DNA of 58,194 nucleotides from Lachnospiraceae bacterium (GTDB lineage: Bacteria; Bacillota; Clostridia; Lachnospirales; Lachnospiraceae). The stretch is from the NCBI GenBank assembly GCA_017625335.1, contig JAGALE010000231.1, forward strand, positions 1 to 58,194. The letters run 5' to 3'. Numbering within the stretch: the stretch's first letter is position 1; each line of letters opens with the position of its first letter. This document shows, piece by piece, positions 1 through 58,194 of this stretch. Position numbers and translations under genes: made by a program. The notes beneath the pieces are model-generated. The model was given only the letters and a program-made list of their open reading frames with translations. It was not told where the DNA came from and did not search any database.

Positions 1-251
1 CCGTGCTTCACACCATACGTATGCCCCACGACTGGGCGCAGCGCTGGCCCGAGTTCTACACATATCCAATTAAAGTTTCTTCAAATTATTACCACAACAA
101 TTCTATGTTTTTTGTCAATACATTAAAATTTATTTTCTTACGATTCGTACATAATATTTCATCTCTATTAATTTTTTCTCATTATCCTAGTTTCTTGGTT
201 TATATTAATATACTAATAATCCTATCAACACACTCTGTATATCAATGTATC

Positions 252-267
252 TGTTTCACGTGAAACC
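252..267. promoter_or_regulatory. parS: parS site (1 mismatch)
   Basis: TGTTTCACGTGAAACC versus Firmicute parS consensus TGTTNCACGTGAAACA; upstream of parA/parB. Confidence 0.85.
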
Positions 268-600
268 ATAGTAGTAGCTACCCCAGTAATATACTGCGTT
301 GTTCTTAATATCTGATTCTTAATATCGGTTCTTATATCTGGTTCTCAGCCTGTAAACTATATTTTATCCATAGTATATTCTATCCAAGTATTATTACTAT
401 TAATCGATGATAATCATTTATCCCAACGTCATTATATTATTCACCAAAACCTTCTTTCTTACTAATCATAATTATACTCTCATCATTTTTATCAATAGTT
501 TTACTGTCTTATTATATTGGTTTACATAACTCTATACGTGTGTTATAATGTATTTTGCTTGTAACCAAAAACTAAAATGATAATTATTGATTATTGATAA

Positions 601-616
601 TGTTTCACGTGAAACA
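601..616. promoter_or_regulatory. parS: parS site (perfect palindrome)
   Basis: TGTTTCACGTGAAACA, just upstream of parA. Confidence 0.95.
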
Positions 617-741
617 CTACTTTTTATGGTTCTGTACCAAAATCAATATATTGTACTAAGCCTATTATTTCTTCCCATATTTAGATATAGCGAAGAAAGT
701 CAAATAATGATATAATGTTTAGTAATTATGGAGGTTTGAAC

Positions 742-1521
742 ATGGGAAGAATAATTGCAATAGCCAACCAAAAGGGTGGTGTTGGTAAAACTACAACTTC
801 AATTAATCTCGCTGCTTGTCTGGCAGAGAAAGGCAAAAAGGTTTTGGCCATTGATATGGATCCTCAGGGAAATCTTACCAGTGGTTTAGGTATTGATAAA
901 AATAGTTTGGATCTAACTATATACCAGGCAATATGTGGGGAATGTAATATTGGGGAATGTATGATTGTTCGTCCCTTGGACAAAAAGCTTAACTTAAGCG
1001 TGCTTCCTTCTAATAGAAATCTTGCAGGAGCTGAGGTAGAGCTTATTAACGAAGAGAAGCCACAGTTCATCTTAAAGAATCTAATTAAGGGTATTAGAAA
1101 GAATTTCGATTTCATTATTATAGATTGTCCACCTGCTTTAGGAATGCTTACTATTAATTCCATGACTGCAGCGGACACTGTGTTAGTTCCTATACAGTGT
1201 GAGTTTTTTGCATTAGACGGACTATCACAGCTTATATACACTATTGATTTGATTAAGAAGAGTCTTAACAAAAATCTTGAGATAGAAGGCGTAGTATTTA
1301 CTATGTATGATTCACGTACAAATCTATCTCTAGAGGTTGTAGATAATGTGAAGAATCATCTTGACCAATACATTTACAAAACTGTAATTCCACGTAATGT
1401 CAGATTAGCAGAAGCACCAAGCTTTGGTCTCCCTATTAATCTGTATGACAGTAGATCCTCAGGAGCACAGGGCTACAGGGATTTGGCTGATGAAGTAATT
1501 AAGAATAAATTATTTCAGTAG
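742..1521 (+). CDS. parA: ParA/Soj chromosome partitioning ATPase
   Basis: Deviant Walker A NQKGGVGKTT, DMDPQGN, DCPP, EAPSFG; start at 742 after GGAGG RBS (track start 715). Confidence 0.96.
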   Translation: MGRIIAIANQKGGVGKTTTSINLAACLAEKGKKVLAIDMDPQGNLTSGLGIDKNSLDLTIYQAICGECNIGECMIVRPLDKKLNLSVLPSNRNLAGAEVELINEEKPQFILKNLIKGIRKNFDFIIIDCPPALGMLTINSMTAADTVLVPIQCEFFALDGLSQLIYTIDLIKKSLNKNLEIEGVVFTMYDSRTNLSLEVVDNVKNHLDQYIYKTVIPRNVRLAEAPSFGLPINLYDSRSSGAQGYRDLADEVIKNKLFQ

Positions 1522-1684
1522 ATAGCCAACATTATGCATTTTCGATTTTTATCAAATAAAACGTTTTGTATATTCAATTAATCAATAGCTTTTATAATAA
1601 TATGCTTTTGAAATTACTTATACATTTTTCATATGATAATTTGTGTCCTTGTGATGTTAGATGGGACATATTAAGGAGGAAGTT

Positions 1685-2641
1685 ATGGCAGCTAAAAAAA
1701 GTAGATTAGGTGGCGGTTTGGGAAGCCTAGGACTTACTGCGAATACAAGTGATATAGAAGCAACCGAAAAAGCTAGTAGCACCAAGTCTTCTAGTAAGGC
1801 GACAACTAAGACTGTTGTTAAGGAAGTTGTTAAAGAGGTTGTTAAGCCGGTTGAACAAACTGTAAATATAAATGTTATTGAGCCTAACAAAAGTCAGCCA
1901 AGAAAGACATTTGACCTGGATGCATTAGAGGAGCTTTCAGCTTCTATTAAGCAGTACGGTATTATCCAACCCCTTGTAGTTGCAAAGCACAAGGATTACT
2001 ATGAGCTTATCGCCGGCGAAAGACGTTGGAGAGCAGCTAAGATGGCTGGTCTTAAAGAGGTTCCTGTAGTAATTAAGGACTACACTCCTCAGGAGATTGT
2101 AGAAATTGCTCTTATAGAAAATATACAGAGACAGGATCTTAATCCTATAGAAGAAGGTATGGCTTATCAGCGTCTTATAGAGGAGTTCGAGCTTACTCAG
2201 GATGAGGTTGCTGAAAAGGTTTCTAAGAGTAGACCTGCTGTTAGCAACTCACTTAGATTACTTAAGCTTACTAAGAAGGTTCAACAGATGCTTATAGATG
2301 ATATGCTTTCTATGGGGCATGTAAGAGCGCTTATTTCTATAGAGGATGGAGAGCTTCAGTATGAAACTGCACTTTACATTTTCGATAAGAGACTTAGTGT
2401 AAGAGAAACAGAAGCCTATGTTAAGAAGGTTCTTTCAACACCTAAGGATAAACCTAAGACAGAAAGCACCAAGGTAGATTACTCATTCTTGTATAAGGAA
2501 ATTGAAGAGCGCATCAAGAGCAATCTTGGTACTAAAGCTACCATTAAGGCTAAGAATAAGAATAAGGGTAAAATCGAAATCGAATACTATTCAGAGGATG
2601 ATTTGGAAAGAATTACCCAGATATTATTAAATGCAAATTAA
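1685..2641 (+). CDS. parB: ParB/Spo0J partition protein
   Basis: QPRKTF, GERRWRA box, ENIQRQDL, HTH; start at 1685 after AAGGAGG; short VVKE repeats near the N-terminus. Confidence 0.96.
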   Translation: MAAKKSRLGGGLGSLGLTANTSDIEATEKASSTKSSSKATTKTVVKEVVKEVVKPVEQTVNINVIEPNKSQPRKTFDLDALEELSASIKQYGIIQPLVVAKHKDYYELIAGERRWRAAKMAGLKEVPVVIKDYTPQEIVEIALIENIQRQDLNPIEEGMAYQRLIEEFELTQDEVAEKVSKSRPAVSNSLRLLKLTKKVQQMLIDDMLSMGHVRALISIEDGELQYETALYIFDKRLSVRETEAYVKKVLSTPKDKPKTESTKVDYSFLYKEIEERIKSNLGTKATIKAKNKNKGKIEIEYYSEDDLERITQILLNAN

Positions 2642-2659
2642 GGTTAGGAAGAACATTTT

Positions 2660-3235
2660 ATGGAAGCAGAAAAAACAATAGCAGAAATCACTGTACTAGG
2701 ACTTAAGATAGAAACCATAACTACTATACTTGCTATACTAGTAATTCTTCTTATAGCAATGATGATTTTTACTATTCACAAGATGAATATAATTACTAGA
2801 AAATACAAAACTCTTATGAGCGGTAAGAAGGGTGCTGATTTAGAAAAAGTCATCAGGTACCGTTTCAAGGAGATGGACAAGGTTAAGGCAAATGCCAAGA
2901 GAGTAACCAGAGAACACAAGGAGATAAAGGCACACCTTTCAAGTTGCATAAGCAAAACTGCACTTGTAAAATACGATGCCTTTGAACAGATGTCAGGAAA
3001 GCTTAGCTTTGTAATTGCTCTGCTAAATGATCAGCATACAGGTATTGTACTTAATGCCATGCATTCAAGAGAAGGCTGCTTTACCTATGCTAAAGAAATA
3101 ATAAAGGGTGAGTCCTACATACCACTTTCTGAGGAGGAAAAGGAAGCACTTGAAAAAGCAATGACTGTTGAAGAGGAAATCAACGGACTTAACACTGACA
3201 CTGAAGACGATATTAATTTTGATGTATATGAATAA
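2660..3235 (+). CDS. DUF4446-like membrane-anchored protein
   Basis: N-terminal TM helix, KYDAF..GKLSF..LL..G motif; usual position after parB in Clostridia. Confidence 0.75.
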   Translation: MEAEKTIAEITVLGLKIETITTILAILVILLIAMMIFTIHKMNIITRKYKTLMSGKKGADLEKVIRYRFKEMDKVKANAKRVTREHKEIKAHLSSCISKTALVKYDAFEQMSGKLSFVIALLNDQHTGIVLNAMHSREGCFTYAKEIIKGESYIPLSEEEKEALEKAMTVEEEINGLNTDTEDDINFDVYE

Positions 3236-3246
3236 AGGAGAATATT

Positions 3247-4527
3247 ATGTTAGACATTAAATTTGTACGAGAGAATCCAGACATAGTTAAGGAGAATATC
3301 AAGAAGAAATTTCAGGATGCTAAGCTTCCTCTAGTAGATGAAGTAATTGAGCTTGATAAGCAGGCTAGAGCATTGCAGCAGGAGGCTGATGAGCTTCGTG
3401 CTAAGAAGAACCAGATTGCTAAGCAGATTGGTGCACTTATGGCTCAGGGCAAGAAGGATGAGGCAGAGGTTGTTAAGCAGGAGGTTGCTAAGAATGCTGC
3501 TAGACTTGCCGAGTTAGAGAAGCAGGAGCCAGTTGTTAAGGAAGAATTAAAGCAGAAGATGATGGTTATTCCTAATATCATCGATGATTCTGTACCTATA
3601 GGAAAAAGCGACGAGGAAAACGTAGAGCTTGAGAAGTTTGGTGAGCCTGTTGTCCCTGAATTTGAGGTTCCATATCACACTGAAATTATGTCTAAGTTCA
3701 ATGGTATAGATCTTGAAAGTGCAGGTAAAGTTGCAGGAAATGGTTTCTACTACCTTATGGGTGATATAGCAAGACTTCACTCTGCAATCATTTCTTACGC
3801 TAGAGACTTTATGATTGATAGAGGCTTTACTTACTGTATTCCTCCTTTCATGATTAGATCAAATGTTGTTACAGGCGTTATGAGCTTTGCTGAGATGGAT
3901 GCTATGATGTACAAGATTGAAGGTGAGGACCTTTACCTTATCGGTACAAGTGAGCATTCTATGATTGGTAAGTTTATCGATACATTGAATCCAGAGGAAT
4001 CTCTTCCTCAGACACTTACAAGCTACTCTCCTTGCTTTAGAAAGGAAAAGGGAGCTCACGGTATTGAGGAAAGAGGCGTTTACAGAATTCATCAGTTTGA
4101 GAAGCAGGAGATGATCGTTGTATGTAAGCCAGAGGAGAGTATGGATTGGTTCCACAAGCTTTGGAAGAATACAGTTGATTTATTCCGTTCTATGGATATT
4201 CCTGTTAGAACTATCGAGTGCTGTTCAGGAGACCTTGCAGACCTTAAGGTTAAGTCATATGATGTTGAGGCTTGGTCACCTCGTCAGAAGAAATACTTCG
4301 AGGTTGGTAGCTGTTCAAACCTTGGTGATGCTCAGGCACGTCGTCTTGGCATTAAGGTTAAGGCTGCTGACGGAACAAAGTATTTTGCACATACTTTAAA
4401 TAACACAGTTGTTGCTCCACCACGTATGCTTATTGCTTTCCTTGAGAATAATTTAAATGAGGATGGAAGTGTTAACATACCTGAGGTATTAAGACCTTAC
4501 ATGGGTGGCAAGGACGTTATTAAGTAG
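3247..4527 (+). CDS. serS: Serine--tRNA ligase
   Basis: MLDIK start, coiled-coil arm, GTSE, FRKE, HQFEKQE, EVGSCSN, HTLNNT. Confidence 0.97.
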   Translation: MLDIKFVRENPDIVKENIKKKFQDAKLPLVDEVIELDKQARALQQEADELRAKKNQIAKQIGALMAQGKKDEAEVVKQEVAKNAARLAELEKQEPVVKEELKQKMMVIPNIIDDSVPIGKSDEENVELEKFGEPVVPEFEVPYHTEIMSKFNGIDLESAGKVAGNGFYYLMGDIARLHSAIISYARDFMIDRGFTYCIPPFMIRSNVVTGVMSFAEMDAMMYKIEGEDLYLIGTSEHSMIGKFIDTLNPEESLPQTLTSYSPCFRKEKGAHGIEERGVYRIHQFEKQEMIVVCKPEESMDWFHKLWKNTVDLFRSMDIPVRTIECCSGDLADLKVKSYDVEAWSPRQKKYFEVGSCSNLGDAQARRLGIKVKAADGTKYFAHTLNNTVVAPPRMLIAFLENNLNEDGSVNIPEVLRPYMGGKDVIK

Positions 4528-4585
4528 TTTATATTACACTATTTTTACACATTATTTTCTATCTCGAAGCGAGGAGATTGTATAA

Positions 4586-5461
4586 ATGCATTCATATCTT
4601 AGAGCCATAGGCTTTAGTCAAATTAAAACTAGAAAGCTTCTAGAAGAAGTATATGTGTCATCACTACGAAATCCAAATCGTAAGATGATTACCACCACCG
4701 GAATTGACACCTCTCTTATTCAGTTTGAGAAGGACTTCGGTGATAAGATAGGTCTTACATTACTTGGTGAATATGACATTAACGGTTCTCTATCCATAGA
4801 GCATTATTTTCCATATATTAAGGGAGATGTCTTCATGGAGTTTGAGAACATTGCCGTGGAAAAGCAAACAGATAAGGAATCCTACGCCGGTGTATGTGAA
4901 GATATAAGACTTGGTATGACTCTTATATTTTATGTACTTAATATATCTGATTATGCAAAGTCAAAATGGCTTAATTACTCTAACAGAAATCTCACTAGAG
5001 TTAAGCTTTCCGGCCTTGCTAACAGTGGTACAATATTACTTGGTGTTATGCAGGATGATGCTTCCATTGCCTATGAAGAAAAGCTGAAGCGAAGAAGAAA
5101 TAATCTATTAGCCGAGGCAAAAAATGGTAACACAGAGGCCATAGAAAGTCTCACCCTAGAGGAAATGGATACCTACGCCACCTTATCTGGAAGAATTCAT
5201 TATGAGGATATCCTTTCTATCGTTGACACAAGCTTTATGCCTTGTGGTGTAGAATGTGACCATTATATGATTACTGCTCACATACTTAAGGTTACGGAAA
5301 TTACCAATACCTATTCTAAAGAGCTAATCTATAACCTGTCCTTAAAATGTAACGACATATATCTTAATGTAGCTATTAACTCCAAAGACCTTCAAGGAGA
5401 ACCTAAGGCGGGACGAAGATTTAGAGGAGAAATATGGCTTCAGGGACATATACAAATATAG
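4586..5461 (+). CDS. DUF3881-like conserved protein
   Basis: MHSYLRAIGF start and GEPKAGRRFRG end, recognised as a clostridial family next to serS. Confidence 0.7.
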   Translation: MHSYLRAIGFSQIKTRKLLEEVYVSSLRNPNRKMITTTGIDTSLIQFEKDFGDKIGLTLLGEYDINGSLSIEHYFPYIKGDVFMEFENIAVEKQTDKESYAGVCEDIRLGMTLIFYVLNISDYAKSKWLNYSNRNLTRVKLSGLANSGTILLGVMQDDASIAYEEKLKRRRNNLLAEAKNGNTEAIESLTLEEMDTYATLSGRIHYEDILSIVDTSFMPCGVECDHYMITAHILKVTEITNTYSKELIYNLSLKCNDIYLNVAINSKDLQGEPKAGRRFRGEIWLQGHIQI

Positions 5462-5531
5462 CAGATTTTTATATTTACTTTTTAGAAATTATATCATAAA
5501 ATGAATGGGTGTCCTAAGAGACACCCAATAT

Positions 5532-5605
5532 GTTTCCGTAGCTCAGCTGGATAGAGCAACCGCCTCCTAAGCGGTAGGTCGGGCGTTCGAATCGCCTCGG
5601 GAACA
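5532..5605 (+). tRNA. tRNA-Arg (CCT)
   Basis: Cloverleaf: acceptor GTTTCCG/CGGGAAC, anticodon loop CTCCTAA, T-loop GTTCGAAT; CCA not encoded. Confidence 0.95.
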
Positions 5606-5627
5606 CTCACGAAGCAATGAGAAGTGC

Positions 5628-5692
5628 GTTACAAAATATGACAACGGAAGTACGATGCTTGCATCAGTACAGCTGTTGTCATATTTTGTAAC
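5628..5692. repeat. Inverted repeat with 18-bp perfect arms
   Basis: GTTACAAAATATGACAAC ... GTTGTCATATTTTGTAAC enclosing GATGCTTGCATC. Confidence 0.9.
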
Positions 5693-5698
5693 ATAGGG

Positions 5699-5832
5699 CG
5701 AATGCCCGTGGGCTTGTCGAACCGACAGGTTCGGCAAGACTGGCACTTCGTATTATATCATACTGTAGCATAATTCGAATGCCCGTGGGCTTGTCGAACC
5801 GACAGGTTCGGCATAATAAGCACTTCGTATTA
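5699..5832. repeat. Tandem pair of structured elements, 77-bp period
   Basis: 38-bp identical block at 5699-5736 and 5776-5813, each followed 6 nt later by GCACTTCGTATTA. Confidence 0.9.
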
Positions 5833-5866
5833 CATCTTATTTGATTTTCCCTTGAAAGGAGCAATT

Positions 5867-7525
5867 ATGACATCATTAAATAACGAAAAAATATATATCA
5901 TCGGACACAAAAACCCAGACACCGATTCTATCTGTTCTGCCATAAGCTACGCTTATCTTAAGAATAAGCTTACAGGTAAAAGCTATGTCCCTATGAGAGC
6001 AGGTGACATTAACGCAGAAACTGAATATGTACTAAAATATTTTGATTTTCCAACACCTGAGTTAGTGGAAAATGTTTTCACTCAGGTTAAAGATGTAGAA
6101 TACAGACATCTTGATGGTGTGTCAGGAGAGATATCAATTAAGAAGGCTTGGGAGATTTTAAGTGGCACTCATTGTACCACTCTTCCTTCTGTGGACGAGC
6201 ACCAAAATCTCGTTGGTCTTATAACAGTTAAGGACATTGCCATGACCTACATGGAGGTTTATGACAATGAGATTATTGCAACAGCAAAGACTCCTTACCA
6301 AAACATTTTGGATACTCTTAATGCAAAGCTTGTGGTAGGTGATCCTAAAGATCAGGTTGTTACCGGTAAGGTTTTAATTGCCGCAGCTAATCCTGATATG
6401 ATGGAAAACTATATTGAGAAGAATGATATTGTAATCCTCGGTAATCGCTACGAGTCTCAGCTTTGTGCCATAGAGATGGAAGCTCAGTGTATCATAATCT
6501 GTGATAATGCAGATGTGTCTAAGACTATAACAAAGCTGGCTCAGGAGAAGGGCTGTTCTATAATTATTACACCTTACGACCCTTATACCGTATCCAGACT
6601 TATAAACCAAAGTATTCCTATTAGGCACTTTATGAAGAAAAATAATCTCATAACGTTTTCTAATGAGGACTACATCAATGATATAAGAAATGTAATGGCT
6701 AGCAAGCGTCATCAGTACTACCCTGTACTTGATGAAAACGAAAAATATATGGGACTTATCTCACAGCGTAATTACTTGAACGCAAATCCAAAGAAGATAA
6801 TTCTTGTTGACCACAACGAACGCTCACAGACAGTAGATGGTATCGAAGAGGTTAATCTTCTAGAGATTATCGACCACCACAGAATCGGCGGTCTTCAGAC
6901 CATGAATCCTGTGTATTTTAGGAATCAACCACTTGGCTGTACAGCCACAATTATCTATGAAATGTTCATGGAAACCGGTATAGAAATTCCTAAAAACATA
7001 GCAGGCTTACTTTGTTCAGCAATTATCTCTGACACTCTTATGTTCAGGTCACCAACCTGTACCCCTAAGGATAAAGAGGTTTGTGAAACGCTTGCATCCC
7101 TAGCTGGAATAAAAATTGATAAGTACGGCGTTGCAATGTTTAACGCAGGAAGTAAGCTTAAGAATAAATCCGTAGATGAAATCTTCCATCAGGATTACAA
7201 GGTATTCTCCACTGATGGATTAAAATTCGGAATAGGACAGATTAATTCATTTAACAGCGATATACTTCAGGAGCTTAAACCAAAGCTTCTAGCACATATG
7301 GAGCAGGAGATAAAGTCCAAGGGTGTGGATATGCTATTCTTTATGCTTACCAATATATTCACAGAGGATACTGAGCTTTTGTATGTAGGAAATCAGGCAG
7401 CATCTCTTCTTTGCAAGGCATTTAACCTAGATGAAGTAACCAACGGATGTGTTATACTAGAGGACGTAGTATCACGTAAGAAGCAGGTTATCCCTAGCCT
7501 TATGAATGCATTTCACCAAGCATAG
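5867..7525 (+). CDS. ppaC: Mn-dependent family II inorganic pyrophosphatase with CBS and DRTGG domains
   Basis: GHKNPDTDS, VDHNE, DHH, SDT.MFRSPT, SRKKQ; central CBS/DRTGG insert; ATG 5867 after AAGGAG. Confidence 0.93.
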   Translation: MTSLNNEKIYIIGHKNPDTDSICSAISYAYLKNKLTGKSYVPMRAGDINAETEYVLKYFDFPTPELVENVFTQVKDVEYRHLDGVSGEISIKKAWEILSGTHCTTLPSVDEHQNLVGLITVKDIAMTYMEVYDNEIIATAKTPYQNILDTLNAKLVVGDPKDQVVTGKVLIAAANPDMMENYIEKNDIVILGNRYESQLCAIEMEAQCIIICDNADVSKTITKLAQEKGCSIIITPYDPYTVSRLINQSIPIRHFMKKNNLITFSNEDYINDIRNVMASKRHQYYPVLDENEKYMGLISQRNYLNANPKKIILVDHNERSQTVDGIEEVNLLEIIDHHRIGGLQTMNPVYFRNQPLGCTATIIYEMFMETGIEIPKNIAGLLCSAIISDTLMFRSPTCTPKDKEVCETLASLAGIKIDKYGVAMFNAGSKLKNKSVDEIFHQDYKVFSTDGLKFGIGQINSFNSDILQELKPKLLAHMEQEIKSKGVDMLFFMLTNIFTEDTELLYVGNQAASLLCKAFNLDEVTNGCVILEDVVSRKKQVIPSLMNAFHQA

Positions 7526-7684
7526 ATTATTAATCCTAGCAGGCGAAATTCTTTAAGCTGGCTAGGGATATACATACATCTATATAGCTGAAAAATATAG
7601 CTATAATTATTTAACTACATTGAAAAAATACAGTGCCTATGGTAAAATAAAGGTTAGGCATATAAACTACAAAGGAGGAAATTT

Positions 7685-8275
7685 ATGAAACATAAATCTC
7701 AGACAACACTTACTATTAGTGCGGTTGCATTTGTGGCAGCATTGTTAATTGATTTATATCTTATAATTGCATATCCTGCAAATATTGAGCTTATTATAGC
7801 AGTTTCGCTGATTGTAGTTGTGGACACATATTTTTTAGTAGACGGAATCCTTGCAAAGGTTGATGATATTGCAACCCTTGCTATAGATAAACAAAATGAG
7901 CTTACAAAGGTTGAAAAGGGTATCTACTCAGTTGCCAAAAGGGAAGAGGTTGCTCGTGCTCAAAGCATGTCAGCTCTCCTTGATATGGTAGATGATATGA
8001 AATCTGAAAACGCAAAGCTCTACCAGGAGCTTATGGATCAGGACAAGCTTATGTCTAAGCTTATGATCAAAAAGGATGGAGATAATGCTACTAAGATTGT
8101 CAACAGTAATGAGCGCTTGGCAGTTTTGATTGCACAGAGTGCAACTGCTAATGCTAAATCTCAGAGTGAGGCTATTGAAATTTTAAATGACATCTGCAAG
8201 GAATTAGAGCAGAGAAACGGCAATTTAAACAGCGATTACTCACACCTTAGAGTGATGAAATCCAAAGCAGAATAA
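7685..8275 (+). CDS. Hypothetical membrane protein (2 N-terminal TM helices, coiled coil)
   Basis: Strong RBS; TTGAAA-17-TAAAAT promoter at 7620-7648; hydrophobic N-terminus. Confidence 0.7.
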   Translation: MKHKSQTTLTISAVAFVAALLIDLYLIIAYPANIELIIAVSLIVVVDTYFLVDGILAKVDDIATLAIDKQNELTKVEKGIYSVAKREEVARAQSMSALLDMVDDMKSENAKLYQELMDQDKLMSKLMIKKDGDNATKIVNSNERLAVLIAQSATANAKSQSEAIEILNDICKELEQRNGNLNSDYSHLRVMKSKAE

Positions 8276-8295
8276 ATTAATATAAGGTACAATAT

Positions 8296-9285
8296 ATGAA
8301 CTACATAGTTTTCGATCTTGAATGGAATCAAAGCTATGGTGGATTTGTTGAGAATCCACGTATGCCATTTGAAATCATCGAGATCGGTGCAGTAAAGCTT
8401 GATTCAAAATTTAATATTATAGACAGCTTTTCTAATCTCATAAAACCTAGGCTTTACAAAAAGCTACAGCCACATATTAGAAGTATTCTAAACTATGATG
8501 AAAAGGATTTAAAAAATGGTAAACCCTTTGATATGGTTTGTAGAGATTTTCTAAAATGGTGCGGCACAGATGATTATATCTTCTGTACCTGGGGACCTAT
8601 GGATTTAAGCTATCTGCAGAATAATATGGATTATTATTATATGAAGCCTTTAGAGACACCTCTAAAGTTTTACAATATTCAGCAGATATATACTGATCTT
8701 AAGGAAAAGGATGGCACCATTGTTAAGCTGGAAAAGGCAGTAAACAATCTATCCATAGACATAGACAGACCTTTCCACTCAGCCGTCAATGACGCTTACT
8801 ATACAGCACAGGTTTTAGCTAAAATCCATCCTAAGGATTTGGCTGACCGTTACAACTACGATGTATATAACAATCCTAAGGCCAAGGAAGATGAAATTAT
8901 ATCCTACCACAAACACTATATGGAACATATATCCAGAGAGTTTGATGACAAAAAGGATATAATGATGGACAAGGAGCTTGTTACCATGCGTTGCTACAAA
9001 TGTGGTAAGAAGGCTGCCAAAAGGATTAAGTGGTTTACCCATACACCTAATACATACATTAGCGTGTGCAAATGTTGGTACCACGGACTTATGATTAGTA
9101 AGATTAAGATAAAGCAGAATAAGAACTTTAAGTATTTTGCTATTAAAACTGTTCTTCCTACAGATAAGCTTGGTTTAGAAAATATCAAACAAAGACAAGA
9201 GGAGCTTAGACTAAGGAGACAGCAGAAGCGTCACAAGGGTGACGACACAGATTTAAATGACAATATAATTGACACCAAACAATAA
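8296..9285 (+). CDS. DEDDh 3'-5' exonuclease family protein
   Basis: IVFDLEWNQ, EIIEIGAV, TWG..D, HSAVNDA; C-terminal Cys/His cluster. Confidence 0.88.
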   Translation: MNYIVFDLEWNQSYGGFVENPRMPFEIIEIGAVKLDSKFNIIDSFSNLIKPRLYKKLQPHIRSILNYDEKDLKNGKPFDMVCRDFLKWCGTDDYIFCTWGPMDLSYLQNNMDYYYMKPLETPLKFYNIQQIYTDLKEKDGTIVKLEKAVNNLSIDIDRPFHSAVNDAYYTAQVLAKIHPKDLADRYNYDVYNNPKAKEDEIISYHKHYMEHISREFDDKKDIMMDKELVTMRCYKCGKKAAKRIKWFTHTPNTYISVCKCWYHGLMISKIKIKQNKNFKYFAIKTVLPTDKLGLENIKQRQEELRLRRQQKRHKGDDTDLNDNIIDTKQ

Positions 9286-9362
9286 TCATTTTATTTTTTT
9301 ATATTTTAGATTTCTACATTTCGTATAGAGCACCATTAGCTCAAAGTAAAACAGCCCCTTTT

Positions 9363-10112
9363 TTAAAGGGGCTGTTTGCTTGCTGTCCCGGCTTTTCTAG
9401 GATATGCCTTAGGAGTAGCTTTTATCTTCTTTATAAATACAAAGCTTCTTCCTATATCTGAATCAGGAAGAGTTAGCTTTTCTACCTTTTCTAATTTACC
9501 ACCAAGAATTGATATAGCCTTTTTACCTGCATCCAATTCTTCATCCACAGTTAAAGTCTTATATGGAATAAGGTATCCTCCTTCCTTTACAAAAGGAAGT
9601 GTGTACTCTGCAAGAACTGACATATTAGCCACAGCTCTTGAAACTACTAAGTCATAGCTTTCTCTCATGTTCTTATTACGACCACCTTCTTCAGCCCTGC
9701 CATGAATAGCTTCGCAGTTACCTACAGCAGGTGACTTTGCTGAAGCAGTTACACCATCTAACCCAAGCTCATCAATAACACTCTGAAGGAACTTAATTCT
9801 CTTATTAAGGGAATCAAATAAGGTAACATTTAAGCTTGGAAATGCAATCTTAAGGGGAATTCCCGGAAAGCCTGCACCTGTACCAACATCTATAACCTTA
9901 AGAGATTTATCCTTAATATCATAATAGCCGGCCAAAGCAACACTATCCATAAAATGCTTAAGAATAACCTCGTCTCTATCAGTTATGGCTGTAAGATTCA
10001 TAACCTTATTAGTCTCTATTAACATGTCATAAAAGGTTTCAAATTGTTGAAGCTGAGTCTCTGATAGAGGAGAGCCTGTCAGTTGTTCAACATATTTATT
10101 TAATCTTTCCAT
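9363..10112 (-). CDS. rsmG: 16S rRNA m7G527 methyltransferase
   Basis: NLTAI, KHFMDS, DVGTGAGFPG, SRAVA, YPRKAG. Confidence 0.96.
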   Translation of the reverse strand: MERLNKYVEQLTGSPLSETQLQQFETFYDMLIETNKVMNLTAITDRDEVILKHFMDSVALAGYYDIKDKSLKVIDVGTGAGFPGIPLKIAFPSLNVTLFDSLNKRIKFLQSVIDELGLDGVTASAKSPAVGNCEAIHGRAEEGGRNKNMRESYDLVVSRAVANMSVLAEYTLPFVKEGGYLIPYKTLTVDEELDAGKKAISILGGKLEKVEKLTLPDSDIGRSFVFIKKIKATPKAYPRKAGTASKQPL

Positions 10113-10164
10113 ATATTTACTCCAAATTTAGTGCTACTTTTTTAACTTTCTAATCTTTTTTTTA

Positions 10165-10500
10165 CTATTTTTTCGATGGTCGGGCATATAGCTTTCTTCT
10201 TATCTTTACTGCCCAGGTTTTCCTAGTTTTTTCTTACTATTTTTATTTTTCCGGGCATATAGAAATTTACTTAGTCCCACTGCCCAAGTTTTCCTGGTTT
10301 TTTCTTACTGTTTTTATTTTTCCGGGCATATAGAAATTTACTTAGTCCCACTGCCCAAGTTTTCCTGGTTTTTTCTTACTGTTTTTATTTTTCCGGGCAT
10401 ATACAGAATTTATTTGCTCTACTGCCCAGATTTTATTAGATTCTCATTAAATTAATATCTATCACCGGGCAATATAAGAAAATTATTTTCTATATGCCCA
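10165..10500. repeat. Tandem array of five ~71-bp units, each with inverted GGGCA...TGCCC
   Basis: CGGGCA at 10181, 10252, 10323, 10394 and 10466; central units nearly identical, outer units degenerate. Confidence 0.9.
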
Positions 10501-10544
10501 AAATTTTATAACATCACCAGATTAAACTTAAAAATTAATCATTT

Positions 10545-12536
10545 CTAGCTCTTAGCTGTCAGATATATCATAAGAACTGACACATCCGCAGGGGATACAC
10601 CTGATATTCTAGATGCCTGACCTAAGGATGCTGGTCTAACCTGATTAAGCTTTTGTCTAGCTTCCTTACGAAGATTTGACACATCATCATAATTAATATC
10701 TGCAGGAATCAACCTTTTCTCCATCTTCTTAAAGTGTTCAACCTGCTGCTTTTGTCTGGTTATATATCCCTCATACTTAATGTCTATATTTATCTGTTCA
10801 ATTACCTCTGACGAAAGTGGTCCAACTGCTTCTCTGTCTGGATCAAGCTCAGCTAAAGCTTCGTAATCAAGCTCCGGTCTTCTTATTAGCTCAGCAAGTG
10901 AGGCAGCAGTTTTAAGTGGTGTTGAGTTATGTGCTTCTAAGAATTCCTGTACCTTCTTATTAGCTCCCACCATAATCTCTGACACTCTTTCTATCTCAGC
11001 ATTAATCTGATTTCTCTTAGTACAAAATGCTTCATATCTCTCATCATCTATAAGACCAATTTCATGTCCTATATCTGTAAGACGAAGGTCTGCATTATCC
11101 TGTCTTAAAAGCAATCTATACTCAGCTCTTGAGGTCATCATACGATATGGCTCAAAGGTTTCCTTAGTAACAAGGTCATCTATAAGAACACCTATATAGC
11201 CCTGTGATCTGTCAAGAATAATTGGCTCCTTACCCTGAAGCTTTCTAGCTGCATTAATACCTGCCATAAGTCCCTGGGCAGCAGCCTCCTCGTAGCCTGA
11301 ACTACCATTAAGCTGACCTGCTGAAAAAAGTCCCTCAAAGCTTTTAAACTCTAAGGATGCATCTAGATTAACTGCATTGATACAATCGTACTCGATAGCA
11401 TAAGCATTTCTAATAATAGTAACATTTTCAAGTCCCGGAACAGTTCTAATCATGGCATACTGCACATCCTCTGGAAGAGATGATGACATACCACCCATGT
11501 ACATCTCGTTGGTGAATTCGCCCTCTGGCTCGATGAAGAGCTGATGGCGATTCTTATCAGGGAACTTCATAACCTTATCCTCTATGGATGGACAATATCT
11601 AGGACCTGTACCCTCTATAAATCCTGAGAATAAAGGTGAACGGTCTATGTTATCCTTAATAATCTGATGAGTTTTTTCATTGGTATAAGTGAGCCAACAG
11701 GATATCTGGTCCCTCTTAATATCTTCCTCAGTATTGGTAAATGAGAATGGAACAATTTTCTCATCACCCTTTTGCTCCTCCATCTTGGAGAAATCTATAG
11801 TCTTCTTATCAAGTCTAGCCGGAGTACCTGTCTTAAATCGTCTGATAAATATTCCTGCATCACTCATAGAGTCAGACAAACCATTTGCCGCCTGAAGACC
11901 ATTAGGTCCTGTGTGATTAACCACATCTCCGTAGATACATCTAGCCTTAAGATAGGTTCCTGTACAAAGAACAACTGCCTTAGCAAGGTAGGTTGCACCG
12001 GAAAATGTTTTCACACCCTTGATAATCTTCTTAGTGGTTACACTAGCTTCACTACCTAACTGACAAAATTCTTGATTTACGTCAGTTGAATTATCTAAAT
12101 TAACATTTTTACTTCCATTAAATTCAACCTCTTCATACAAAAGCTCAGTAACCTCAGCCTGTCTTAGAGTAAGGTTATCAGTATTCTGAAGAGTGAGTCT
12201 CATGTGCTTGGTATACTCCACTTTGTCCGCCTGTGCACGAAGAGAGTGGACAGCAGGACCCTTAGAAACATTTAACATCTTAGACTGAATATAGGTCTTA
12301 TCAATATTCTTACCCATCTCACCGCCAAGTGCATCAATCTCTCTAACCAAGTGACCCTTGGAACTACCACCTATATTAGGATTACAAGGCATCAGGGCAA
12401 CACTGTCCATACTAATAGTAAATAAAATTGTCTTAAATCCAAGTCGTGCCGCAGCTAGCGCAGCCTCACAGCCTGCGTGTCCCGCTCCAACAACCACGAT
12501 ATCATATTCTTCCTGAATGTATGTATTTGCTGACAT
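10545..12536 (-). CDS. mnmG: tRNA U34 carboxymethylaminomethyl modification enzyme MnmG/GidA
   Basis: [52 protein letters not shown]. Confidence 0.97.
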
Positions 12537-12663
12537 TACCCTGTTCCTTTCATTTTTAAAATCACTATTCTCTATTTTAACAAATAATCTGTTAGTTGCA
12601 AGAATTAATTGAAGAGATAAAATAAATATATCTTTCTGTATTATAAATTGTATTAAAATCGCC

Positions 12664-12692
12664 TTGAAAATGACTAAAAAGTATACTATAAT
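12664..12692 (+). promoter_or_regulatory. Sigma-A-type promoter in the CRISPR leader
   Basis: TTGAAA-17 bp-TATAAT, about 175 bp upstream of repeat 1. Confidence 0.7.
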
Positions 12693-12865
12693 TTAACTGT
12701 GTTAGAAAAATTCATCTAATTCTGCGCCGATATAAGTGGTTATCACGCTTTAGGACTATAATGATAATGATTATCGGCAAAATTACCCAAAAATGCAGGC
12801 TCAAAAAATTGTCCGCCGCAAAAGGGGTCTGAAACCCTTATAAATCAAGGGTTCTAGAAGGCAGG

Positions 12866-13180
12866 GTTTTATGAAGTACCGTACCTATAAGGAATTGACA
12901 CTAAAATACTGCATCGTTTCCGTTTGCTCTATCAAGTTTGATGAAGTACCGTACCTATAAGGAATTGACACATTCGTTACTGAATGCCTCCATAGTGTCT
13001 GTTTTACCGTTTTATGAAGTACCGTACCTATAAGGAATTGACACCACTACAACATCTGGCTTTTGCATAGGAGAATTTCCGTTTTATGAAGTACCGTACC
13101 TATAAGGAATTGACACACCTCAGGATCCCTTGTTAATCTTCCCATCATTATTGTTTGATGAAGTACCGTACCTATAAGGA
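12866..13180 (+). CRISPR. CRISPR array: 5 repeats (36 nt, last truncated), 4 spacers (34, 37, 36, 36 nt); no cas genes in the window
   Basis: Repeat GTTT(T/G)ATGAAGTACCGTACCTATAAGGAATTGACAC at 12866, 12936, 13009 and 13081; degenerate copy at 13153; unique spacers; AT-rich leader on the left. Confidence 0.95.
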
Positions 13181-13224
13181 GTATTAAATATAGTTCTATC
13201 GTCGGTGATTTCCGATAAATTTCA

Positions 13225-13260
13225 GGGTTTACGAAAATGTATATTTTTTCGCAAACCCTT
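13225..13260 (+). terminator. Hairpin downstream of the CRISPR array (possible terminator)
   Basis: AGGGTTTACGAAAA...TTTTCGCAAACCCT followed by a T-rich tract. Confidence 0.45.
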
Positions 13261-13476
13261 ATTTTATCTGCGTTTTTAAAATTTTGACTTTGGGGGAGTT
13301 CACAGACTTTTCACAGAATGCTTCAAAACTGTACAAACGTTTGAAAAATTAGGCTTTACGATATATAGTGCTTGGAATATAATCATTTTCACAGAATGCA
13401 TTTTATAATATCGTATTTATTTTCAAACTATTTTTAACCATATAAGGCGCGCCTTGTTTTTTACAAGGAGGAAGAA

Positions 13477-14397
13477 ATGATGGGTACAACGGATATATGG
13501 GAGATGACGAATGATAGACAGGATTATTCAAAGCTTACGGGACCTCTGCCTCATAAGCTTACCAATGACTACATGTTTAAAGCTTTTTTGCAGAAGAACG
13601 AGAAAGCGTTAAGGGGGTTATTGTGTGCTCTGTTAAGACTTCAGAATAGTGATATTAAAACGGTCACTATAACTAATCCTATAATTCTAGGTGAAAGAAT
13701 AACTGATAAGTATGTGGTGCTTGACATCAACCTACTTCTCAATGACAATACCATAATTAATATTGAGATGCAGGTGGAGAATCTGAATAATTGGACAGAA
13801 CGTTCTCTTACATATCTGTGCAAGAATTATGATCAGCTTAAGACTGGTGAGGATTATAAGGAATCAAAGAAGGCCATTCAAATAGGCATACTGGATTTTA
13901 ATATAGACGGTTTTCCCAAAGAACTGTTCCTCGATTATTATTTAATAAATCGTAAAACCAATCACATTTATAGTGACAAGGTATCGATTCTCGTGTTACA
14001 ATTAAATCATCTAGGAAATGAAGAGGATGAGGCGAGTATGCCTGATTTGTACCACTGGGCGCAGCTTTTCTGTGCCGAGACATGGGAGGAGATTATTATG
14101 CTGGCGGATAAGAACAAGGAGATAAGCGAGTGTATAGTGACCCTTAAGGAGTTATCTGAGGACGAGAGGATACAGCTGGAGTGTGAGGCTAGAGAGAAGG
14201 CTAGGCGTGATGCTGTGGCCAGGGAAGATTATGTGTTTGATAAGGGTGTTAAGCATGGCTTGGAGTTGGGCTTGGAACGAGGTATATTCAACCTCATAAG
14301 TACCCTCAAAGATCTCGGGATTTCAGATGCTCAGATTATAGATACTCTTATGGAAAAGTATAATTTGACTAGAGAAGAGGCTGAGCAGAAATTGTAG
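13477..14397 (+). CDS. Rpn/YhgA-like PD-(D/E)XK nuclease (PDDEXK_2 putative transposase family)
   Basis: NDYMFK, LDINL...INIEMQ catalytic region, ERSLTY, low-complexity GLELGLERG C-terminus. Confidence 0.9.
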   Translation: MMGTTDIWEMTNDRQDYSKLTGPLPHKLTNDYMFKAFLQKNEKALRGLLCALLRLQNSDIKTVTITNPIILGERITDKYVVLDINLLLNDNTIINIEMQVENLNNWTERSLTYLCKNYDQLKTGEDYKESKKAIQIGILDFNIDGFPKELFLDYYLINRKTNHIYSDKVSILVLQLNHLGNEEDEASMPDLYHWAQLFCAETWEEIIMLADKNKEISECIVTLKELSEDERIQLECEAREKARRDAVAREDYVFDKGVKHGLELGLERGIFNLISTLKDLGISDAQIIDTLMEKYNLTREEAEQKL

Positions 14398-14459
14398 TTT
14401 TATAAATTTATAGATAAATTATAAGTATAATATCATACAAACTTGTAGGAAAATTAATC

Positions 14460-14497
14460 AATGAAACCGGACCAAAATATCCGGTTTCATTTTTTAT
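14460..14497 (+). terminator. Intrinsic terminator after the Rpn gene
   Basis: AATGAAACCGG...CCGGTTTCATT then TTTTT. Confidence 0.8.
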
Positions 14498-14507
14498 GTG
14501 CTATAAA

Positions 14508-14536
14508 TTGACTATAAATTCTTTTGGAATTATAAT
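14508..14536 (+). promoter_or_regulatory. Sigma-A promoter of mnmE
   Basis: TTGACT-17 bp-TATAAT. Confidence 0.75.
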
Positions 14537-14567
14537 GTTCATTAGATTCACAGATAAGGAGAATTAT

Positions 14568-15941
14568 ATGAAGGACACAATTGCAGCCATTGCCACTGGT
14601 ATGGGCAATTCTGGCATTGGAATAATTAGAATAAGTGGCGATGAAGCACTTGCTATAGCAGACAAGCTTTTCATCCCTAAGAATAAATCTAAATCCATAG
14701 GTTCTATGGAAAGCTACACTGCAGCCTATGGAGTAATATCTTATGATGGAGAAATCTATGATGAAGCAATAGCTTTAGTTATGCGTTCACCTGGCACATA
14801 TACTGCAGAGGATGTTGTTGAGCTTGATTGTCATGGTGGAATAACTGTATTAAAGAGAATCTTTGATTTAGTAATAAGACTTGGAGCAAGACCGGCGGAA
14901 CCGGGAGAGTTTACTAAGAGAGCATTCTTAAATGGACGAATTGACATGTCACAGGCAGAATCTGTTATGGACTTAATTCATGCAAAGAATGATATGGCAG
15001 CAAAGTCATCCCTTAAACAGCTTTCAGGTGAATTAACTAAGCTGATTAAGGATATGAGAGATAAGCTTTTATATAATATTGCTTACATCGAATCAGCCCT
15101 TGATGATCCTGAAAATTACTCCTTAGAGGATTATCCACAGCAGTTGGAGGGCACTGTGGATAACATGTTGATAACTGTTGAAAAGCTAATAAAATCAAGC
15201 ACTGATGGACGTCTAATCAAAGAGGGTATAAGAACTGCCATAGTAGGTCGTCCAAATGCAGGAAAATCCTCTGTTTTAAATATGCTTTTAGGTGAGGAAA
15301 GAGCTATAGTTACAGACATTGAGGGTACCACCAGAGACACCCTTGAGGAATATATCAATATAGATGGAATTACACTAAATATAGTAGATACGGCCGGAAT
15401 CCGTACTACATCTGATACTGTTGAGAAAATAGGAGTGGACAAAGCTATAGCCTCTATAGATGATGCAGACCTTATACTTTATATCGTTGATGGAACCACT
15501 ACATTAGATGAAAACGATTTCAAAATTATGGATAAAATCAAGGACAAAAAATCCATAACTTTAATCAATAAAAACGACCTTGAAACTGTTGTGGATAAAG
15601 TGTTGATAAGTAACACTATTAACACCAAAATCCTTGAAATATCAGCAAAAGAAGGAACAGGTAAGGATAACCTTCACAACCTGCTTAAAGAGATGTTTTT
15701 CAACAACGAACTAAACTATAATGACGAAATCTATATCACAAACCAAAGACATAAGGCTCTACTCTATGAATCAAAAGAAAGTCTAAACAAAGTACTTGAA
15801 AGTATCCATCTAATGATGGGAGAGGACTTCCTTACCATAGACTTGATGGCAGCCTATGCATCCCTTGGTAAAATCATCGGTGAAGAGCTAGAAGACGACC
15901 TGGTCAACAAAATCTTCGCAGAGTTCTGTATGGGTAAATAA
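14568..15941 (+). CDS. mnmE: tRNA modification GTPase MnmE/TrmE
   Basis: DTIAAIAT, GEFTKRAFLNG, GRPNAGKSS, GTTRD, DTAG, NKND, C-terminal FCMGK; ATG 14568 after AAGGAG. Confidence 0.97.
   Translation: MKDTIAAIATGMGNSGIGIIRISGDEALAIADKLFIPKNKSKSIGSMESYTAAYGVISYDGEIYDEAIALVMRSPGTYTAEDVVELDCHGGITVLKRIFDLVIRLGARPAEPGEFTKRAFLNGRIDMSQAESVMDLIHAKNDMAAKSSLKQLSGELTKLIKDMRDKLLYNIAYIESALDDPENYSLEDYPQQLEGTVDNMLITVEKLIKSSTDGRLIKEGIRTAIVGRPNAGKSSVLNMLLGEERAIVTDIEGTTRDTLEEYINIDGITLNIVDTAGIRTTSDTVEKIGVDKAIASIDDADLILYIVDGTTTLDENDFKIMDKIKDKKSITLINKNDLETVVDKVLISNTINTKILEISAKEGTGKDNLHNLLKEMFFNNELNYNDEIYITNQRHKALLYESKESLNKVLESIHLMMGEDFLTIDLMAAYASLGKIIGEELEDDLVNKIFAEFCMGK
15131..15609. promoter_or_regulatory. DnaA-box cluster inside mnmE
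   Basis: TTATCCACA 15131, TGTGGATAA 15155 and 15590, TGTTGATAA 15166 and 15601. Confidence 0.7.
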
Positions 15942-15953
15942 TTCAATTAATAT

Positions 15954-16018
15954 AAGAGGTCATAATATGATATTTGACCTGTCTACTTGACAGGGGACAT
16001 ATCATATTATGACCTCTT
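15954..16018. repeat. Long inverted repeat (20-bp perfect arms) between convergent mnmE and jag
   Basis: AAGAGGTCATAATATGATAT ... ATATCATATTATGACCTCTT with inner CCTGTC/GACAGG. Confidence 0.9.
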
Positions 16019-16146
16019 GTTATTTTGTCAACTACTGAAAACTATTAATTTCAACAAAATATATATTAATTTCAACATTATCATAACCATAATTAAAAAA
16101 ACCCCGGCACAAGGACTGTACCAGGGTTTCAACTTTCACTATAACT

Positions 16147-16773
16147 TTAGTTCTTCTTAAGATATACAACAACCTTACGATATGGCTCCTCGCCCTCACT
16201 TCTAGTTGCTACATACTTATCATTCTGAAGAGATGAATGAATAATTCTTCTCTCATATGGATTCATTGGCTCTAATGTAAAGGATCTTCTTGTTCTCTTA
16301 ACCTTGAAAGCAATATTTCTTGCAAGATTCTCAAGAGTATCCTTTCTTCTCTGACGATAGTTCTCAGTATCAAGCTTAACTCTGATATAAGACTCACTCT
16401 TCTTATTAACGAATAAGCTGATAAGATACTGGAGAGCATCTAAGGTCTGTCCACGCTTACCAATTAAGATTCCCATATCAGGACCAGCAACGTCAATATT
16501 CATAACGCCCTCATCCTTATCGTAATCTATAGTAACTGTAGATTCAACCTCCATAGCCTTGAAAAGATTATCGAGATAAGCCTTAATATCTTCAAGGAAG
16601 GTATCCTTCTTCTTAGCTTTAATAATTGCTGGCTTAGCACCAATTCCTAAGAAACCTGATGTACCCTTATCTATAACCTCATAATCTAACTCAGTACTAG
16701 CTACTCCTAACTCCATAGAAGCAATTGTAAGAGCCTCTTCAACTGTCTTAGCTTTGAACTCTTTAAATTCCAC
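16147..16773 (-). CDS. jag: RNA-binding protein Jag/KhpB (EloR)
   Basis: Jag_N (AKTVEEA, GFLGIG), KH (LIGKRGQTLDALQ), R3H (ERRIIH). Confidence 0.95.
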   Translation of the reverse strand: MEFKEFKAKTVEEALTIASMELGVASTELDYEVIDKGTSGFLGIGAKPAIIKAKKKDTFLEDIKAYLDNLFKAMEVESTVTIDYDKDEGVMNIDVAGPDMGILIGKRGQTLDALQYLISLFVNKKSESYIRVKLDTENYRQRRKDTLENLARNIAFKVKRTRRSFTLEPMNPYERRIIHSSLQNDKYVATRSEGEEPYRKVVVYLKKN

Positions 16774-18035
16774 TAGTTCTTTCCTCCGTTATTATCGTTA
16801 AACTTTTGGAGAGCATTAGCCTTAGCTGCAAGACTACCCTCTCTATATTTAACTGTACCACTTTGTGTCTTCATAGTTGATGAAGTATAACTCTTAAGCT
16901 TTGAATTAGTAATATTCGATCTAGAAGCATTAGACTCCTGCTGTGGTTGCTGTCCATAAGCTGCCTCAGCCATCTTCTCAGCAAAGGTCTTCTTACCTGC
17001 TGCTTTACGCTTCTCAATCTTCTTCGCTGCCTTTTCCTTAGACTTTTCAACAATCTTATCCATATCAGCATGCTTAAAGTATGCATGAATAGACTTAGAT
17101 GTTACAAAGCTAAGCAATGAACCTGTTGCCCAATATAAACCAACACCGGCAGGAACATTAACAGTTACAAAGAAGGACATAAGAGGAAATACCTTCATCA
17201 TAGTCTTCATAGACTTCATAGTTGCATCTGCTGTTGGATCTCCTGAGCTCTGCATTGGTGTCGCATTTAAACTCATATATTGGAAAACCAAAGACAGGAT
17301 AGGAATAATAAATGCTGCTGTTAAAGCAAATCCTGGTGCTGCAGCAAGGTTTATACCACCTATAAAGCTGTACACATCTGAGATTTTGTCCATATTTGCA
17401 TTAATTGCATCTACAACAGCACCATTGCCTCCTAATAATTCCTTATATGCATCCCAGGAATCATTATCAAACTTTGCAAGTACATCGATGATAGTATTAG
17501 TGTTACTATTATTCATATTAATTATCTTCAAGGATGCAATTGTTTCCTTGTACTCGCCAAGCTTTTCAAAGGCTGTAGTATCATTTTTAATTGCATTTGC
17601 TATAGGTATATATAAATCTTTTACCTTTGTAACATATGCAGGTATGTTCTGAATAACATTATAGAGTGCAAAAAAGATTGGCATCTGAATGATTGATACA
17701 AGACAACCACCTGTTAAATTAACACCGTACTTGTCCTGAAGCTCTCTAACCTCAGCCTGCTGCTTCAGCATAGATTCCTGGTCTTTTTTGTTTCTATATT
17801 TTTTATTGATCTTATTAATTTCAGACTGTATAAACTGCTGAATTTTTGAAGATCTTGTCTGCTTGAACATAGAAGGAAGCAGACACAAACGAACCGCAAT
17901 AGTAAATATAATAATAGAAGCTCCTATACTTACTATTCCCAAATTGCTGGACAATTCATAGATTCCATTAAGTAATAATCCAAGTAACTTGGAAATTGGA
18001 CCCATGATTAATCCGTCTGCTTGAGTTAAAAACAT
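16773..18035 (-). CDS. yidC: Membrane protein insertase YidC/Oxa1
   Basis: GGCL..IIQMPIFFALY, PAGVGLYW; position between yidD and jag. Confidence 0.93.
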   Translation of the reverse strand: MFLTQADGLIMGPISKLLGLLLNGIYELSSNLGIVSIGASIIIFTIAVRLCLLPSMFKQTRSSKIQQFIQSEINKINKKYRNKKDQESMLKQQAEVRELQDKYGVNLTGGCLVSIIQMPIFFALYNVIQNIPAYVTKVKDLYIPIANAIKNDTTAFEKLGEYKETIASLKIINMNNSNTNTIIDVLAKFDNDSWDAYKELLGGNGAVVDAINANMDKISDVYSFIGGINLAAAPGFALTAAFIIPILSLVFQYMSLNATPMQSSGDPTADATMKSMKTMMKVFPLMSFFVTVNVPAGVGLYWATGSLLSFVTSKSIHAYFKHADMDKIVEKSKEKAAKKIEKRKAAGKKTFAEKMAEAAYGQQPQQESNASRSNITNSKLKSYTSSTMKTQSGTVKYREGSLAAKANALQKFNDNNGGKN

Positions 18036-18050
18036 TTTTTTCCTCCAAAT

Positions 18051-18263
18051 TTAAGGTACAGGATCATAACCACCTTTGGAAAATGGATTGCATCTAAGTA
18101 TTCTCCACACTGTAAGAGCAGTACCCTTAAAAAAACCATACTTTTCATATGCCTCTAAAGCATACTGTGAACAGGTTGGATAAAATTTACACACTCCATG
18201 TCCTTTAAGAGGAGATAAATACTTTCTATAAAACTTAATTAATCCAATACAAATCTTTTTCAT
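18051..18263 (-). CDS. yidD: Membrane protein insertion efficiency factor
   Basis: [27 protein letters not shown]. Confidence 0.95.
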
Positions 18264-18356
18264 ATACAAATAAAATTAAAAATATAACAAATATTTCGAT
18301 TTATCTAATGATTTATTCACTTAATATTGCTCAAATGTAAATTGATGGGACAGCTA

Positions 18357-18695
18357 TTATTGTTCAATAATATGATGAAGCTTAGCCAAATGCATAAATG
18401 CACTCTCTATCTCCTTATAGGATTTATCCTTTGCATTAACTCTTGCTACTATAACCATATCATAGCCTTTTTTAAGCTTGTCCTTGTTAAGTCTATAGCT
18501 CTCTCTTATAAGTCTTGTTATACGATGCCTGACCACGCTATTACCAACTTTTTTACTAACAGAGATTCCAATTCTACTGCAATCTAAGTTGTTGGCACTT
18601 AGATACATCACTAAATATTTATTGGCAAACGATTCTTTTTGGTTATACACCTTGCCGAACTCTCTGTTATTTTTAAGTGTAACAATGTTTCTCAT
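18357..18695 (-). CDS. rnpA: Ribonuclease P protein component
   Basis: RIGISVSKKVGNSVVRHRITRLIRE; ATG 18695 after GGAG. Confidence 0.95.
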   Translation of the reverse strand: MRNIVTLKNNREFGKVYNQKESFANKYLVMYLSANNLDCSRIGISVSKKVGNSVVRHRITRLIRESYRLNKDKLKKGYDMVIVARVNAKDKSYKEIESAFMHLAKLHHIIEQ

Positions 18696-18775
18696 TCTAT
18701 TCTCCACTTAAATTAAATTGTTTCCCTTCTCAGACAAAATAGTTGGAAAACAAAAGGTCACAAGCTTAGTGTGAC

Positions 18776-18910
18776 CTACGCTGATAATTTCTTTCTACCC
18801 TTAGCTCTTCTAGCAGATAATACCTTTCTGCCGTTAGCAGTGCTCATTCTCTTTCTAAAACCATGAACCTTAGATCTCTGTCTCTTCTTTGGCTGGAATG
18901 TCATCTTCAT
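18776..18910 (-). CDS. rpmH: 50S ribosomal protein L34 (44 aa, missing from the ORF track)
   Basis: Hand translation [44 protein letters not shown]; AAAGGAGG RBS. Confidence 0.97.
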
Positions 18911-18929
18911 AATAGATATCCTCCTTTAC

Positions 18930-19470
18930 ATAATATTAATGTCTTAATCCAAGCATTTGACTAATATTTGATTAACATAATCTATATCTTGTCAAAAGAC
19001 ACCAGCACACATTATATTTAAAAAACCCTTATAAGTCAAGGTTTTTATGCTTATTTTTCCTTATAGTTATCCACATTTTTTACTACTTTACCATAATGAA
19101 TTAACATAATGTTATCCACAAAATGTTATTAACTTGTGGATAAGTAGTGTATTTTATGTGGTTATCCACAAAAATCCACGTATTTTCGACATATTTTTTC
19201 ATCTTTAAAAAATGTTGATAAGTTTTTTTTTATTTACATAAAATTATTTTATTTTCATACGCAGTATGGAATGTATCGGCATGGCTGGTTGATTTATTAT
19301 TTACTATATAATAAGGTAATTATTTTATCCACTTAAACTTGATAAATTATCAATTTTATAGTATTATTATTGGTATGTATGCGCTTGTTTTAAATCAAGC
19401 AATTTTGTAACTATTTTGAAGCTTAAAAAAGTAATATCAAAAGCTATTTAAAAGCTAAACGGAGGCTTTT
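18930..19470. other. oriC part 1 (rpmH-dnaA intergenic DnaA boxes)
   Basis: TTATCCACA at 19067, 19112 and 19162; TGTGGATAA at 19135; further near-matches. Confidence 0.9.
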
Positions 19471-19472
19471 TA

Positions 19473-20849
19473 ATGAAGAAATTAATTGAAAGTAAATGGG
19501 ATGAAATTCTTTCACTTCTTGAAACTCAATATGACATTTCTAATATATTAATCAAAACCTGGATAAGCACTCTTAAGATATTCGAGGTTAAAGATAATAC
19601 AGTATATTTCTATGTTGATGAAAGACTTAAGCAGGGAGAGAACGCTGTCAAATTTATTCATAAGAAAGAATTTGACTTATTTCTTCTGTCCTCAATTAGA
19701 GAAACTCTTAACAATATCGATATCGAGATAGTTATTGATGAGAAGAAGAATTTTGTCAAGGAAGATGATAATACTAACGAAGCTAAGGTTTCTGAAAGCT
19801 ATAATGACGCTATTATAAGAAGTAACCTTAATCCAAAGTATACATTTGAAAACTTTATAGTTGGTGACAGTAATAGACATGCTCACGCTACTTGCCTTGC
19901 AGTTGCGGACATGCCTGCACAGGATAATTTTAATCCTCTGTTTTTATATGGTAACTCAGGACTTGGTAAGACCCACCTTATGCAGTCCATAGCACATTAC
20001 ATTTTAAGGAATGACGAGAATGCTAATGTTTTGTATGTAACATCAGAGAAGTTTACTAATGAGATTATCAATGCTATCAAGAACCATACAACTGATGAGT
20101 TTAGAGAAAAGTATAGAAATGTTGACGTTCTCCTTATAGATGATGTCCAGTTCATTAAAGACAAGGACAGTACACAGATGGAGTTCTTTAACACATTTAA
20201 TACTCTGTATGATAATAAGAAGCAAATCATTCTTTCATCAGACAGACCTCCTAAGGAGATTAAAACTTTGGATGAAAGAATTATATCTAGATTTGAATGT
20301 GGTGTTCCTATAGATATTCACGAGCCTGATTATGAGACTCGAATGGCTATTCTTAAGAATAAGGCTGAGAGAGAAAATCTTAAGGACATCCCTGATGATG
20401 TTTATGTTTACATAGCAGAGAATGTTACCAACAATATCCGTGAGCTTGAGGGAGCTCTTAATAAGATTTCCATATTCTCCAAGCTTATGAACGAGAAGGT
20501 TACTTTAGAAACTGCTAAGGATTCTCTTAAGGATATTATTAACAAGGATGCTAATATTAAGATTACTCCTGAACGTATTATATCTGTAGTTTGTGAACAT
20601 ATGAACATCTCAGAGGGAGATATAAAGTCAAAGAAAAGAAGCCAGGACATAGCAACTGCAAGACAGATTATTATGTACCTTCTTAGAAAATATACTGTAT
20701 TATCTCTTAAGTCAGTTGGTAATGCTGTTGGTGGACGAGATCATACCACAGTAATGAACGGCTGCAAGAGAGTTGAAGAAAATTATAATAAGGACGAAGG
20801 CTTTAAGAATAATATAGATACTATTATAAAGAAGCTTAACCCTTCTTAA
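19473..20849 (+). CDS. dnaA: Chromosomal replication initiator DnaA
   Basis: YTFENF, NPLFLYGNSGLGKTHL, LLIDDVQF, NIRELEGAL, GGRDHTTV. Confidence 0.98.
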   Translation: MKKLIESKWDEILSLLETQYDISNILIKTWISTLKIFEVKDNTVYFYVDERLKQGENAVKFIHKKEFDLFLLSSIRETLNNIDIEIVIDEKKNFVKEDDNTNEAKVSESYNDAIIRSNLNPKYTFENFIVGDSNRHAHATCLAVADMPAQDNFNPLFLYGNSGLGKTHLMQSIAHYILRNDENANVLYVTSEKFTNEIINAIKNHTTDEFREKYRNVDVLLIDDVQFIKDKDSTQMEFFNTFNTLYDNKKQIILSSDRPPKEIKTLDERIISRFECGVPIDIHEPDYETRMAILKNKAERENLKDIPDDVYVYIAENVTNNIRELEGALNKISIFSKLMNEKVTLETAKDSLKDIINKDANIKITPERIISVVCEHMNISEGDIKSKKRSQDIATARQIIMYLLRKYTVLSLKSVGNAVGGRDHTTVMNGCKRVEENYNKDEGFKNNIDTIIKKLNPS

Positions 20850-21150
20850 TTTAATTATATTGATGCTATATTGTTGATTATATGTTTATAACTTGTTTAA
20901 AGGTGTTATTAAACTGTTGATAAAAAATTATTTACTTTTTTAACTATTTAAACAGTGCCTTAAGTGGTTAAAGTTATCCATATTTTAAACACATCAAAAT
21001 CTTCATTAACTGACAAATTTATCAACGTTAAAAACCTTGATATTTAAAGGGGTTAAAGGACTTAAACTAATATCCACACCCCCTACTACTATTACTACTA
21101 ATTATTTATTAATTAATTATATGCATTTTGATTTAATTTTCATTTGTTTC
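20850..21150. other. oriC part 2 with basal unwinding site (DnaA box, C-run, DnaA-trios, AT-rich DUE)
   Basis: ATATCCACA 21070-21078, CCCCC, then TACTACTATTACTACTA 21084-21100 and an AT-rich tract, as in the Bacillus dnaA-dnaN origin. Confidence 0.88.
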
Positions 21151-21175
21151 GATGTGGAAAGGAGTTATTAACATT

Positions 21176-22294
21176 ATGAAAATAAAATGTAAAAGATCTA
21201 ACCTTATGAAATCTCTTAATATTGTATCTAAGGCAGTTTCTACTAAGACTACTATGCCAATACTTGAATGTATTCTTATAGATGTATATGCAGATTGTAT
21301 TAAGCTTGTAGCTAATGATTTGGAATTAGGTATAGAGACAACCTTAGAGGGTGATGTATTAGAGATAGGTAAGATAGCAGTTGAAGCTAAGGAATTTAAT
21401 GAGTATATTAAGAGACTTCCTGATAGTGAGATTCTTCTTGAGTCTACTCCTGATACAAAGCTTAGAATTAAGTGTGAGAGATCAGACCTTGAGCTTCTTG
21501 CTTGTAAGCCAGGTGATGAATTTACAGATTTACCTGTAGTTGAAAAGAGTAAGAGTATAACTGTATCTCAGTTTACCTTAAAGCAGGTAATTAATCAGAC
21601 AATCTTTTCTATATCTGATAATGAAAATAATAAGCTTATGACAGGTGAGCTTTTCGAGGTTAAGGATGGAAAGCTTACAGTTGTATCACTTGATGGACAT
21701 AGAATTTCTATGAGAAATATTGAGCTTTCAGGTAATGCTGACAATGTTAAGGTAGTAGTTCCTGGAAAAACACTTAATGATATATCAAGAATTTTAAGTG
21801 GTGGAATAGATGATATGGTTAATATCTATTTTACTGATAGAAATATTTTGTTTGAGTTTGATAAGACTATGGTGGTTTCAAGATTACTTGAGGGAGAGTA
21901 TTTTAAGATTATTCAGATGCTTTCCATAGACCATAAGATAAGTGTTAAGGTTAATAATAAGGACTTCCTTAGCACACTTGATAGAGCATCTATCTTTATA
22001 AGAGAATCAGATAAAAAGCCTATCGTTATAAGCATTAAGGATGATAATAATATGTACTTCAAGGTTAACAGCCAGGTAGGTAACATGAATGAAACCTTAG
22101 ATGTTGATAAAAAGGGTGATGATATAATCATTGGATTTAATCCAAGATTCTTGATGGATGTACTTAAGGTTGTAGATGATGAAGAAATTTGTATGTATAT
22201 GAGAGATGCTAAATCACCTTGTATTATTAAGGATGAGGATGAAAGCTACGTATACGTAATTCTTCCTGTAAATATTAATGCTAGCGCATATTAA
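21176..22294 (+). CDS. dnaN: DNA polymerase III beta clamp
   Basis: MPILECIL, SLDGHRIS, SRLLEG, IGFNPRFL, YVILPV; ATG 21176. Confidence 0.96.
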   Translation: MKIKCKRSNLMKSLNIVSKAVSTKTTMPILECILIDVYADCIKLVANDLELGIETTLEGDVLEIGKIAVEAKEFNEYIKRLPDSEILLESTPDTKLRIKCERSDLELLACKPGDEFTDLPVVEKSKSITVSQFTLKQVINQTIFSISDNENNKLMTGELFEVKDGKLTVVSLDGHRISMRNIELSGNADNVKVVVPGKTLNDISRILSGGIDDMVNIYFTDRNILFEFDKTMVVSRLLEGEYFKIIQMLSIDHKISVKVNNKDFLSTLDRASIFIRESDKKPIVISIKDDNNMYFKVNSQVGNMNETLDVDKKGDDIIIGFNPRFLMDVLKVVDDEEICMYMRDAKSPCIIKDEDESYVYVILPVNINASAY

Positions 22295-22308
22295 TTAGGA
22301 GGCTTGTT

Positions 22309-22524
22309 ATGCATATTTTAAAGCTTCGTGATGGAGAAGAATTTATAAAGCTAGGACAGGCTCTTAAGGCCACAGGTCTTGCTGATTCAGGTATAGATGC
22401 CAAGGAATTTATACAGCAGGGTCTTGTTCTTGTGGATGGAGAGGTTGAGACTAGAAGAGGTAGAAAGCTATATGATGGAGCACATGTTGAGTTTGACGGT
22501 GAATCTATCAGTATTCAGGCTTAG
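22309..22524 (+). CDS. yaaA: S4-domain RNA-binding protein YaaA
   Basis: FIKLGQALK..G, VDGEVETRRGRKL; conserved position. Confidence 0.9.
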   Translation: MHILKLRDGEEFIKLGQALKATGLADSGIDAKEFIQQGLVLVDGEVETRRGRKLYDGAHVEFDGESISIQA

Positions 22525-22566
22525 TTTAAATTAATAGGCTTGAGTACATAAAGGAGAGTCTAAGTA

Positions 22567-23643
22567 ATGGTTATTAATAGCTTAGCACTTAATAATTATA
22601 GAAATTATTTGAGTGAGGAAATTAGCTTTTCAGATGGAATAAACATTTTATATGGTGATAATGCTCAGGGTAAAACTAATATATTAGAAGCTATATATAT
22701 GTTAGCCACTACCAAATCACATAGAACCAGCAAGGATAAGGAATTAATTAATTTTAATTCAGATGAAGGTCATATAAAGGCTTTAATTAATAAAAGAGAT
22801 ATAGAGTATAGAATAGACATGCATCTTAGAAGAAGTAAAACTAAAGGTGTAGCTATAGACAGAGTTCCTGTGAAGAAAACCTCACAGCTTATGGGTATGG
22901 TTAATGTGGTTTTATTCTCTCCTGAGGATTTAGATATTATAAAGGATGGACCTTCAGAGAGAAGACGCTTCATAGATATGGAGCTATGTCAGTTAAGTAA
23001 GATATATTATAGTAATCTTAGTAGCTATAATAAGATTCTTAATCAGAGAAATAATCTTCTCAAAAATATTTACTATGACAAATCTCAATTGGAAATGTTA
23101 GATGTATGGGATGCTCAGCTGGTAGAATATGGTATAAAAATTATAAAAGATAGGAATAATTTTATTGATAAGATTAATGAAATTATCCTTGATATACATA
23201 AAAGACTTACCGGTGATAAGGAAATAATCAAGGTTATCTATGATAGGAATGTATCCTGTGAAGATTTTGCTACAGAGCTTTCTTTTAAAAGGGATGTAGA
23301 TCTTAGATATCAAACTACACAGGTAGGTCCGCATAGAGATGATATATCATTTTTAGTTAATGATATGGATGTTAAAACATATGGCTCCCAGGGTCAGCAG
23401 CGAACAGCTGCACTATCTCTTAAGCTTTCAGAGATAGAAATGGTAAAGGAAATAATAGGTGATAATCCCATATTACTGTTAGATGATGTAATGTCAGAGC
23501 TTGATTCTTCAAGAAGAGAAGCTTTGCTTTCATCCATTAATGATATCCAGACTATCATTACATGTACAGGATATGATGATTTTATAAAAGAAAGACTAAC
23601 CATAGATAAGGTATATCAGGTTAGCAAGGGGACAATACAGTAA
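22567..23643 (+). CDS. recF: DNA replication/repair protein RecF
   Basis: GDNAQGKTN, GPHRDD, GSQGQQR, LLLDDVMSELD. Confidence 0.97.
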   Translation: MVINSLALNNYRNYLSEEISFSDGINILYGDNAQGKTNILEAIYMLATTKSHRTSKDKELINFNSDEGHIKALINKRDIEYRIDMHLRRSKTKGVAIDRVPVKKTSQLMGMVNVVLFSPEDLDIIKDGPSERRRFIDMELCQLSKIYYSNLSSYNKILNQRNNLLKNIYYDKSQLEMLDVWDAQLVEYGIKIIKDRNNFIDKINEIILDIHKRLTGDKEIIKVIYDRNVSCEDFATELSFKRDVDLRYQTTQVGPHRDDISFLVNDMDVKTYGSQGQQRTAALSLKLSEIEMVKEIIGDNPILLLDDVMSELDSSRREALLSSINDIQTIITCTGYDDFIKERLTIDKVYQVSKGTIQ

Positions 23644-23753
23644 ATGTGCACAGATTTGCAGGTGAAACAAATCAGCTGAAGCTGATTCAAATCTGGTGCC
23701 AAGAATCAATACTGATTCTTGATGTTTAAGCTGTAGCCTAAAGGAGGATATAA

Positions 23754-25676
23754 ATGGGCAGTAATGAACAATCAAACTATGGTGCCGACCAAATCCAAAT
23801 CCTTGAGGGATTAGAGGCGGTACGAAAGAGACCGGGTATGTATATTGGTAGTACCTCAACCAGAGGCTTACATCACCTGGTATACGAAATTGTTGATAAT
23901 GCAGTAGATGAGGCGTTGGCTGGATTTTGTGATAACATTGATATTACTATTAATGCAGATAATTCAGTAACAGTTGTGGATAACGGTAGAGGTATTCCTA
24001 CAGGTATTCATGAGAAGGCTGGAATTCCAGCTGTTGAGGTTGTATTTACAATACTTCATGCAGGTGGTAAGTTCGGCGGCGGGGGATACAAGGTTTCAGG
24101 TGGTCTCCACGGTGTTGGTGCTTCTGTTGTTAACGCACTTTCTAATTGGCTTGAGGTAGAAATCTCAAGAGATGGAAAGGTATATAGACAGCGTTATGAG
24201 AGAGGAAATGTTATCTATAAGCTTAAAGAGGTTGGTAAGACTGATAAGACAGGTACTAAGGTAACATTTATGCCAGATGATACAATCTTCGATGATGTAA
24301 TATTTGATTATGATACACTTAGAAGAAGATTTAGAGAGATGGCATTCCTTACTAAGGGTCTTAAAATCAATATTGAAGATAAGAGAGAGGGTAAGGAAAA
24401 GAGTGCAACCTTCCACTATGAGGGTGGTATTAAGGAATTTATCGAATATCTTAATAAGCACAAAAACACTCTCTATGATAAGGTTATATATTGTGAGGGA
24501 TATAAGGATGATATCTATGTTGAGGTAGCATTGCAGCATAATGATTCCTTTAATGAAAATACACTTAGCTTTGTTAATAACATTACAACTCCAGAGGGTG
24601 GTATGCACCTTACAGGCTTTAGATCAGCTCTTACAAAGGTATGTAATGATTATGCTAGAAATAACAAGCTGCTTAAGGATAAGGAGGACAACCTTTCAGG
24701 TGATGACCTTAGAGAGGGACTTGCTTGTATAGTAAGTATTAAGATTCCTGATCCTCAGTTCGAGGGACAGACTAAGCAGAAGCTTGGTAATGCTGAGGCT
24801 AGAACTGCAGTTGAGGGTATTGTATTTGAGAAGCTTACTTATTTCCTAGAGCAGAATCCTCAGGTTGCAAAGGCTATAGTTGGTAAGGCTGTACTTGCTC
24901 AGAGAGCTCGTATAGCAGCTCGTAAGGCTAGAGATGTGGCTAGAAAGTCTACACTTGAAAGCTCTATGGCACTTCCAGGTAAGCTTGCCGACTGTTCAGA
25001 CAAGGATCCTAAGAATTGTGAAATCTACATCGTAGAGGGAGATTCTGCGGGTGGTTCTGCTAAGACTGCTCGTTCAAGAGCTACACAGGCTATACTTCCT
25101 CTTAGAGGTAAAATCCTTAATGTAGAGAAGGCAAGAATTGATAGAATTCTTGGCAATGAAGAAATTAAAGCTATGATAACTGCATTTGGTACAGGTATCA
25201 GAGAGAACTTTAATATAGAGAAGCTTAGATATGATAAGATTATTATCATGACAGATGCGGACGTTGATGGTGCTCATATTGCAACACTTATGCTTACCTT
25301 CTTCTTCAGATTTATGCCTGACCTTATTAGACAGGGTCATGTATATCTTGCTCAGCCACCACTTTATAAGCTTGAGAAGAATAAGAAGACTTGGTATGCA
25401 TACAGCGATGATGAGCTTGCTAAGATATTAGATGAGGTTGGAAGAGACCAGAATAATAAGATTCAGCGTTATAAGGGTCTTGGTGAGATGGATGCTGAGC
25501 AGCTTTGGGATACAACTATGGATCCTGAGAAGAGAGTTCTTCTTAGAGTATCTATAGATGAGGAAAGTGAGTCAGAGCTTGATATTACCTTTGATACTCT
25601 TATGGGTGAGAAGGTTGAGCCAAGACGTGAATTTATAGAGGCAAATGCCAAGTTCGTTAAGAATCTTGACATTTAA
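23754..25676 (+). CDS. gyrB: DNA gyrase subunit B
   Basis: [41 protein letters not shown]. Confidence 0.98.
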
Positions 25677-25686
25677 TGGGAGGTAA

Positions 25687-28272
25687 ATGATGGACGATAG
25701 TAATATTTTTGATAAAATCCAGGAAGTGGATTTGAAAAAGACCATGGAAGAGTCATATATTGACTATGCCATGAGTGTTATCGCGGCTCGTGCTCTCCCT
25801 GATGTAAGAGACGGTCTTAAGCCGGTACAAAGAAGAATTCTTCACGCTATGGTGGAGCTTTCAAATTATCCAGACAAGCCACACAGAAAGTGTGCCCGTA
25901 TCGTCGGTGATACAATGGGTAAATATCATCCACATGGAGATAGTTCAATCTATGAGGCTATGGTAAAGCTTGCTCAGGAGTGGAATACAAGATATCAGCT
26001 TATCGATGGACACGGAAACTTTGGTTCTGTGGACGGTGATGGAGCTGCGGCAATGCGATACACAGAAGCAAGACTTTCCAAGATTTCTATGGAGATGATT
26101 GCTGATATTAACAAGGACACTGTAGATTTCGTACCTAACTTTGATGAGACAGAGAAGGAGCCTATCGTACTCCCAAGTAGATATCCTAACCTACTTGTAA
26201 ATGGTACATCAGGTATCGCCGTAGGTATGGCTACTAATATACCACCTCATAATCTTAGAGAGATTATAAATGGTGTTGTTAAGATTATCGATAATCAGGT
26301 AGAGGAAGACAGAGAGACTGACATAGAGGAGCTTATGGAGATTATCCAGGGTCCTGACTTCCCTACAGGTGCTCAGATACTTGGTACTTCAGGTATTAAT
26401 GAGGCATATAGAACAGGTAGAGGTAAGATTAAGGTAAGAGCAATATCTGAGATTGAGCCTATGAGTGGTGGAAAGCAGAGAATCGTTGTAACAGAGCTTC
26501 CATACATGGTTAATAAGGCTAGACTTATCCAGAAGATTGCTGAGCTTGTTAAGGAGAAGAAGCTTGATGGTATTACAGACCTTAGAGATGAGTCATCTCG
26601 TGAGGGTATGAGAATTGTAATCGAGCTTAGAAAGGATTGCAATGCAAATATCATCTTAAATCAGCTCTACAAGCACACTCAGATGCAGGATACATTTGGT
26701 GTAATTATGCTTGCACTTGTTGATCAGGAGCCTAGAATCCTTAACCTTCTTGAGATGCTTACATACTACTTAAAGCATCAGGAGGAGGTAGTAACAAGAA
26801 GAACTAAATATGAGCTTGATAAGGCAGAGAAGAGAGCTCATATCTTAGAGGGATTACTTATAGCTCTTGACCACATTGATGAGGTTATTAAGATAATTAG
26901 AGCTTCAAAGTCTGTTGCAGATGCTAAGCTTAAGCTGATGGAGACATTTGGTCTTACAGATGCTCAGGCTGAAGCTATCGTAGAGATGAAGCTTAGAGCT
27001 CTCACAGGCTTGGAAAGAGAAAAGCTTGAGAATGAGTATAAGGAGCTTATGGTTAAGATTGCCGAGTTACGTACAATTCTTGCTGATAGAAAGAAGCTTC
27101 TTGGAGTTATCAAGGAGGAGATTCTTATTATCGCTACAAAGTTCGGCGATGACAGAAGAACATCTATCGGTATAGATATGGATGATGATATCTCTGTTGA
27201 GGATCTTATCAAGAAGGAGAATATTGTTATTGCTATGACTAAGCTTGGCTATGTTAAGCGTATGTCTATCAATAACTTCAAGAGCCAGCACAGAGGTGGT
27301 AAGGGCATAAAGGGTATGCAGACTATAGAGGATGACTTCATAGAGGATCTCTTTATGACTACAACTCATCACTATATTATGTTCTTTACTAACCAGGGTA
27401 GAGTATACAGACTTAAGGCTTACGAGATTCCAGAGTCAAGCAGAACTGCAAGAGGTACAGCCATTGTCAACCTTCTTCAGCTTATGCCTGATGAGAAGAT
27501 TACAGCTGTTATACCAATCTTAAAGTACAATGAGGGCAGATACCTCTTCATGGCTACTAAGAACGGTATTGTTAAGAAGACTAGAATTACTGAGTATGCA
27601 AATGTTAGAAAGTCTGGTCTTGCAGCTATTACTCTTAAGGAAAATGATGAGCTTATCGAGGTTAAGTCAACTAATAATAAGAAGGATATTATTCTTATTA
27701 CTAAGCAGGGTATGTGTATCCGCTTCAACGAGAAGGATGTAAGATGCACAGGTAGAACATCTATGGGTGTTATCGGTATGAATGTTGCTGACGGTGATGA
27801 AATCGTAGGTATGCAGATGGATACTCAGGGTGATTCAGTGCTTATCGTATCAGAAAATGGCTTAGGTAAGAGAACACTTATAGACGAGTTTACTCCACAG
27901 AGACGTGGTGGTAAGGGTGTTAAGTGCTACAAGATTACTGATAAGTCTGGTCCTGTAATAGGCTTTAAGGCAGTAAATGATGACAACGAGATTATGATTA
28001 TCACTAACCAGGGAATCGTTATAAGACTTCTCTGTAAGGATATCTCAACTCTTGGAAGAATTACTACAGGTGTTAAGCTTATCAATATGGATATTGCAAA
28101 TGATATTACAGTTGCAAGTATTGCTAAGGTTAGACAGAAGTCAGCAGACGAGTCTGAGTCACTTTCTGCATTAGAGCAGGAGATGGAAGCTCAGGATAAC
28201 GAAGAGGGAGATGTAGAGGATGTTGCAGAGGATTCAAATGATGAAGGTGCAGCAGATGATACAGAATCTTAA
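25687..28272 (+). CDS. gyrA: DNA gyrase subunit A
   Basis: DGLKPV, HPHGDS, AAMRYTE, GyrA-box QHRGGKG, acidic tail. Confidence 0.98.
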
Positions 28273-28427
28273 AATGCTTAATGTTAATAAAAACTTGATG
28301 ACTAGATTAGTATTTTGATATATAATCTAGTAGATGGTAAATCATTAATTAACATTTTAGTTTATTAGCTTCAGAGCTTATGGATTAATCTGTAAGCTCT
28401 GAGGTATAAATAAAAGAGGTAATTAAC

Positions 28428-28631
28428 ATGGGAGATACATTAATTGACGGTCTTGAGGGACTAAGCAAAATTGAAGGATTAGCAGATGTGCTTTTCGACG
28501 CAATATACTGGCTAGCAGTAATATTCGTAATTCTTACTGTTGCCTATTTCTTCGTGTCACTAAGTATTTTCATTAGCAAGGCGAAGAACGGAACCTTAGG
28601 GGAGAAGGACGACGATTATCTAGATGACTAG
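28428..28631 (+). CDS. Small hypothetical membrane protein
   Basis: AGAGGT RBS, single TM helix, upstream TATAAT. Confidence 0.6.
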   Translation: MGDTLIDGLEGLSKIEGLADVLFDAIYWLAVIFVILTVAYFFVSLSIFISKAKNGTLGEKDDDYLDD

Positions 28632-28848
28632 TAAGTCACCATTGAGCAAGCTGTGCTTGCGATGTGGTGGCATGACATAATATGTTATGTTTGACATTAA
28701 TAATTAAAAATAACTAGCCAATGTTCTAAGGTTTGGCTAGTTATTTTTTTGTCTACTTTTAGATACTTGTTTTTCCTAGGATTTAGTTGCATAATATTAC
28801 TATGTGTAAATAAAAAAAGTAGTTTATAAAGAGGGTTTTAGATTAATT

Positions 28849-29691
28849 ATGAGAACAATTAATACAGATATTATAATAGAAACAGTTAGGGATATGTGTA
28901 TCCAGGCTAATCTTTTTCTTGCTCCTGATATGGAGGAGAGAATGAGAGAGGCCGCCAAGGAAGAGGATGGTATCTTAGGCAAGCAGATTATGAATCAGCT
29001 TATAGAGAACATGGAGATTGCAGGAAGTGATAGGATTCCAATATGCCAGGATACAGGTATGGCAGTGTTTTTCGTAAATGTGGGACAGGATTTACATATA
29101 GAGGGAATGAATCTTACAGATGCAATTAACGAGGGAGTTAGACGTGGATATACAGAGGGGTATCTTAGAAAGTCAGTGGTGGCAGATCCACTTATTCGTG
29201 AGAATACCAAGGATAATACGCCAGCTATTATTCACTACGATATAGTTCCCGGGGATAAGCTAACTATTACCATAGCACCTAAGGGCTTTGGAAGTGAGAA
29301 TATGAGTAGGGTGTTTATGCTTAAGCCGGCTGATGGTGAAGAAGGAGTAAAGGCAGCAGTGCTACAGGCAGTTAAGGATGCAGGTCCTAATGCATGCCCA
29401 CCTATGGTAGTAGGAGTCGGACTTGGAGGAGATTTTGAATTAGCTGCAAAGCTTGCCAAGAAGGCACTTACCAGAGATGTTAATTCACACTCAGATAAAG
29501 AGCATATTGCTAGAATAGAGAATGAACTTCTTCAAATGGTTAATGCAACAGGTATAGGACCGGGAGGTTTAGGTGGAAAAACAACAGCTCTTGCTGTTAA
29601 TATTGAAACCTATGCAACTCATATTGCCGGAATGCCTCTGGCTGTAAATATGTGTTGTCATGTAAATAGACATGTAACTAAGGAGATATAA
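28849..29691 (+). CDS. Fe-S hydro-lyase (class I fumarase/tartrate dehydratase) alpha subunit
   Basis: PICQDTG, KGFGSEN, ACPP, NMCCH. Confidence 0.92.
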   Translation: MRTINTDIIIETVRDMCIQANLFLAPDMEERMREAAKEEDGILGKQIMNQLIENMEIAGSDRIPICQDTGMAVFFVNVGQDLHIEGMNLTDAINEGVRRGYTEGYLRKSVVADPLIRENTKDNTPAIIHYDIVPGDKLTITIAPKGFGSENMSRVFMLKPADGEEGVKAAVLQAVKDAGPNACPPMVVGVGLGGDFELAAKLAKKALTRDVNSHSDKEHIARIENELLQMVNATGIGPGGLGGKTTALAVNIETYATHIAGMPLAVNMCCHVNRHVTKEI

Positions 29692-29784
29692 AATATACAC
29701 AAGTAAGGTGAAATATAAAAAGTATGCTAAAAATAATGACATACTTGAGTAGATTATTTATGTACGAAAAAGGGGGATTTTTAC

Positions 29785-31533
29785 ATGGGAAAATTTAAAA
29801 GCTTTATTGAGGAACAAAAGACTGATTTAAGAGGGCTAATTTATAACTATACATTTACCATAATTGCAGTTGCACTGGCATCTATATTCTTCTGCATTGA
29901 CTTTGAGTTGGATGAGCCTAATGATTTTGTTACTTACACAGAGTTTTTCCTACTTATGTTTGCATTAGGAGCATTGTTAATAGAGACCTTTTTCGTGGAT
30001 AAGACACAGCCTAAAAATTGGGGAAGGCTTACCATATTTTATGTGGTAGATGCTGCCCAAGCATTGATATGGACATTGTTAGCATATTTTGATGATGATA
30101 TAGCCAATTGCTTTGACTATCCGGATTTGTTTTATCTTAATATATCCAAGATACTTGCTGTGTATATAGCAGCAGTAGTTGTAGCTGTAATTTATAAGCT
30201 TGTAAAGCTTAGTGGACTTAGCTTTGATACATATGTTTCCAGAGCAATTTTCGGATTGCTTAAGATGTGGGGATTATTCTTTGTACTTTACCTGGCTATA
30301 TGTATGCTGCTTTCTATATTCGAAGCCCTTATTATGGATATAGATTATTGGGATATATTAGATAATTTAACAGTTTTAATATGTGGATTTATATGCTTTC
30401 CATACAGCTTACTTACCATAACAGACACTAAGGATGAAAATTCAAAGTTTACCAAGGGACTTATAAATGTGGTTCTTATGCCGGCAGTTATTATTGCCTT
30501 ACTGATTGTTTATTTATATATAATCAAAATTCTGATTAGTTGGGACATACCTTCTAATGAGGTATTTGACATTTGCTTATACGTGTTTGTTTTAGGTGGT
30601 CCTGTTTGGTTTATGTGCAATGGCTTCCTTAGAGAGAAAGCTGCTCTTAAGGGTGAGGAGTCAGGCCTATATGGAAAGCTTGTAAAAAATATAAAATACG
30701 CTTATATACCATTAATCATATTAGAGATTATTTCCATAGGAATAAGAATAGGAAGCTATGGCCTTACAACAGATAGATATATGGGTGTTGTGGCTATAAT
30801 TTTCCAAATAATTTACGTACTCTGGGATGTAATAGGAAAGCTTATGAAGAAAGAGCTTAAGGAGGAGCTTTTACTTATTGTGGGCTTTGGAATTTTTACA
30901 TTTGCCATGCTTTTCCCAGGGCTTAATATGGATAAGCTTCCTGCCAATGTACAGATAGCTCGTTTTGAGGAAGCTCTTGATAGAGAAGACTATGCAACTG
31001 CAAGTGTTATATATGAATACCTGGATTCCTATAGATGTGAATATGGAGATATATATTTAGACGAAAAATTCACAAAGCAGGAAAGAGAAGAGCTAGAACT
31101 TAAATTCTATGATTTAGTAGAAGAGAAAGATCAATATAAGTATACTGAGTATATGAGAGCCTACGTTCCGACAAGTATAAGAAATAAAGGAGTGGAGATA
31201 GCAGGCTTTACACATATCTATGATTTTACTTATTATAGTAACAATGGAATGCTATATTCAAGTGAAGATATTAAAGCTATTATTGTTACATACGGTGATA
31301 ATTTTGAGGTAAATGTAGATATAACTCAGGTTGTGGATTTAGCTATCAAGTTAAAGGCTGATGATTTGAATTATTCTCAGGAAATGGATTATCAATACAT
31401 AAAATTAAGCAATAACTGTAGTGTTGTAATTGAAGAAATTACCTTTAGACACAATTCTTACACAGGTGAGATAAGTGCCCTGGATTTTAGAGGCTACGTT
31501 CTTACCAATGAGGGAGGACATAATGGACAGTAA
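29785..31533 (+). CDS. DUF4153-like polytopic membrane protein
   Basis: About 11 hydrophobic helices, RIGSYGLTTDRY motif, soluble C-terminus. Confidence 0.7.
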   Translation: MGKFKSFIEEQKTDLRGLIYNYTFTIIAVALASIFFCIDFELDEPNDFVTYTEFFLLMFALGALLIETFFVDKTQPKNWGRLTIFYVVDAAQALIWTLLAYFDDDIANCFDYPDLFYLNISKILAVYIAAVVVAVIYKLVKLSGLSFDTYVSRAIFGLLKMWGLFFVLYLAICMLLSIFEALIMDIDYWDILDNLTVLICGFICFPYSLLTITDTKDENSKFTKGLINVVLMPAVIIALLIVYLYIIKILISWDIPSNEVFDICLYVFVLGGPVWFMCNGFLREKAALKGEESGLYGKLVKNIKYAYIPLIILEIISIGIRIGSYGLTTDRYMGVVAIIFQIIYVLWDVIGKLMKKELKEELLLIVGFGIFTFAMLFPGLNMDKLPANVQIARFEEALDREDYATASVIYEYLDSYRCEYGDIYLDEKFTKQEREELELKFYDLVEEKDQYKYTEYMRAYVPTSIRNKGVEIAGFTHIYDFTYYSNNGMLYSSEDIKAIIVTYGDNFEVNVDITQVVDLAIKLKADDLNYSQEMDYQYIKLSNNCSVVIEEITFRHNSYTGEISALDFRGYVLTNEGGHNGQ

Positions 31534-32155
31534 AAGAGTGATAAATGTACCCTTTAATAGAGAACAACTTAGAGAGCTTAAAGCGGGAGATTATGTGTAT
31601 CTTACAGGTACACTTTACAGTGCCAGAGATGCTGCACACAAGAGACTTTTCGACAGTATTATCATGGCAGAAAATGGTATAATGGGAGAAAATGCAACAA
31701 CTAGAGAAGGTCTTAGTGGCAAGGAATTATTTGACAAGGGTATACTTCCGCTAGATATAACCGATAACATTTTCTATTATCTTGGACCTACCCCTGCAAA
31801 GGAAGGACAGGTTATAGGTTCTGCAGGTCCTACCACAAGCTCTAGAATGGATAAGTACACTCCCCTTCTTCTTAGCAAGGGATTGGTTGGAATGATAGGT
31901 AAGGGTAAGAGAAGCAAAGAGGTTATAGAGTCAATAGTTAATAATAAAGCAGTGTATTTTGCAGCTGTGGGTGGTGCCGGAGCATTGCTTTCTAAGTGTA
32001 TTAAAAAGTCAGAGGTTATAGCCTATGATGATCTTGGAACAGAAGCTATCCGTAGACTTAAGGTGGAGGATTTTCCTGTCATAGTAGTAATTGATAGTGA
32101 AGGAAATAATCTATATGAGACAGCAGTTGAGGACTATAACAATCAAGCAAAATAA
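31523..32155 (+). CDS. Fe-S hydro-lyase (class I fumarase/tartrate dehydratase) beta subunit
   Basis: ARDAAHKR, GPTTSSRM, MIGKG, LGTEA; ATG 31523 after GGAGG. Confidence 0.92.
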   Translation: MDSKRVINVPFNREQLRELKAGDYVYLTGTLYSARDAAHKRLFDSIIMAENGIMGENATTREGLSGKELFDKGILPLDITDNIFYYLGPTPAKEGQVIGSAGPTTSSRMDKYTPLLLSKGLVGMIGKGKRSKEVIESIVNNKAVYFAAVGGAGALLSKCIKKSEVIAYDDLGTEAIRRLKVEDFPVIVVIDSEGNNLYETAVEDYNNQAK

Positions 32156-32438
32156 AATTGCGTTCTGCAGGATATAATCTAAAAAGGGCAAATTTAAAAT
32201 GCTAGGTAATAGCTCAAAAACACTACGATAAAGGTTAAACAAATTATTAACGTAGGATTAGAAGAATTTAAAATTATATTTATAAGGTGTAATATATACA
32301 TAATCTAATGGTCATATAATAATACAGCAAAGTTATGTGGATAAGTATTTTATATGATCATTTGCTTATACAGCTAGTAAGCTGTAGTATGGATTAGGTA
32401 ACAATTAATAACGTAATACATGAGACATAAAAGGAGAA

Positions 32439-34193
32439 ATGATTATGGACGAAGAAAAGAAAGAAAAAACCCAAAAGGTTAAAGAAGAAAAGCCTAAAAA
32501 GCAAAAAAAGGTTAAGGTTGTCTATGATGTAGATGGTAAAATGAAGAAGAAAAGAAGTCGTGAGGCGGCAGGCTTTGGTAAATGGAATATTGTAGCACTT
32601 ATAATTTTACTTATTTTAGAGGCGTTTTTCTATTACTTTATAACCCCGGCAATTAATATTCATACAACAGGCTTTTGGGTATGGCTAGCTATTACAGTAG
32701 GTGGATTACTAATTTGCACTATGGATTTTGGCGCCGAGAACCTTGTAATAAGTCACAAAAAGGGTAAGTCCCAGGGTGTTACAGGAGCTACAAAATGGCT
32801 TGCTATAGCTCTTGGGTTATGTATTGTTGTTCCTGTTGTAGGAGGAATTGCTTCATCCTCAATATTTAGAGCATCTACATATGCATCTGTTATTGAGATT
32901 CAGGATGGGGATTTTGCCACAGATATAGCCCCAAGTGAGAACATTAACGATATTGCACTTATGGATACAGATAGTGCCAGAATTATCGGCGAGAGAGCAA
33001 TCGGTTCTTTGTCAGATGTAGTTAGTCAGTACGAGGTAAGCGACAGCTATAGTACTATTGATTACAATGGTAAGCCTATGAAGGTTGCAACTCTTGAGTA
33101 TGCAGGCTTTTTCAAATGGGTTAACAATCGTGATGCAGGAATTCCGGGATATGTATTGGTAGATCCTGTTAAGAACGAGGCAAAGTATGTGAAGCTTGAT
33201 AAGCCTATTAAGTATACACCATCAGGTTGCTTTGGAGATAACCTTTATAGAAAGGTACAGATGTCTTATCCAACATATGACTTTAACGGATTTTATTTTG
33301 AGCTTGATAATGATGGAAATCCTTACTATATCTGTCCGGTATTAAAGCCTAATGCAGGTCTTTTTGGAGCAAAGGATGTAAAGGGAGTTGTAATATTTGA
33401 TCCATGTACAGGAGACAGTGAGTACCTTGAGGTAGGTCAGATTCCTAACTGGGTAGATAGAGTTTATGATGGAGAGTTAGCTTGTCAGAAGTATAACTGG
33501 TACGGAAATTTATCTGGTGGATTTATCAACAGTATTATTGGTAACAAGGGCTGTAAGGTAACAACAGACGACTACGGCTACAAGGTTATGAATGGTGATG
33601 TTTGGGTATATACTGGTGTAACTTCTGTAAATGGAGATCAGTCTAACATCGGTTTTGTAATGATGAACTCACGTACAGGTGAGAGTAAATATTATACAAT
33701 CGCAGGTGCAGAGGAGCATTCTGCTATGGAGTCTGCAGAGGGTCAGGTTCAGAACTTAGGCTACGAGGCATCCTTCCCATCACTTATCAATATCGATGGT
33801 GTACCAACCTACATTATGGTACTTAAGGATAATGCAGGTCTTGTTAAGATGTATGCTTTAGTTAATGTTGAGAAGTACAACGTAGTTGCTACAGGTACAA
33901 CTCAAAGAGAAGCACTTGTAAGCTATCGTAAGCTTATGGTGGAGAATGGAATACTATCTAATGAGGTAGTTATATCTGACGAGACACCTAATAAGGAGAT
34001 TACCGTTAAGGAAATCAGATATATAAATATGGAGGGTGAAACCTTCGTATATATCACAGCAAAGGATGGTTCCGTTTATAAGCAGAATTTTGCTGATAAT
34101 GAGACACTTATCTTTATTGAGCCAGAGATGAAGATTAAGGTATATTATAATGAAACTGAGTCAGGCATTAATGAGCTTGTGTCCTATGAGTAG
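32439..34193 (+). CDS. Conserved hypothetical membrane-anchored protein with a large soluble domain
   Basis: Three N-terminal TM helices, long clean ORF, AGGAG RBS, terminator at about 34218-34250. Confidence 0.75.
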   Translation: MIMDEEKKEKTQKVKEEKPKKQKKVKVVYDVDGKMKKKRSREAAGFGKWNIVALIILLILEAFFYYFITPAINIHTTGFWVWLAITVGGLLICTMDFGAENLVISHKKGKSQGVTGATKWLAIALGLCIVVPVVGGIASSSIFRASTYASVIEIQDGDFATDIAPSENINDIALMDTDSARIIGERAIGSLSDVVSQYEVSDSYSTIDYNGKPMKVATLEYAGFFKWVNNRDAGIPGYVLVDPVKNEAKYVKLDKPIKYTPSGCFGDNLYRKVQMSYPTYDFNGFYFELDNDGNPYYICPVLKPNAGLFGAKDVKGVVIFDPCTGDSEYLEVGQIPNWVDRVYDGELACQKYNWYGNLSGGFINSIIGNKGCKVTTDDYGYKVMNGDVWVYTGVTSVNGDQSNIGFVMMNSRTGESKYYTIAGAEEHSAMESAEGQVQNLGYEASFPSLINIDGVPTYIMVLKDNAGLVKMYALVNVEKYNVVATGTTQREALVSYRKLMVENGILSNEVVISDETPNKEITVKEIRYINMEGETFVYITAKDGSVYKQNFADNETLIFIEPEMKIKVYYNETESGINELVSYE

Positions 34194-34384
34194 GTTTTAA
34201 AAAAATAATAAGTGTTTAAATCCCACCTTCTTAATTGGAGGTGGGATTTTTAGTTGGGCGTTGTGGATAAAAAATTTTAAAACCTATGAATAAAAAATAT
34301 ACTAGCAGCATACTATATTATTGTAGCAGGTGTGGTATAATCAAGAAAAATATGAAAGCCATATGGGAAATATTTGCAAATCCG

Positions 34385-34413
34385 TTGACAAAGGCTAATA
34401 TTTTTGGTATTAT
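34385..34413 (+). promoter_or_regulatory. Sigma-A promoter of tRNA-Ser
   Basis: TTGACA-17 bp-TATTAT. Confidence 0.75.
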
Positions 34414-34476
34414 GTTTAAGCGTGTTAGCGCAAAACTAAATATCACCATAATAATTGGTAGGTTGTTTAGGCATTT

Positions 34477-34564
34477 GGAGATGTACTCAAGTGGCTGAAG
34501 AGGCGCCCCTGCTAAGGGTGTAGGTCGTTTGCGCGGCGCGAGGGTTCAAATCCCTCCATCTCCG
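34477..34564 (+). tRNA. tRNA-Ser (GCT)
   Basis: GGAGATG/CATCTCC acceptor, anticodon loop CTGCTAA, long variable arm. Confidence 0.96.
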
Positions 34565-34587
34565 TTAAGATTTATATGAAAATCTTG

Positions 34588-34616
34588 TTGACTTATGAGC
34601 AAGTTTCACATATAAT
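34588..34616 (+). promoter_or_regulatory. Sigma-A promoter of tRNA-Asn/Cys
   Basis: TTGACT-17 bp-TATAAT. Confidence 0.75.
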
Positions 34617-34646
34617 CTACATTGCTGACTGGTAGTCAGTTTATAT

Positions 34647-34719
34647 TCCTCCTTAGCTCAGTCGGTAGAGCACCTGACTGTTAATCAGGGCGTCGTTGGT
34701 TCAAGTCCAACAGGGGGAG
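34647..34719 (+). tRNA. tRNA-Asn (GTT)
   Basis: TCCTCCT/AGGGGGA acceptor, anticodon loop CTGTTAA. Confidence 0.96.
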
Positions 34720-34769
34720 CTTGCTTCAATTAGCTGATTTAACTATTGAAGCTACATAACTTTATATTA

Positions 34770-34840
34770 GGCGCGATCGCCAAGTGGTAAGGCCCCGGTC
34801 TGCAACACCGTTATCGCCGGTTCAAATCCGGCTCGCGCCT
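34770..34840 (+). tRNA. tRNA-Cys (GCA)
   Basis: GGCGCGA/TCGCGCC acceptor, anticodon loop CTGCAAC, U discriminator. Confidence 0.95.
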
Positions 34841-34845
34841 CTTAG

Positions 34846-34880
34846 AAACCTAGAATTTATATTCTAGGTTTTATTTTTTT
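34846..34880 (+). terminator. Intrinsic terminator after the tRNA cluster
   Basis: AAACCTAGAAT...ATTCTAGGTTT then a T-tract. Confidence 0.8.
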
Positions 34881-35005
34881 GTGTCAAAATCCCGATGAAT
34901 AATAGTTAATAATATGAAAATATGAATTGTAGATATGTGGTAAAATTGATATAATTAATATTGGATTAGTGTCATGAAAATGACCTTAAATTATTAGGAG
35001 CAGCT

Positions 35006-35668
35006 ATGAAAAATATTATTCTAGCATCCCAGTCTCCAAGACGTAAGGAGCTACTTGCACAGGCAGGTTTTTCATTTGAGATAATTACATCTGATGTGGA
35101 GGAGATAATTACTCATACCAAGCCGTGGGAAATTGCAGAAAGCTTGTCTAGTCAAAAGGCAGAGGATGTATTTAGTAAGGTTATAGAAAAATATGGAATA
35201 GATAAGGCAGACAATTATCTGGTTATAGGTGCAGATACAATAGTTGCCATAGAGGATAGGATTCTTGGTAAGCCAAAGGATAGAGCTGATGCTTATGATA
35301 TGATGAAGCTTCTGTCAGGCAAGACTCATCAGGTTTATACAGGAGTGACGATTGTATCATCTTACGCAAGCAATCTACAAGGTGAGTCAGATATTAATCA
35401 GCAAGGTGTATCTGAGGGTGGAGAAAAGAACACCAAAGAATTTATCCACACCTTTAATGAATGCACAGACGTTACGTTTTATGAGATAACAGATGATGAA
35501 ATTAATGAGTATCTAGATGCAGGTTTGGAGTGGACTGATAAGGCCGGAGCATACGGTATTCAGGCTACTGTGGGAGCTAAGTTTGTTAAGGAAATAAAAG
35601 GTGATTATAACAATGTAGTAGGACTTCCTGTTGCAAGACTGTATCAGGAATTGAAGTCAATGATGTAA
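35006..35668 (+). CDS. maf: Maf family nucleoside triphosphate pyrophosphatase
   Basis: ILASQSPRRKELL, GADT, LGKP, DKAGAYGIQ, NVVGLP. Confidence 0.95.
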   Translation: MKNIILASQSPRRKELLAQAGFSFEIITSDVEEIITHTKPWEIAESLSSQKAEDVFSKVIEKYGIDKADNYLVIGADTIVAIEDRILGKPKDRADAYDMMKLLSGKTHQVYTGVTIVSSYASNLQGESDINQQGVSEGGEKNTKEFIHTFNECTDVTFYEITDDEINEYLDAGLEWTDKAGAYGIQATVGAKFVKEIKGDYNNVVGLPVARLYQELKSMM

Positions 35669-35755
35669 AGTATATTATGTTGTAAATTCTAAAGAGAAGG
35701 CTGATAATTATTTGGTATAGCTTATTCAGCGATATGAGAATAGAGAGGTAGTATT

Positions 35756-37468
35756 ATGGAGTGGGGTTTTAATGCAGTAAGGGTGAAGGAGCAGAGCAAA
35801 AGTCTGTTTCACCTTTGCATAAAAAGAGCGGAAAGCATAGGCTTACATGAGTATATAAAGTCAGATGGAAAGGTTTCATTAGCAGAGGCTTATCGGATTG
35901 ATATGAAGAACTTTCTTATCTACTTAGGTTACGCAGATGGACGCATAAACAAGGAAGAGGTTAAGTATCTAAATGAACTTATGGGTCTTCAGATGTATCC
36001 TGATATCATATCAGAATATGCGGATAGATGGAATCTAAAGGAGATAAGCTTTTTGGATAGACCTCCTCTTTCCTTAGAGCCATTTGTCAGATCTAATGTT
36101 GGTCCGGAGACAGGTGAGATAAGTGATTCCTACTACGATTTGGTTGATTTATATGTAACCACATTTAATTATATAGGCAATGATTTTATAGCCTGCAATA
36201 AGGAGATTAGTCAGGGTGAGATAGATGCCTTATCTTCTTATACTATGATGCTAGCGGATTACATAGATGAGTTTCAGGGCAAGATGCAGGAATATAGACC
36301 TACTATTGCCTATAAGCCGGGAAGTAAGATTAGTGAAGAGGAAAAGCCGGAGTATGTGTCCTTTGATGCATTGGATATGTATAATGGTGGAGAAGACAGG
36401 GTATTAAATACCGGAAGAAGCGCAAAGTATTCCTTGAGACAGGACAATGATGTAATGGGTACTGACAGAGTTTTGAGCAATAATGAAAATGTATCCAGAG
36501 ACATTTCGGGACATGATAACTTTAGATTCTCAACTGATGATGATAAGAGATATGAAAAGTCCATGAAGGAGGACAAGAAGGTTAGATTAGAAAATGGTAC
36601 TGATGATGTGCCAGAGCAGAACACAGCAGATGTTTTATCTAATGAGGATAGCATGGAAAAGCTGATGCAGCAGCTTAACGATTTAACCGGCATGGAAAGC
36701 GTGAAGAAAGAGGTTAATAATCTTATTAACCTGCTTAAGATATGCCAGATTCGTAAGGCTAAGGGACTTCAGGTTCCACCTACTAATAACCATCTGGTAT
36801 TCTTAGGAAATCCTGGAACAGGTAAGACTACTGTGGCGAGAATATTGTCTCAGATATACCATGGTCTTGGAATACTTTCTAAGGGACACTTGGTTGAGGT
36901 AGATAGATCAGGTCTTGTAGCAGGTTATATGGGACAGACTGCAGAGAAGGTTACAGAGGTAATTGAGAAGGCAAAGGGTGGAATCCTATTCATAGATGAG
37001 GCCTATGCTCTTTCTTCCGGAAAGCAGGAGGGAGACTTTGGTCAGGAGGCTATAGATATTCTTAACAAGGCTATGGAGGACAACCGAGATGACCTTATAG
37101 TTATTGCAGCAGGATATCACAATGAGATGCAGGATTTCCTTGATGCAAACCCTGGTCTTCGTTCACGTTTTAATAGAACAATTGAGTTCCCTAACTATAG
37201 CGCAGATGACTTAATTGAGATTATGTCTAACAGAGCGAAAAAGCTTGATTATACTATTGAGCCTGAAACCTTAGAGTATATCAGAGCTAAGTTCAGACAG
37301 TTTCTTATGGTGCCACCTAAGAATTTTGGTAATGCTCGTTCTGTGAGAAATTATCTGGATAATGCTATAAGTAATCAGGCTAACAGACTTGTCACAAGCC
37401 CAAGTCTTGATTTAGATGCACTTACAACCATAACTATAGAAGATGTAGCGAATTTGGTGCTTTCATAA
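35756..37468 (+). CDS. CbbX/SpoVK-family AAA+ ATPase with N-terminal TerB-like helical domain
   Basis: GNPGTGKTTVAR, LVAGYMGQTA, LFIDEAY, NPGLRSRF, GNARSVRN; N-terminal ADGRINKEE. Confidence 0.85.
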   Translation: MEWGFNAVRVKEQSKSLFHLCIKRAESIGLHEYIKSDGKVSLAEAYRIDMKNFLIYLGYADGRINKEEVKYLNELMGLQMYPDIISEYADRWNLKEISFLDRPPLSLEPFVRSNVGPETGEISDSYYDLVDLYVTTFNYIGNDFIACNKEISQGEIDALSSYTMMLADYIDEFQGKMQEYRPTIAYKPGSKISEEEKPEYVSFDALDMYNGGEDRVLNTGRSAKYSLRQDNDVMGTDRVLSNNENVSRDISGHDNFRFSTDDDKRYEKSMKEDKKVRLENGTDDVPEQNTADVLSNEDSMEKLMQQLNDLTGMESVKKEVNNLINLLKICQIRKAKGLQVPPTNNHLVFLGNPGTGKTTVARILSQIYHGLGILSKGHLVEVDRSGLVAGYMGQTAEKVTEVIEKAKGGILFIDEAYALSSGKQEGDFGQEAIDILNKAMEDNRDDLIVIAAGYHNEMQDFLDANPGLRSRFNRTIEFPNYSADDLIEIMSNRAKKLDYTIEPETLEYIRAKFRQFLMVPPKNFGNARSVRNYLDNAISNQANRLVTSPSLDLDALTTITIEDVANLVLS

Positions 37469-38871
37469 TGAAAAAATATATTTGTGAGGGTCTGGCAGAA
37501 TATTTATCAATGGACCGTAAGCCTTGGCATATGCCGGGGCATAAGAGAAAGAATTTTATAAAAGAATTAGATGAGAAGGCTGGCTTAGATGTGGCAGCCT
37601 TTTTGTCTTGTGATGTAACTGAGGTTTCCGGTACAGATGATTTACACCATCCAGAGGAGATGATATTAAAATCTCAGCAGCAACTAGCACGTATCTATGA
37701 TTCATACGCAAGCTTTTATATGGTAAATGGTTCCACTGGAGGAATTCTCTCTGCAATAGGTGCGGTAGCCGAGTATGGGAAAGAGGCAGGTAAAAATAAA
37801 ATCATAATAGCTAGAAACTGTCATAAATCAGTATACAATGGAGTTAAGCTGTTTGGTCTAGAGCCTATATATGTGGAGCCCCAATACGTGGAGCTAGAGG
37901 ATAGCTACAAATCTTACATATACGGTGAGATAACACCTCAGCAGATAGAGTCACTAGTGAAGCAGCACCAAGATATTTGTGCTGTGGTTATAACCAGTCC
38001 AACCTACGAGGGTGTGGTGTCAGATGTGGAAGGAATCAAGAGGGTGCTAAAGCCTTATGGTATACCTCTCATAGTGGATGAGGCTCATGGGGCACATTTA
38101 CCATTTATGGATGGTGAGGACCAACTGCCAAAATCAGCAGTAAAACAGGGGGCAGACATAGTTGTTCAGAGCTTGCACAAGACCTTGCCGTCACTTACTC
38201 AGACTGCAGTGCTTCATGTGAATAACGAGAAGCTTTGCGATGGTGTTAAAAAATACTTATCAGTATTTATGAGCTCATCACCTTCCTATCCTATGCTTTG
38301 TTCTATGGAGCAGGCTGTAGTTGATGCATGGAACAGAAAGAAGGACTTGCAAAGCTTTAATGAATATCTAAGTAATCTAGATGCTTTTAGAAATAGTTTG
38401 AAGGATTTAAAGAATATAAAGCTATTAGGAAAAGCAGATAATTATTATGCATATGATAAAACCCGAATAGTGCTCTATGGTGATATAAATGGAGAGACAC
38501 TGGCAACAAAGCTTAGAGATATGGGAAATATTGAGATAGAAATGAGTGGTATTAATTATGTGGTTTTAATTTCCACATATGCCGATAGATTAGAAGATTT
38601 TAAGTATTTGGAAAATACCATAAAGCTGGTGGATGAGGAGCTTGACCTTAGAGAAAACCAATTTTCTAATGAGTCTAATAATGAGGTTTTATTAAATAAT
38701 CAAGAAGTAATAAAAGAACTTAAAAAGCTTGTGGGAACGGTGTCTGTAGATAATATTTATGTATATCCACCGGGAAGCTATATTGTGGCAGCAGGTGAGT
38801 ACATTTCCCAGGAAGCTGTGCATAAGATAGAGGAGCTTATGGCTTCAGGGAAAAGGATAATAGGATTGTAA
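37468..38871 (+). CDS. PLP-dependent Orn/Lys/Arg decarboxylase family protein
   Basis: HMPGHK, NGSTGG, RNCHKS, DEAHGAH, QSLHKT, YPPG. Confidence 0.9.
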   Translation: MKKYICEGLAEYLSMDRKPWHMPGHKRKNFIKELDEKAGLDVAAFLSCDVTEVSGTDDLHHPEEMILKSQQQLARIYDSYASFYMVNGSTGGILSAIGAVAEYGKEAGKNKIIIARNCHKSVYNGVKLFGLEPIYVEPQYVELEDSYKSYIYGEITPQQIESLVKQHQDICAVVITSPTYEGVVSDVEGIKRVLKPYGIPLIVDEAHGAHLPFMDGEDQLPKSAVKQGADIVVQSLHKTLPSLTQTAVLHVNNEKLCDGVKKYLSVFMSSSPSYPMLCSMEQAVVDAWNRKKDLQSFNEYLSNLDAFRNSLKDLKNIKLLGKADNYYAYDKTRIVLYGDINGETLATKLRDMGNIEIEMSGINYVVLISTYADRLEDFKYLENTIKLVDEELDLRENQFSNESNNEVLLNNQEVIKELKKLVGTVSVDNIYVYPPGSYIVAAGEYISQEAVHKIEELMASGKRIIGL

Positions 38872-38881
38872 GGAGAATAAG

Positions 38882-39972
38882 GTGCAAGGATATAGAATGT
38901 ATAAACAATTAAATAGCGTAGAGGATTTAGAGCTATCCTTCTATGAGGAGGTTTCGCAGATACCTGAGAATGAGGGAGATTTGGAAACCACAGTAAGCTA
39001 TGTAAGGGATATCAGAGATGGTAAGCTTTACATCAAGAAGGAAATACTTAATGGCGATAAGTCTGTGTACCAGGAGCTTCTTATGTATGAGGAGAAGAAT
39101 GGTAAAAAGCTAAACGGAGTACCTAAGCTATTTACTATTACAGATGATGGAAACAGGGTTTATACCATAGAAGAATTTATTAACTGTCCAACCCTCATAG
39201 TGTTATGGAGTCTCAATCTGTTACTGCAGAGGAGCTTACCCTCATATTTAGAGAGGTGTGCATAATATTAGAGAAGCTTCACAAGTCTGCCAAGCCAATT
39301 GCTCATGGAGATGTTTCAGCCAAAAATATATTGGTGGATATGGATGCAATAAGAGATTTAACTAAGAATCAAAAGGTTTACCTTGTGGATTTTAACAGGG
39401 GAACTAAGCAACACCTTAGGATAGATATAAGTCAGGATATGAAGGACTGTTGTAAAACCTTGAGACAGTGTATGGATAGCTTGGTATTAAAAAGTATAAC
39501 AGAGTTTGATGGACCACTTTGGGAAGGGCTTAAGGATATTGCTGAAAATGGACCTGTAAAATTCACTACAGATCGTCAGATGATATCTGGTCTTGGAATG
39601 CTTATAGGCAAACGTGCGCCTAGAAGAGAAAATCCAAAGAAAAAAAGCTACGCAATACCGGGCTTTAGAACTAAGAAGCTATGGAAGATGATTATAGCAT
39701 CATTTGTATATATATTTATGGTACTAATTGCTATTAATGTAGATATGGATTATGAAGGAATATGGAATGTGTATGAAAGACTTTGTGCTTTTGGTTTGAT
39801 GTTTTCATATCCGGCATGGTTCTGTAATTATATGGGGGTAAGAGATAAGTACAGCTGGTTAAATGGAAAGAGCGTGGTTAAGAAGCTTATAGGACATTTT
39901 ATAGCGGTGGTTGCAATATTTGGTTTTTGGATGATGATGATAATAGCACCGGATTTGTTGAAGATAATATAA
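38882..39972 (+). pseudogene. Ser/Thr protein kinase-like membrane protein, frameshifted near 39197
   Basis: ORF1 has N-lobe features (YIKKE, IEEFI); ORF2 has HGDVSAKNIL, DFN and C-terminal TMs; one added base gives CPTL-x-SVMESQ. Confidence 0.7.
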
Positions 39973-40002
39973 TACATAGAGAAGTAAATATTAATTGCTG
40001 AT

Positions 40003-40041
40003 ACAAGGGAATCTGCCAAGGTGGATTCTCTTGTTTTTTTG
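40003..40041 (+). terminator. Intrinsic terminator at the left edge of the accessory locus
   Basis: ACAAGGGAATCT...GGATTCTCTTGT then TTTTTT. Confidence 0.8.
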
Positions 40042-40044
40042 TTT

Positions 40045-40083
40045 CGTGATTTATACGAAAATGATTTTGCCGTGGCATATACT
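40045..40083 (+). promoter_or_regulatory. CGT-N7-ACG palindrome + -10 box (copy 1)
   Basis: CGTGATTTATACG 40045-40057; TATACT 40078-40083. Confidence 0.6.
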
Positions 40084-40289
40084 ACGTTTGCAAGCAGGAA
40101 AACACGACACCGGTTAGGTGTATAGTGATGCAGTTAAAATTGTATTTTTCACAATGACAGAATCATAGAGACATACTTCCTGCCCAGTATACAGGGCAGC
40201 AAAGAATATGTATACAGCGACTAGCTGCGCTTTTGAAATCAGATAGGGTAACAACCACCAAGAGTTGAATAAAAAATAAATCATAGGAG

Positions 40290-40565
40290 GTGCATAATAT
40301 TAGCAATATAAAGTCAATTAACAAAGATGAGTTAGAGAAAAGAAAAGAGCTTTACAAAAGGCTTGTTATGGAAGATGGAGACATTACAGAATTAGAGCTG
40401 TCAATAAGGTCTCTTGTTTATCTTAAGAAAAATGGTATAAATACTGTATTTCAGCTCATGGAGCCTAATGAGAAGGAGGCATCGATCTTAAGAGGTATGA
40501 GCGAAAAGATGCTTAGGGAAATAAGTGATATTTTAGAGGACTTGAAAAAGGGTATTGAGGATTAA
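40290..40565 (+). CDS. Stand-alone RNA polymerase alpha-subunit C-terminal-domain protein
   Basis: ITELELSIRSLVYLKKNGINTVFQL...LRGMSEKMLREI matches the alpha-CTD HhH pattern (IEELELSVRS.NCLK..GI.T..L...GKKSL.EI). Confidence 0.8.
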   Translation: MHNISNIKSINKDELEKRKELYKRLVMEDGDITELELSIRSLVYLKKNGINTVFQLMEPNEKEASILRGMSEKMLREISDILEDLKKGIED

Positions 40566-40711
40566 CAAAATGCTAGGTATAATTTGCTTGTGGGCATATT
40601 ACTTAGATATTACAGAATTATGTGATGGGTGATTTAGTATATGAATAAGCAGAGTAATGTGTAGCTACAATCACACATTACTCTGTAAATTTTATGATTA
40701 GGAGAAGACAA

Positions 40712-43700
40712 ATGAAAAATGTATTGGTTAATCAGCTTTATGGGATTTTGTTAAACATACACAAGAAGCACGGAAAGGTACGTGCAGACAAATCAAAGGA
40801 GTTAATAGATGATTTAGAGATATACTATGCAGTGTGCAAATTTTTCACATTGGATGAAAGGGCCCTTAAGATTGTTATTAAAAAGCAGGAAATGTTAGAA
40901 GAGTATGAAATGCTTAAGAAAAGCGCTGTTAAGGTGTTTAGTGATAAGATTAATAAGTTTGCTGCTAATTTTGAGATGATGAAAAGGGCCATAGATGAAA
41001 GCTATACTAGCTTTGCATACTTGGTTAACAATATGGATGATAGTGATTATGATTTAGCAGATAATATTGAAGAGCTATCTGATAAATATAATTTTATGAC
41101 TATGAAGGATATAGAGGATTCGTTTGGCTTCGTAGGTACTAAGATAGGAGATGCAGCAGAAGAACTGTGTGCATTTATTAATAATCTTACTGATAGATTG
41201 AAAATGAGAGCTACCTTTGGTTCAGCCTGTAGGCGTAGGTTAAGATTACAGGCTGAAAAATCCGAGGCAGTAGCAAAGGAAAAGGAAAAAATACAAGAAG
41301 GAATTGATTTAAGAACCAGACTGATAGAGGAAAAGAATAGATTAAACCAGGAGTTAAAGAGCAAAATCAAGGGTCAGGATATGGCAGTTGAGAAATTCGT
41401 AGATAGCTATATTAGATTTATGACCCGAGGTAAGGAAAGTGGAAAGCCGGCATCGGTATGCTTATTTGCAGGACCTCCAGGAACAGGTAAAACATTTTTG
41501 GCTGAAACATTTTCCTCACTTATTATGGAAGAGGGATATGAGTATAAAAGATTTGATATGTCTGCCTACGGAAGTAATTCAGGAGATGCCATATCAGGAC
41601 TTGTGGGATTTGAGCCAACCTGGAGAGATTCTCAGCCGGGAATGTTAACAAATTTTGTGAAAAAGCATCCAAAGTGTGTGCTTCTTTTTGACGAGATAGA
41701 GAAGGCGAGTAATTCGGTAAGACTTTTATTTTTAAGTGTATTAGAAGGAGCTACTCTTAGAGACAGATTTTATGACGTATCTGTATCCTTTGAGAATGCC
41801 ATAATAATATTCACAACTAATGAAGGGGCGGAGCTATATAAGAATAATTATAACACCAATCTTACAGCTATGCCTGATTCTGCTGTACTTGATGGACTTA
41901 GCAACTCCAATTTCCCACCGGAGCTTCTATCTAGATTTGCAGCTGGAAATGTTATTATGTTTAATCATTTGGATTATATTAACAAGCTGGAGATATTTAA
42001 ATCAAATCTAGAGTACTCTATTGATAGATTACAGAAGAACAGTGTAAGCTTTGAGTTTGAGTATGATAAGGATGTGCTACCTAAGCTATATCTGTATAAC
42101 AAGGGTGGGCACACAGACGCAAGATTTATAAGCTCCAATGTACGTAAATATACAGAGGATGAGTATATTGCAGCATTGGAATACATATACAACACAGAAC
42201 AAAGTATGGAATCTCTTAAGAAGATAGCTATATCTGTGGATTTAAACGATGATATAAGAAAATATTTTGAGCTTACCCAAAATCCACGAATTTTGTGCTT
42301 TGCTAATTGCGAAAAGCTATCCTATCTAAATACCTTATCAAAGAAGGTGGAGGTAGATTGGGTAAATACTGTAGAGGAATTTGAGGAGAAGCTTGATAGC
42401 TGTAATTGGAATAGTAAAAGCTTAAAAGACAAATATAGTGTGGCATTAATAAGTATATATGAAAAGGATGAGACGGCTGAAAAATATATAGATACACAGG
42501 GCTATAAGGCCATGCTTTCTATAAAGTCAAGACATCTTCAGCTACCTATAATGATAGAGGAAAATGTATCTAGAAATAAAGAAAAGGCTATAGATGTAGA
42601 TACAAGAAAAAATCTAAGCATGCAGGGCGTTGCAGATTTTGTGGATATATATTCAAAGGATTTTGAGAAGACGCTTATCAAGTATGATTTCTTTAATAAA
42701 TCACATAGATTAGCTAAGGATGGTAAGATAATAACTGCAGATAAGACATATGATTATGATGAAAAAAATGGAGTACTTAAGCTGTGCTATACAAACCTTG
42801 CAATAGGTAAGGGTAAAGAGGATGGCTTGCGTGAAAGACTTTTAGACGAGACATATCTGCTTGATAAAAAGCCACAGGTTCGCCTAAAGGATATATTTGG
42901 AAATCGCTTAGCTAAGGAAGCCGTAAAACGTTGTATCGACAACATTAAGTATCCGGAAAAGTATTTTAAGGCAGGAGTAAAGCTGATAAAGGGAATACTT
43001 ATGTATGGAGCACCTGGTATGGGTAAAACTATGCTAGCTAAAGCCATAGCATTTGAGTCAGGAGCAGCATTTATATCCACAGTAGGCTCTGATTTTATTG
43101 GTGAGGAAGGTGTAAAGAAGCTGGCAGAAGTATTCGAGACAGCTAGGCGTAAGAAACCATGTGTTATATTCATAGATGAGTTTGATGCCATATCCAAAAG
43201 CCGAGGAGACAAGAGCAATAATGATAAGAACAACGGGGAGATGGTGCTGAATAAAATCCTTAAGGAAATGGATGGCTTGGAGACCAATAATAATGGTGTG
43301 TATGTAATCGGTGCAACCAATTATAATTTAGAGGATTTAGATGCGGCTGTGGTAAGAAGATTTAGCTCTAAGATTTTATTCCCATATCCTAACAAAGGAG
43401 AATGCTTAGAGTTTCTTGATTATATTATACATAAGAAGGGCTTAGATGAGGTTATATCACCTAGAGCAATAAAGACCCTTAATCTTATGATGTATGGTCA
43501 CATGACTAATTATTCTGATATAGAAACCTTTATAGAGGAGTCAATATCAGAAGCAGTTTATAGAGATGTTCCGGTTACGGAGAGATTTTTAATTAACCGT
43601 ATTCATGAGGTTACAGGAGGAATAGCTCGTAATGATGGGGACATAGACAAATTAAGAGGAACTTCCTATCATGAGGCTGGACACGCTGTATTGCAGTGGT

Positions 43701-44812
43701 ACTATGGAAGAAAGAATGAATATGTAACTGTAGTATCAAGAGGCAGCTATGGTGGATATGCTATGGCTAATTCTAATATATTTACCAAGAAGGAATTCTT
43801 AGAGCAAATTAGAATATCCTTAGCTGGGCGTATATGTGAGGTTATGCACTATGGTTTAGGGGATGAGTTTGATAATGAGGGAATAAATATTGGTGCTCAT
43901 TCAGATCTTAGAAAGGCAACAAGCTGTGCCTATGATTATGTATGTCGATTTGGCTTTGGCAATAGACTTGCTGTGCTTGCAGATAGAGGCGCTACAAGGA
44001 ACGGGTATCTTGAGGAAATCCTACCTGAAAATGAAAAGCAGGCTATCTGGGATGAAGTAAATAGTATTCTAAGAAGAGAATGGGATACTACAAGAGAGAT
44101 TTTAACAAAGCTGTGGAATAAGGTAGTTGCAATAGCTACATCTCTTATTTATATGAAGGAGCTGGATGGCGAAGCAATACAAAGGGTGTTGGAAACTGAA
44201 ATTCCAATATTGGAAGAAAGCTGCTTTGAAAACAATAACTACGATTATACCCAGATGTCATGGACTATAGATGGTGAGAAGTTTGTAGAATACTATCCAT
44301 ATGGTTATCCTATATATCCTCGTTCTATAATAAAGGCTGTAACTGATACAGAGAAAAATGATGACGCAAGTGATAAGACATATTATTATGCGGTAAAATC
44401 CAGAACGGGAGGATTAGGTATTTGGCAAAATTTAAAAGATGCTATAGCTGTTGCATATCAAAGAGGGGCTGCATGTAGACGATTTGAAAGCTTGGATGCG
44501 GCTAATGAATACTTAATGAGTCTTGAGCTAAGGGTATCATCAATTAATGGTAATCAGCTTGTAAAGCTAGAGGTTGATGCATTTGATAGTATACAGGAAA
44601 GTGTGTTCAATGCTACGGAGATAAAAATTCTTAAGGATGAGGACATAAATCAGTTAAGACAAGAGGCAGATAAAGAGTCCATTACCTTAGGAGAATATTT
44701 TGTCAAATATATGATTAAGAAAAAGCTAGTTTTGTCTGATAGTGATTTTGAGATGATTTACATTATCTATGATCAGGAGCTTAAGGACGTATTATTGGAA
44801 ATCTGGGGTTAG
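40712..44812 (+). CDS. Soluble fusion protease: Clp-type AAA+ / receiver-like / FtsH-type AAA+ / M41 Zn peptidase / viroplasmin-like domain (paralog 1)
   Basis: GQD..V, GPPGTGKT, LLFDEIEKA, FPPELLSRF; GAPGMGKT, IFIDEFD, GATN; HEAGH, LAGR..E, GAHSDL; no TM; start 40712 from RBS and alignment with paralog 2. Confidence 0.88.
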   Translation: MKNVLVNQLYGILLNIHKKHGKVRADKSKELIDDLEIYYAVCKFFTLDERALKIVIKKQEMLEEYEMLKKSAVKVFSDKINKFAANFEMMKRAIDESYTSFAYLVNNMDDSDYDLADNIEELSDKYNFMTMKDIEDSFGFVGTKIGDAAEELCAFINNLTDRLKMRATFGSACRRRLRLQAEKSEAVAKEKEKIQEGIDLRTRLIEEKNRLNQELKSKIKGQDMAVEKFVDSYIRFMTRGKESGKPASVCLFAGPPGTGKTFLAETFSSLIMEEGYEYKRFDMSAYGSNSGDAISGLVGFEPTWRDSQPGMLTNFVKKHPKCVLLFDEIEKASNSVRLLFLSVLEGATLRDRFYDVSVSFENAIIIFTTNEGAELYKNNYNTNLTAMPDSAVLDGLSNSNFPPELLSRFAAGNVIMFNHLDYINKLEIFKSNLEYSIDRLQKNSVSFEFEYDKDVLPKLYLYNKGGHTDARFISSNVRKYTEDEYIAALEYIYNTEQSMESLKKIAISVDLNDDIRKYFELTQNPRILCFANCEKLSYLNTLSKKVEVDWVNTVEEFEEKLDSCNWNSKSLKDKYSVALISIYEKDETAEKYIDTQGYKAMLSIKSRHLQLPIMIEENVSRNKEKAIDVDTRKNLSMQGVADFVDIYSKDFEKTLIKYDFFNKSHRLAKDGKIITADKTYDYDEKNGVLKLCYTNLAIGKGKEDGLRERLLDETYLLDKKPQVRLKDIFGNRLAKEAVKRCIDNIKYPEKYFKAGVKLIKGILMYGAPGMGKTMLAKAIAFESGAAFISTVGSDFIGEEGVKKLAEVFETARRKKPCVIFIDEFDAISKSRGDKSNNDKNNGEMVLNKILKEMDGLETNNNGVYVIGATNYNLEDLDAAVVRRFSSKILFPYPNKGECLEFLDYIIHKKGLDEVISPRAIKTLNLMMYGHMTNYSDIETFIEESISEAVYRDVPVTERFLINRIHEVTGGIARNDGDIDKLRGTSYHEAGHAVLQWYYGRKNEYVTVVSRGSYGGYAMANSNIFTKKEFLEQIRISLAGRICEVMHYGLGDEFDNEGINIGAHSDLRKATSCAYDYVCRFGFGNRLAVLADRGATRNGYLEEILPENEKQAIWDEVNSILRREWDTTREILTKLWNKVVAIATSLIYMKELDGEAIQRVLETEIPILEESCFENNNYDYTQMSWTIDGEKFVEYYPYGYPIYPRSIIKAVTDTEKNDDASDKTYYYAVKSRTGGLGIWQNLKDAIAVAYQRGAACRRFESLDAANEYLMSLELRVSSINGNQLVKLEVDAFDSIQESVFNATEIKILKDEDINQLRQEADKESITLGEYFVKYMIKKKLVLSDSDFEMIYIIYDQELKDVLLEIWG

Positions 44813-44828
44813 CCCCAGATTTCTTTTT
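44799..44828 (+). terminator. Intrinsic terminator overlapping the stop codon
   Basis: GAAATCTGGGG TTAG CCCCAGATTTC TTTTT. Confidence 0.85.
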
Positions 44829-44921
44829 GCGTAAACAATGAGCCAAGCGGATTACACGCTTGCATAGTAATCCATTTGGCGAATGTCAATCACTTAATAT
44901 GGGATGTGGCAAAGTATAGTC

Positions 44922-44960
44922 CGTGAAATTTACGAAAAATAATCACACTACCCTTACAAT
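44922..44960 (+). promoter_or_regulatory. CGT-N7-ACG palindrome + -10 box (copy 2)
   Basis: CGTGAAATTTACG 44922-44934; TACAAT 44955-44960. Confidence 0.6.
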
Positions 44961-45049
44961 GTACCTACAGCCGGTTTAAGCTGGCGCAGCTTATGTAGTA
45001 TTGCTATTTGGAATTAGGCGAGTTAGGGATTATGTAAAGGAGGATTTAT

Positions 45050-45661
45050 ATGGCAAATTACGCAAAGGAATCAGCAAAGGGAATAGAGGTACTAACCTTA
45101 GAGGATGTACTTTATTCAAGCAGAGAAATTTTTATCACTGACGAGGTAAATGCCAGTACCTCAGTAAAGCTTATTAAGGAGCTTATGGTATTAGATAAGC
45201 TCAGTGATGAGGAGGTAACAATCTATATTAACTCTCCCGGAGGAGAGGTGATAAGTGGTATGGCTGTGTATGATGTTATACGTATGATGAGAGCACCGGT
45301 TAAAACGGTTTGTATAGGAACAGCGGCTAGTATGGGTGCCATGTTATTTCTTGCAGGTGACAAGAGAGAGATGCTGCCACATACCAGACTTATGATTCAT
45401 GATCCTGCCTTTGGAGGAGGTAATATGGCTGGTAAGAAGCCACACGAATTGCAGCAGTATGTAGAGAAGCTTAAGCAGACACAGGATATAATAGTAGATA
45501 TCATTGCTGAGAGAACAGGTAAGTCTAAGGAGGAGGTTAGAGATACAACTAAGGAGGATTCCTACTTTAATGTAGAGGAAGCAATGGAATATGGTCTTGC
45601 TACAGGCGTTTATGCTACGGCTAATAATACATTAGGTAATGAGAATTTAGTGCTTTTATAG
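45050..45661 (+). CDS. clpP: ClpP-family serine peptidase (accessory paralog)
   Basis: YINSPGG, AASMGA (Ser), MIHDP (His), EDSYF (Asp), EAMEYGL. Confidence 0.92.
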   Translation: MANYAKESAKGIEVLTLEDVLYSSREIFITDEVNASTSVKLIKELMVLDKLSDEEVTIYINSPGGEVISGMAVYDVIRMMRAPVKTVCIGTAASMGAMLFLAGDKREMLPHTRLMIHDPAFGGGNMAGKKPHELQQYVEKLKQTQDIIVDIIAERTGKSKEEVRDTTKEDSYFNVEEAMEYGLATGVYATANNTLGNENLVLL

Positions 45662-45715
45662 TAAGTGGTTGATGGTAGTCTAAGAAAATGGTACAATGTA
45701 CGCAATATATTATTT

Positions 45716-45753
45716 CGTAAAAAATACGAAAAATATGTTGCGTATATTAGTAT
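45716..45753 (+). promoter_or_regulatory. CGT-N7-ACG palindrome + -10-like box (copy 3, inside a larger inverted repeat 45699-45744)
   Basis: CGTAAAAAATACG 45716-45728; TAGTAT 45748-45753. Confidence 0.5.
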
Positions 45754-45805
45754 TGAGTTAGCTCTTATGGGTAATTATTATAATATCGATTAAGGAGGGA
45801 AAAGC

Positions 45806-46837
45806 ATGAGTAAAAAGTATATGGATAATAAACTGGAATTAGAGTTTAAGATCAAGGAGTTTATGGACCATTTTACAGGACTTGATACACCATTAAAGGA
45901 GTATGTATGTGATGAGGATGGTAAGCTTTCGGAGGAGCAGGTGGATGAGCTTATTCATCAGATAATAAGTCATATGTACAATAATGATTGGTATTATGAA
46001 TATTATGGTATGAGTGGTGCTAAAAAGGTGTGCTTAGAGCAATTTTTATATCTCGCTATTACATCTTATAGCTATGTGGATAGAGTTGTAACATTTAGAG
46101 ATATATTAAATCTTTTGGACCCTAAGAACATGGGATATAGCAGCCTGTTTGAGCTCTATAAGCATGAGGTGGATGAGTATAGAAGTCGTCCCAATGGTTT
46201 CTTCGGCAGACTCCATGATAATTATATAGAACTGTCAGGTAGAACTATATTAGAGGATGTAGGGCAGCAGGAGAATGCCATTATAGATAAGGAACTTGAT
46301 GATAAGAACGGGTCGGAGCAGCATAAGGCACAGATGGAGGCTATCTATGATGAGTATAAGGATAGAGGTTGGGATCCTATATATGAATTAGGAGAAGATG
46401 GTATGCCACCGGATGAGGTGGTTTTCGATTATCCTGATGAAGTTATAAATGCGCCTGGTAAGCTTTATGAAAATAATGAAAGTGACGAGCTTTTATATGG
46501 TAATCCTCAGGATGTGATAGAAGAGCCTAGTACACCTAGGGTCTCAATTTTGAGAGGAGCAGAGGAATATAAGAAGAGACAGGAGAAGATGCAGGAAGAA
46601 AAGGCAGCCTTATTAGCAGCCTGGAAGGAGAGTATAAAAAATACAGATAGATTCTTAGAGTCATGTAGAGATTTTAGAAAGCTGTATTTTGTAGTTGGTA
46701 TTAATAAGAATGAATTAGAAGAAACCTTCATACATTTTTTACATGCTAATGGTAAGTGTAAGCTGGGCGATGATAATAAGGTTAATGAGCTATATGTGGC
46801 CTTGGCCAGAGCAAAAAGAGTGTCAGACCGTAGCTAA
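45806..46837 (+). CDS. Hypothetical acidic protein
   Basis: AAGGAGG RBS, 343-aa ORF, no recognised motif. Confidence 0.75.
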   Translation: MSKKYMDNKLELEFKIKEFMDHFTGLDTPLKEYVCDEDGKLSEEQVDELIHQIISHMYNNDWYYEYYGMSGAKKVCLEQFLYLAITSYSYVDRVVTFRDILNLLDPKNMGYSSLFELYKHEVDEYRSRPNGFFGRLHDNYIELSGRTILEDVGQQENAIIDKELDDKNGSEQHKAQMEAIYDEYKDRGWDPIYELGEDGMPPDEVVFDYPDEVINAPGKLYENNESDELLYGNPQDVIEEPSTPRVSILRGAEEYKKRQEKMQEEKAALLAAWKESIKNTDRFLESCRDFRKLYFVVGINKNELEETFIHFLHANGKCKLGDDNKVNELYVALARAKRVSDRS

Positions 46838-46852
46838 GCTGGAGGTGGAGAT

Positions 46853-47977
46853 ATGTTTAGAGAAGATTTCTATCGATGGCTAAGAGATGATTTTATAGTT
46901 AATAGGACCGCCCTTAATTCTGGTGGTTCATTCTTAGCAAAATACTTTGAGAAGCATTCCTATATGGTTCCGAAATATGATGATTTATGTAATTTGTTAG
47001 AGGGATTTAAAGCCGGAAAGCTTTCAAAGGATGACTTATATTATGTGGTTCACGATATATATAAAAGAGGGAAGCTACAGATATTTGAAAAAGTAAATTT
47101 AGATACAGATAAAAAAGAAGAGGGAGTGGTAAAAAGTGTAGATCCATTTAAGGCTGTGGATGAAGCAGATATATCAGATGCTCAGCTTATAGATTTAACG
47201 GGCAAGATTTTATCGGCTATGCTGGATGAAAAGGTTAAGGCATATCTGTATGATGTTGGATTTCCTGTTCCAAGAATGGTTGATGTGGGCAAAAAGTCTA
47301 ATGATGACTTGAATTCTTACATAAAGGAAATCGCTATTCCTAGAAAGAAGGAAGCAATACTTGATCTAATTGATGAGTTTTTGATGCATAATAATATATC
47401 CTTAAAGTTTAACGATTTGGGAAAAATTGTGTCAGAAAAAAAGGAAAATGATGAGGATAAAGCTTCCCTAAAATCAGCTGAGTTTAAAGAAGAAGCAAAG
47501 AGAGTATATGGGATAATACGTAATAGCAAGAGAACAGATATAATACTTCCTTTATATCAAAGTGGACTGTGTGGAATTTATATACTTGGAAGAGATGTGA
47601 TTAATTCAGAGGAGCTTATTAATAAAGGGGCGGAAAGACTGAAGAATAATCAGATCTTTAAGTCTAATATGAAAGTAGCAAGTAATAGAGAGCGAATTAT
47701 AGAGGACTATTATAACAAAACATCATATCTTTGCTTTGTGTATTCCGCTAGCTTTTGGGATACAGACACTGTTATAGAGAAAAGAGAAAAGGGCGACCTT
47801 TGGCCCCAAAGTAATCTACAGGCAGAGCTTGACATAACTGTGTGCTACAGTATAAAGGATGCAATAGCAACCTATGAGCTGAATTCGTACTGTGGTGATA
47901 TGGCATACGAAAGCTTTAATGGGCAGTTTATTCCTGAGCTAGGAGAGAAATATAAACAGTATTTTGAATGTGAGTAG
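46853..47977 (+). CDS. Hypothetical protein
   Basis: GGAGGTGGAG RBS, 374-aa ORF in an operon with the previous gene; terminator at 47988-48030. Confidence 0.75.
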   Translation: MFREDFYRWLRDDFIVNRTALNSGGSFLAKYFEKHSYMVPKYDDLCNLLEGFKAGKLSKDDLYYVVHDIYKRGKLQIFEKVNLDTDKKEEGVVKSVDPFKAVDEADISDAQLIDLTGKILSAMLDEKVKAYLYDVGFPVPRMVDVGKKSNDDLNSYIKEIAIPRKKEAILDLIDEFLMHNNISLKFNDLGKIVSEKKENDEDKASLKSAEFKEEAKRVYGIIRNSKRTDIILPLYQSGLCGIYILGRDVINSEELINKGAERLKNNQIFKSNMKVASNRERIIEDYYNKTSYLCFVYSASFWDTDTVIEKREKGDLWPQSNLQAELDITVCYSIKDAIATYELNSYCGDMAYESFNGQFIPELGEKYKQYFECE

Positions 47978-48087
47978 GGGAAAATTTAAACGACTACTGG
48001 AGTTTTACTCCATGTAGTCGTTTTTTGTTTTTAGCAAAAAAAGTTAAGTGGAGTACATGCTTTTAGGGAAATACATTTTACGAATGT

Positions 48088-48126
48088 CGTAAAAATCACG
48101 GAATAAAAATAGCCTCCCCTTATACT
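48088..48126 (+). promoter_or_regulatory. CGT-N7-ACG palindrome + -10 box (copy 4)
   Basis: CGTAAAAATCACG 48088-48100; TATACT 48121-48126. Confidence 0.6.
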
Positions 48127-48190
48127 GATACCAAGACAACAAAATACCAGGCTCAGTTATTCCCGCTTTTGGGAATAGGAAGGAGGTTAT

Positions 48191-48808
48191 ATGAGAAGAA
48201 GTCTTAATGACGTTTTGCGAGAAGCGAGAAAGGAGAGTATAAAAAATCCAAAGGATATTATGTCCTGCCTGGAAAAAATGGGAGCATTATCCTTGTATCA
48301 GCTTATGCTTAGTAGTGGCAATGTTAAACCGGATGACAAGCTTATGCATAATTATATATTAATGGGAGTAATAATCTCTTATGAAAAAATAATTGTCTTA
48401 AATGATTTTGAAATTGAAAGAGGGTTGAGACAGATAACTTTAAGAGATTTTTGCTGTATGTCGGATCATTTGGACAAGCATATAGATAAGAGCCTTACAG
48501 AGGGATTGTTAAGTGACTATAAGCATGGAAATTTATATGTTGTAGCTAATAAGAAGATAGGCAATATCATACAGGAGGCTAGTGAAAATGGCAATAAGAT
48601 AGCTAAGGATTTTTCTAGAATTAACACAGCAATATTAGATACCTTACTTAACTTGCCAGAGGAATATAATCCTGATTTTAATTATGGTAATAATAGGCTG
48701 ATGGACTATCTACAGGATGGTGGTATAGGGGGTGTATTTAAACTGTGTAAGGACTACAACATTAATAAGGCAATAGATAGATTTTTAGATTTAGCAATAG
48801 AAAAATAA
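48191..48808 (+). CDS. Hypothetical protein
   Basis: AGGAGG RBS, 205-aa ORF in an operon with the VirD4-like gene. Confidence 0.75.
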   Translation: MRRSLNDVLREARKESIKNPKDIMSCLEKMGALSLYQLMLSSGNVKPDDKLMHNYILMGVIISYEKIIVLNDFEIERGLRQITLRDFCCMSDHLDKHIDKSLTEGLLSDYKHGNLYVVANKKIGNIIQEASENGNKIAKDFSRINTAILDTLLNLPEEYNPDFNYGNNRLMDYLQDGGIGGVFKLCKDYNINKAIDRFLDLAIEK

Positions 48809-48821
48809 GGAGGTAACAGCT

Positions 48822-50069
48822 ATGAATAATATGTTTAAAAAGAATTATGGATATAGAAATATAGCGGGGGTGGTTGTAAGCAATGATACATTTGAAACAG
48901 GCTTGAATAACCATGATATGGTGTTAGCAAAGACAGGAGGGGGAAAGACGGGAATATATGTTAGTTCTTATATGGAAGAAGCCTTTGAGAGTCTTGTGGT
49001 GGTAGATACCAAGGGAATCTTGTATCGCATGTATAAGGAACATCTTCTTAGCCAGGGAATTAAGGTGAAGCTTATAGATATGGTTAAGCCTGAAAATTCT
49101 ACTTGTGGATTTAATCCATTGGCCTTTACCAAGGTGAGAGGTACCAGGGGGTATAGCCAGAAGGAGCTAAAGTCCGTTGTGGCAGCTTTAGTTCCTATGA
49201 GTTTAGATGAGAAGGATAAATACTGGGTATTATCTGCCAGAAAGTATCTCTATGCGATATGCTGTTATGTAATGGAATTTCTTGAGGCTAAGGATCAAAA
49301 TCTTGGTTCTGTTTTGGCAATACATAAGGAGTTTTGTTCAGACACTATGGACGAAATTTTTGAGAATGCCAGTACAAAAAAACCAGGCTCAGCCTTTGCA
49401 GGAGCATATAACCAGGTGAAGGGGTTAAAGGTATCTGATAAGACCTGGGCCTGTGTAATGGATTTTGCCAGTACAGCTCTTGACATTATGGATAGTGATG
49501 AGATGAAAATCATTTTTTCAAAGAAAAAGAATATAAGCTTTGAGGAGCTAGGGAGGGAAAAGACAGTTCTCTTTATTAATATTAGCGATATTGACCGATG
49601 CTTTGATGGCATAGTAAATCTGCTTTATCTACAGGGGATAAAATCCTTGGTGGAGTCCGCTGACGGCAATCCTGATGGAAGATTATATATGCCAGTCAGA
49701 TTTATATTTGATGATTTTGCCTGTGGCGCACCCATAGATAATTTTGACAATATAATAAGCGTGGTTCGTTCCCGTGATATATCATGCAGTCTTATAGTAC
49801 AGAGTTTGACTCAGCTTAATACAGTATATGGAACTGATAGAGCAACAACCATTATCAATGCCTGTGACCACCTACTTTATCTAAGTGGAAATGATGATGT
49901 AACCAAGGATTTTATTGCTTATAGATTAAATAAGCCAAGACATATAGTGGATAGACTTCCTAGTGACAAGGCCTATCTTCTTGAGGCTGGGTCAGCACCA
50001 AGACTTATATATAAGCCAAAGCCATATGCACTTTATAATAGGATTATGGCGGAGAAGGAGTTGCAGTAG
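48822..50069 (+). CDS. VirD4/TraG-like coupling ATPase lacking the N-terminal membrane anchor
   Basis: KTGGGKT Walker A, VVDTKG, FNPL, D.YW, FIFDDFA, RSRDIS...QSLTQL..VYG. Confidence 0.85.
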   Translation: MNNMFKKNYGYRNIAGVVVSNDTFETGLNNHDMVLAKTGGGKTGIYVSSYMEEAFESLVVVDTKGILYRMYKEHLLSQGIKVKLIDMVKPENSTCGFNPLAFTKVRGTRGYSQKELKSVVAALVPMSLDEKDKYWVLSARKYLYAICCYVMEFLEAKDQNLGSVLAIHKEFCSDTMDEIFENASTKKPGSAFAGAYNQVKGLKVSDKTWACVMDFASTALDIMDSDEMKIIFSKKKNISFEELGREKTVLFINISDIDRCFDGIVNLLYLQGIKSLVESADGNPDGRLYMPVRFIFDDFACGAPIDNFDNIISVVRSRDISCSLIVQSLTQLNTVYGTDRATTIINACDHLLYLSGNDDVTKDFIAYRLNKPRHIVDRLPSDKAYLLEAGSAPRLIYKPKPYALYNRIMAEKELQ

Positions 50070-50152
50070 AACGGTTAAAGTAAGCAAAATCACATAGTGA
50101 AAAAGGGGATAGTGTGATATAATTTAAACAGTGGGTAATTGGGAGGTACATT

Positions 50153-53100
50153 ATGGATAAGATAACATATAAGCTATCCCCTTCAAGCTGTGTGGAGCAG
50201 TATTTTAGTCATCTCTGTGAGAGATTTCTTCTATACCAGGGTATCAAGTCAGGAAGTGCAAAGGCACTAGGCTTTGAGAATCCTCAGGGTACAGGAAGTG
50301 AGATTGCTGCATTAGCAGGTGAGGCATGGGAAGAGAAGCTGGCGAGAAAGCTTATAAAAGACGATAGCTTGATATATACCTTAGATAAAAAGACTGGTGG
50401 TTTTGCTAAGTTTAATACTGAGGAAACTATTAGTAAGCTTGTAGAGATGGTTGAATCAGTTAAAGGTGATAAAAAAACCAGATACCTATACCAGGCAAGT
50501 CTTAAGGTGACTGATAATTTTATAAAAGATTATTTTAGATTTGACAAAAGCTTGTATGATGGAACCTTTGAAGGTCTTCAGGTTGTTTTTTCCAGGACAC
50601 ATCCGGATCTTATAAGAGCAAGCGTTGATGAAGAGAAAAATCAAGTAGTACTATCTATAGTAGATATGAAGCTTGCCAAGAAGATGAAGGTGGAGCATAA
50701 GGTTCAGGTTACCTTATATGTGAAGCTGCTTGGTTATCTTGTGAAAGAATATAATGATGAAGCTTCTAATAATAAGCTACAGGCTGTAGTAGATACTAGC
50801 TACGGATATCTGTGGAACTATGGCCAAGAGCAGGAGACAGGTTTTTCCTTGCAGGAGACAGAGCCTTTATTAGAGGATTTTTTCCAGGATGTATTTCCTA
50901 GAGTTATAAATAAGCTAAAGGTAGCTATTGAAGCAGATGATAAGGAACAGCTACAACAAGTCATAGACACACAGATAATGGGTAACTGTGAATGGTGCGA
51001 AAATTATGGTCAGTGTACCAAAAGGCTTAAAACCGAAGGTAATGTGGCATTGCTACCTTACCTTTCAAGCTATGCCCAAGAGTATGCCAAGAGACTAAAT
51101 ATGCCAAAGGGTATAAGTGAATTTGTAGAGGAGATTGAAAGACCGGAGATTTCAGAAGCTCTATCAGCTAACAGAAGCTGGAGTCGTATTCTAAAGGACA
51201 AATCACTATTAGAGATACACCAGGATGCAGTACCATATACATACGATGATATGAAAAACGCAGGCTATAAATGGAAGGGTATGCGTTCTTTTGTTATGCC
51301 TAATTGGCAGAACATAGCTATTATTATCACAGCATAAAAGGATGTTGCAACGGGCAGAGTTTATGGATTAGGATATTACATAGGCTTGCGCAGAGAGGAT
51401 TTGGATTTACAGGAGCGAGTGAGACTTAATATAGCTACTGATATGAGTGAGGAAGCTTATGTTGATAATGCTATAACCTTTGTACGAAACTTGTACGGAA
51501 TGCTTAGTAATGTGGCTAACCAAAATGCTCGGGGGAGAAGAGATTCCCTACAGGGCTATGTTATGGATACCTATGAATATAACAATCTAGAGGAAATGCT
51601 ATATGATTTATTAGATAATCCTCTTACGCCTCAAGAGGATATGGAAAAGGTCATGGGGCTTTTGTTCTGGATGCAGGGAGAAAGATTGGTTACTGATAGT
51701 AATGCTCAGCCACATCAGGTAAGTGTAGCTCCGTTAATTGTTATTTCAAGAGAGATTAGAAAGCTTTTATCTCTTCCTATACCTATAGCATATAATCTTC
51801 GTAATATACAAAATACTTATAATGCCTGGGTTAACGAAGGGGACTTCTTCGGTAAGGAGGATACAGAATATTTTGGTCGAATAACAGATATGCTTCCGCC
51901 GGATAAAATACATGAGATTTGGAAGATAGAAGGTGAGGATCAAGTTAGTATAGATGCTAGAAATGCTTTGTTGGATAAGCTTAATAAGCATCTTACTAAG
52001 AGACTTCGCATAGAGGCGGCTATATTATACAAGCTACAGCAGGAGGATAGATCAAGGGCTAGAAATGAAGAAGAAAAATATCTTACAGGACGCCTGGATC
52101 AATTTACCCTTCCTGATGCAAACAATTCAAATAATCCTCTTATTAGAAAGTGGTTGTTTGAGACAAAATATGAGGAGCTACTTTCTTATAGCAGAATAAG
52201 AGGCTTAAGACAGCAGGAGCTTAATGTGGCTATAGAGTCAGGAGATATTCTTAAGCTTAGGGTGGATGATGTTATAGTTGAAAATGTATACAATGACTAT
52301 TGGCAATGTGATGAAGAACAAACCACCCTGGTATTCAACGTGGAAAATGCTGACAAGTATAAAAATGGTGAACCATGGTTTTCAGGACTTTTGTGCAAGG
52401 ATACACCTGAGGCCTTAAGGCAGATGTATAGCTTTGCAGATTGGAGTAATACAAGATTTCCGGGACCTAGCTATGAAAATTACACCGTTCTTAATTTTAT
52501 GGAATTTAAGAGGGTTGATGGACAGGTATTGCTACAAGGTAAGCTGCCTAATAGTAGCCAGTTTACAGTAAGGGTGGGGGAGACCCTATACCTGTCAGAG
52601 AGATACGCAGACTTTAATAGTGGCAAGGTTATTAATAATCTAAACAATATGGATAACGGAAATCACAGAGAGCTTTTAGAACCAGAGACTATTCTTAGAG
52701 AAATTAATAACCCTCATGCTGTAAATGATATAGAAAAAGCAATTGAATACAGTAAACAGATAGACGAATTTAAATTTACTGACTCACAGGAGAATGCATT
52801 TAGACATCTTGCCAAGTATAATCTTACTGTATTGCAGGGACCTCCGGGAACGGGGAAGACAGATTTTATAGCCAGGGCGGTTATAAGCCTGTGCAGATAT
52901 TTTAAGAGGGAAAAGGATTATAATCTTAGAGTGTTAATCTCTGCTAATTCTCATGCAGCTATAGAAAATGCTATTTACGCCATAGGCACTAAGCTTGGTG
53001 AAGGACAGGATATAGCATTGCTTAAGGCATCCAGATTTTCTCATGATCCAAATATAAGAACATATCGAGGTGTTAATAAGGTTGAGGAAAAGGATGTAGA

Positions 53101-54253
53101 AGCTACGTGCACCAGAGAAGCAAGGCTGGTGGTTGTAGGCGCAACTAGCTGGTCCTGCGATAAGATGAGAAATCTCTCCAGACCATTTGACCTTATTATC
53201 ATAGATGAGGCATCTCAGGTTAGGGTTATGGATGCTATGATAACCCTGTGCAAAGGTAGTGTTAATACGAGTAGGTATCTGTTGGTTGGTGATGATGACC
53301 AGCTACCACCAATCATACAGGGTAAATATACCAAGGAGCCTGACATTCCTTATGTGTATGGTTCTGTATTCAGATATTTTAGAGATCCAGGAATGCTATA
53401 TGATTTAGGTTACTGTATGATGCTGGAGGAAAATTTCAGAATGAATGACATATTATCCAGATATTCAGCAGAAAAAATATATGGGGAAAAGTACAAAGCC
53501 TTTAATCAGGCTATTGCCTCAAGACACCTTGAGTATCATCAGTCAGCTAGGCAGCATCTTCGTGATATGTCTGATGACACAAGAAATTATATAGAATATG
53601 TGTTAGATAATTTGAACTATAATAAAGATGATTATTGGCCACTTGTATTCTGTCATATAAAGGGTGGAAATGCTAAGGCACAGATAGAGGTGGAAAGATA
53701 CCTGGTGGCTGAGCTTACCAATATACTTAAGGAAGGTATTGGACATGGCCAGACATCTGACTGGTTCTGGAATGGAGATAATAGCACCGATGGTGCATAT
53801 GGTATTATATCACCTCATCATAGGCATATAGAAAAGCTAAAGGATTCCATAGCCACAAGAACCGGTATGGACAGAGAAGAGCTTTTTGTAGGAACTGTTG
53901 ATAAATTGCAGGGACAGCAGAGAGAGGCTATAGTAGTAAGCTACGGTATCTCTGACTTAGAGGATGCGGTGGTTGAGGGAGAATTTGTCTACAACCGAAA
54001 TCGATTAAATGTTTCTCTTACCAGAGCAAAATGTAAGACCATAGTATTTTTATCAGATGTACTTACCAAGATGCCTATAGAGCTTCTTTCCTCTGATGAT
54101 GAGGACTTACAAAAGGGAGCGGAATACGTATGTGGTTTCCTGTCATTTATGCAAAAAAACGAGGATGATAGTGAGACAAGTAATAGAGAGTTTACATTTA
54201 ATATTGAGGGGCAGGAGGTAACTGTAGAGGTTTACCGAAAGCGCCTGGTGTAA
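50153..54253 (+). pseudogene. Cas4/Dna2-like Fe-S PD-(D/E)XK nuclease fused to an SF1B (Upf1/Dna2-like) helicase, interrupted by one in-frame TAA at 51335-51337
   Basis: Both track ORFs are in the same frame and the gap is open (KDVATGRVYGLGYYIG); nuclease LCER, HPDL, VDMK, QVTLY, CEWCENYGQC; helicase GPPGTGKT, DEASQ, GDDDQLPP, TVDKLQGQQ, RLNVSLTRAK. Confidence 0.85.
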
Positions 54254-54278
54254 TAAATCACAAAGGAAGGTATAAGCT

Positions 54279-57200
54279 ATGAATAATGAATTGGCCAAGT
54301 TATTGTATGACATAATCAATGATTATCATAAAAGATATGGGCAGTCAAAGTACGATGAAGTAGAATGGGTTGACTATACTGTTATATTTTATGGACTATG
54401 TACATTCTTTTCAATGGATAAGGACGAGGTTATAACTAAAATTAAGACTCCTGCTATGGTTGAGGAATACTATGTGACAAAAAATGCGGTGGCAAGAAAA
54501 TTTGCAGATGGATTCAAAAAAAATAACTTTGATATGGATGAGATGAACAAGTTTCTCCACAAGTATTTTGGGATAGTTTATAACTCAGTAAAGAAAGAGG
54601 AGGAAATAGAGGAAGAGCCTAATCTTTTCTTTTCAATAGATGATATAACAATTATGTTTACTGAGGTTGAAAGTAGAGACGGCTGCGCTTATGAATACAT
54701 ATTAAAGATAGCAAGTTTATGTGTTTCAAAGCTTAAGGATTACTTACCTTACAGGTATATTATTGAGTCTTATAAGGATGTTATAGTCAGTGAGGTACAA
54801 CCCTATGAAAAAGCAAAAGAAAAATGCACTGCTTCAACAACAAAAACAATATCGGAGATAAGAACCTATCTAAAGGAAAACCTAAGAGAAAAAATCAAGG
54901 GGCAGGATATAGCTATTGATAAATTCGTGGATAGCTATATACGCTATAAGGTTAGAGGTGCTGAGCCTGGAAAACCGGCTGCGGTCAGCTTGTTTGCAGG
55001 ACCTCCGGGAACAGGTAAAACCTATCTTGCAGAAACCTTCACTAAGCTTCTTAAGGAAGAGGGCTACGCATATAAGAGATTTGATATGTCTGCCTACGGT
55101 GGAGATGGAGCTGATAACGTAACTGGTCTTGTTGGATTTGAGTCTACCTGGAAGGCAGCAGTTCCGGGACAGCTTACAGATTTTGTGAGACGAAATCCAA
55201 AATGTGTATTGTTATTTGATGAGATAGAAAAGGCCGGGAAGCAGGTTAGATTACTGTTCCTTAGTGTGTTAGAGGGTGCAGTGCTTAGAGATAGATATTA
55301 TGATTCTCAGATTTCTTTTGAGGATGCAATCATAATATTTACAACCAATGAAGGAAAGGAATTATATGAAGACAACTATAAAGCAAACCTTTCGGCTATG
55401 AACGATATGGTTGTAATAGATGCATTGAAGGATTCAGAATTCCCACCAGAGCTTCTTTCAAGATTCGCGGCAGGTAATGTGATTATGTTCAATCATCTTA
55501 ACTTTAGTCATATGATGGGAATCTTTAATGTTAATTTAGCTGATGCCATAAAAAAGCTTCAGAATGCAAATGCGGATTTTCAGTTTAAGTATGATGAGAA
55601 ATTGTTGCCAAAGCTATATCTGTTTAACAAAGCCGGTCAGGTGGATGCCAGATTTGTAAGTGCAAATGTAAAAAGATATGCGGAGGAACAGTACATTAAG
55701 CTTGTTGAGGTTGCCCAAAGTAAGGGAACTGATATAAACAGCATAAAGAAAATATCTGTGGCAGTGGATGTAGGAGATACTGTAAAGGAATATTTTAAGC
55801 AGAAGGAAAAGCCTAGAATACTTTGCTGCGATAACGGCGACACCCTTATGCATAAGAAAGAAATCCAGAAGTATGCCAAGGTGGAATGGGCTAAAAATGT
55901 AGATGAGCTAAGGGAAAAGCTTGATAGCTGCAATTGGAACAGTGATGACAGTAAGGATAAGTACCAGGCATTTATAATCAATCTTTTTGGACAAGATGAT
56001 AGCAATAAAAGCTATGTGGATACAGAGGGGTACAGATGCTTACTACATATAGAAAATGAATGCTTAGATGTACCTATGCTTGTAGAGGATAATATCTCTG
56101 ATGCAGACGCAATGAAGCTTGATCTGATTTCTAAGAATGCACTAAGACATCATGGGGTAACAGATTTTGTAGACGTATGTTCTAATGAGCTAAAGGAAGT
56201 ATTTGACAGATATCATTTTGTAAATAAGATTACTGAGCTTTCAGATAATAATAAGAGAATGAGTGCTGATATAAGCTATGAATATATTCCTAAGAATAAG
56301 GAGATGAAGCTAACATATGTTAATCCCCACATAGAAAAGGCAACGGAGGAATTAGCTGCAGATAGAAGCATGAACAAGAGATATCTGCTTGATAAAAAGC
56401 CAAAGGTTAGTCTTAAGGATATATTTGGTAATAAGCTTGCTAAAGAGGCGGTAAAGCGTTGTATAGATAATATTAAGCATCCGGAGAAATATACAGCTGT
56501 AGGGGCAAAGCTTATGAAGGGCATTCTTATGTATGGAGCCCCTGGTATGGGTAAAACTATGTTCGCAAAGGCCATGGCCTATGAGTCAGGTGCAGAGTTT
56601 ATATCCACCGTTGGTGCAGATTTTATGAAGGATAACGGTGTAGACAAGGTAGAGGAGATATTCAAAACTGCTCGCCGTAAAAAGCCTTGTATAATCTTCA
56701 TAGATGAGTTTGATGCTATATCTAAGCTGAGAGGACACATCTCCAATTATGAAGAAAAGGTTTTGGAAAAATTCCTAAAGGAGATGGATGGTTTAGAGAC
56801 TGATAATGATGGTGTGTATGTGGTAGGAGCCACAAATTATGATTTGGAAGGCTTAGATCCAGCTATTACAAGACGTTTTAGCTCTAAGATATATTTCCCA
56901 TATCCTAGCAAGGAGGAGCGTCTTCAGTTTATCTTACACATTCTTAAGAAAAAGGGCTTAGAGGGTGTTATATCAGAGAAGAAGGCTAAAACCTTAAATC
57001 TAATGATGTATGGAAGAATGAATAACTATGCGGAGATAGAAACCTTCTTCGAGGAATCCATTGCAGAGGCCGTATATAAGGGAATAGCAGTAAGTGAAAA
57101 ATTCCTTTTTAATCGTATTCATAATGATACTGATGGAGAGGCACGAAGCGAGGAAAATATAGAGAGATTAACTGCTGTTGCATTTCACGAGGCAGGACAT

Positions 57201-58194
57201 GCTGTTCTTCAGTGGCATTATGGACGTAAGAATGAATACGTTACCATTGTTTCAAGAGGTGGTTACGGAGGATATGCTATGGCTGATTCAAAGCTTCGCA
57301 CCAAGAAGGAGTTTTTGGAGCAGATAAGAATATCTATGGCAGGTAGAGCAGCAGAGCTTCTTCGTTTAAGTGGAAATAAAGATCAGGACGATAGTGAAAT
57401 CCTAGATACAGGAGCATATAGTGATTTGCAAAAGGCAACAAGCTATGCCTATCAGTGTGTGGCTCGCTATGGTTTTAGAACTAGATTTACTGTTGTCCCA
57501 AGCTGGCTTGCTGAAGAGAAGGGAAAATATCCTGAGGATGTTCTGTCTGACGAAGAAAAGAAAAAGATCTGGAGCGAGGTTGAGGATATTCTAAAACGGG
57601 AATGGGAGAATACCAAGGCTAACATAAGAGAGCTATTTGAGTTGGTGAAGGTGGTTGCAATATCTCTTATATACCTAAAGGAGTTAGATGGAGAAGCTAT
57701 TGAGAAGATAATTACATCCAAGGTTCCCCTTGTCGATGAAAGCTGCTTTGAGGATATAGATTTCGACTATGCAACTAGTGTTTTTGAGTGCAATGATGAT
57801 GATGAAACACAATGCTCATACGGCTTTCCAATATACCCTCGTTCTGTTATCAAGGTCAATAATTATGAGAATGACATCTATGATATAGGAGAGAAAAAAT
57901 ACTATTATGCTGTGAAGAGCGCAAAGGAAAGCTTTGGAATGTATGAGGATATAAGAGAGGCTCTTGAGGTAGCATATGTAAATGGGGCTTCATGCAGACG
58001 TTTTATAAGAAAGACAGCTGCTAAGGAATATCTTGATATGTTAGAACTGAGAGTATGTATTGAAAACGGAGAAAGCTCAGTGGGCTTTAAGGTAGATGCA
58101 ATGGATGAGATAAAGGAGCTTCATCAGGTGGATTATGAGGTAAGAGTACTTAAGAAGGAGAATGTACTTGCACTTAAAAAGTCAGCTGCTAACA
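54279..58194 (+). CDS. Soluble Clp-AAA / FtsH-AAA / M41 peptidase fusion, paralog 2 (runs off the window end; missing from the ORF track)
   Basis: ATG 54279 after AAAGGAAGG; hand translation MNNELAKLLYDII..., GPPGTGKT at 54999, GAPGMGKT, HEAGH at 57186, YYYAVK at 57900, all in one frame. Confidence 0.9.
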   Translation, partial: MNNELAKLLYDIINDYHKRYGQSKYDEVEWVDYTVIFYGLCTFFSMDKDEVITKIKTPAMVEEYYVTKNAVARKFADGFKKNNFDMDEMNKFLHKYFGIVYNSVKKEEEIEEEPNLFFSIDDITIMFTEVESRDGCAYEYILKIASLCVSKLKDYLPYRYIIESYKDVIVSEVQPYEKAKEKCTASTTKTISEIRTYLKENLREKIKGQDIAIDKFVDSYIRYKVRGAEPGKPAAVSLFAGPPGTGKTYLAETFTKLLKEEGYAYKRFDMSAYGGDGADNVTGLVGFESTWKAAVPGQLTDFVRRNPKCVLLFDEIEKAGKQVRLLFLSVLEGAVLRDRYYDSQISFEDAIIIFTTNEGKELYEDNYKANLSAMNDMVVIDALKDSEFPPELLSRFAAGNVIMFNHLNFSHMMGIFNVNLADAIKKLQNANADFQFKYDEKLLPKLYLFNKAGQVDARFVSANVKRYAEEQYIKLVEVAQSKGTDINSIKKISVAVDVGDTVKEYFKQKEKPRILCCDNGDTLMHKKEIQKYAKVEWAKNVDELREKLDSCNWNSDDSKDKYQAFIINLFGQDDSNKSYVDTEGYRCLLHIENECLDVPMLVEDNISDADAMKLDLISKNALRHHGVTDFVDVCSNELKEVFDRYHFVNKITELSDNNKRMSADISYEYIPKNKEMKLTYVNPHIEKATEELAADRSMNKRYLLDKKPKVSLKDIFGNKLAKEAVKRCIDNIKHPEKYTAVGAKLMKGILMYGAPGMGKTMFAKAMAYESGAEFISTVGADFMKDNGVDKVEEIFKTARRKKPCIIFIDEFDAISKLRGHISNYEEKVLEKFLKEMDGLETDNDGVYVVGATNYDLEGLDPAITRRFSSKIYFPYPSKEERLQFILHILKKKGLEGVISEKKAKTLNLMMYGRMNNYAEIETFFEESIAEAVYKGIAVSEKFLFNRIHNDTDGEARSEENIERLTAVAFHEAGHAVLQWHYGRKNEYVTIVSRGGYGGYAMADSKLRTKKEFLEQIRISMAGRAAELLRLSGNKDQDDSEILDTGAYSDLQKATSYAYQCVARYGFRTRFTVVPSWLAEEKGKYPEDVLSDEEKKKIWSEVEDILKREWENTKANIRELFELVKVVAISLIYLKELDGEAIEKIITSKVPLVDESCFEDIDFDYATSVFECNDDDETQCSYGFPIYPRSVIKVNNYENDIYDIGEKKYYYAVKSAKESFGMYEDIREALEVAYVNGASCRRFIRKTAAKEYLDMLELRVCIENGESSVGFKVDAMDEIKELHQVDYEVRVLKKENVLALKKSAAN

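What the first reader, a model, noticed from the sequence alone, without database searches (positions are those of the whole stretch)
40045..58194. Candidate undescribed co-regulated proteolysis/nuclease system: twin Clp-FtsH fusion proteases, ClpP, soluble VirD4-like ATPase, Dna2/Cas4-like nuclease-helicase and alpha-CTD
Seen: from 40.0 kb every gene is on the + strand and none is housekeeping. The locus holds a stand-alone alpha-CTD, a ~1,370-aa double-AAA zinc protease, ClpP, three unknown proteins, a TM-less VirD4-like ATPase, a nuclease-helicase and, 25 bp after it, a second copy of the giant protease. No integrase, relaxase, VirB4 or phage structural gene is visible. Known: pairing ATPases and proteases with nuclease-helicase effectors is a recurring layout of anti-phage and stress-response systems. 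Inference: this is an inducible defence or damage-response module in which nucleic-acid sensing triggers proteolysis and/or DNA degradation. I do not recognise it as a named system.
Basis: partly seen in the sequence, partly recalled or inferred. Interest (0 to 1): 0.85.

Follow-up and report, generated by a model that had tools for sequence, protein, structure and literature searches.

The report
ClpP paired with anchorless conjugation ATPase
This gut-bacterial island is a mosaic built around a tightly linked gene pair, a private ClpP protease and a membrane-free relative of the conjugation coupling ATPase, which likely form an inducible protein-destroying defence machine, with the giant fusion proteases and the nuclease-helicase as optional cargo.

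Summary
All genes are real and intact. The 'TAA' in the nuclease-helicase is an assembly error (C in 4 of 4 runs). The ten genes are not one conserved system. The conserved core is clpP plus a soluble VirD4-like ATPase with a DDF Walker B. Anchored on the ATPase, ClpP lies within 1.5 kb in 24 of 25 loci from 21 genera; 0 of 52 other coupling-protein loci have it. u1-u2 are frequent accessories. U1 is naturally fused to the ATPase in two proteins and weakly resembles the coupling-protein substrate-binding domain. The Clp-D2/receiver/FtsH-M41 proteases and the Dna2-like helicase are variable cargo: 1 of 18 protease loci carries the core, and a sister species has only the core at this site. Co-regulation has sequence support: a palindrome TTYCGY-N7-RCGRAA, 16-17 nt before a -10 box, precedes four genes, an arrangement like WYL-activator promoters. 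No secretion system was found nearby. Best model: an inducible, substrate-selecting proteolysis module used in anti-invader or damage response. Physical coupling and phenotype are untested. I found no paper on it; earlier scan notes flagged both halves.

The parts
40042..40083 (+). Palindromic box TTTCGT-N7-ACGAAA, 17 nt, then -10-like TATACT; precedes the alpha-CTD gene
40290..40565 (+). Stand-alone RNA polymerase alpha-CTD (91 aa); variable cargo
   Evidence: PF03118 E 6e-10; an alpha-CTD fusion also lies near the core in L093
40599..40640 (+). Degenerate copy of the box (3 mismatches) plus TAGTAT upstream of protease 1; the leader resembles the u1 leader of L093
   Evidence: read by eye
40694..44812 (+). 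Soluble fusion protease 1: helical N-domain, Clp-D2-type AAA+, receiver-like domain (acceptor Asp replaced by Ser), FtsH-type AAA+, M41 (HEAGH), RNase H1 hybrid-binding-like domain, C-domain; optional cargo
44797..44834 (+). Intrinsic-terminator-like hairpin separating protease 1 from clpP
44919..44960 (+). Box (1 mismatch), 17 nt, TACAAT upstream of clpP
45050..45661 (+). Private ClpP (core); Ser94 and His117 invariant in 32 clade members, third triad residue Asp166 present; 31-35% identical to the four other full-length ClpPs of the assembly
45713..45753 (+). Box (perfect), 16 nt, TAGTAT upstream of u1
45806..46837 (+). U1, all-helical accessory; family of 366 clusters; fused to the VirD4-like ATPase in P0330 and P0405; weakly like the coupling-protein all-alpha domain
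46853..47977 (+). U2, unknown; follows U1 in all 8 loci where it was found
48085..48126 (+). Box (1 mismatch), 17 nt, TATACT upstream of u3-virD4
48191..48808 (+). U3, unknown; found only in same-genus loci
48822..50069 (+). Soluble VirD4/TraG-like ATPase (core); intact Walker A, DDF in place of DEF in Walker B, no membrane anchor
50153..54253 (+). One 1366-aa Dna2/Cas4-like nuclease-helicase: four conserved Cys, PD-(D/E)XK and QxxxY motifs, SF1B helicase; TAA at 51335-51337 is an assembly error; optional cargo
54279..58194 (+). Fusion protease 2 (1350 aa in full-length P0004), cut by the contig end; catalytic motifs intact; receiver acceptor position Asn

Best explanation
The island is a mosaic whose conserved core is a private ClpP gene beside a membrane-free VirD4-like ATPase gene, and the two proteins likely act as an inducible substrate-selecting protease in which the ATPase, helped by U1, would capture chosen proteins and deliver them to ClpP during phage or DNA stress. 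Shown: gene content, intact motifs, tight reciprocal linkage, U1 fusions, a shared promoter box, and no secretion genes found nearby. Inferred: (1) a dimeric activator, perhaps a ssDNA-sensing WYL-type protein encoded elsewhere, binds the box over the -35 position and switches on four or five promoters; (2) the ATPase forms a soluble ring and recruits proteins through its all-alpha domain, with U1 as a detachable specificity adaptor; (3) ClpP degrades them (invader proteins, or host antitoxins/repressors that hold neighbouring toxins in check). The DDF Walker B suggests slow hydrolysis, so a nucleotide-gated adaptor is as likely as a true unfoldase. The fusion proteases are self-contained ATP-dependent zinc proteases recruited to the same hotspot; protease 1 probably shares the regulon, while helicase plus protease 2 form a separate unit without the box.
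For: ClpP-anchored: VirD4-like gene in 14 of 14 loci from 11 of 58 genus genomes. ATPase-anchored: ClpP within 1.5 kb in 24 of 25 loci from 21 of 400 family genomes, one per genus, and in 2 of 2 short-clade loci fetched from other families. Controls: 0 of 25 other PF02534 loci and 0 of 27 long canonical loci. Gap at most 197 bp in 31 of 33 loci. Pairwise distances co-vary (Mantel rho 0.74, 0 of 2000 permutations; kin not independent) and the ClpP tree mixes genera. Of the best 120 homologues, 118 have DDF and 1 has a TM-like segment; median 417 aa. No VirB4 or relaxase among 131+137 neighbours scanned; no CD1110-type VirB4 in 5 of 5 carriers, one a single-contig genome. TMD-less coupling-protein mutants are mostly dead in conjugation (PMC7431656, passages), and the all-alpha domain binds protein substrates (PMC8740702, abstract). 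U1-ATPase fusions; the only 3 of 50 structural hits aligning over 100 residues are coupling proteins. Box followed by a -10 hexamer at 16-17 nt in 12 of 12 sites examined; 4 of the 8 genome-wide sites with at most 1 mismatch plus -10 lie in the island, including both perfect ones. DriD sites have this geometry (PMC13004042, passages). 4 of 5 family genomes with the fusion protease also carry the ATPase, on other contigs (P about 3e-5, confounded by kinship and habitat).
Against: No conserved IGF-type ClpP-docking motif in the ATPase, U1, the C-termini of 166 neighbouring or core proteins (5 scattered hits), or the protease D2 loop. The U1/all-alpha-domain match is weak (Z 5.8, rmsd 5.2; hhalign probability 7%; Foldseek nothing). 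The Glu-to-Asp Walker B may cripple hydrolysis (own knowledge). Many core loci sit among housekeeping genes with no defence neighbour, and no background rate was computed. The box was found only in the close subclade (window, L006, L093, L094, L150, L230), not in most core loci. No WYL gene lies on a module contig in the four carriers where contigs could be matched, or on the window's contig, and the box sequence differs from DriD and DdaA sites (PMC12392091, passages). The box pattern was chosen from these sites. No expression or phenotype data.
Confidence: 0.45

Rival explanations
1. ClpP regulates the ATPase module rather than being fed by it: the ATPase (with U1/U2) is a soluble DNA translocase or toxic effector like HerA-type defence ATPases, and ClpP, driven by host ClpX/ClpC, activates it or removes it or its inhibitor.
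For: Same linkage data; no docking motif found; a ClpX-like AAA_2 gene lies two genes from clpP in L104; TrwB/Cag-beta are the closest solved relatives.
Against: No nuclease or toxin is a constant partner among 34 loci; a private, fast-evolving ClpP is kept although the assembly has four other ClpPs.
Confidence: 0.25
2. The pair belongs to a minimal mobile or mobilisable element: the soluble coupling protein hijacks or jams a co-resident conjugation machine and ClpP processes transfer proteins; the rest is cargo.
For: Patchy, genus-crossing distribution; serine recombinase, ArdC, RepL, DnaB-like and Bro-N genes near some loci; closest family is CD1115-type VirD4 (228 bits, cut-off 250).
Against: No relaxase or VirB4 among scanned neighbours; none of the CD1110 VirB4 type in 5 carriers and no PF03432 relaxase in 3 of 5 (other relaxase families not searched); best plasmid and phage matches are under 30% identical; same chromosomal site in three species.
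Confidence: 0.15
3. One reading: all ten genes act as one nucleic-acid-triggered proteolysis/nuclease system.
For: Whole island present in 4 of 4 runs from 4 studies, one possibly the source; L006 has protease-virD4-clpP-u1-u2 behind one box; helicase directly followed by the protease in L117; genome-level co-occurrence; hybrid-binding-like domain on the protease.
Against: Core without protease or helicase in the great majority of loci, including the same site in G019; helicase in 0 of 400 family genomes and with clpP/virD4 in 0 of 11 loci, 6 of them under 10 kb; terminator after protease 1 and no box before the helicase.
Confidence: 0.1
4. A general stress-proteostasis cassette (like heat-tolerance islands) with no role against invaders.
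For: Three proteases; many loci lie in metabolic or housekeeping context.
Against: No chaperone partners among scanned neighbours; rapid divergence and shuffled gene order.
Confidence: 0.05

Closest known systems
VirD4/TrwB/Cag-beta type IV coupling proteins (CD1115 family, NF045973)
   Same: PF02534/PF12696/PF10412 hits, Walker A, all-alpha domain region; Cag-beta is the best PDB sequence match (E 3.5e-14).
   Different: No membrane anchor, about 417 aa, DDF Walker B, ClpP neighbour, no T4SS or relaxase found nearby.
ClpXP / ClpAP / ClpCP
   Same: ClpP with intact catalytic residues next to a P-loop ATPase.
   Different: The partner is a VirD4/TrwB-type ATPase, not an Hsp100 AAA+; no IGF-type loop found.
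FtsH (M41; TIGR01241)
   Same: C-terminal half: AAA+, HEXXH, third ligand; structural match to FtsH chains Z 20-25.
   Different: No membrane anchor; extra Clp-D2 AAA+, receiver-like domain and hybrid-binding-like domain; 245 bits against a cut-off of 600.
Dna2 / Sen1 / Upf1 SF1B helicases; Mokosh MkoA
   Same: SF1B helicase; Dna2 among the best PDB matches (E 1e-22); N-terminal PD-(D/E)XK motif with four Cys.
   Different: PADLOC hits cover only the helicase part; no MkoB-type partner; small family of 17 clusters.
Dodola (DolB), Iet (IetA), PDC-M37
   Same: Partial AAA+ hits from the fusion protease (E 1e-18 to 1e-40).
   Different: Single-domain matches only; no partner genes (DolA, IetS) hit among the 12 island proteins scanned.
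WYL activators DriD, DdaA, PafBC (promoter layout only)
   Same: Palindrome over the -35 position at fixed distance from -10 (PMC13004042 passages); DdaA controls damage and defence genes (PMC12392091 passages).
   Different: Different sequence; no WYL gene in the island; binding protein unidentified.

Membership tests
Type IV coupling protein of a T4SS/ICE | VirD4-type nucleotide-binding domain | tested here: met
Type IV coupling protein of a T4SS/ICE | N-terminal transmembrane anchor | tested here: not met
   max hydropathy 1.11; 1 of 120 homologues TM-like
Type IV coupling protein of a T4SS/ICE | Walker B with catalytic Glu (DE) | tested here: not met
   DDF in 118 of 120; D297 and D298 invariant in 32
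Type IV coupling protein of a T4SS/ICE | Linked VirB4 and relaxase | tested here: not met
   none among 268 neighbours scanned; CD1110 VirB4 0 of 5 genomes; window ends at a contig end, so its right flank is unseen
ClpP peptidase | Ser-His-Asp triad | tested here: met
ClpXP/ClpAP/ClpCP-type complex | Hsp100 partner with IGF-type docking loop | tested here: not met
   no conserved motif in protease D2 module, ATPase, U1 or neighbour C-termini
ClpXP/ClpAP/ClpCP-type complex | ATP-dependent degradation by the complex | not testable with these tools
   needs biochemistry
FtsH (M41) | AAA+ followed by HEXXH M41 domain | tested here: met
FtsH (M41) | N-terminal membrane anchor, single AAA+ module | tested here: not met
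   max hydropathy 1.22; two AAA+ modules
Dna2/Cas4-like nuclease-helicase | PD-(D/E)XK nuclease with four Fe-S cysteines plus SF1B helicase in one chain | tested here: met
   motifs read from the 17-sequence alignment; helicase matches Dna2; no Pfam hit to the nuclease part
Named PADLOC defence systems (Dodola, Iet, Mokosh, PDC-M37) | All component genes with full-length profile hits | tested here: not met
   partial AAA/helicase hits only; PADLOC-DB 2.0.0 of 2023; DefenseFinder not available
Coupling-protein all-alpha domain (for U1) | Significant structural or profile match | tested here: inconclusive
   Z 5.8, rmsd 5.2, 126 aligned; hhalign 7%
WYL-activator regulon | Palindrome over -35 at fixed distance from -10 | tested here: met
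   12 of 12 sites
WYL-activator regulon | Cognate WYL protein binds the box; ssDNA induction | not testable with these tools
   five WYL genes elsewhere in the genome, none assignable

The most novel reading that the evidence does not exclude
A conjugation coupling ATPase has been repurposed as the substrate-selecting motor of a ClpP protease, a non-AAA+ partner for ClpP, with detachable all-alpha-domain adaptors (U1) setting specificity, switched on by a ssDNA-sensing activator and reinforced by soluble two-motor FtsH-type proteases and a Dna2-like nuclease: a new class of inducible proteolytic immunity in gut Clostridia.
Probability: 0.25. Interest if true: 0.9.

Novelty: categorically new. 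Interest (0 to 1): 0.7.

Why it matters
The ATP-driven partners of ClpP that I know of are all Hsp100 AAA+ proteins (own knowledge). A coupling-protein ring feeding or gating ClpP would be a new protease architecture and would show how a secretion substrate receptor can be rewired to destruction. The pair is small (two genes), occurs in at least 21 Lachnospiraceae genera and two other families, and is directly testable in vitro. The promoter box gives a handle on the inducing signal in poorly studied rumen and gut Clostridia. The finding also corrects an apparent pseudogene and separates a real conserved unit from island cargo.

Tried and rejected
Complex prediction of two ClpP plus the ATPase gave no verdict (score 0.00); not used either way. 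No RNA holder listed among runs. Helicase pseudogene: rejected. ICE/IME backbone: not supported; the PF12846 search (0 of 5) is probably too insensitive to count. Prophage: helicase motif 0 in viral contigs; ClpP hits phage maturation proteases only generically; U1-U3 no PHROG. Genome-wide SOS-type regulon for the box: other top hits were within genes or beside unrelated genes; the lexA leader is cut off by a contig end. Generic promoter scan at chance level (67 vs 66). ESM Atlas: nothing usable for U1 or U2. Foldseek on U1: no match at E 0.001. First hybrid-binding-domain comparison (99%) was circular; redone without shared rows it gave 84%, E 7.5e-6, with column shuffles at most 1.6%. The genome-contig scan used generic motifs and covered 1 of 64 parts; 67 of its 79 loci matched only the FtsH-like half and were not used. 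A single family for the small helical ORFs upstream of clpP was not established. Literature searches for the system (listings only) and passage searches in PMC12839542, PMC12419801 and PMC12084326 found no description; the library lacks most subscription papers and supplements were not read.


Full report
Setting. The window is the whole of contig C181 of a 3.63-Mb, 92%-complete assembly. It holds the replication-origin region (dnaA, dnaN, recF, gyrB, gyrA). Its relatives are Lachnospiraceae and its DNA occurs in sheep, cattle and other gut metagenomes. The island starts after a kinase gene and runs off the contig end.

Observation. The gene list is correct. Both giant proteins have intact Walker A/B motifs in both AAA+ modules and HEAGH plus the third zinc ligand. 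An AlphaFold model of residues 500-1372 (pLDDT 85) matches FtsH over the AAA+/M41 part. The linker is receiver-like (hhalign 97% against the genome's own receiver domains); the acceptor Asp is kept in 33 of 41 aligned homologues but is Ser and Asn in the two window copies. A segment after M41 resembles the RNase H1 hybrid-binding domain (84%, E 7.5e-6). The helicase ORFs are one gene: position 51335 reads C in 4 of 4 runs including the probable source, and 17 full-length homologues conserve PD-(D/E)XK, QxxxY and four cysteines (motif names recalled).

The ten genes do not travel together. The fusion protease family is large (429 proteins at E 1e-50 among 7996 candidates) and patchy: 2 of 36 genus and 5 of 400 family genomes (few candidates scored per genome, so a floor). 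Of 18 protease loci with flanks, 1 (L006) has clpP, virD4, u1 and u2. Others sit beside YbjN genes (5), Ser/Thr kinases (4), TIR, DUF4011 helicase or RNase H genes, or alone. The helicase was found in 0 of 400 family genomes. Of 11 metagenome loci, one has the protease directly behind it and one a protease fragment 2.7 kb away; none has clpP or virD4, though 6 are under 10 kb. At the same chromosomal site, G019 has clpP-u1-u2-u3-virD4 only, and G473 has a different AAA+ gene before u1-u2-u3. Within the window's species the whole island is covered in 4 runs of 4 studies, one possibly the source.

The real core. The island-type ClpP occurs in 11 of 58 genus genomes, and all 14 loci have a VirD4-like gene. 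The reverse search found the ATPase in 21 of 400 family genomes, with ClpP within 1.5 kb in 24 of 25 loci. It extends to two other families (2 of 2 loci fetched). Controls were 0 of 25 and 0 of 27 other coupling-protein loci (their longer N-termini shorten the upstream flank examined). The ATPase clade has at least 230 clusters, lacks an anchor and has DDF for DEF. The two proteins diverge in step and their ClpP tree mixes genera, as expected for a pair moved horizontally as a unit. No VirB4 or relaxase appeared among 268 neighbours scanned, and five carriers lack a CD1110-type VirB4. Anchor-less mutants of MobB, TrwB and PcfC do not support transfer (PMC7431656, passages). U1 and U2 accompany the core as a pair in 8 loci and U1 alone in 2, counting the window among 36. 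U1 has 366 clusters and is fused to the ATPase in two proteins. Its confident all-helical model (pLDDT 85) ranks Cag-beta first among 48,161 chains, and its only long alignments are to three coupling-protein chains, but at Z 3.9-5.8, below the tool's trust line; the profile match to ATPase residues 99-174 is weak. All-alpha domains bind protein substrates in Xanthomonas VirD4 (PMC8740702, abstract).

Regulation. A palindrome TTYCGY-N7-RCGRAA lies upstream of the alpha-CTD gene, clpP, u1 and u3, with a degenerate copy before protease 1 (read by eye). In all 12 sites examined, in five genomes, a -10-type hexamer follows at 16-17 nt, so the right arm fills the -35 position. Four of the 8 genome-wide sites with at most one mismatch plus -10 are in the island. 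The WYL activator DriD binds a palindrome over the -35 position and contacts an alpha-CTD (PMC13004042, passages); DdaA links such control to anti-phage genes (PMC12392091, passages). The binder here is unknown: no WYL gene lies on the contig, a repressor or the sigma-like gene of L094 are alternatives, and the box is confined to the close subclade. The free alpha-CTD could be a feedback decoy (inference). The helicase has an extended -10 and no box, and a terminator follows protease 1.

Function. Defence- or toxin-antitoxin-type genes lie in the scanned flanks of about 13 of 34 core loci by my reading (MazF and ShosT/DprA, PDC-M45, HerA, RelB/ParE, RelA/SpoT, CRISPR I-B, Schlafen helicase, McrBC, methylase, MNT-HEPN, CARF-nuclease-like), with no matched background. 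Six of seven protease-bearing genomes sampled also carry the core elsewhere (confounded by kinship and habitat). I commit to an inducible substrate-selecting protease (0.45). Against it, no IGF-type docking motif was found, the Walker B is degenerate, and there is no biochemical or phenotype evidence.

Novelty. No full match to a PADLOC system. Seven literature searches (listings) and three passage searches found no description; subscription papers and supplements were not seen. Earlier notes of this scan already flag an anchor-less VirD4 with ClpP and the fusion protease family; these are unchecked and not independent support. Their Lon-like and FtsK-like partners were not seen in my loci. 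What this window adds is the reciprocal count with controls, the U1 fusions, the promoter box, the meeting of both modules under one box in L006, and the removal of the false stop.

Verdict. Observation largely right, single-system reading wrong in scope, a smaller undescribed machine real at the level of gene linkage. Interest 0.70.

Noticed in passing
window 38882-39972: Ser/Thr-kinase-like gene appears frameshifted, but all 4 runs have one extra base near 39194; intact 363-aa form in L093. It marks the insertion site in three species.
   Followed up: yes
window 35756-37468: SpoVK/CbbX-type AAA+ ATPase with a long unknown N-terminus just upstream of the island; a related AAA+ sits behind the box in L230, and a SpoVK-type AAA+/M41 fusion adjoins the protease in L087.
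   Followed up: partly
window 13477-15941: Rpn-type nuclease/transposase gene beside mnmE, both on + between - strand mnmG and jag; possibly a local inversion near the origin.
   Followed up: no
window 32439-34193 and 29785-31533: Two ~580-aa ORFs; the first has no family hit, the second a weak DUF4153 hit.
   Followed up: partly
L010, L012, L014, L089, L091: YbjN-type genes flank the fusion protease in 5 of 18 loci.
   Followed up: no
L092:6436-12719: Fusion protease flanked by two RNase H1 N-domain genes, one with an RNase H domain; several homologues carry the same domain.
   Followed up: partly
L097, L098, L101, L102: Two soluble VirD4-like genes flank one clpP, with small helical ORFs between.
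   Followed up: partly
window 39973-40289 and 40566-40711 versus L093 14320-14572 and 10055-10223: Leader sequences containing the box are reused in front of different genes in sister species, suggesting cassette shuffling at the leaders.
   Followed up: partly
G000 contigs C306/C344 and C255/C454: Two divergent copies of ribosomal-protein operon genes and of housekeeping clpP, consistent with some contamination of the assembly.
   Followed up: no
L005:9526-14134: Close-clade protease, split in two ORFs, downstream of rumA with T5orf172 and ORF6N genes and what looks like a recombinase remnant (recalled resemblance).
   Followed up: no
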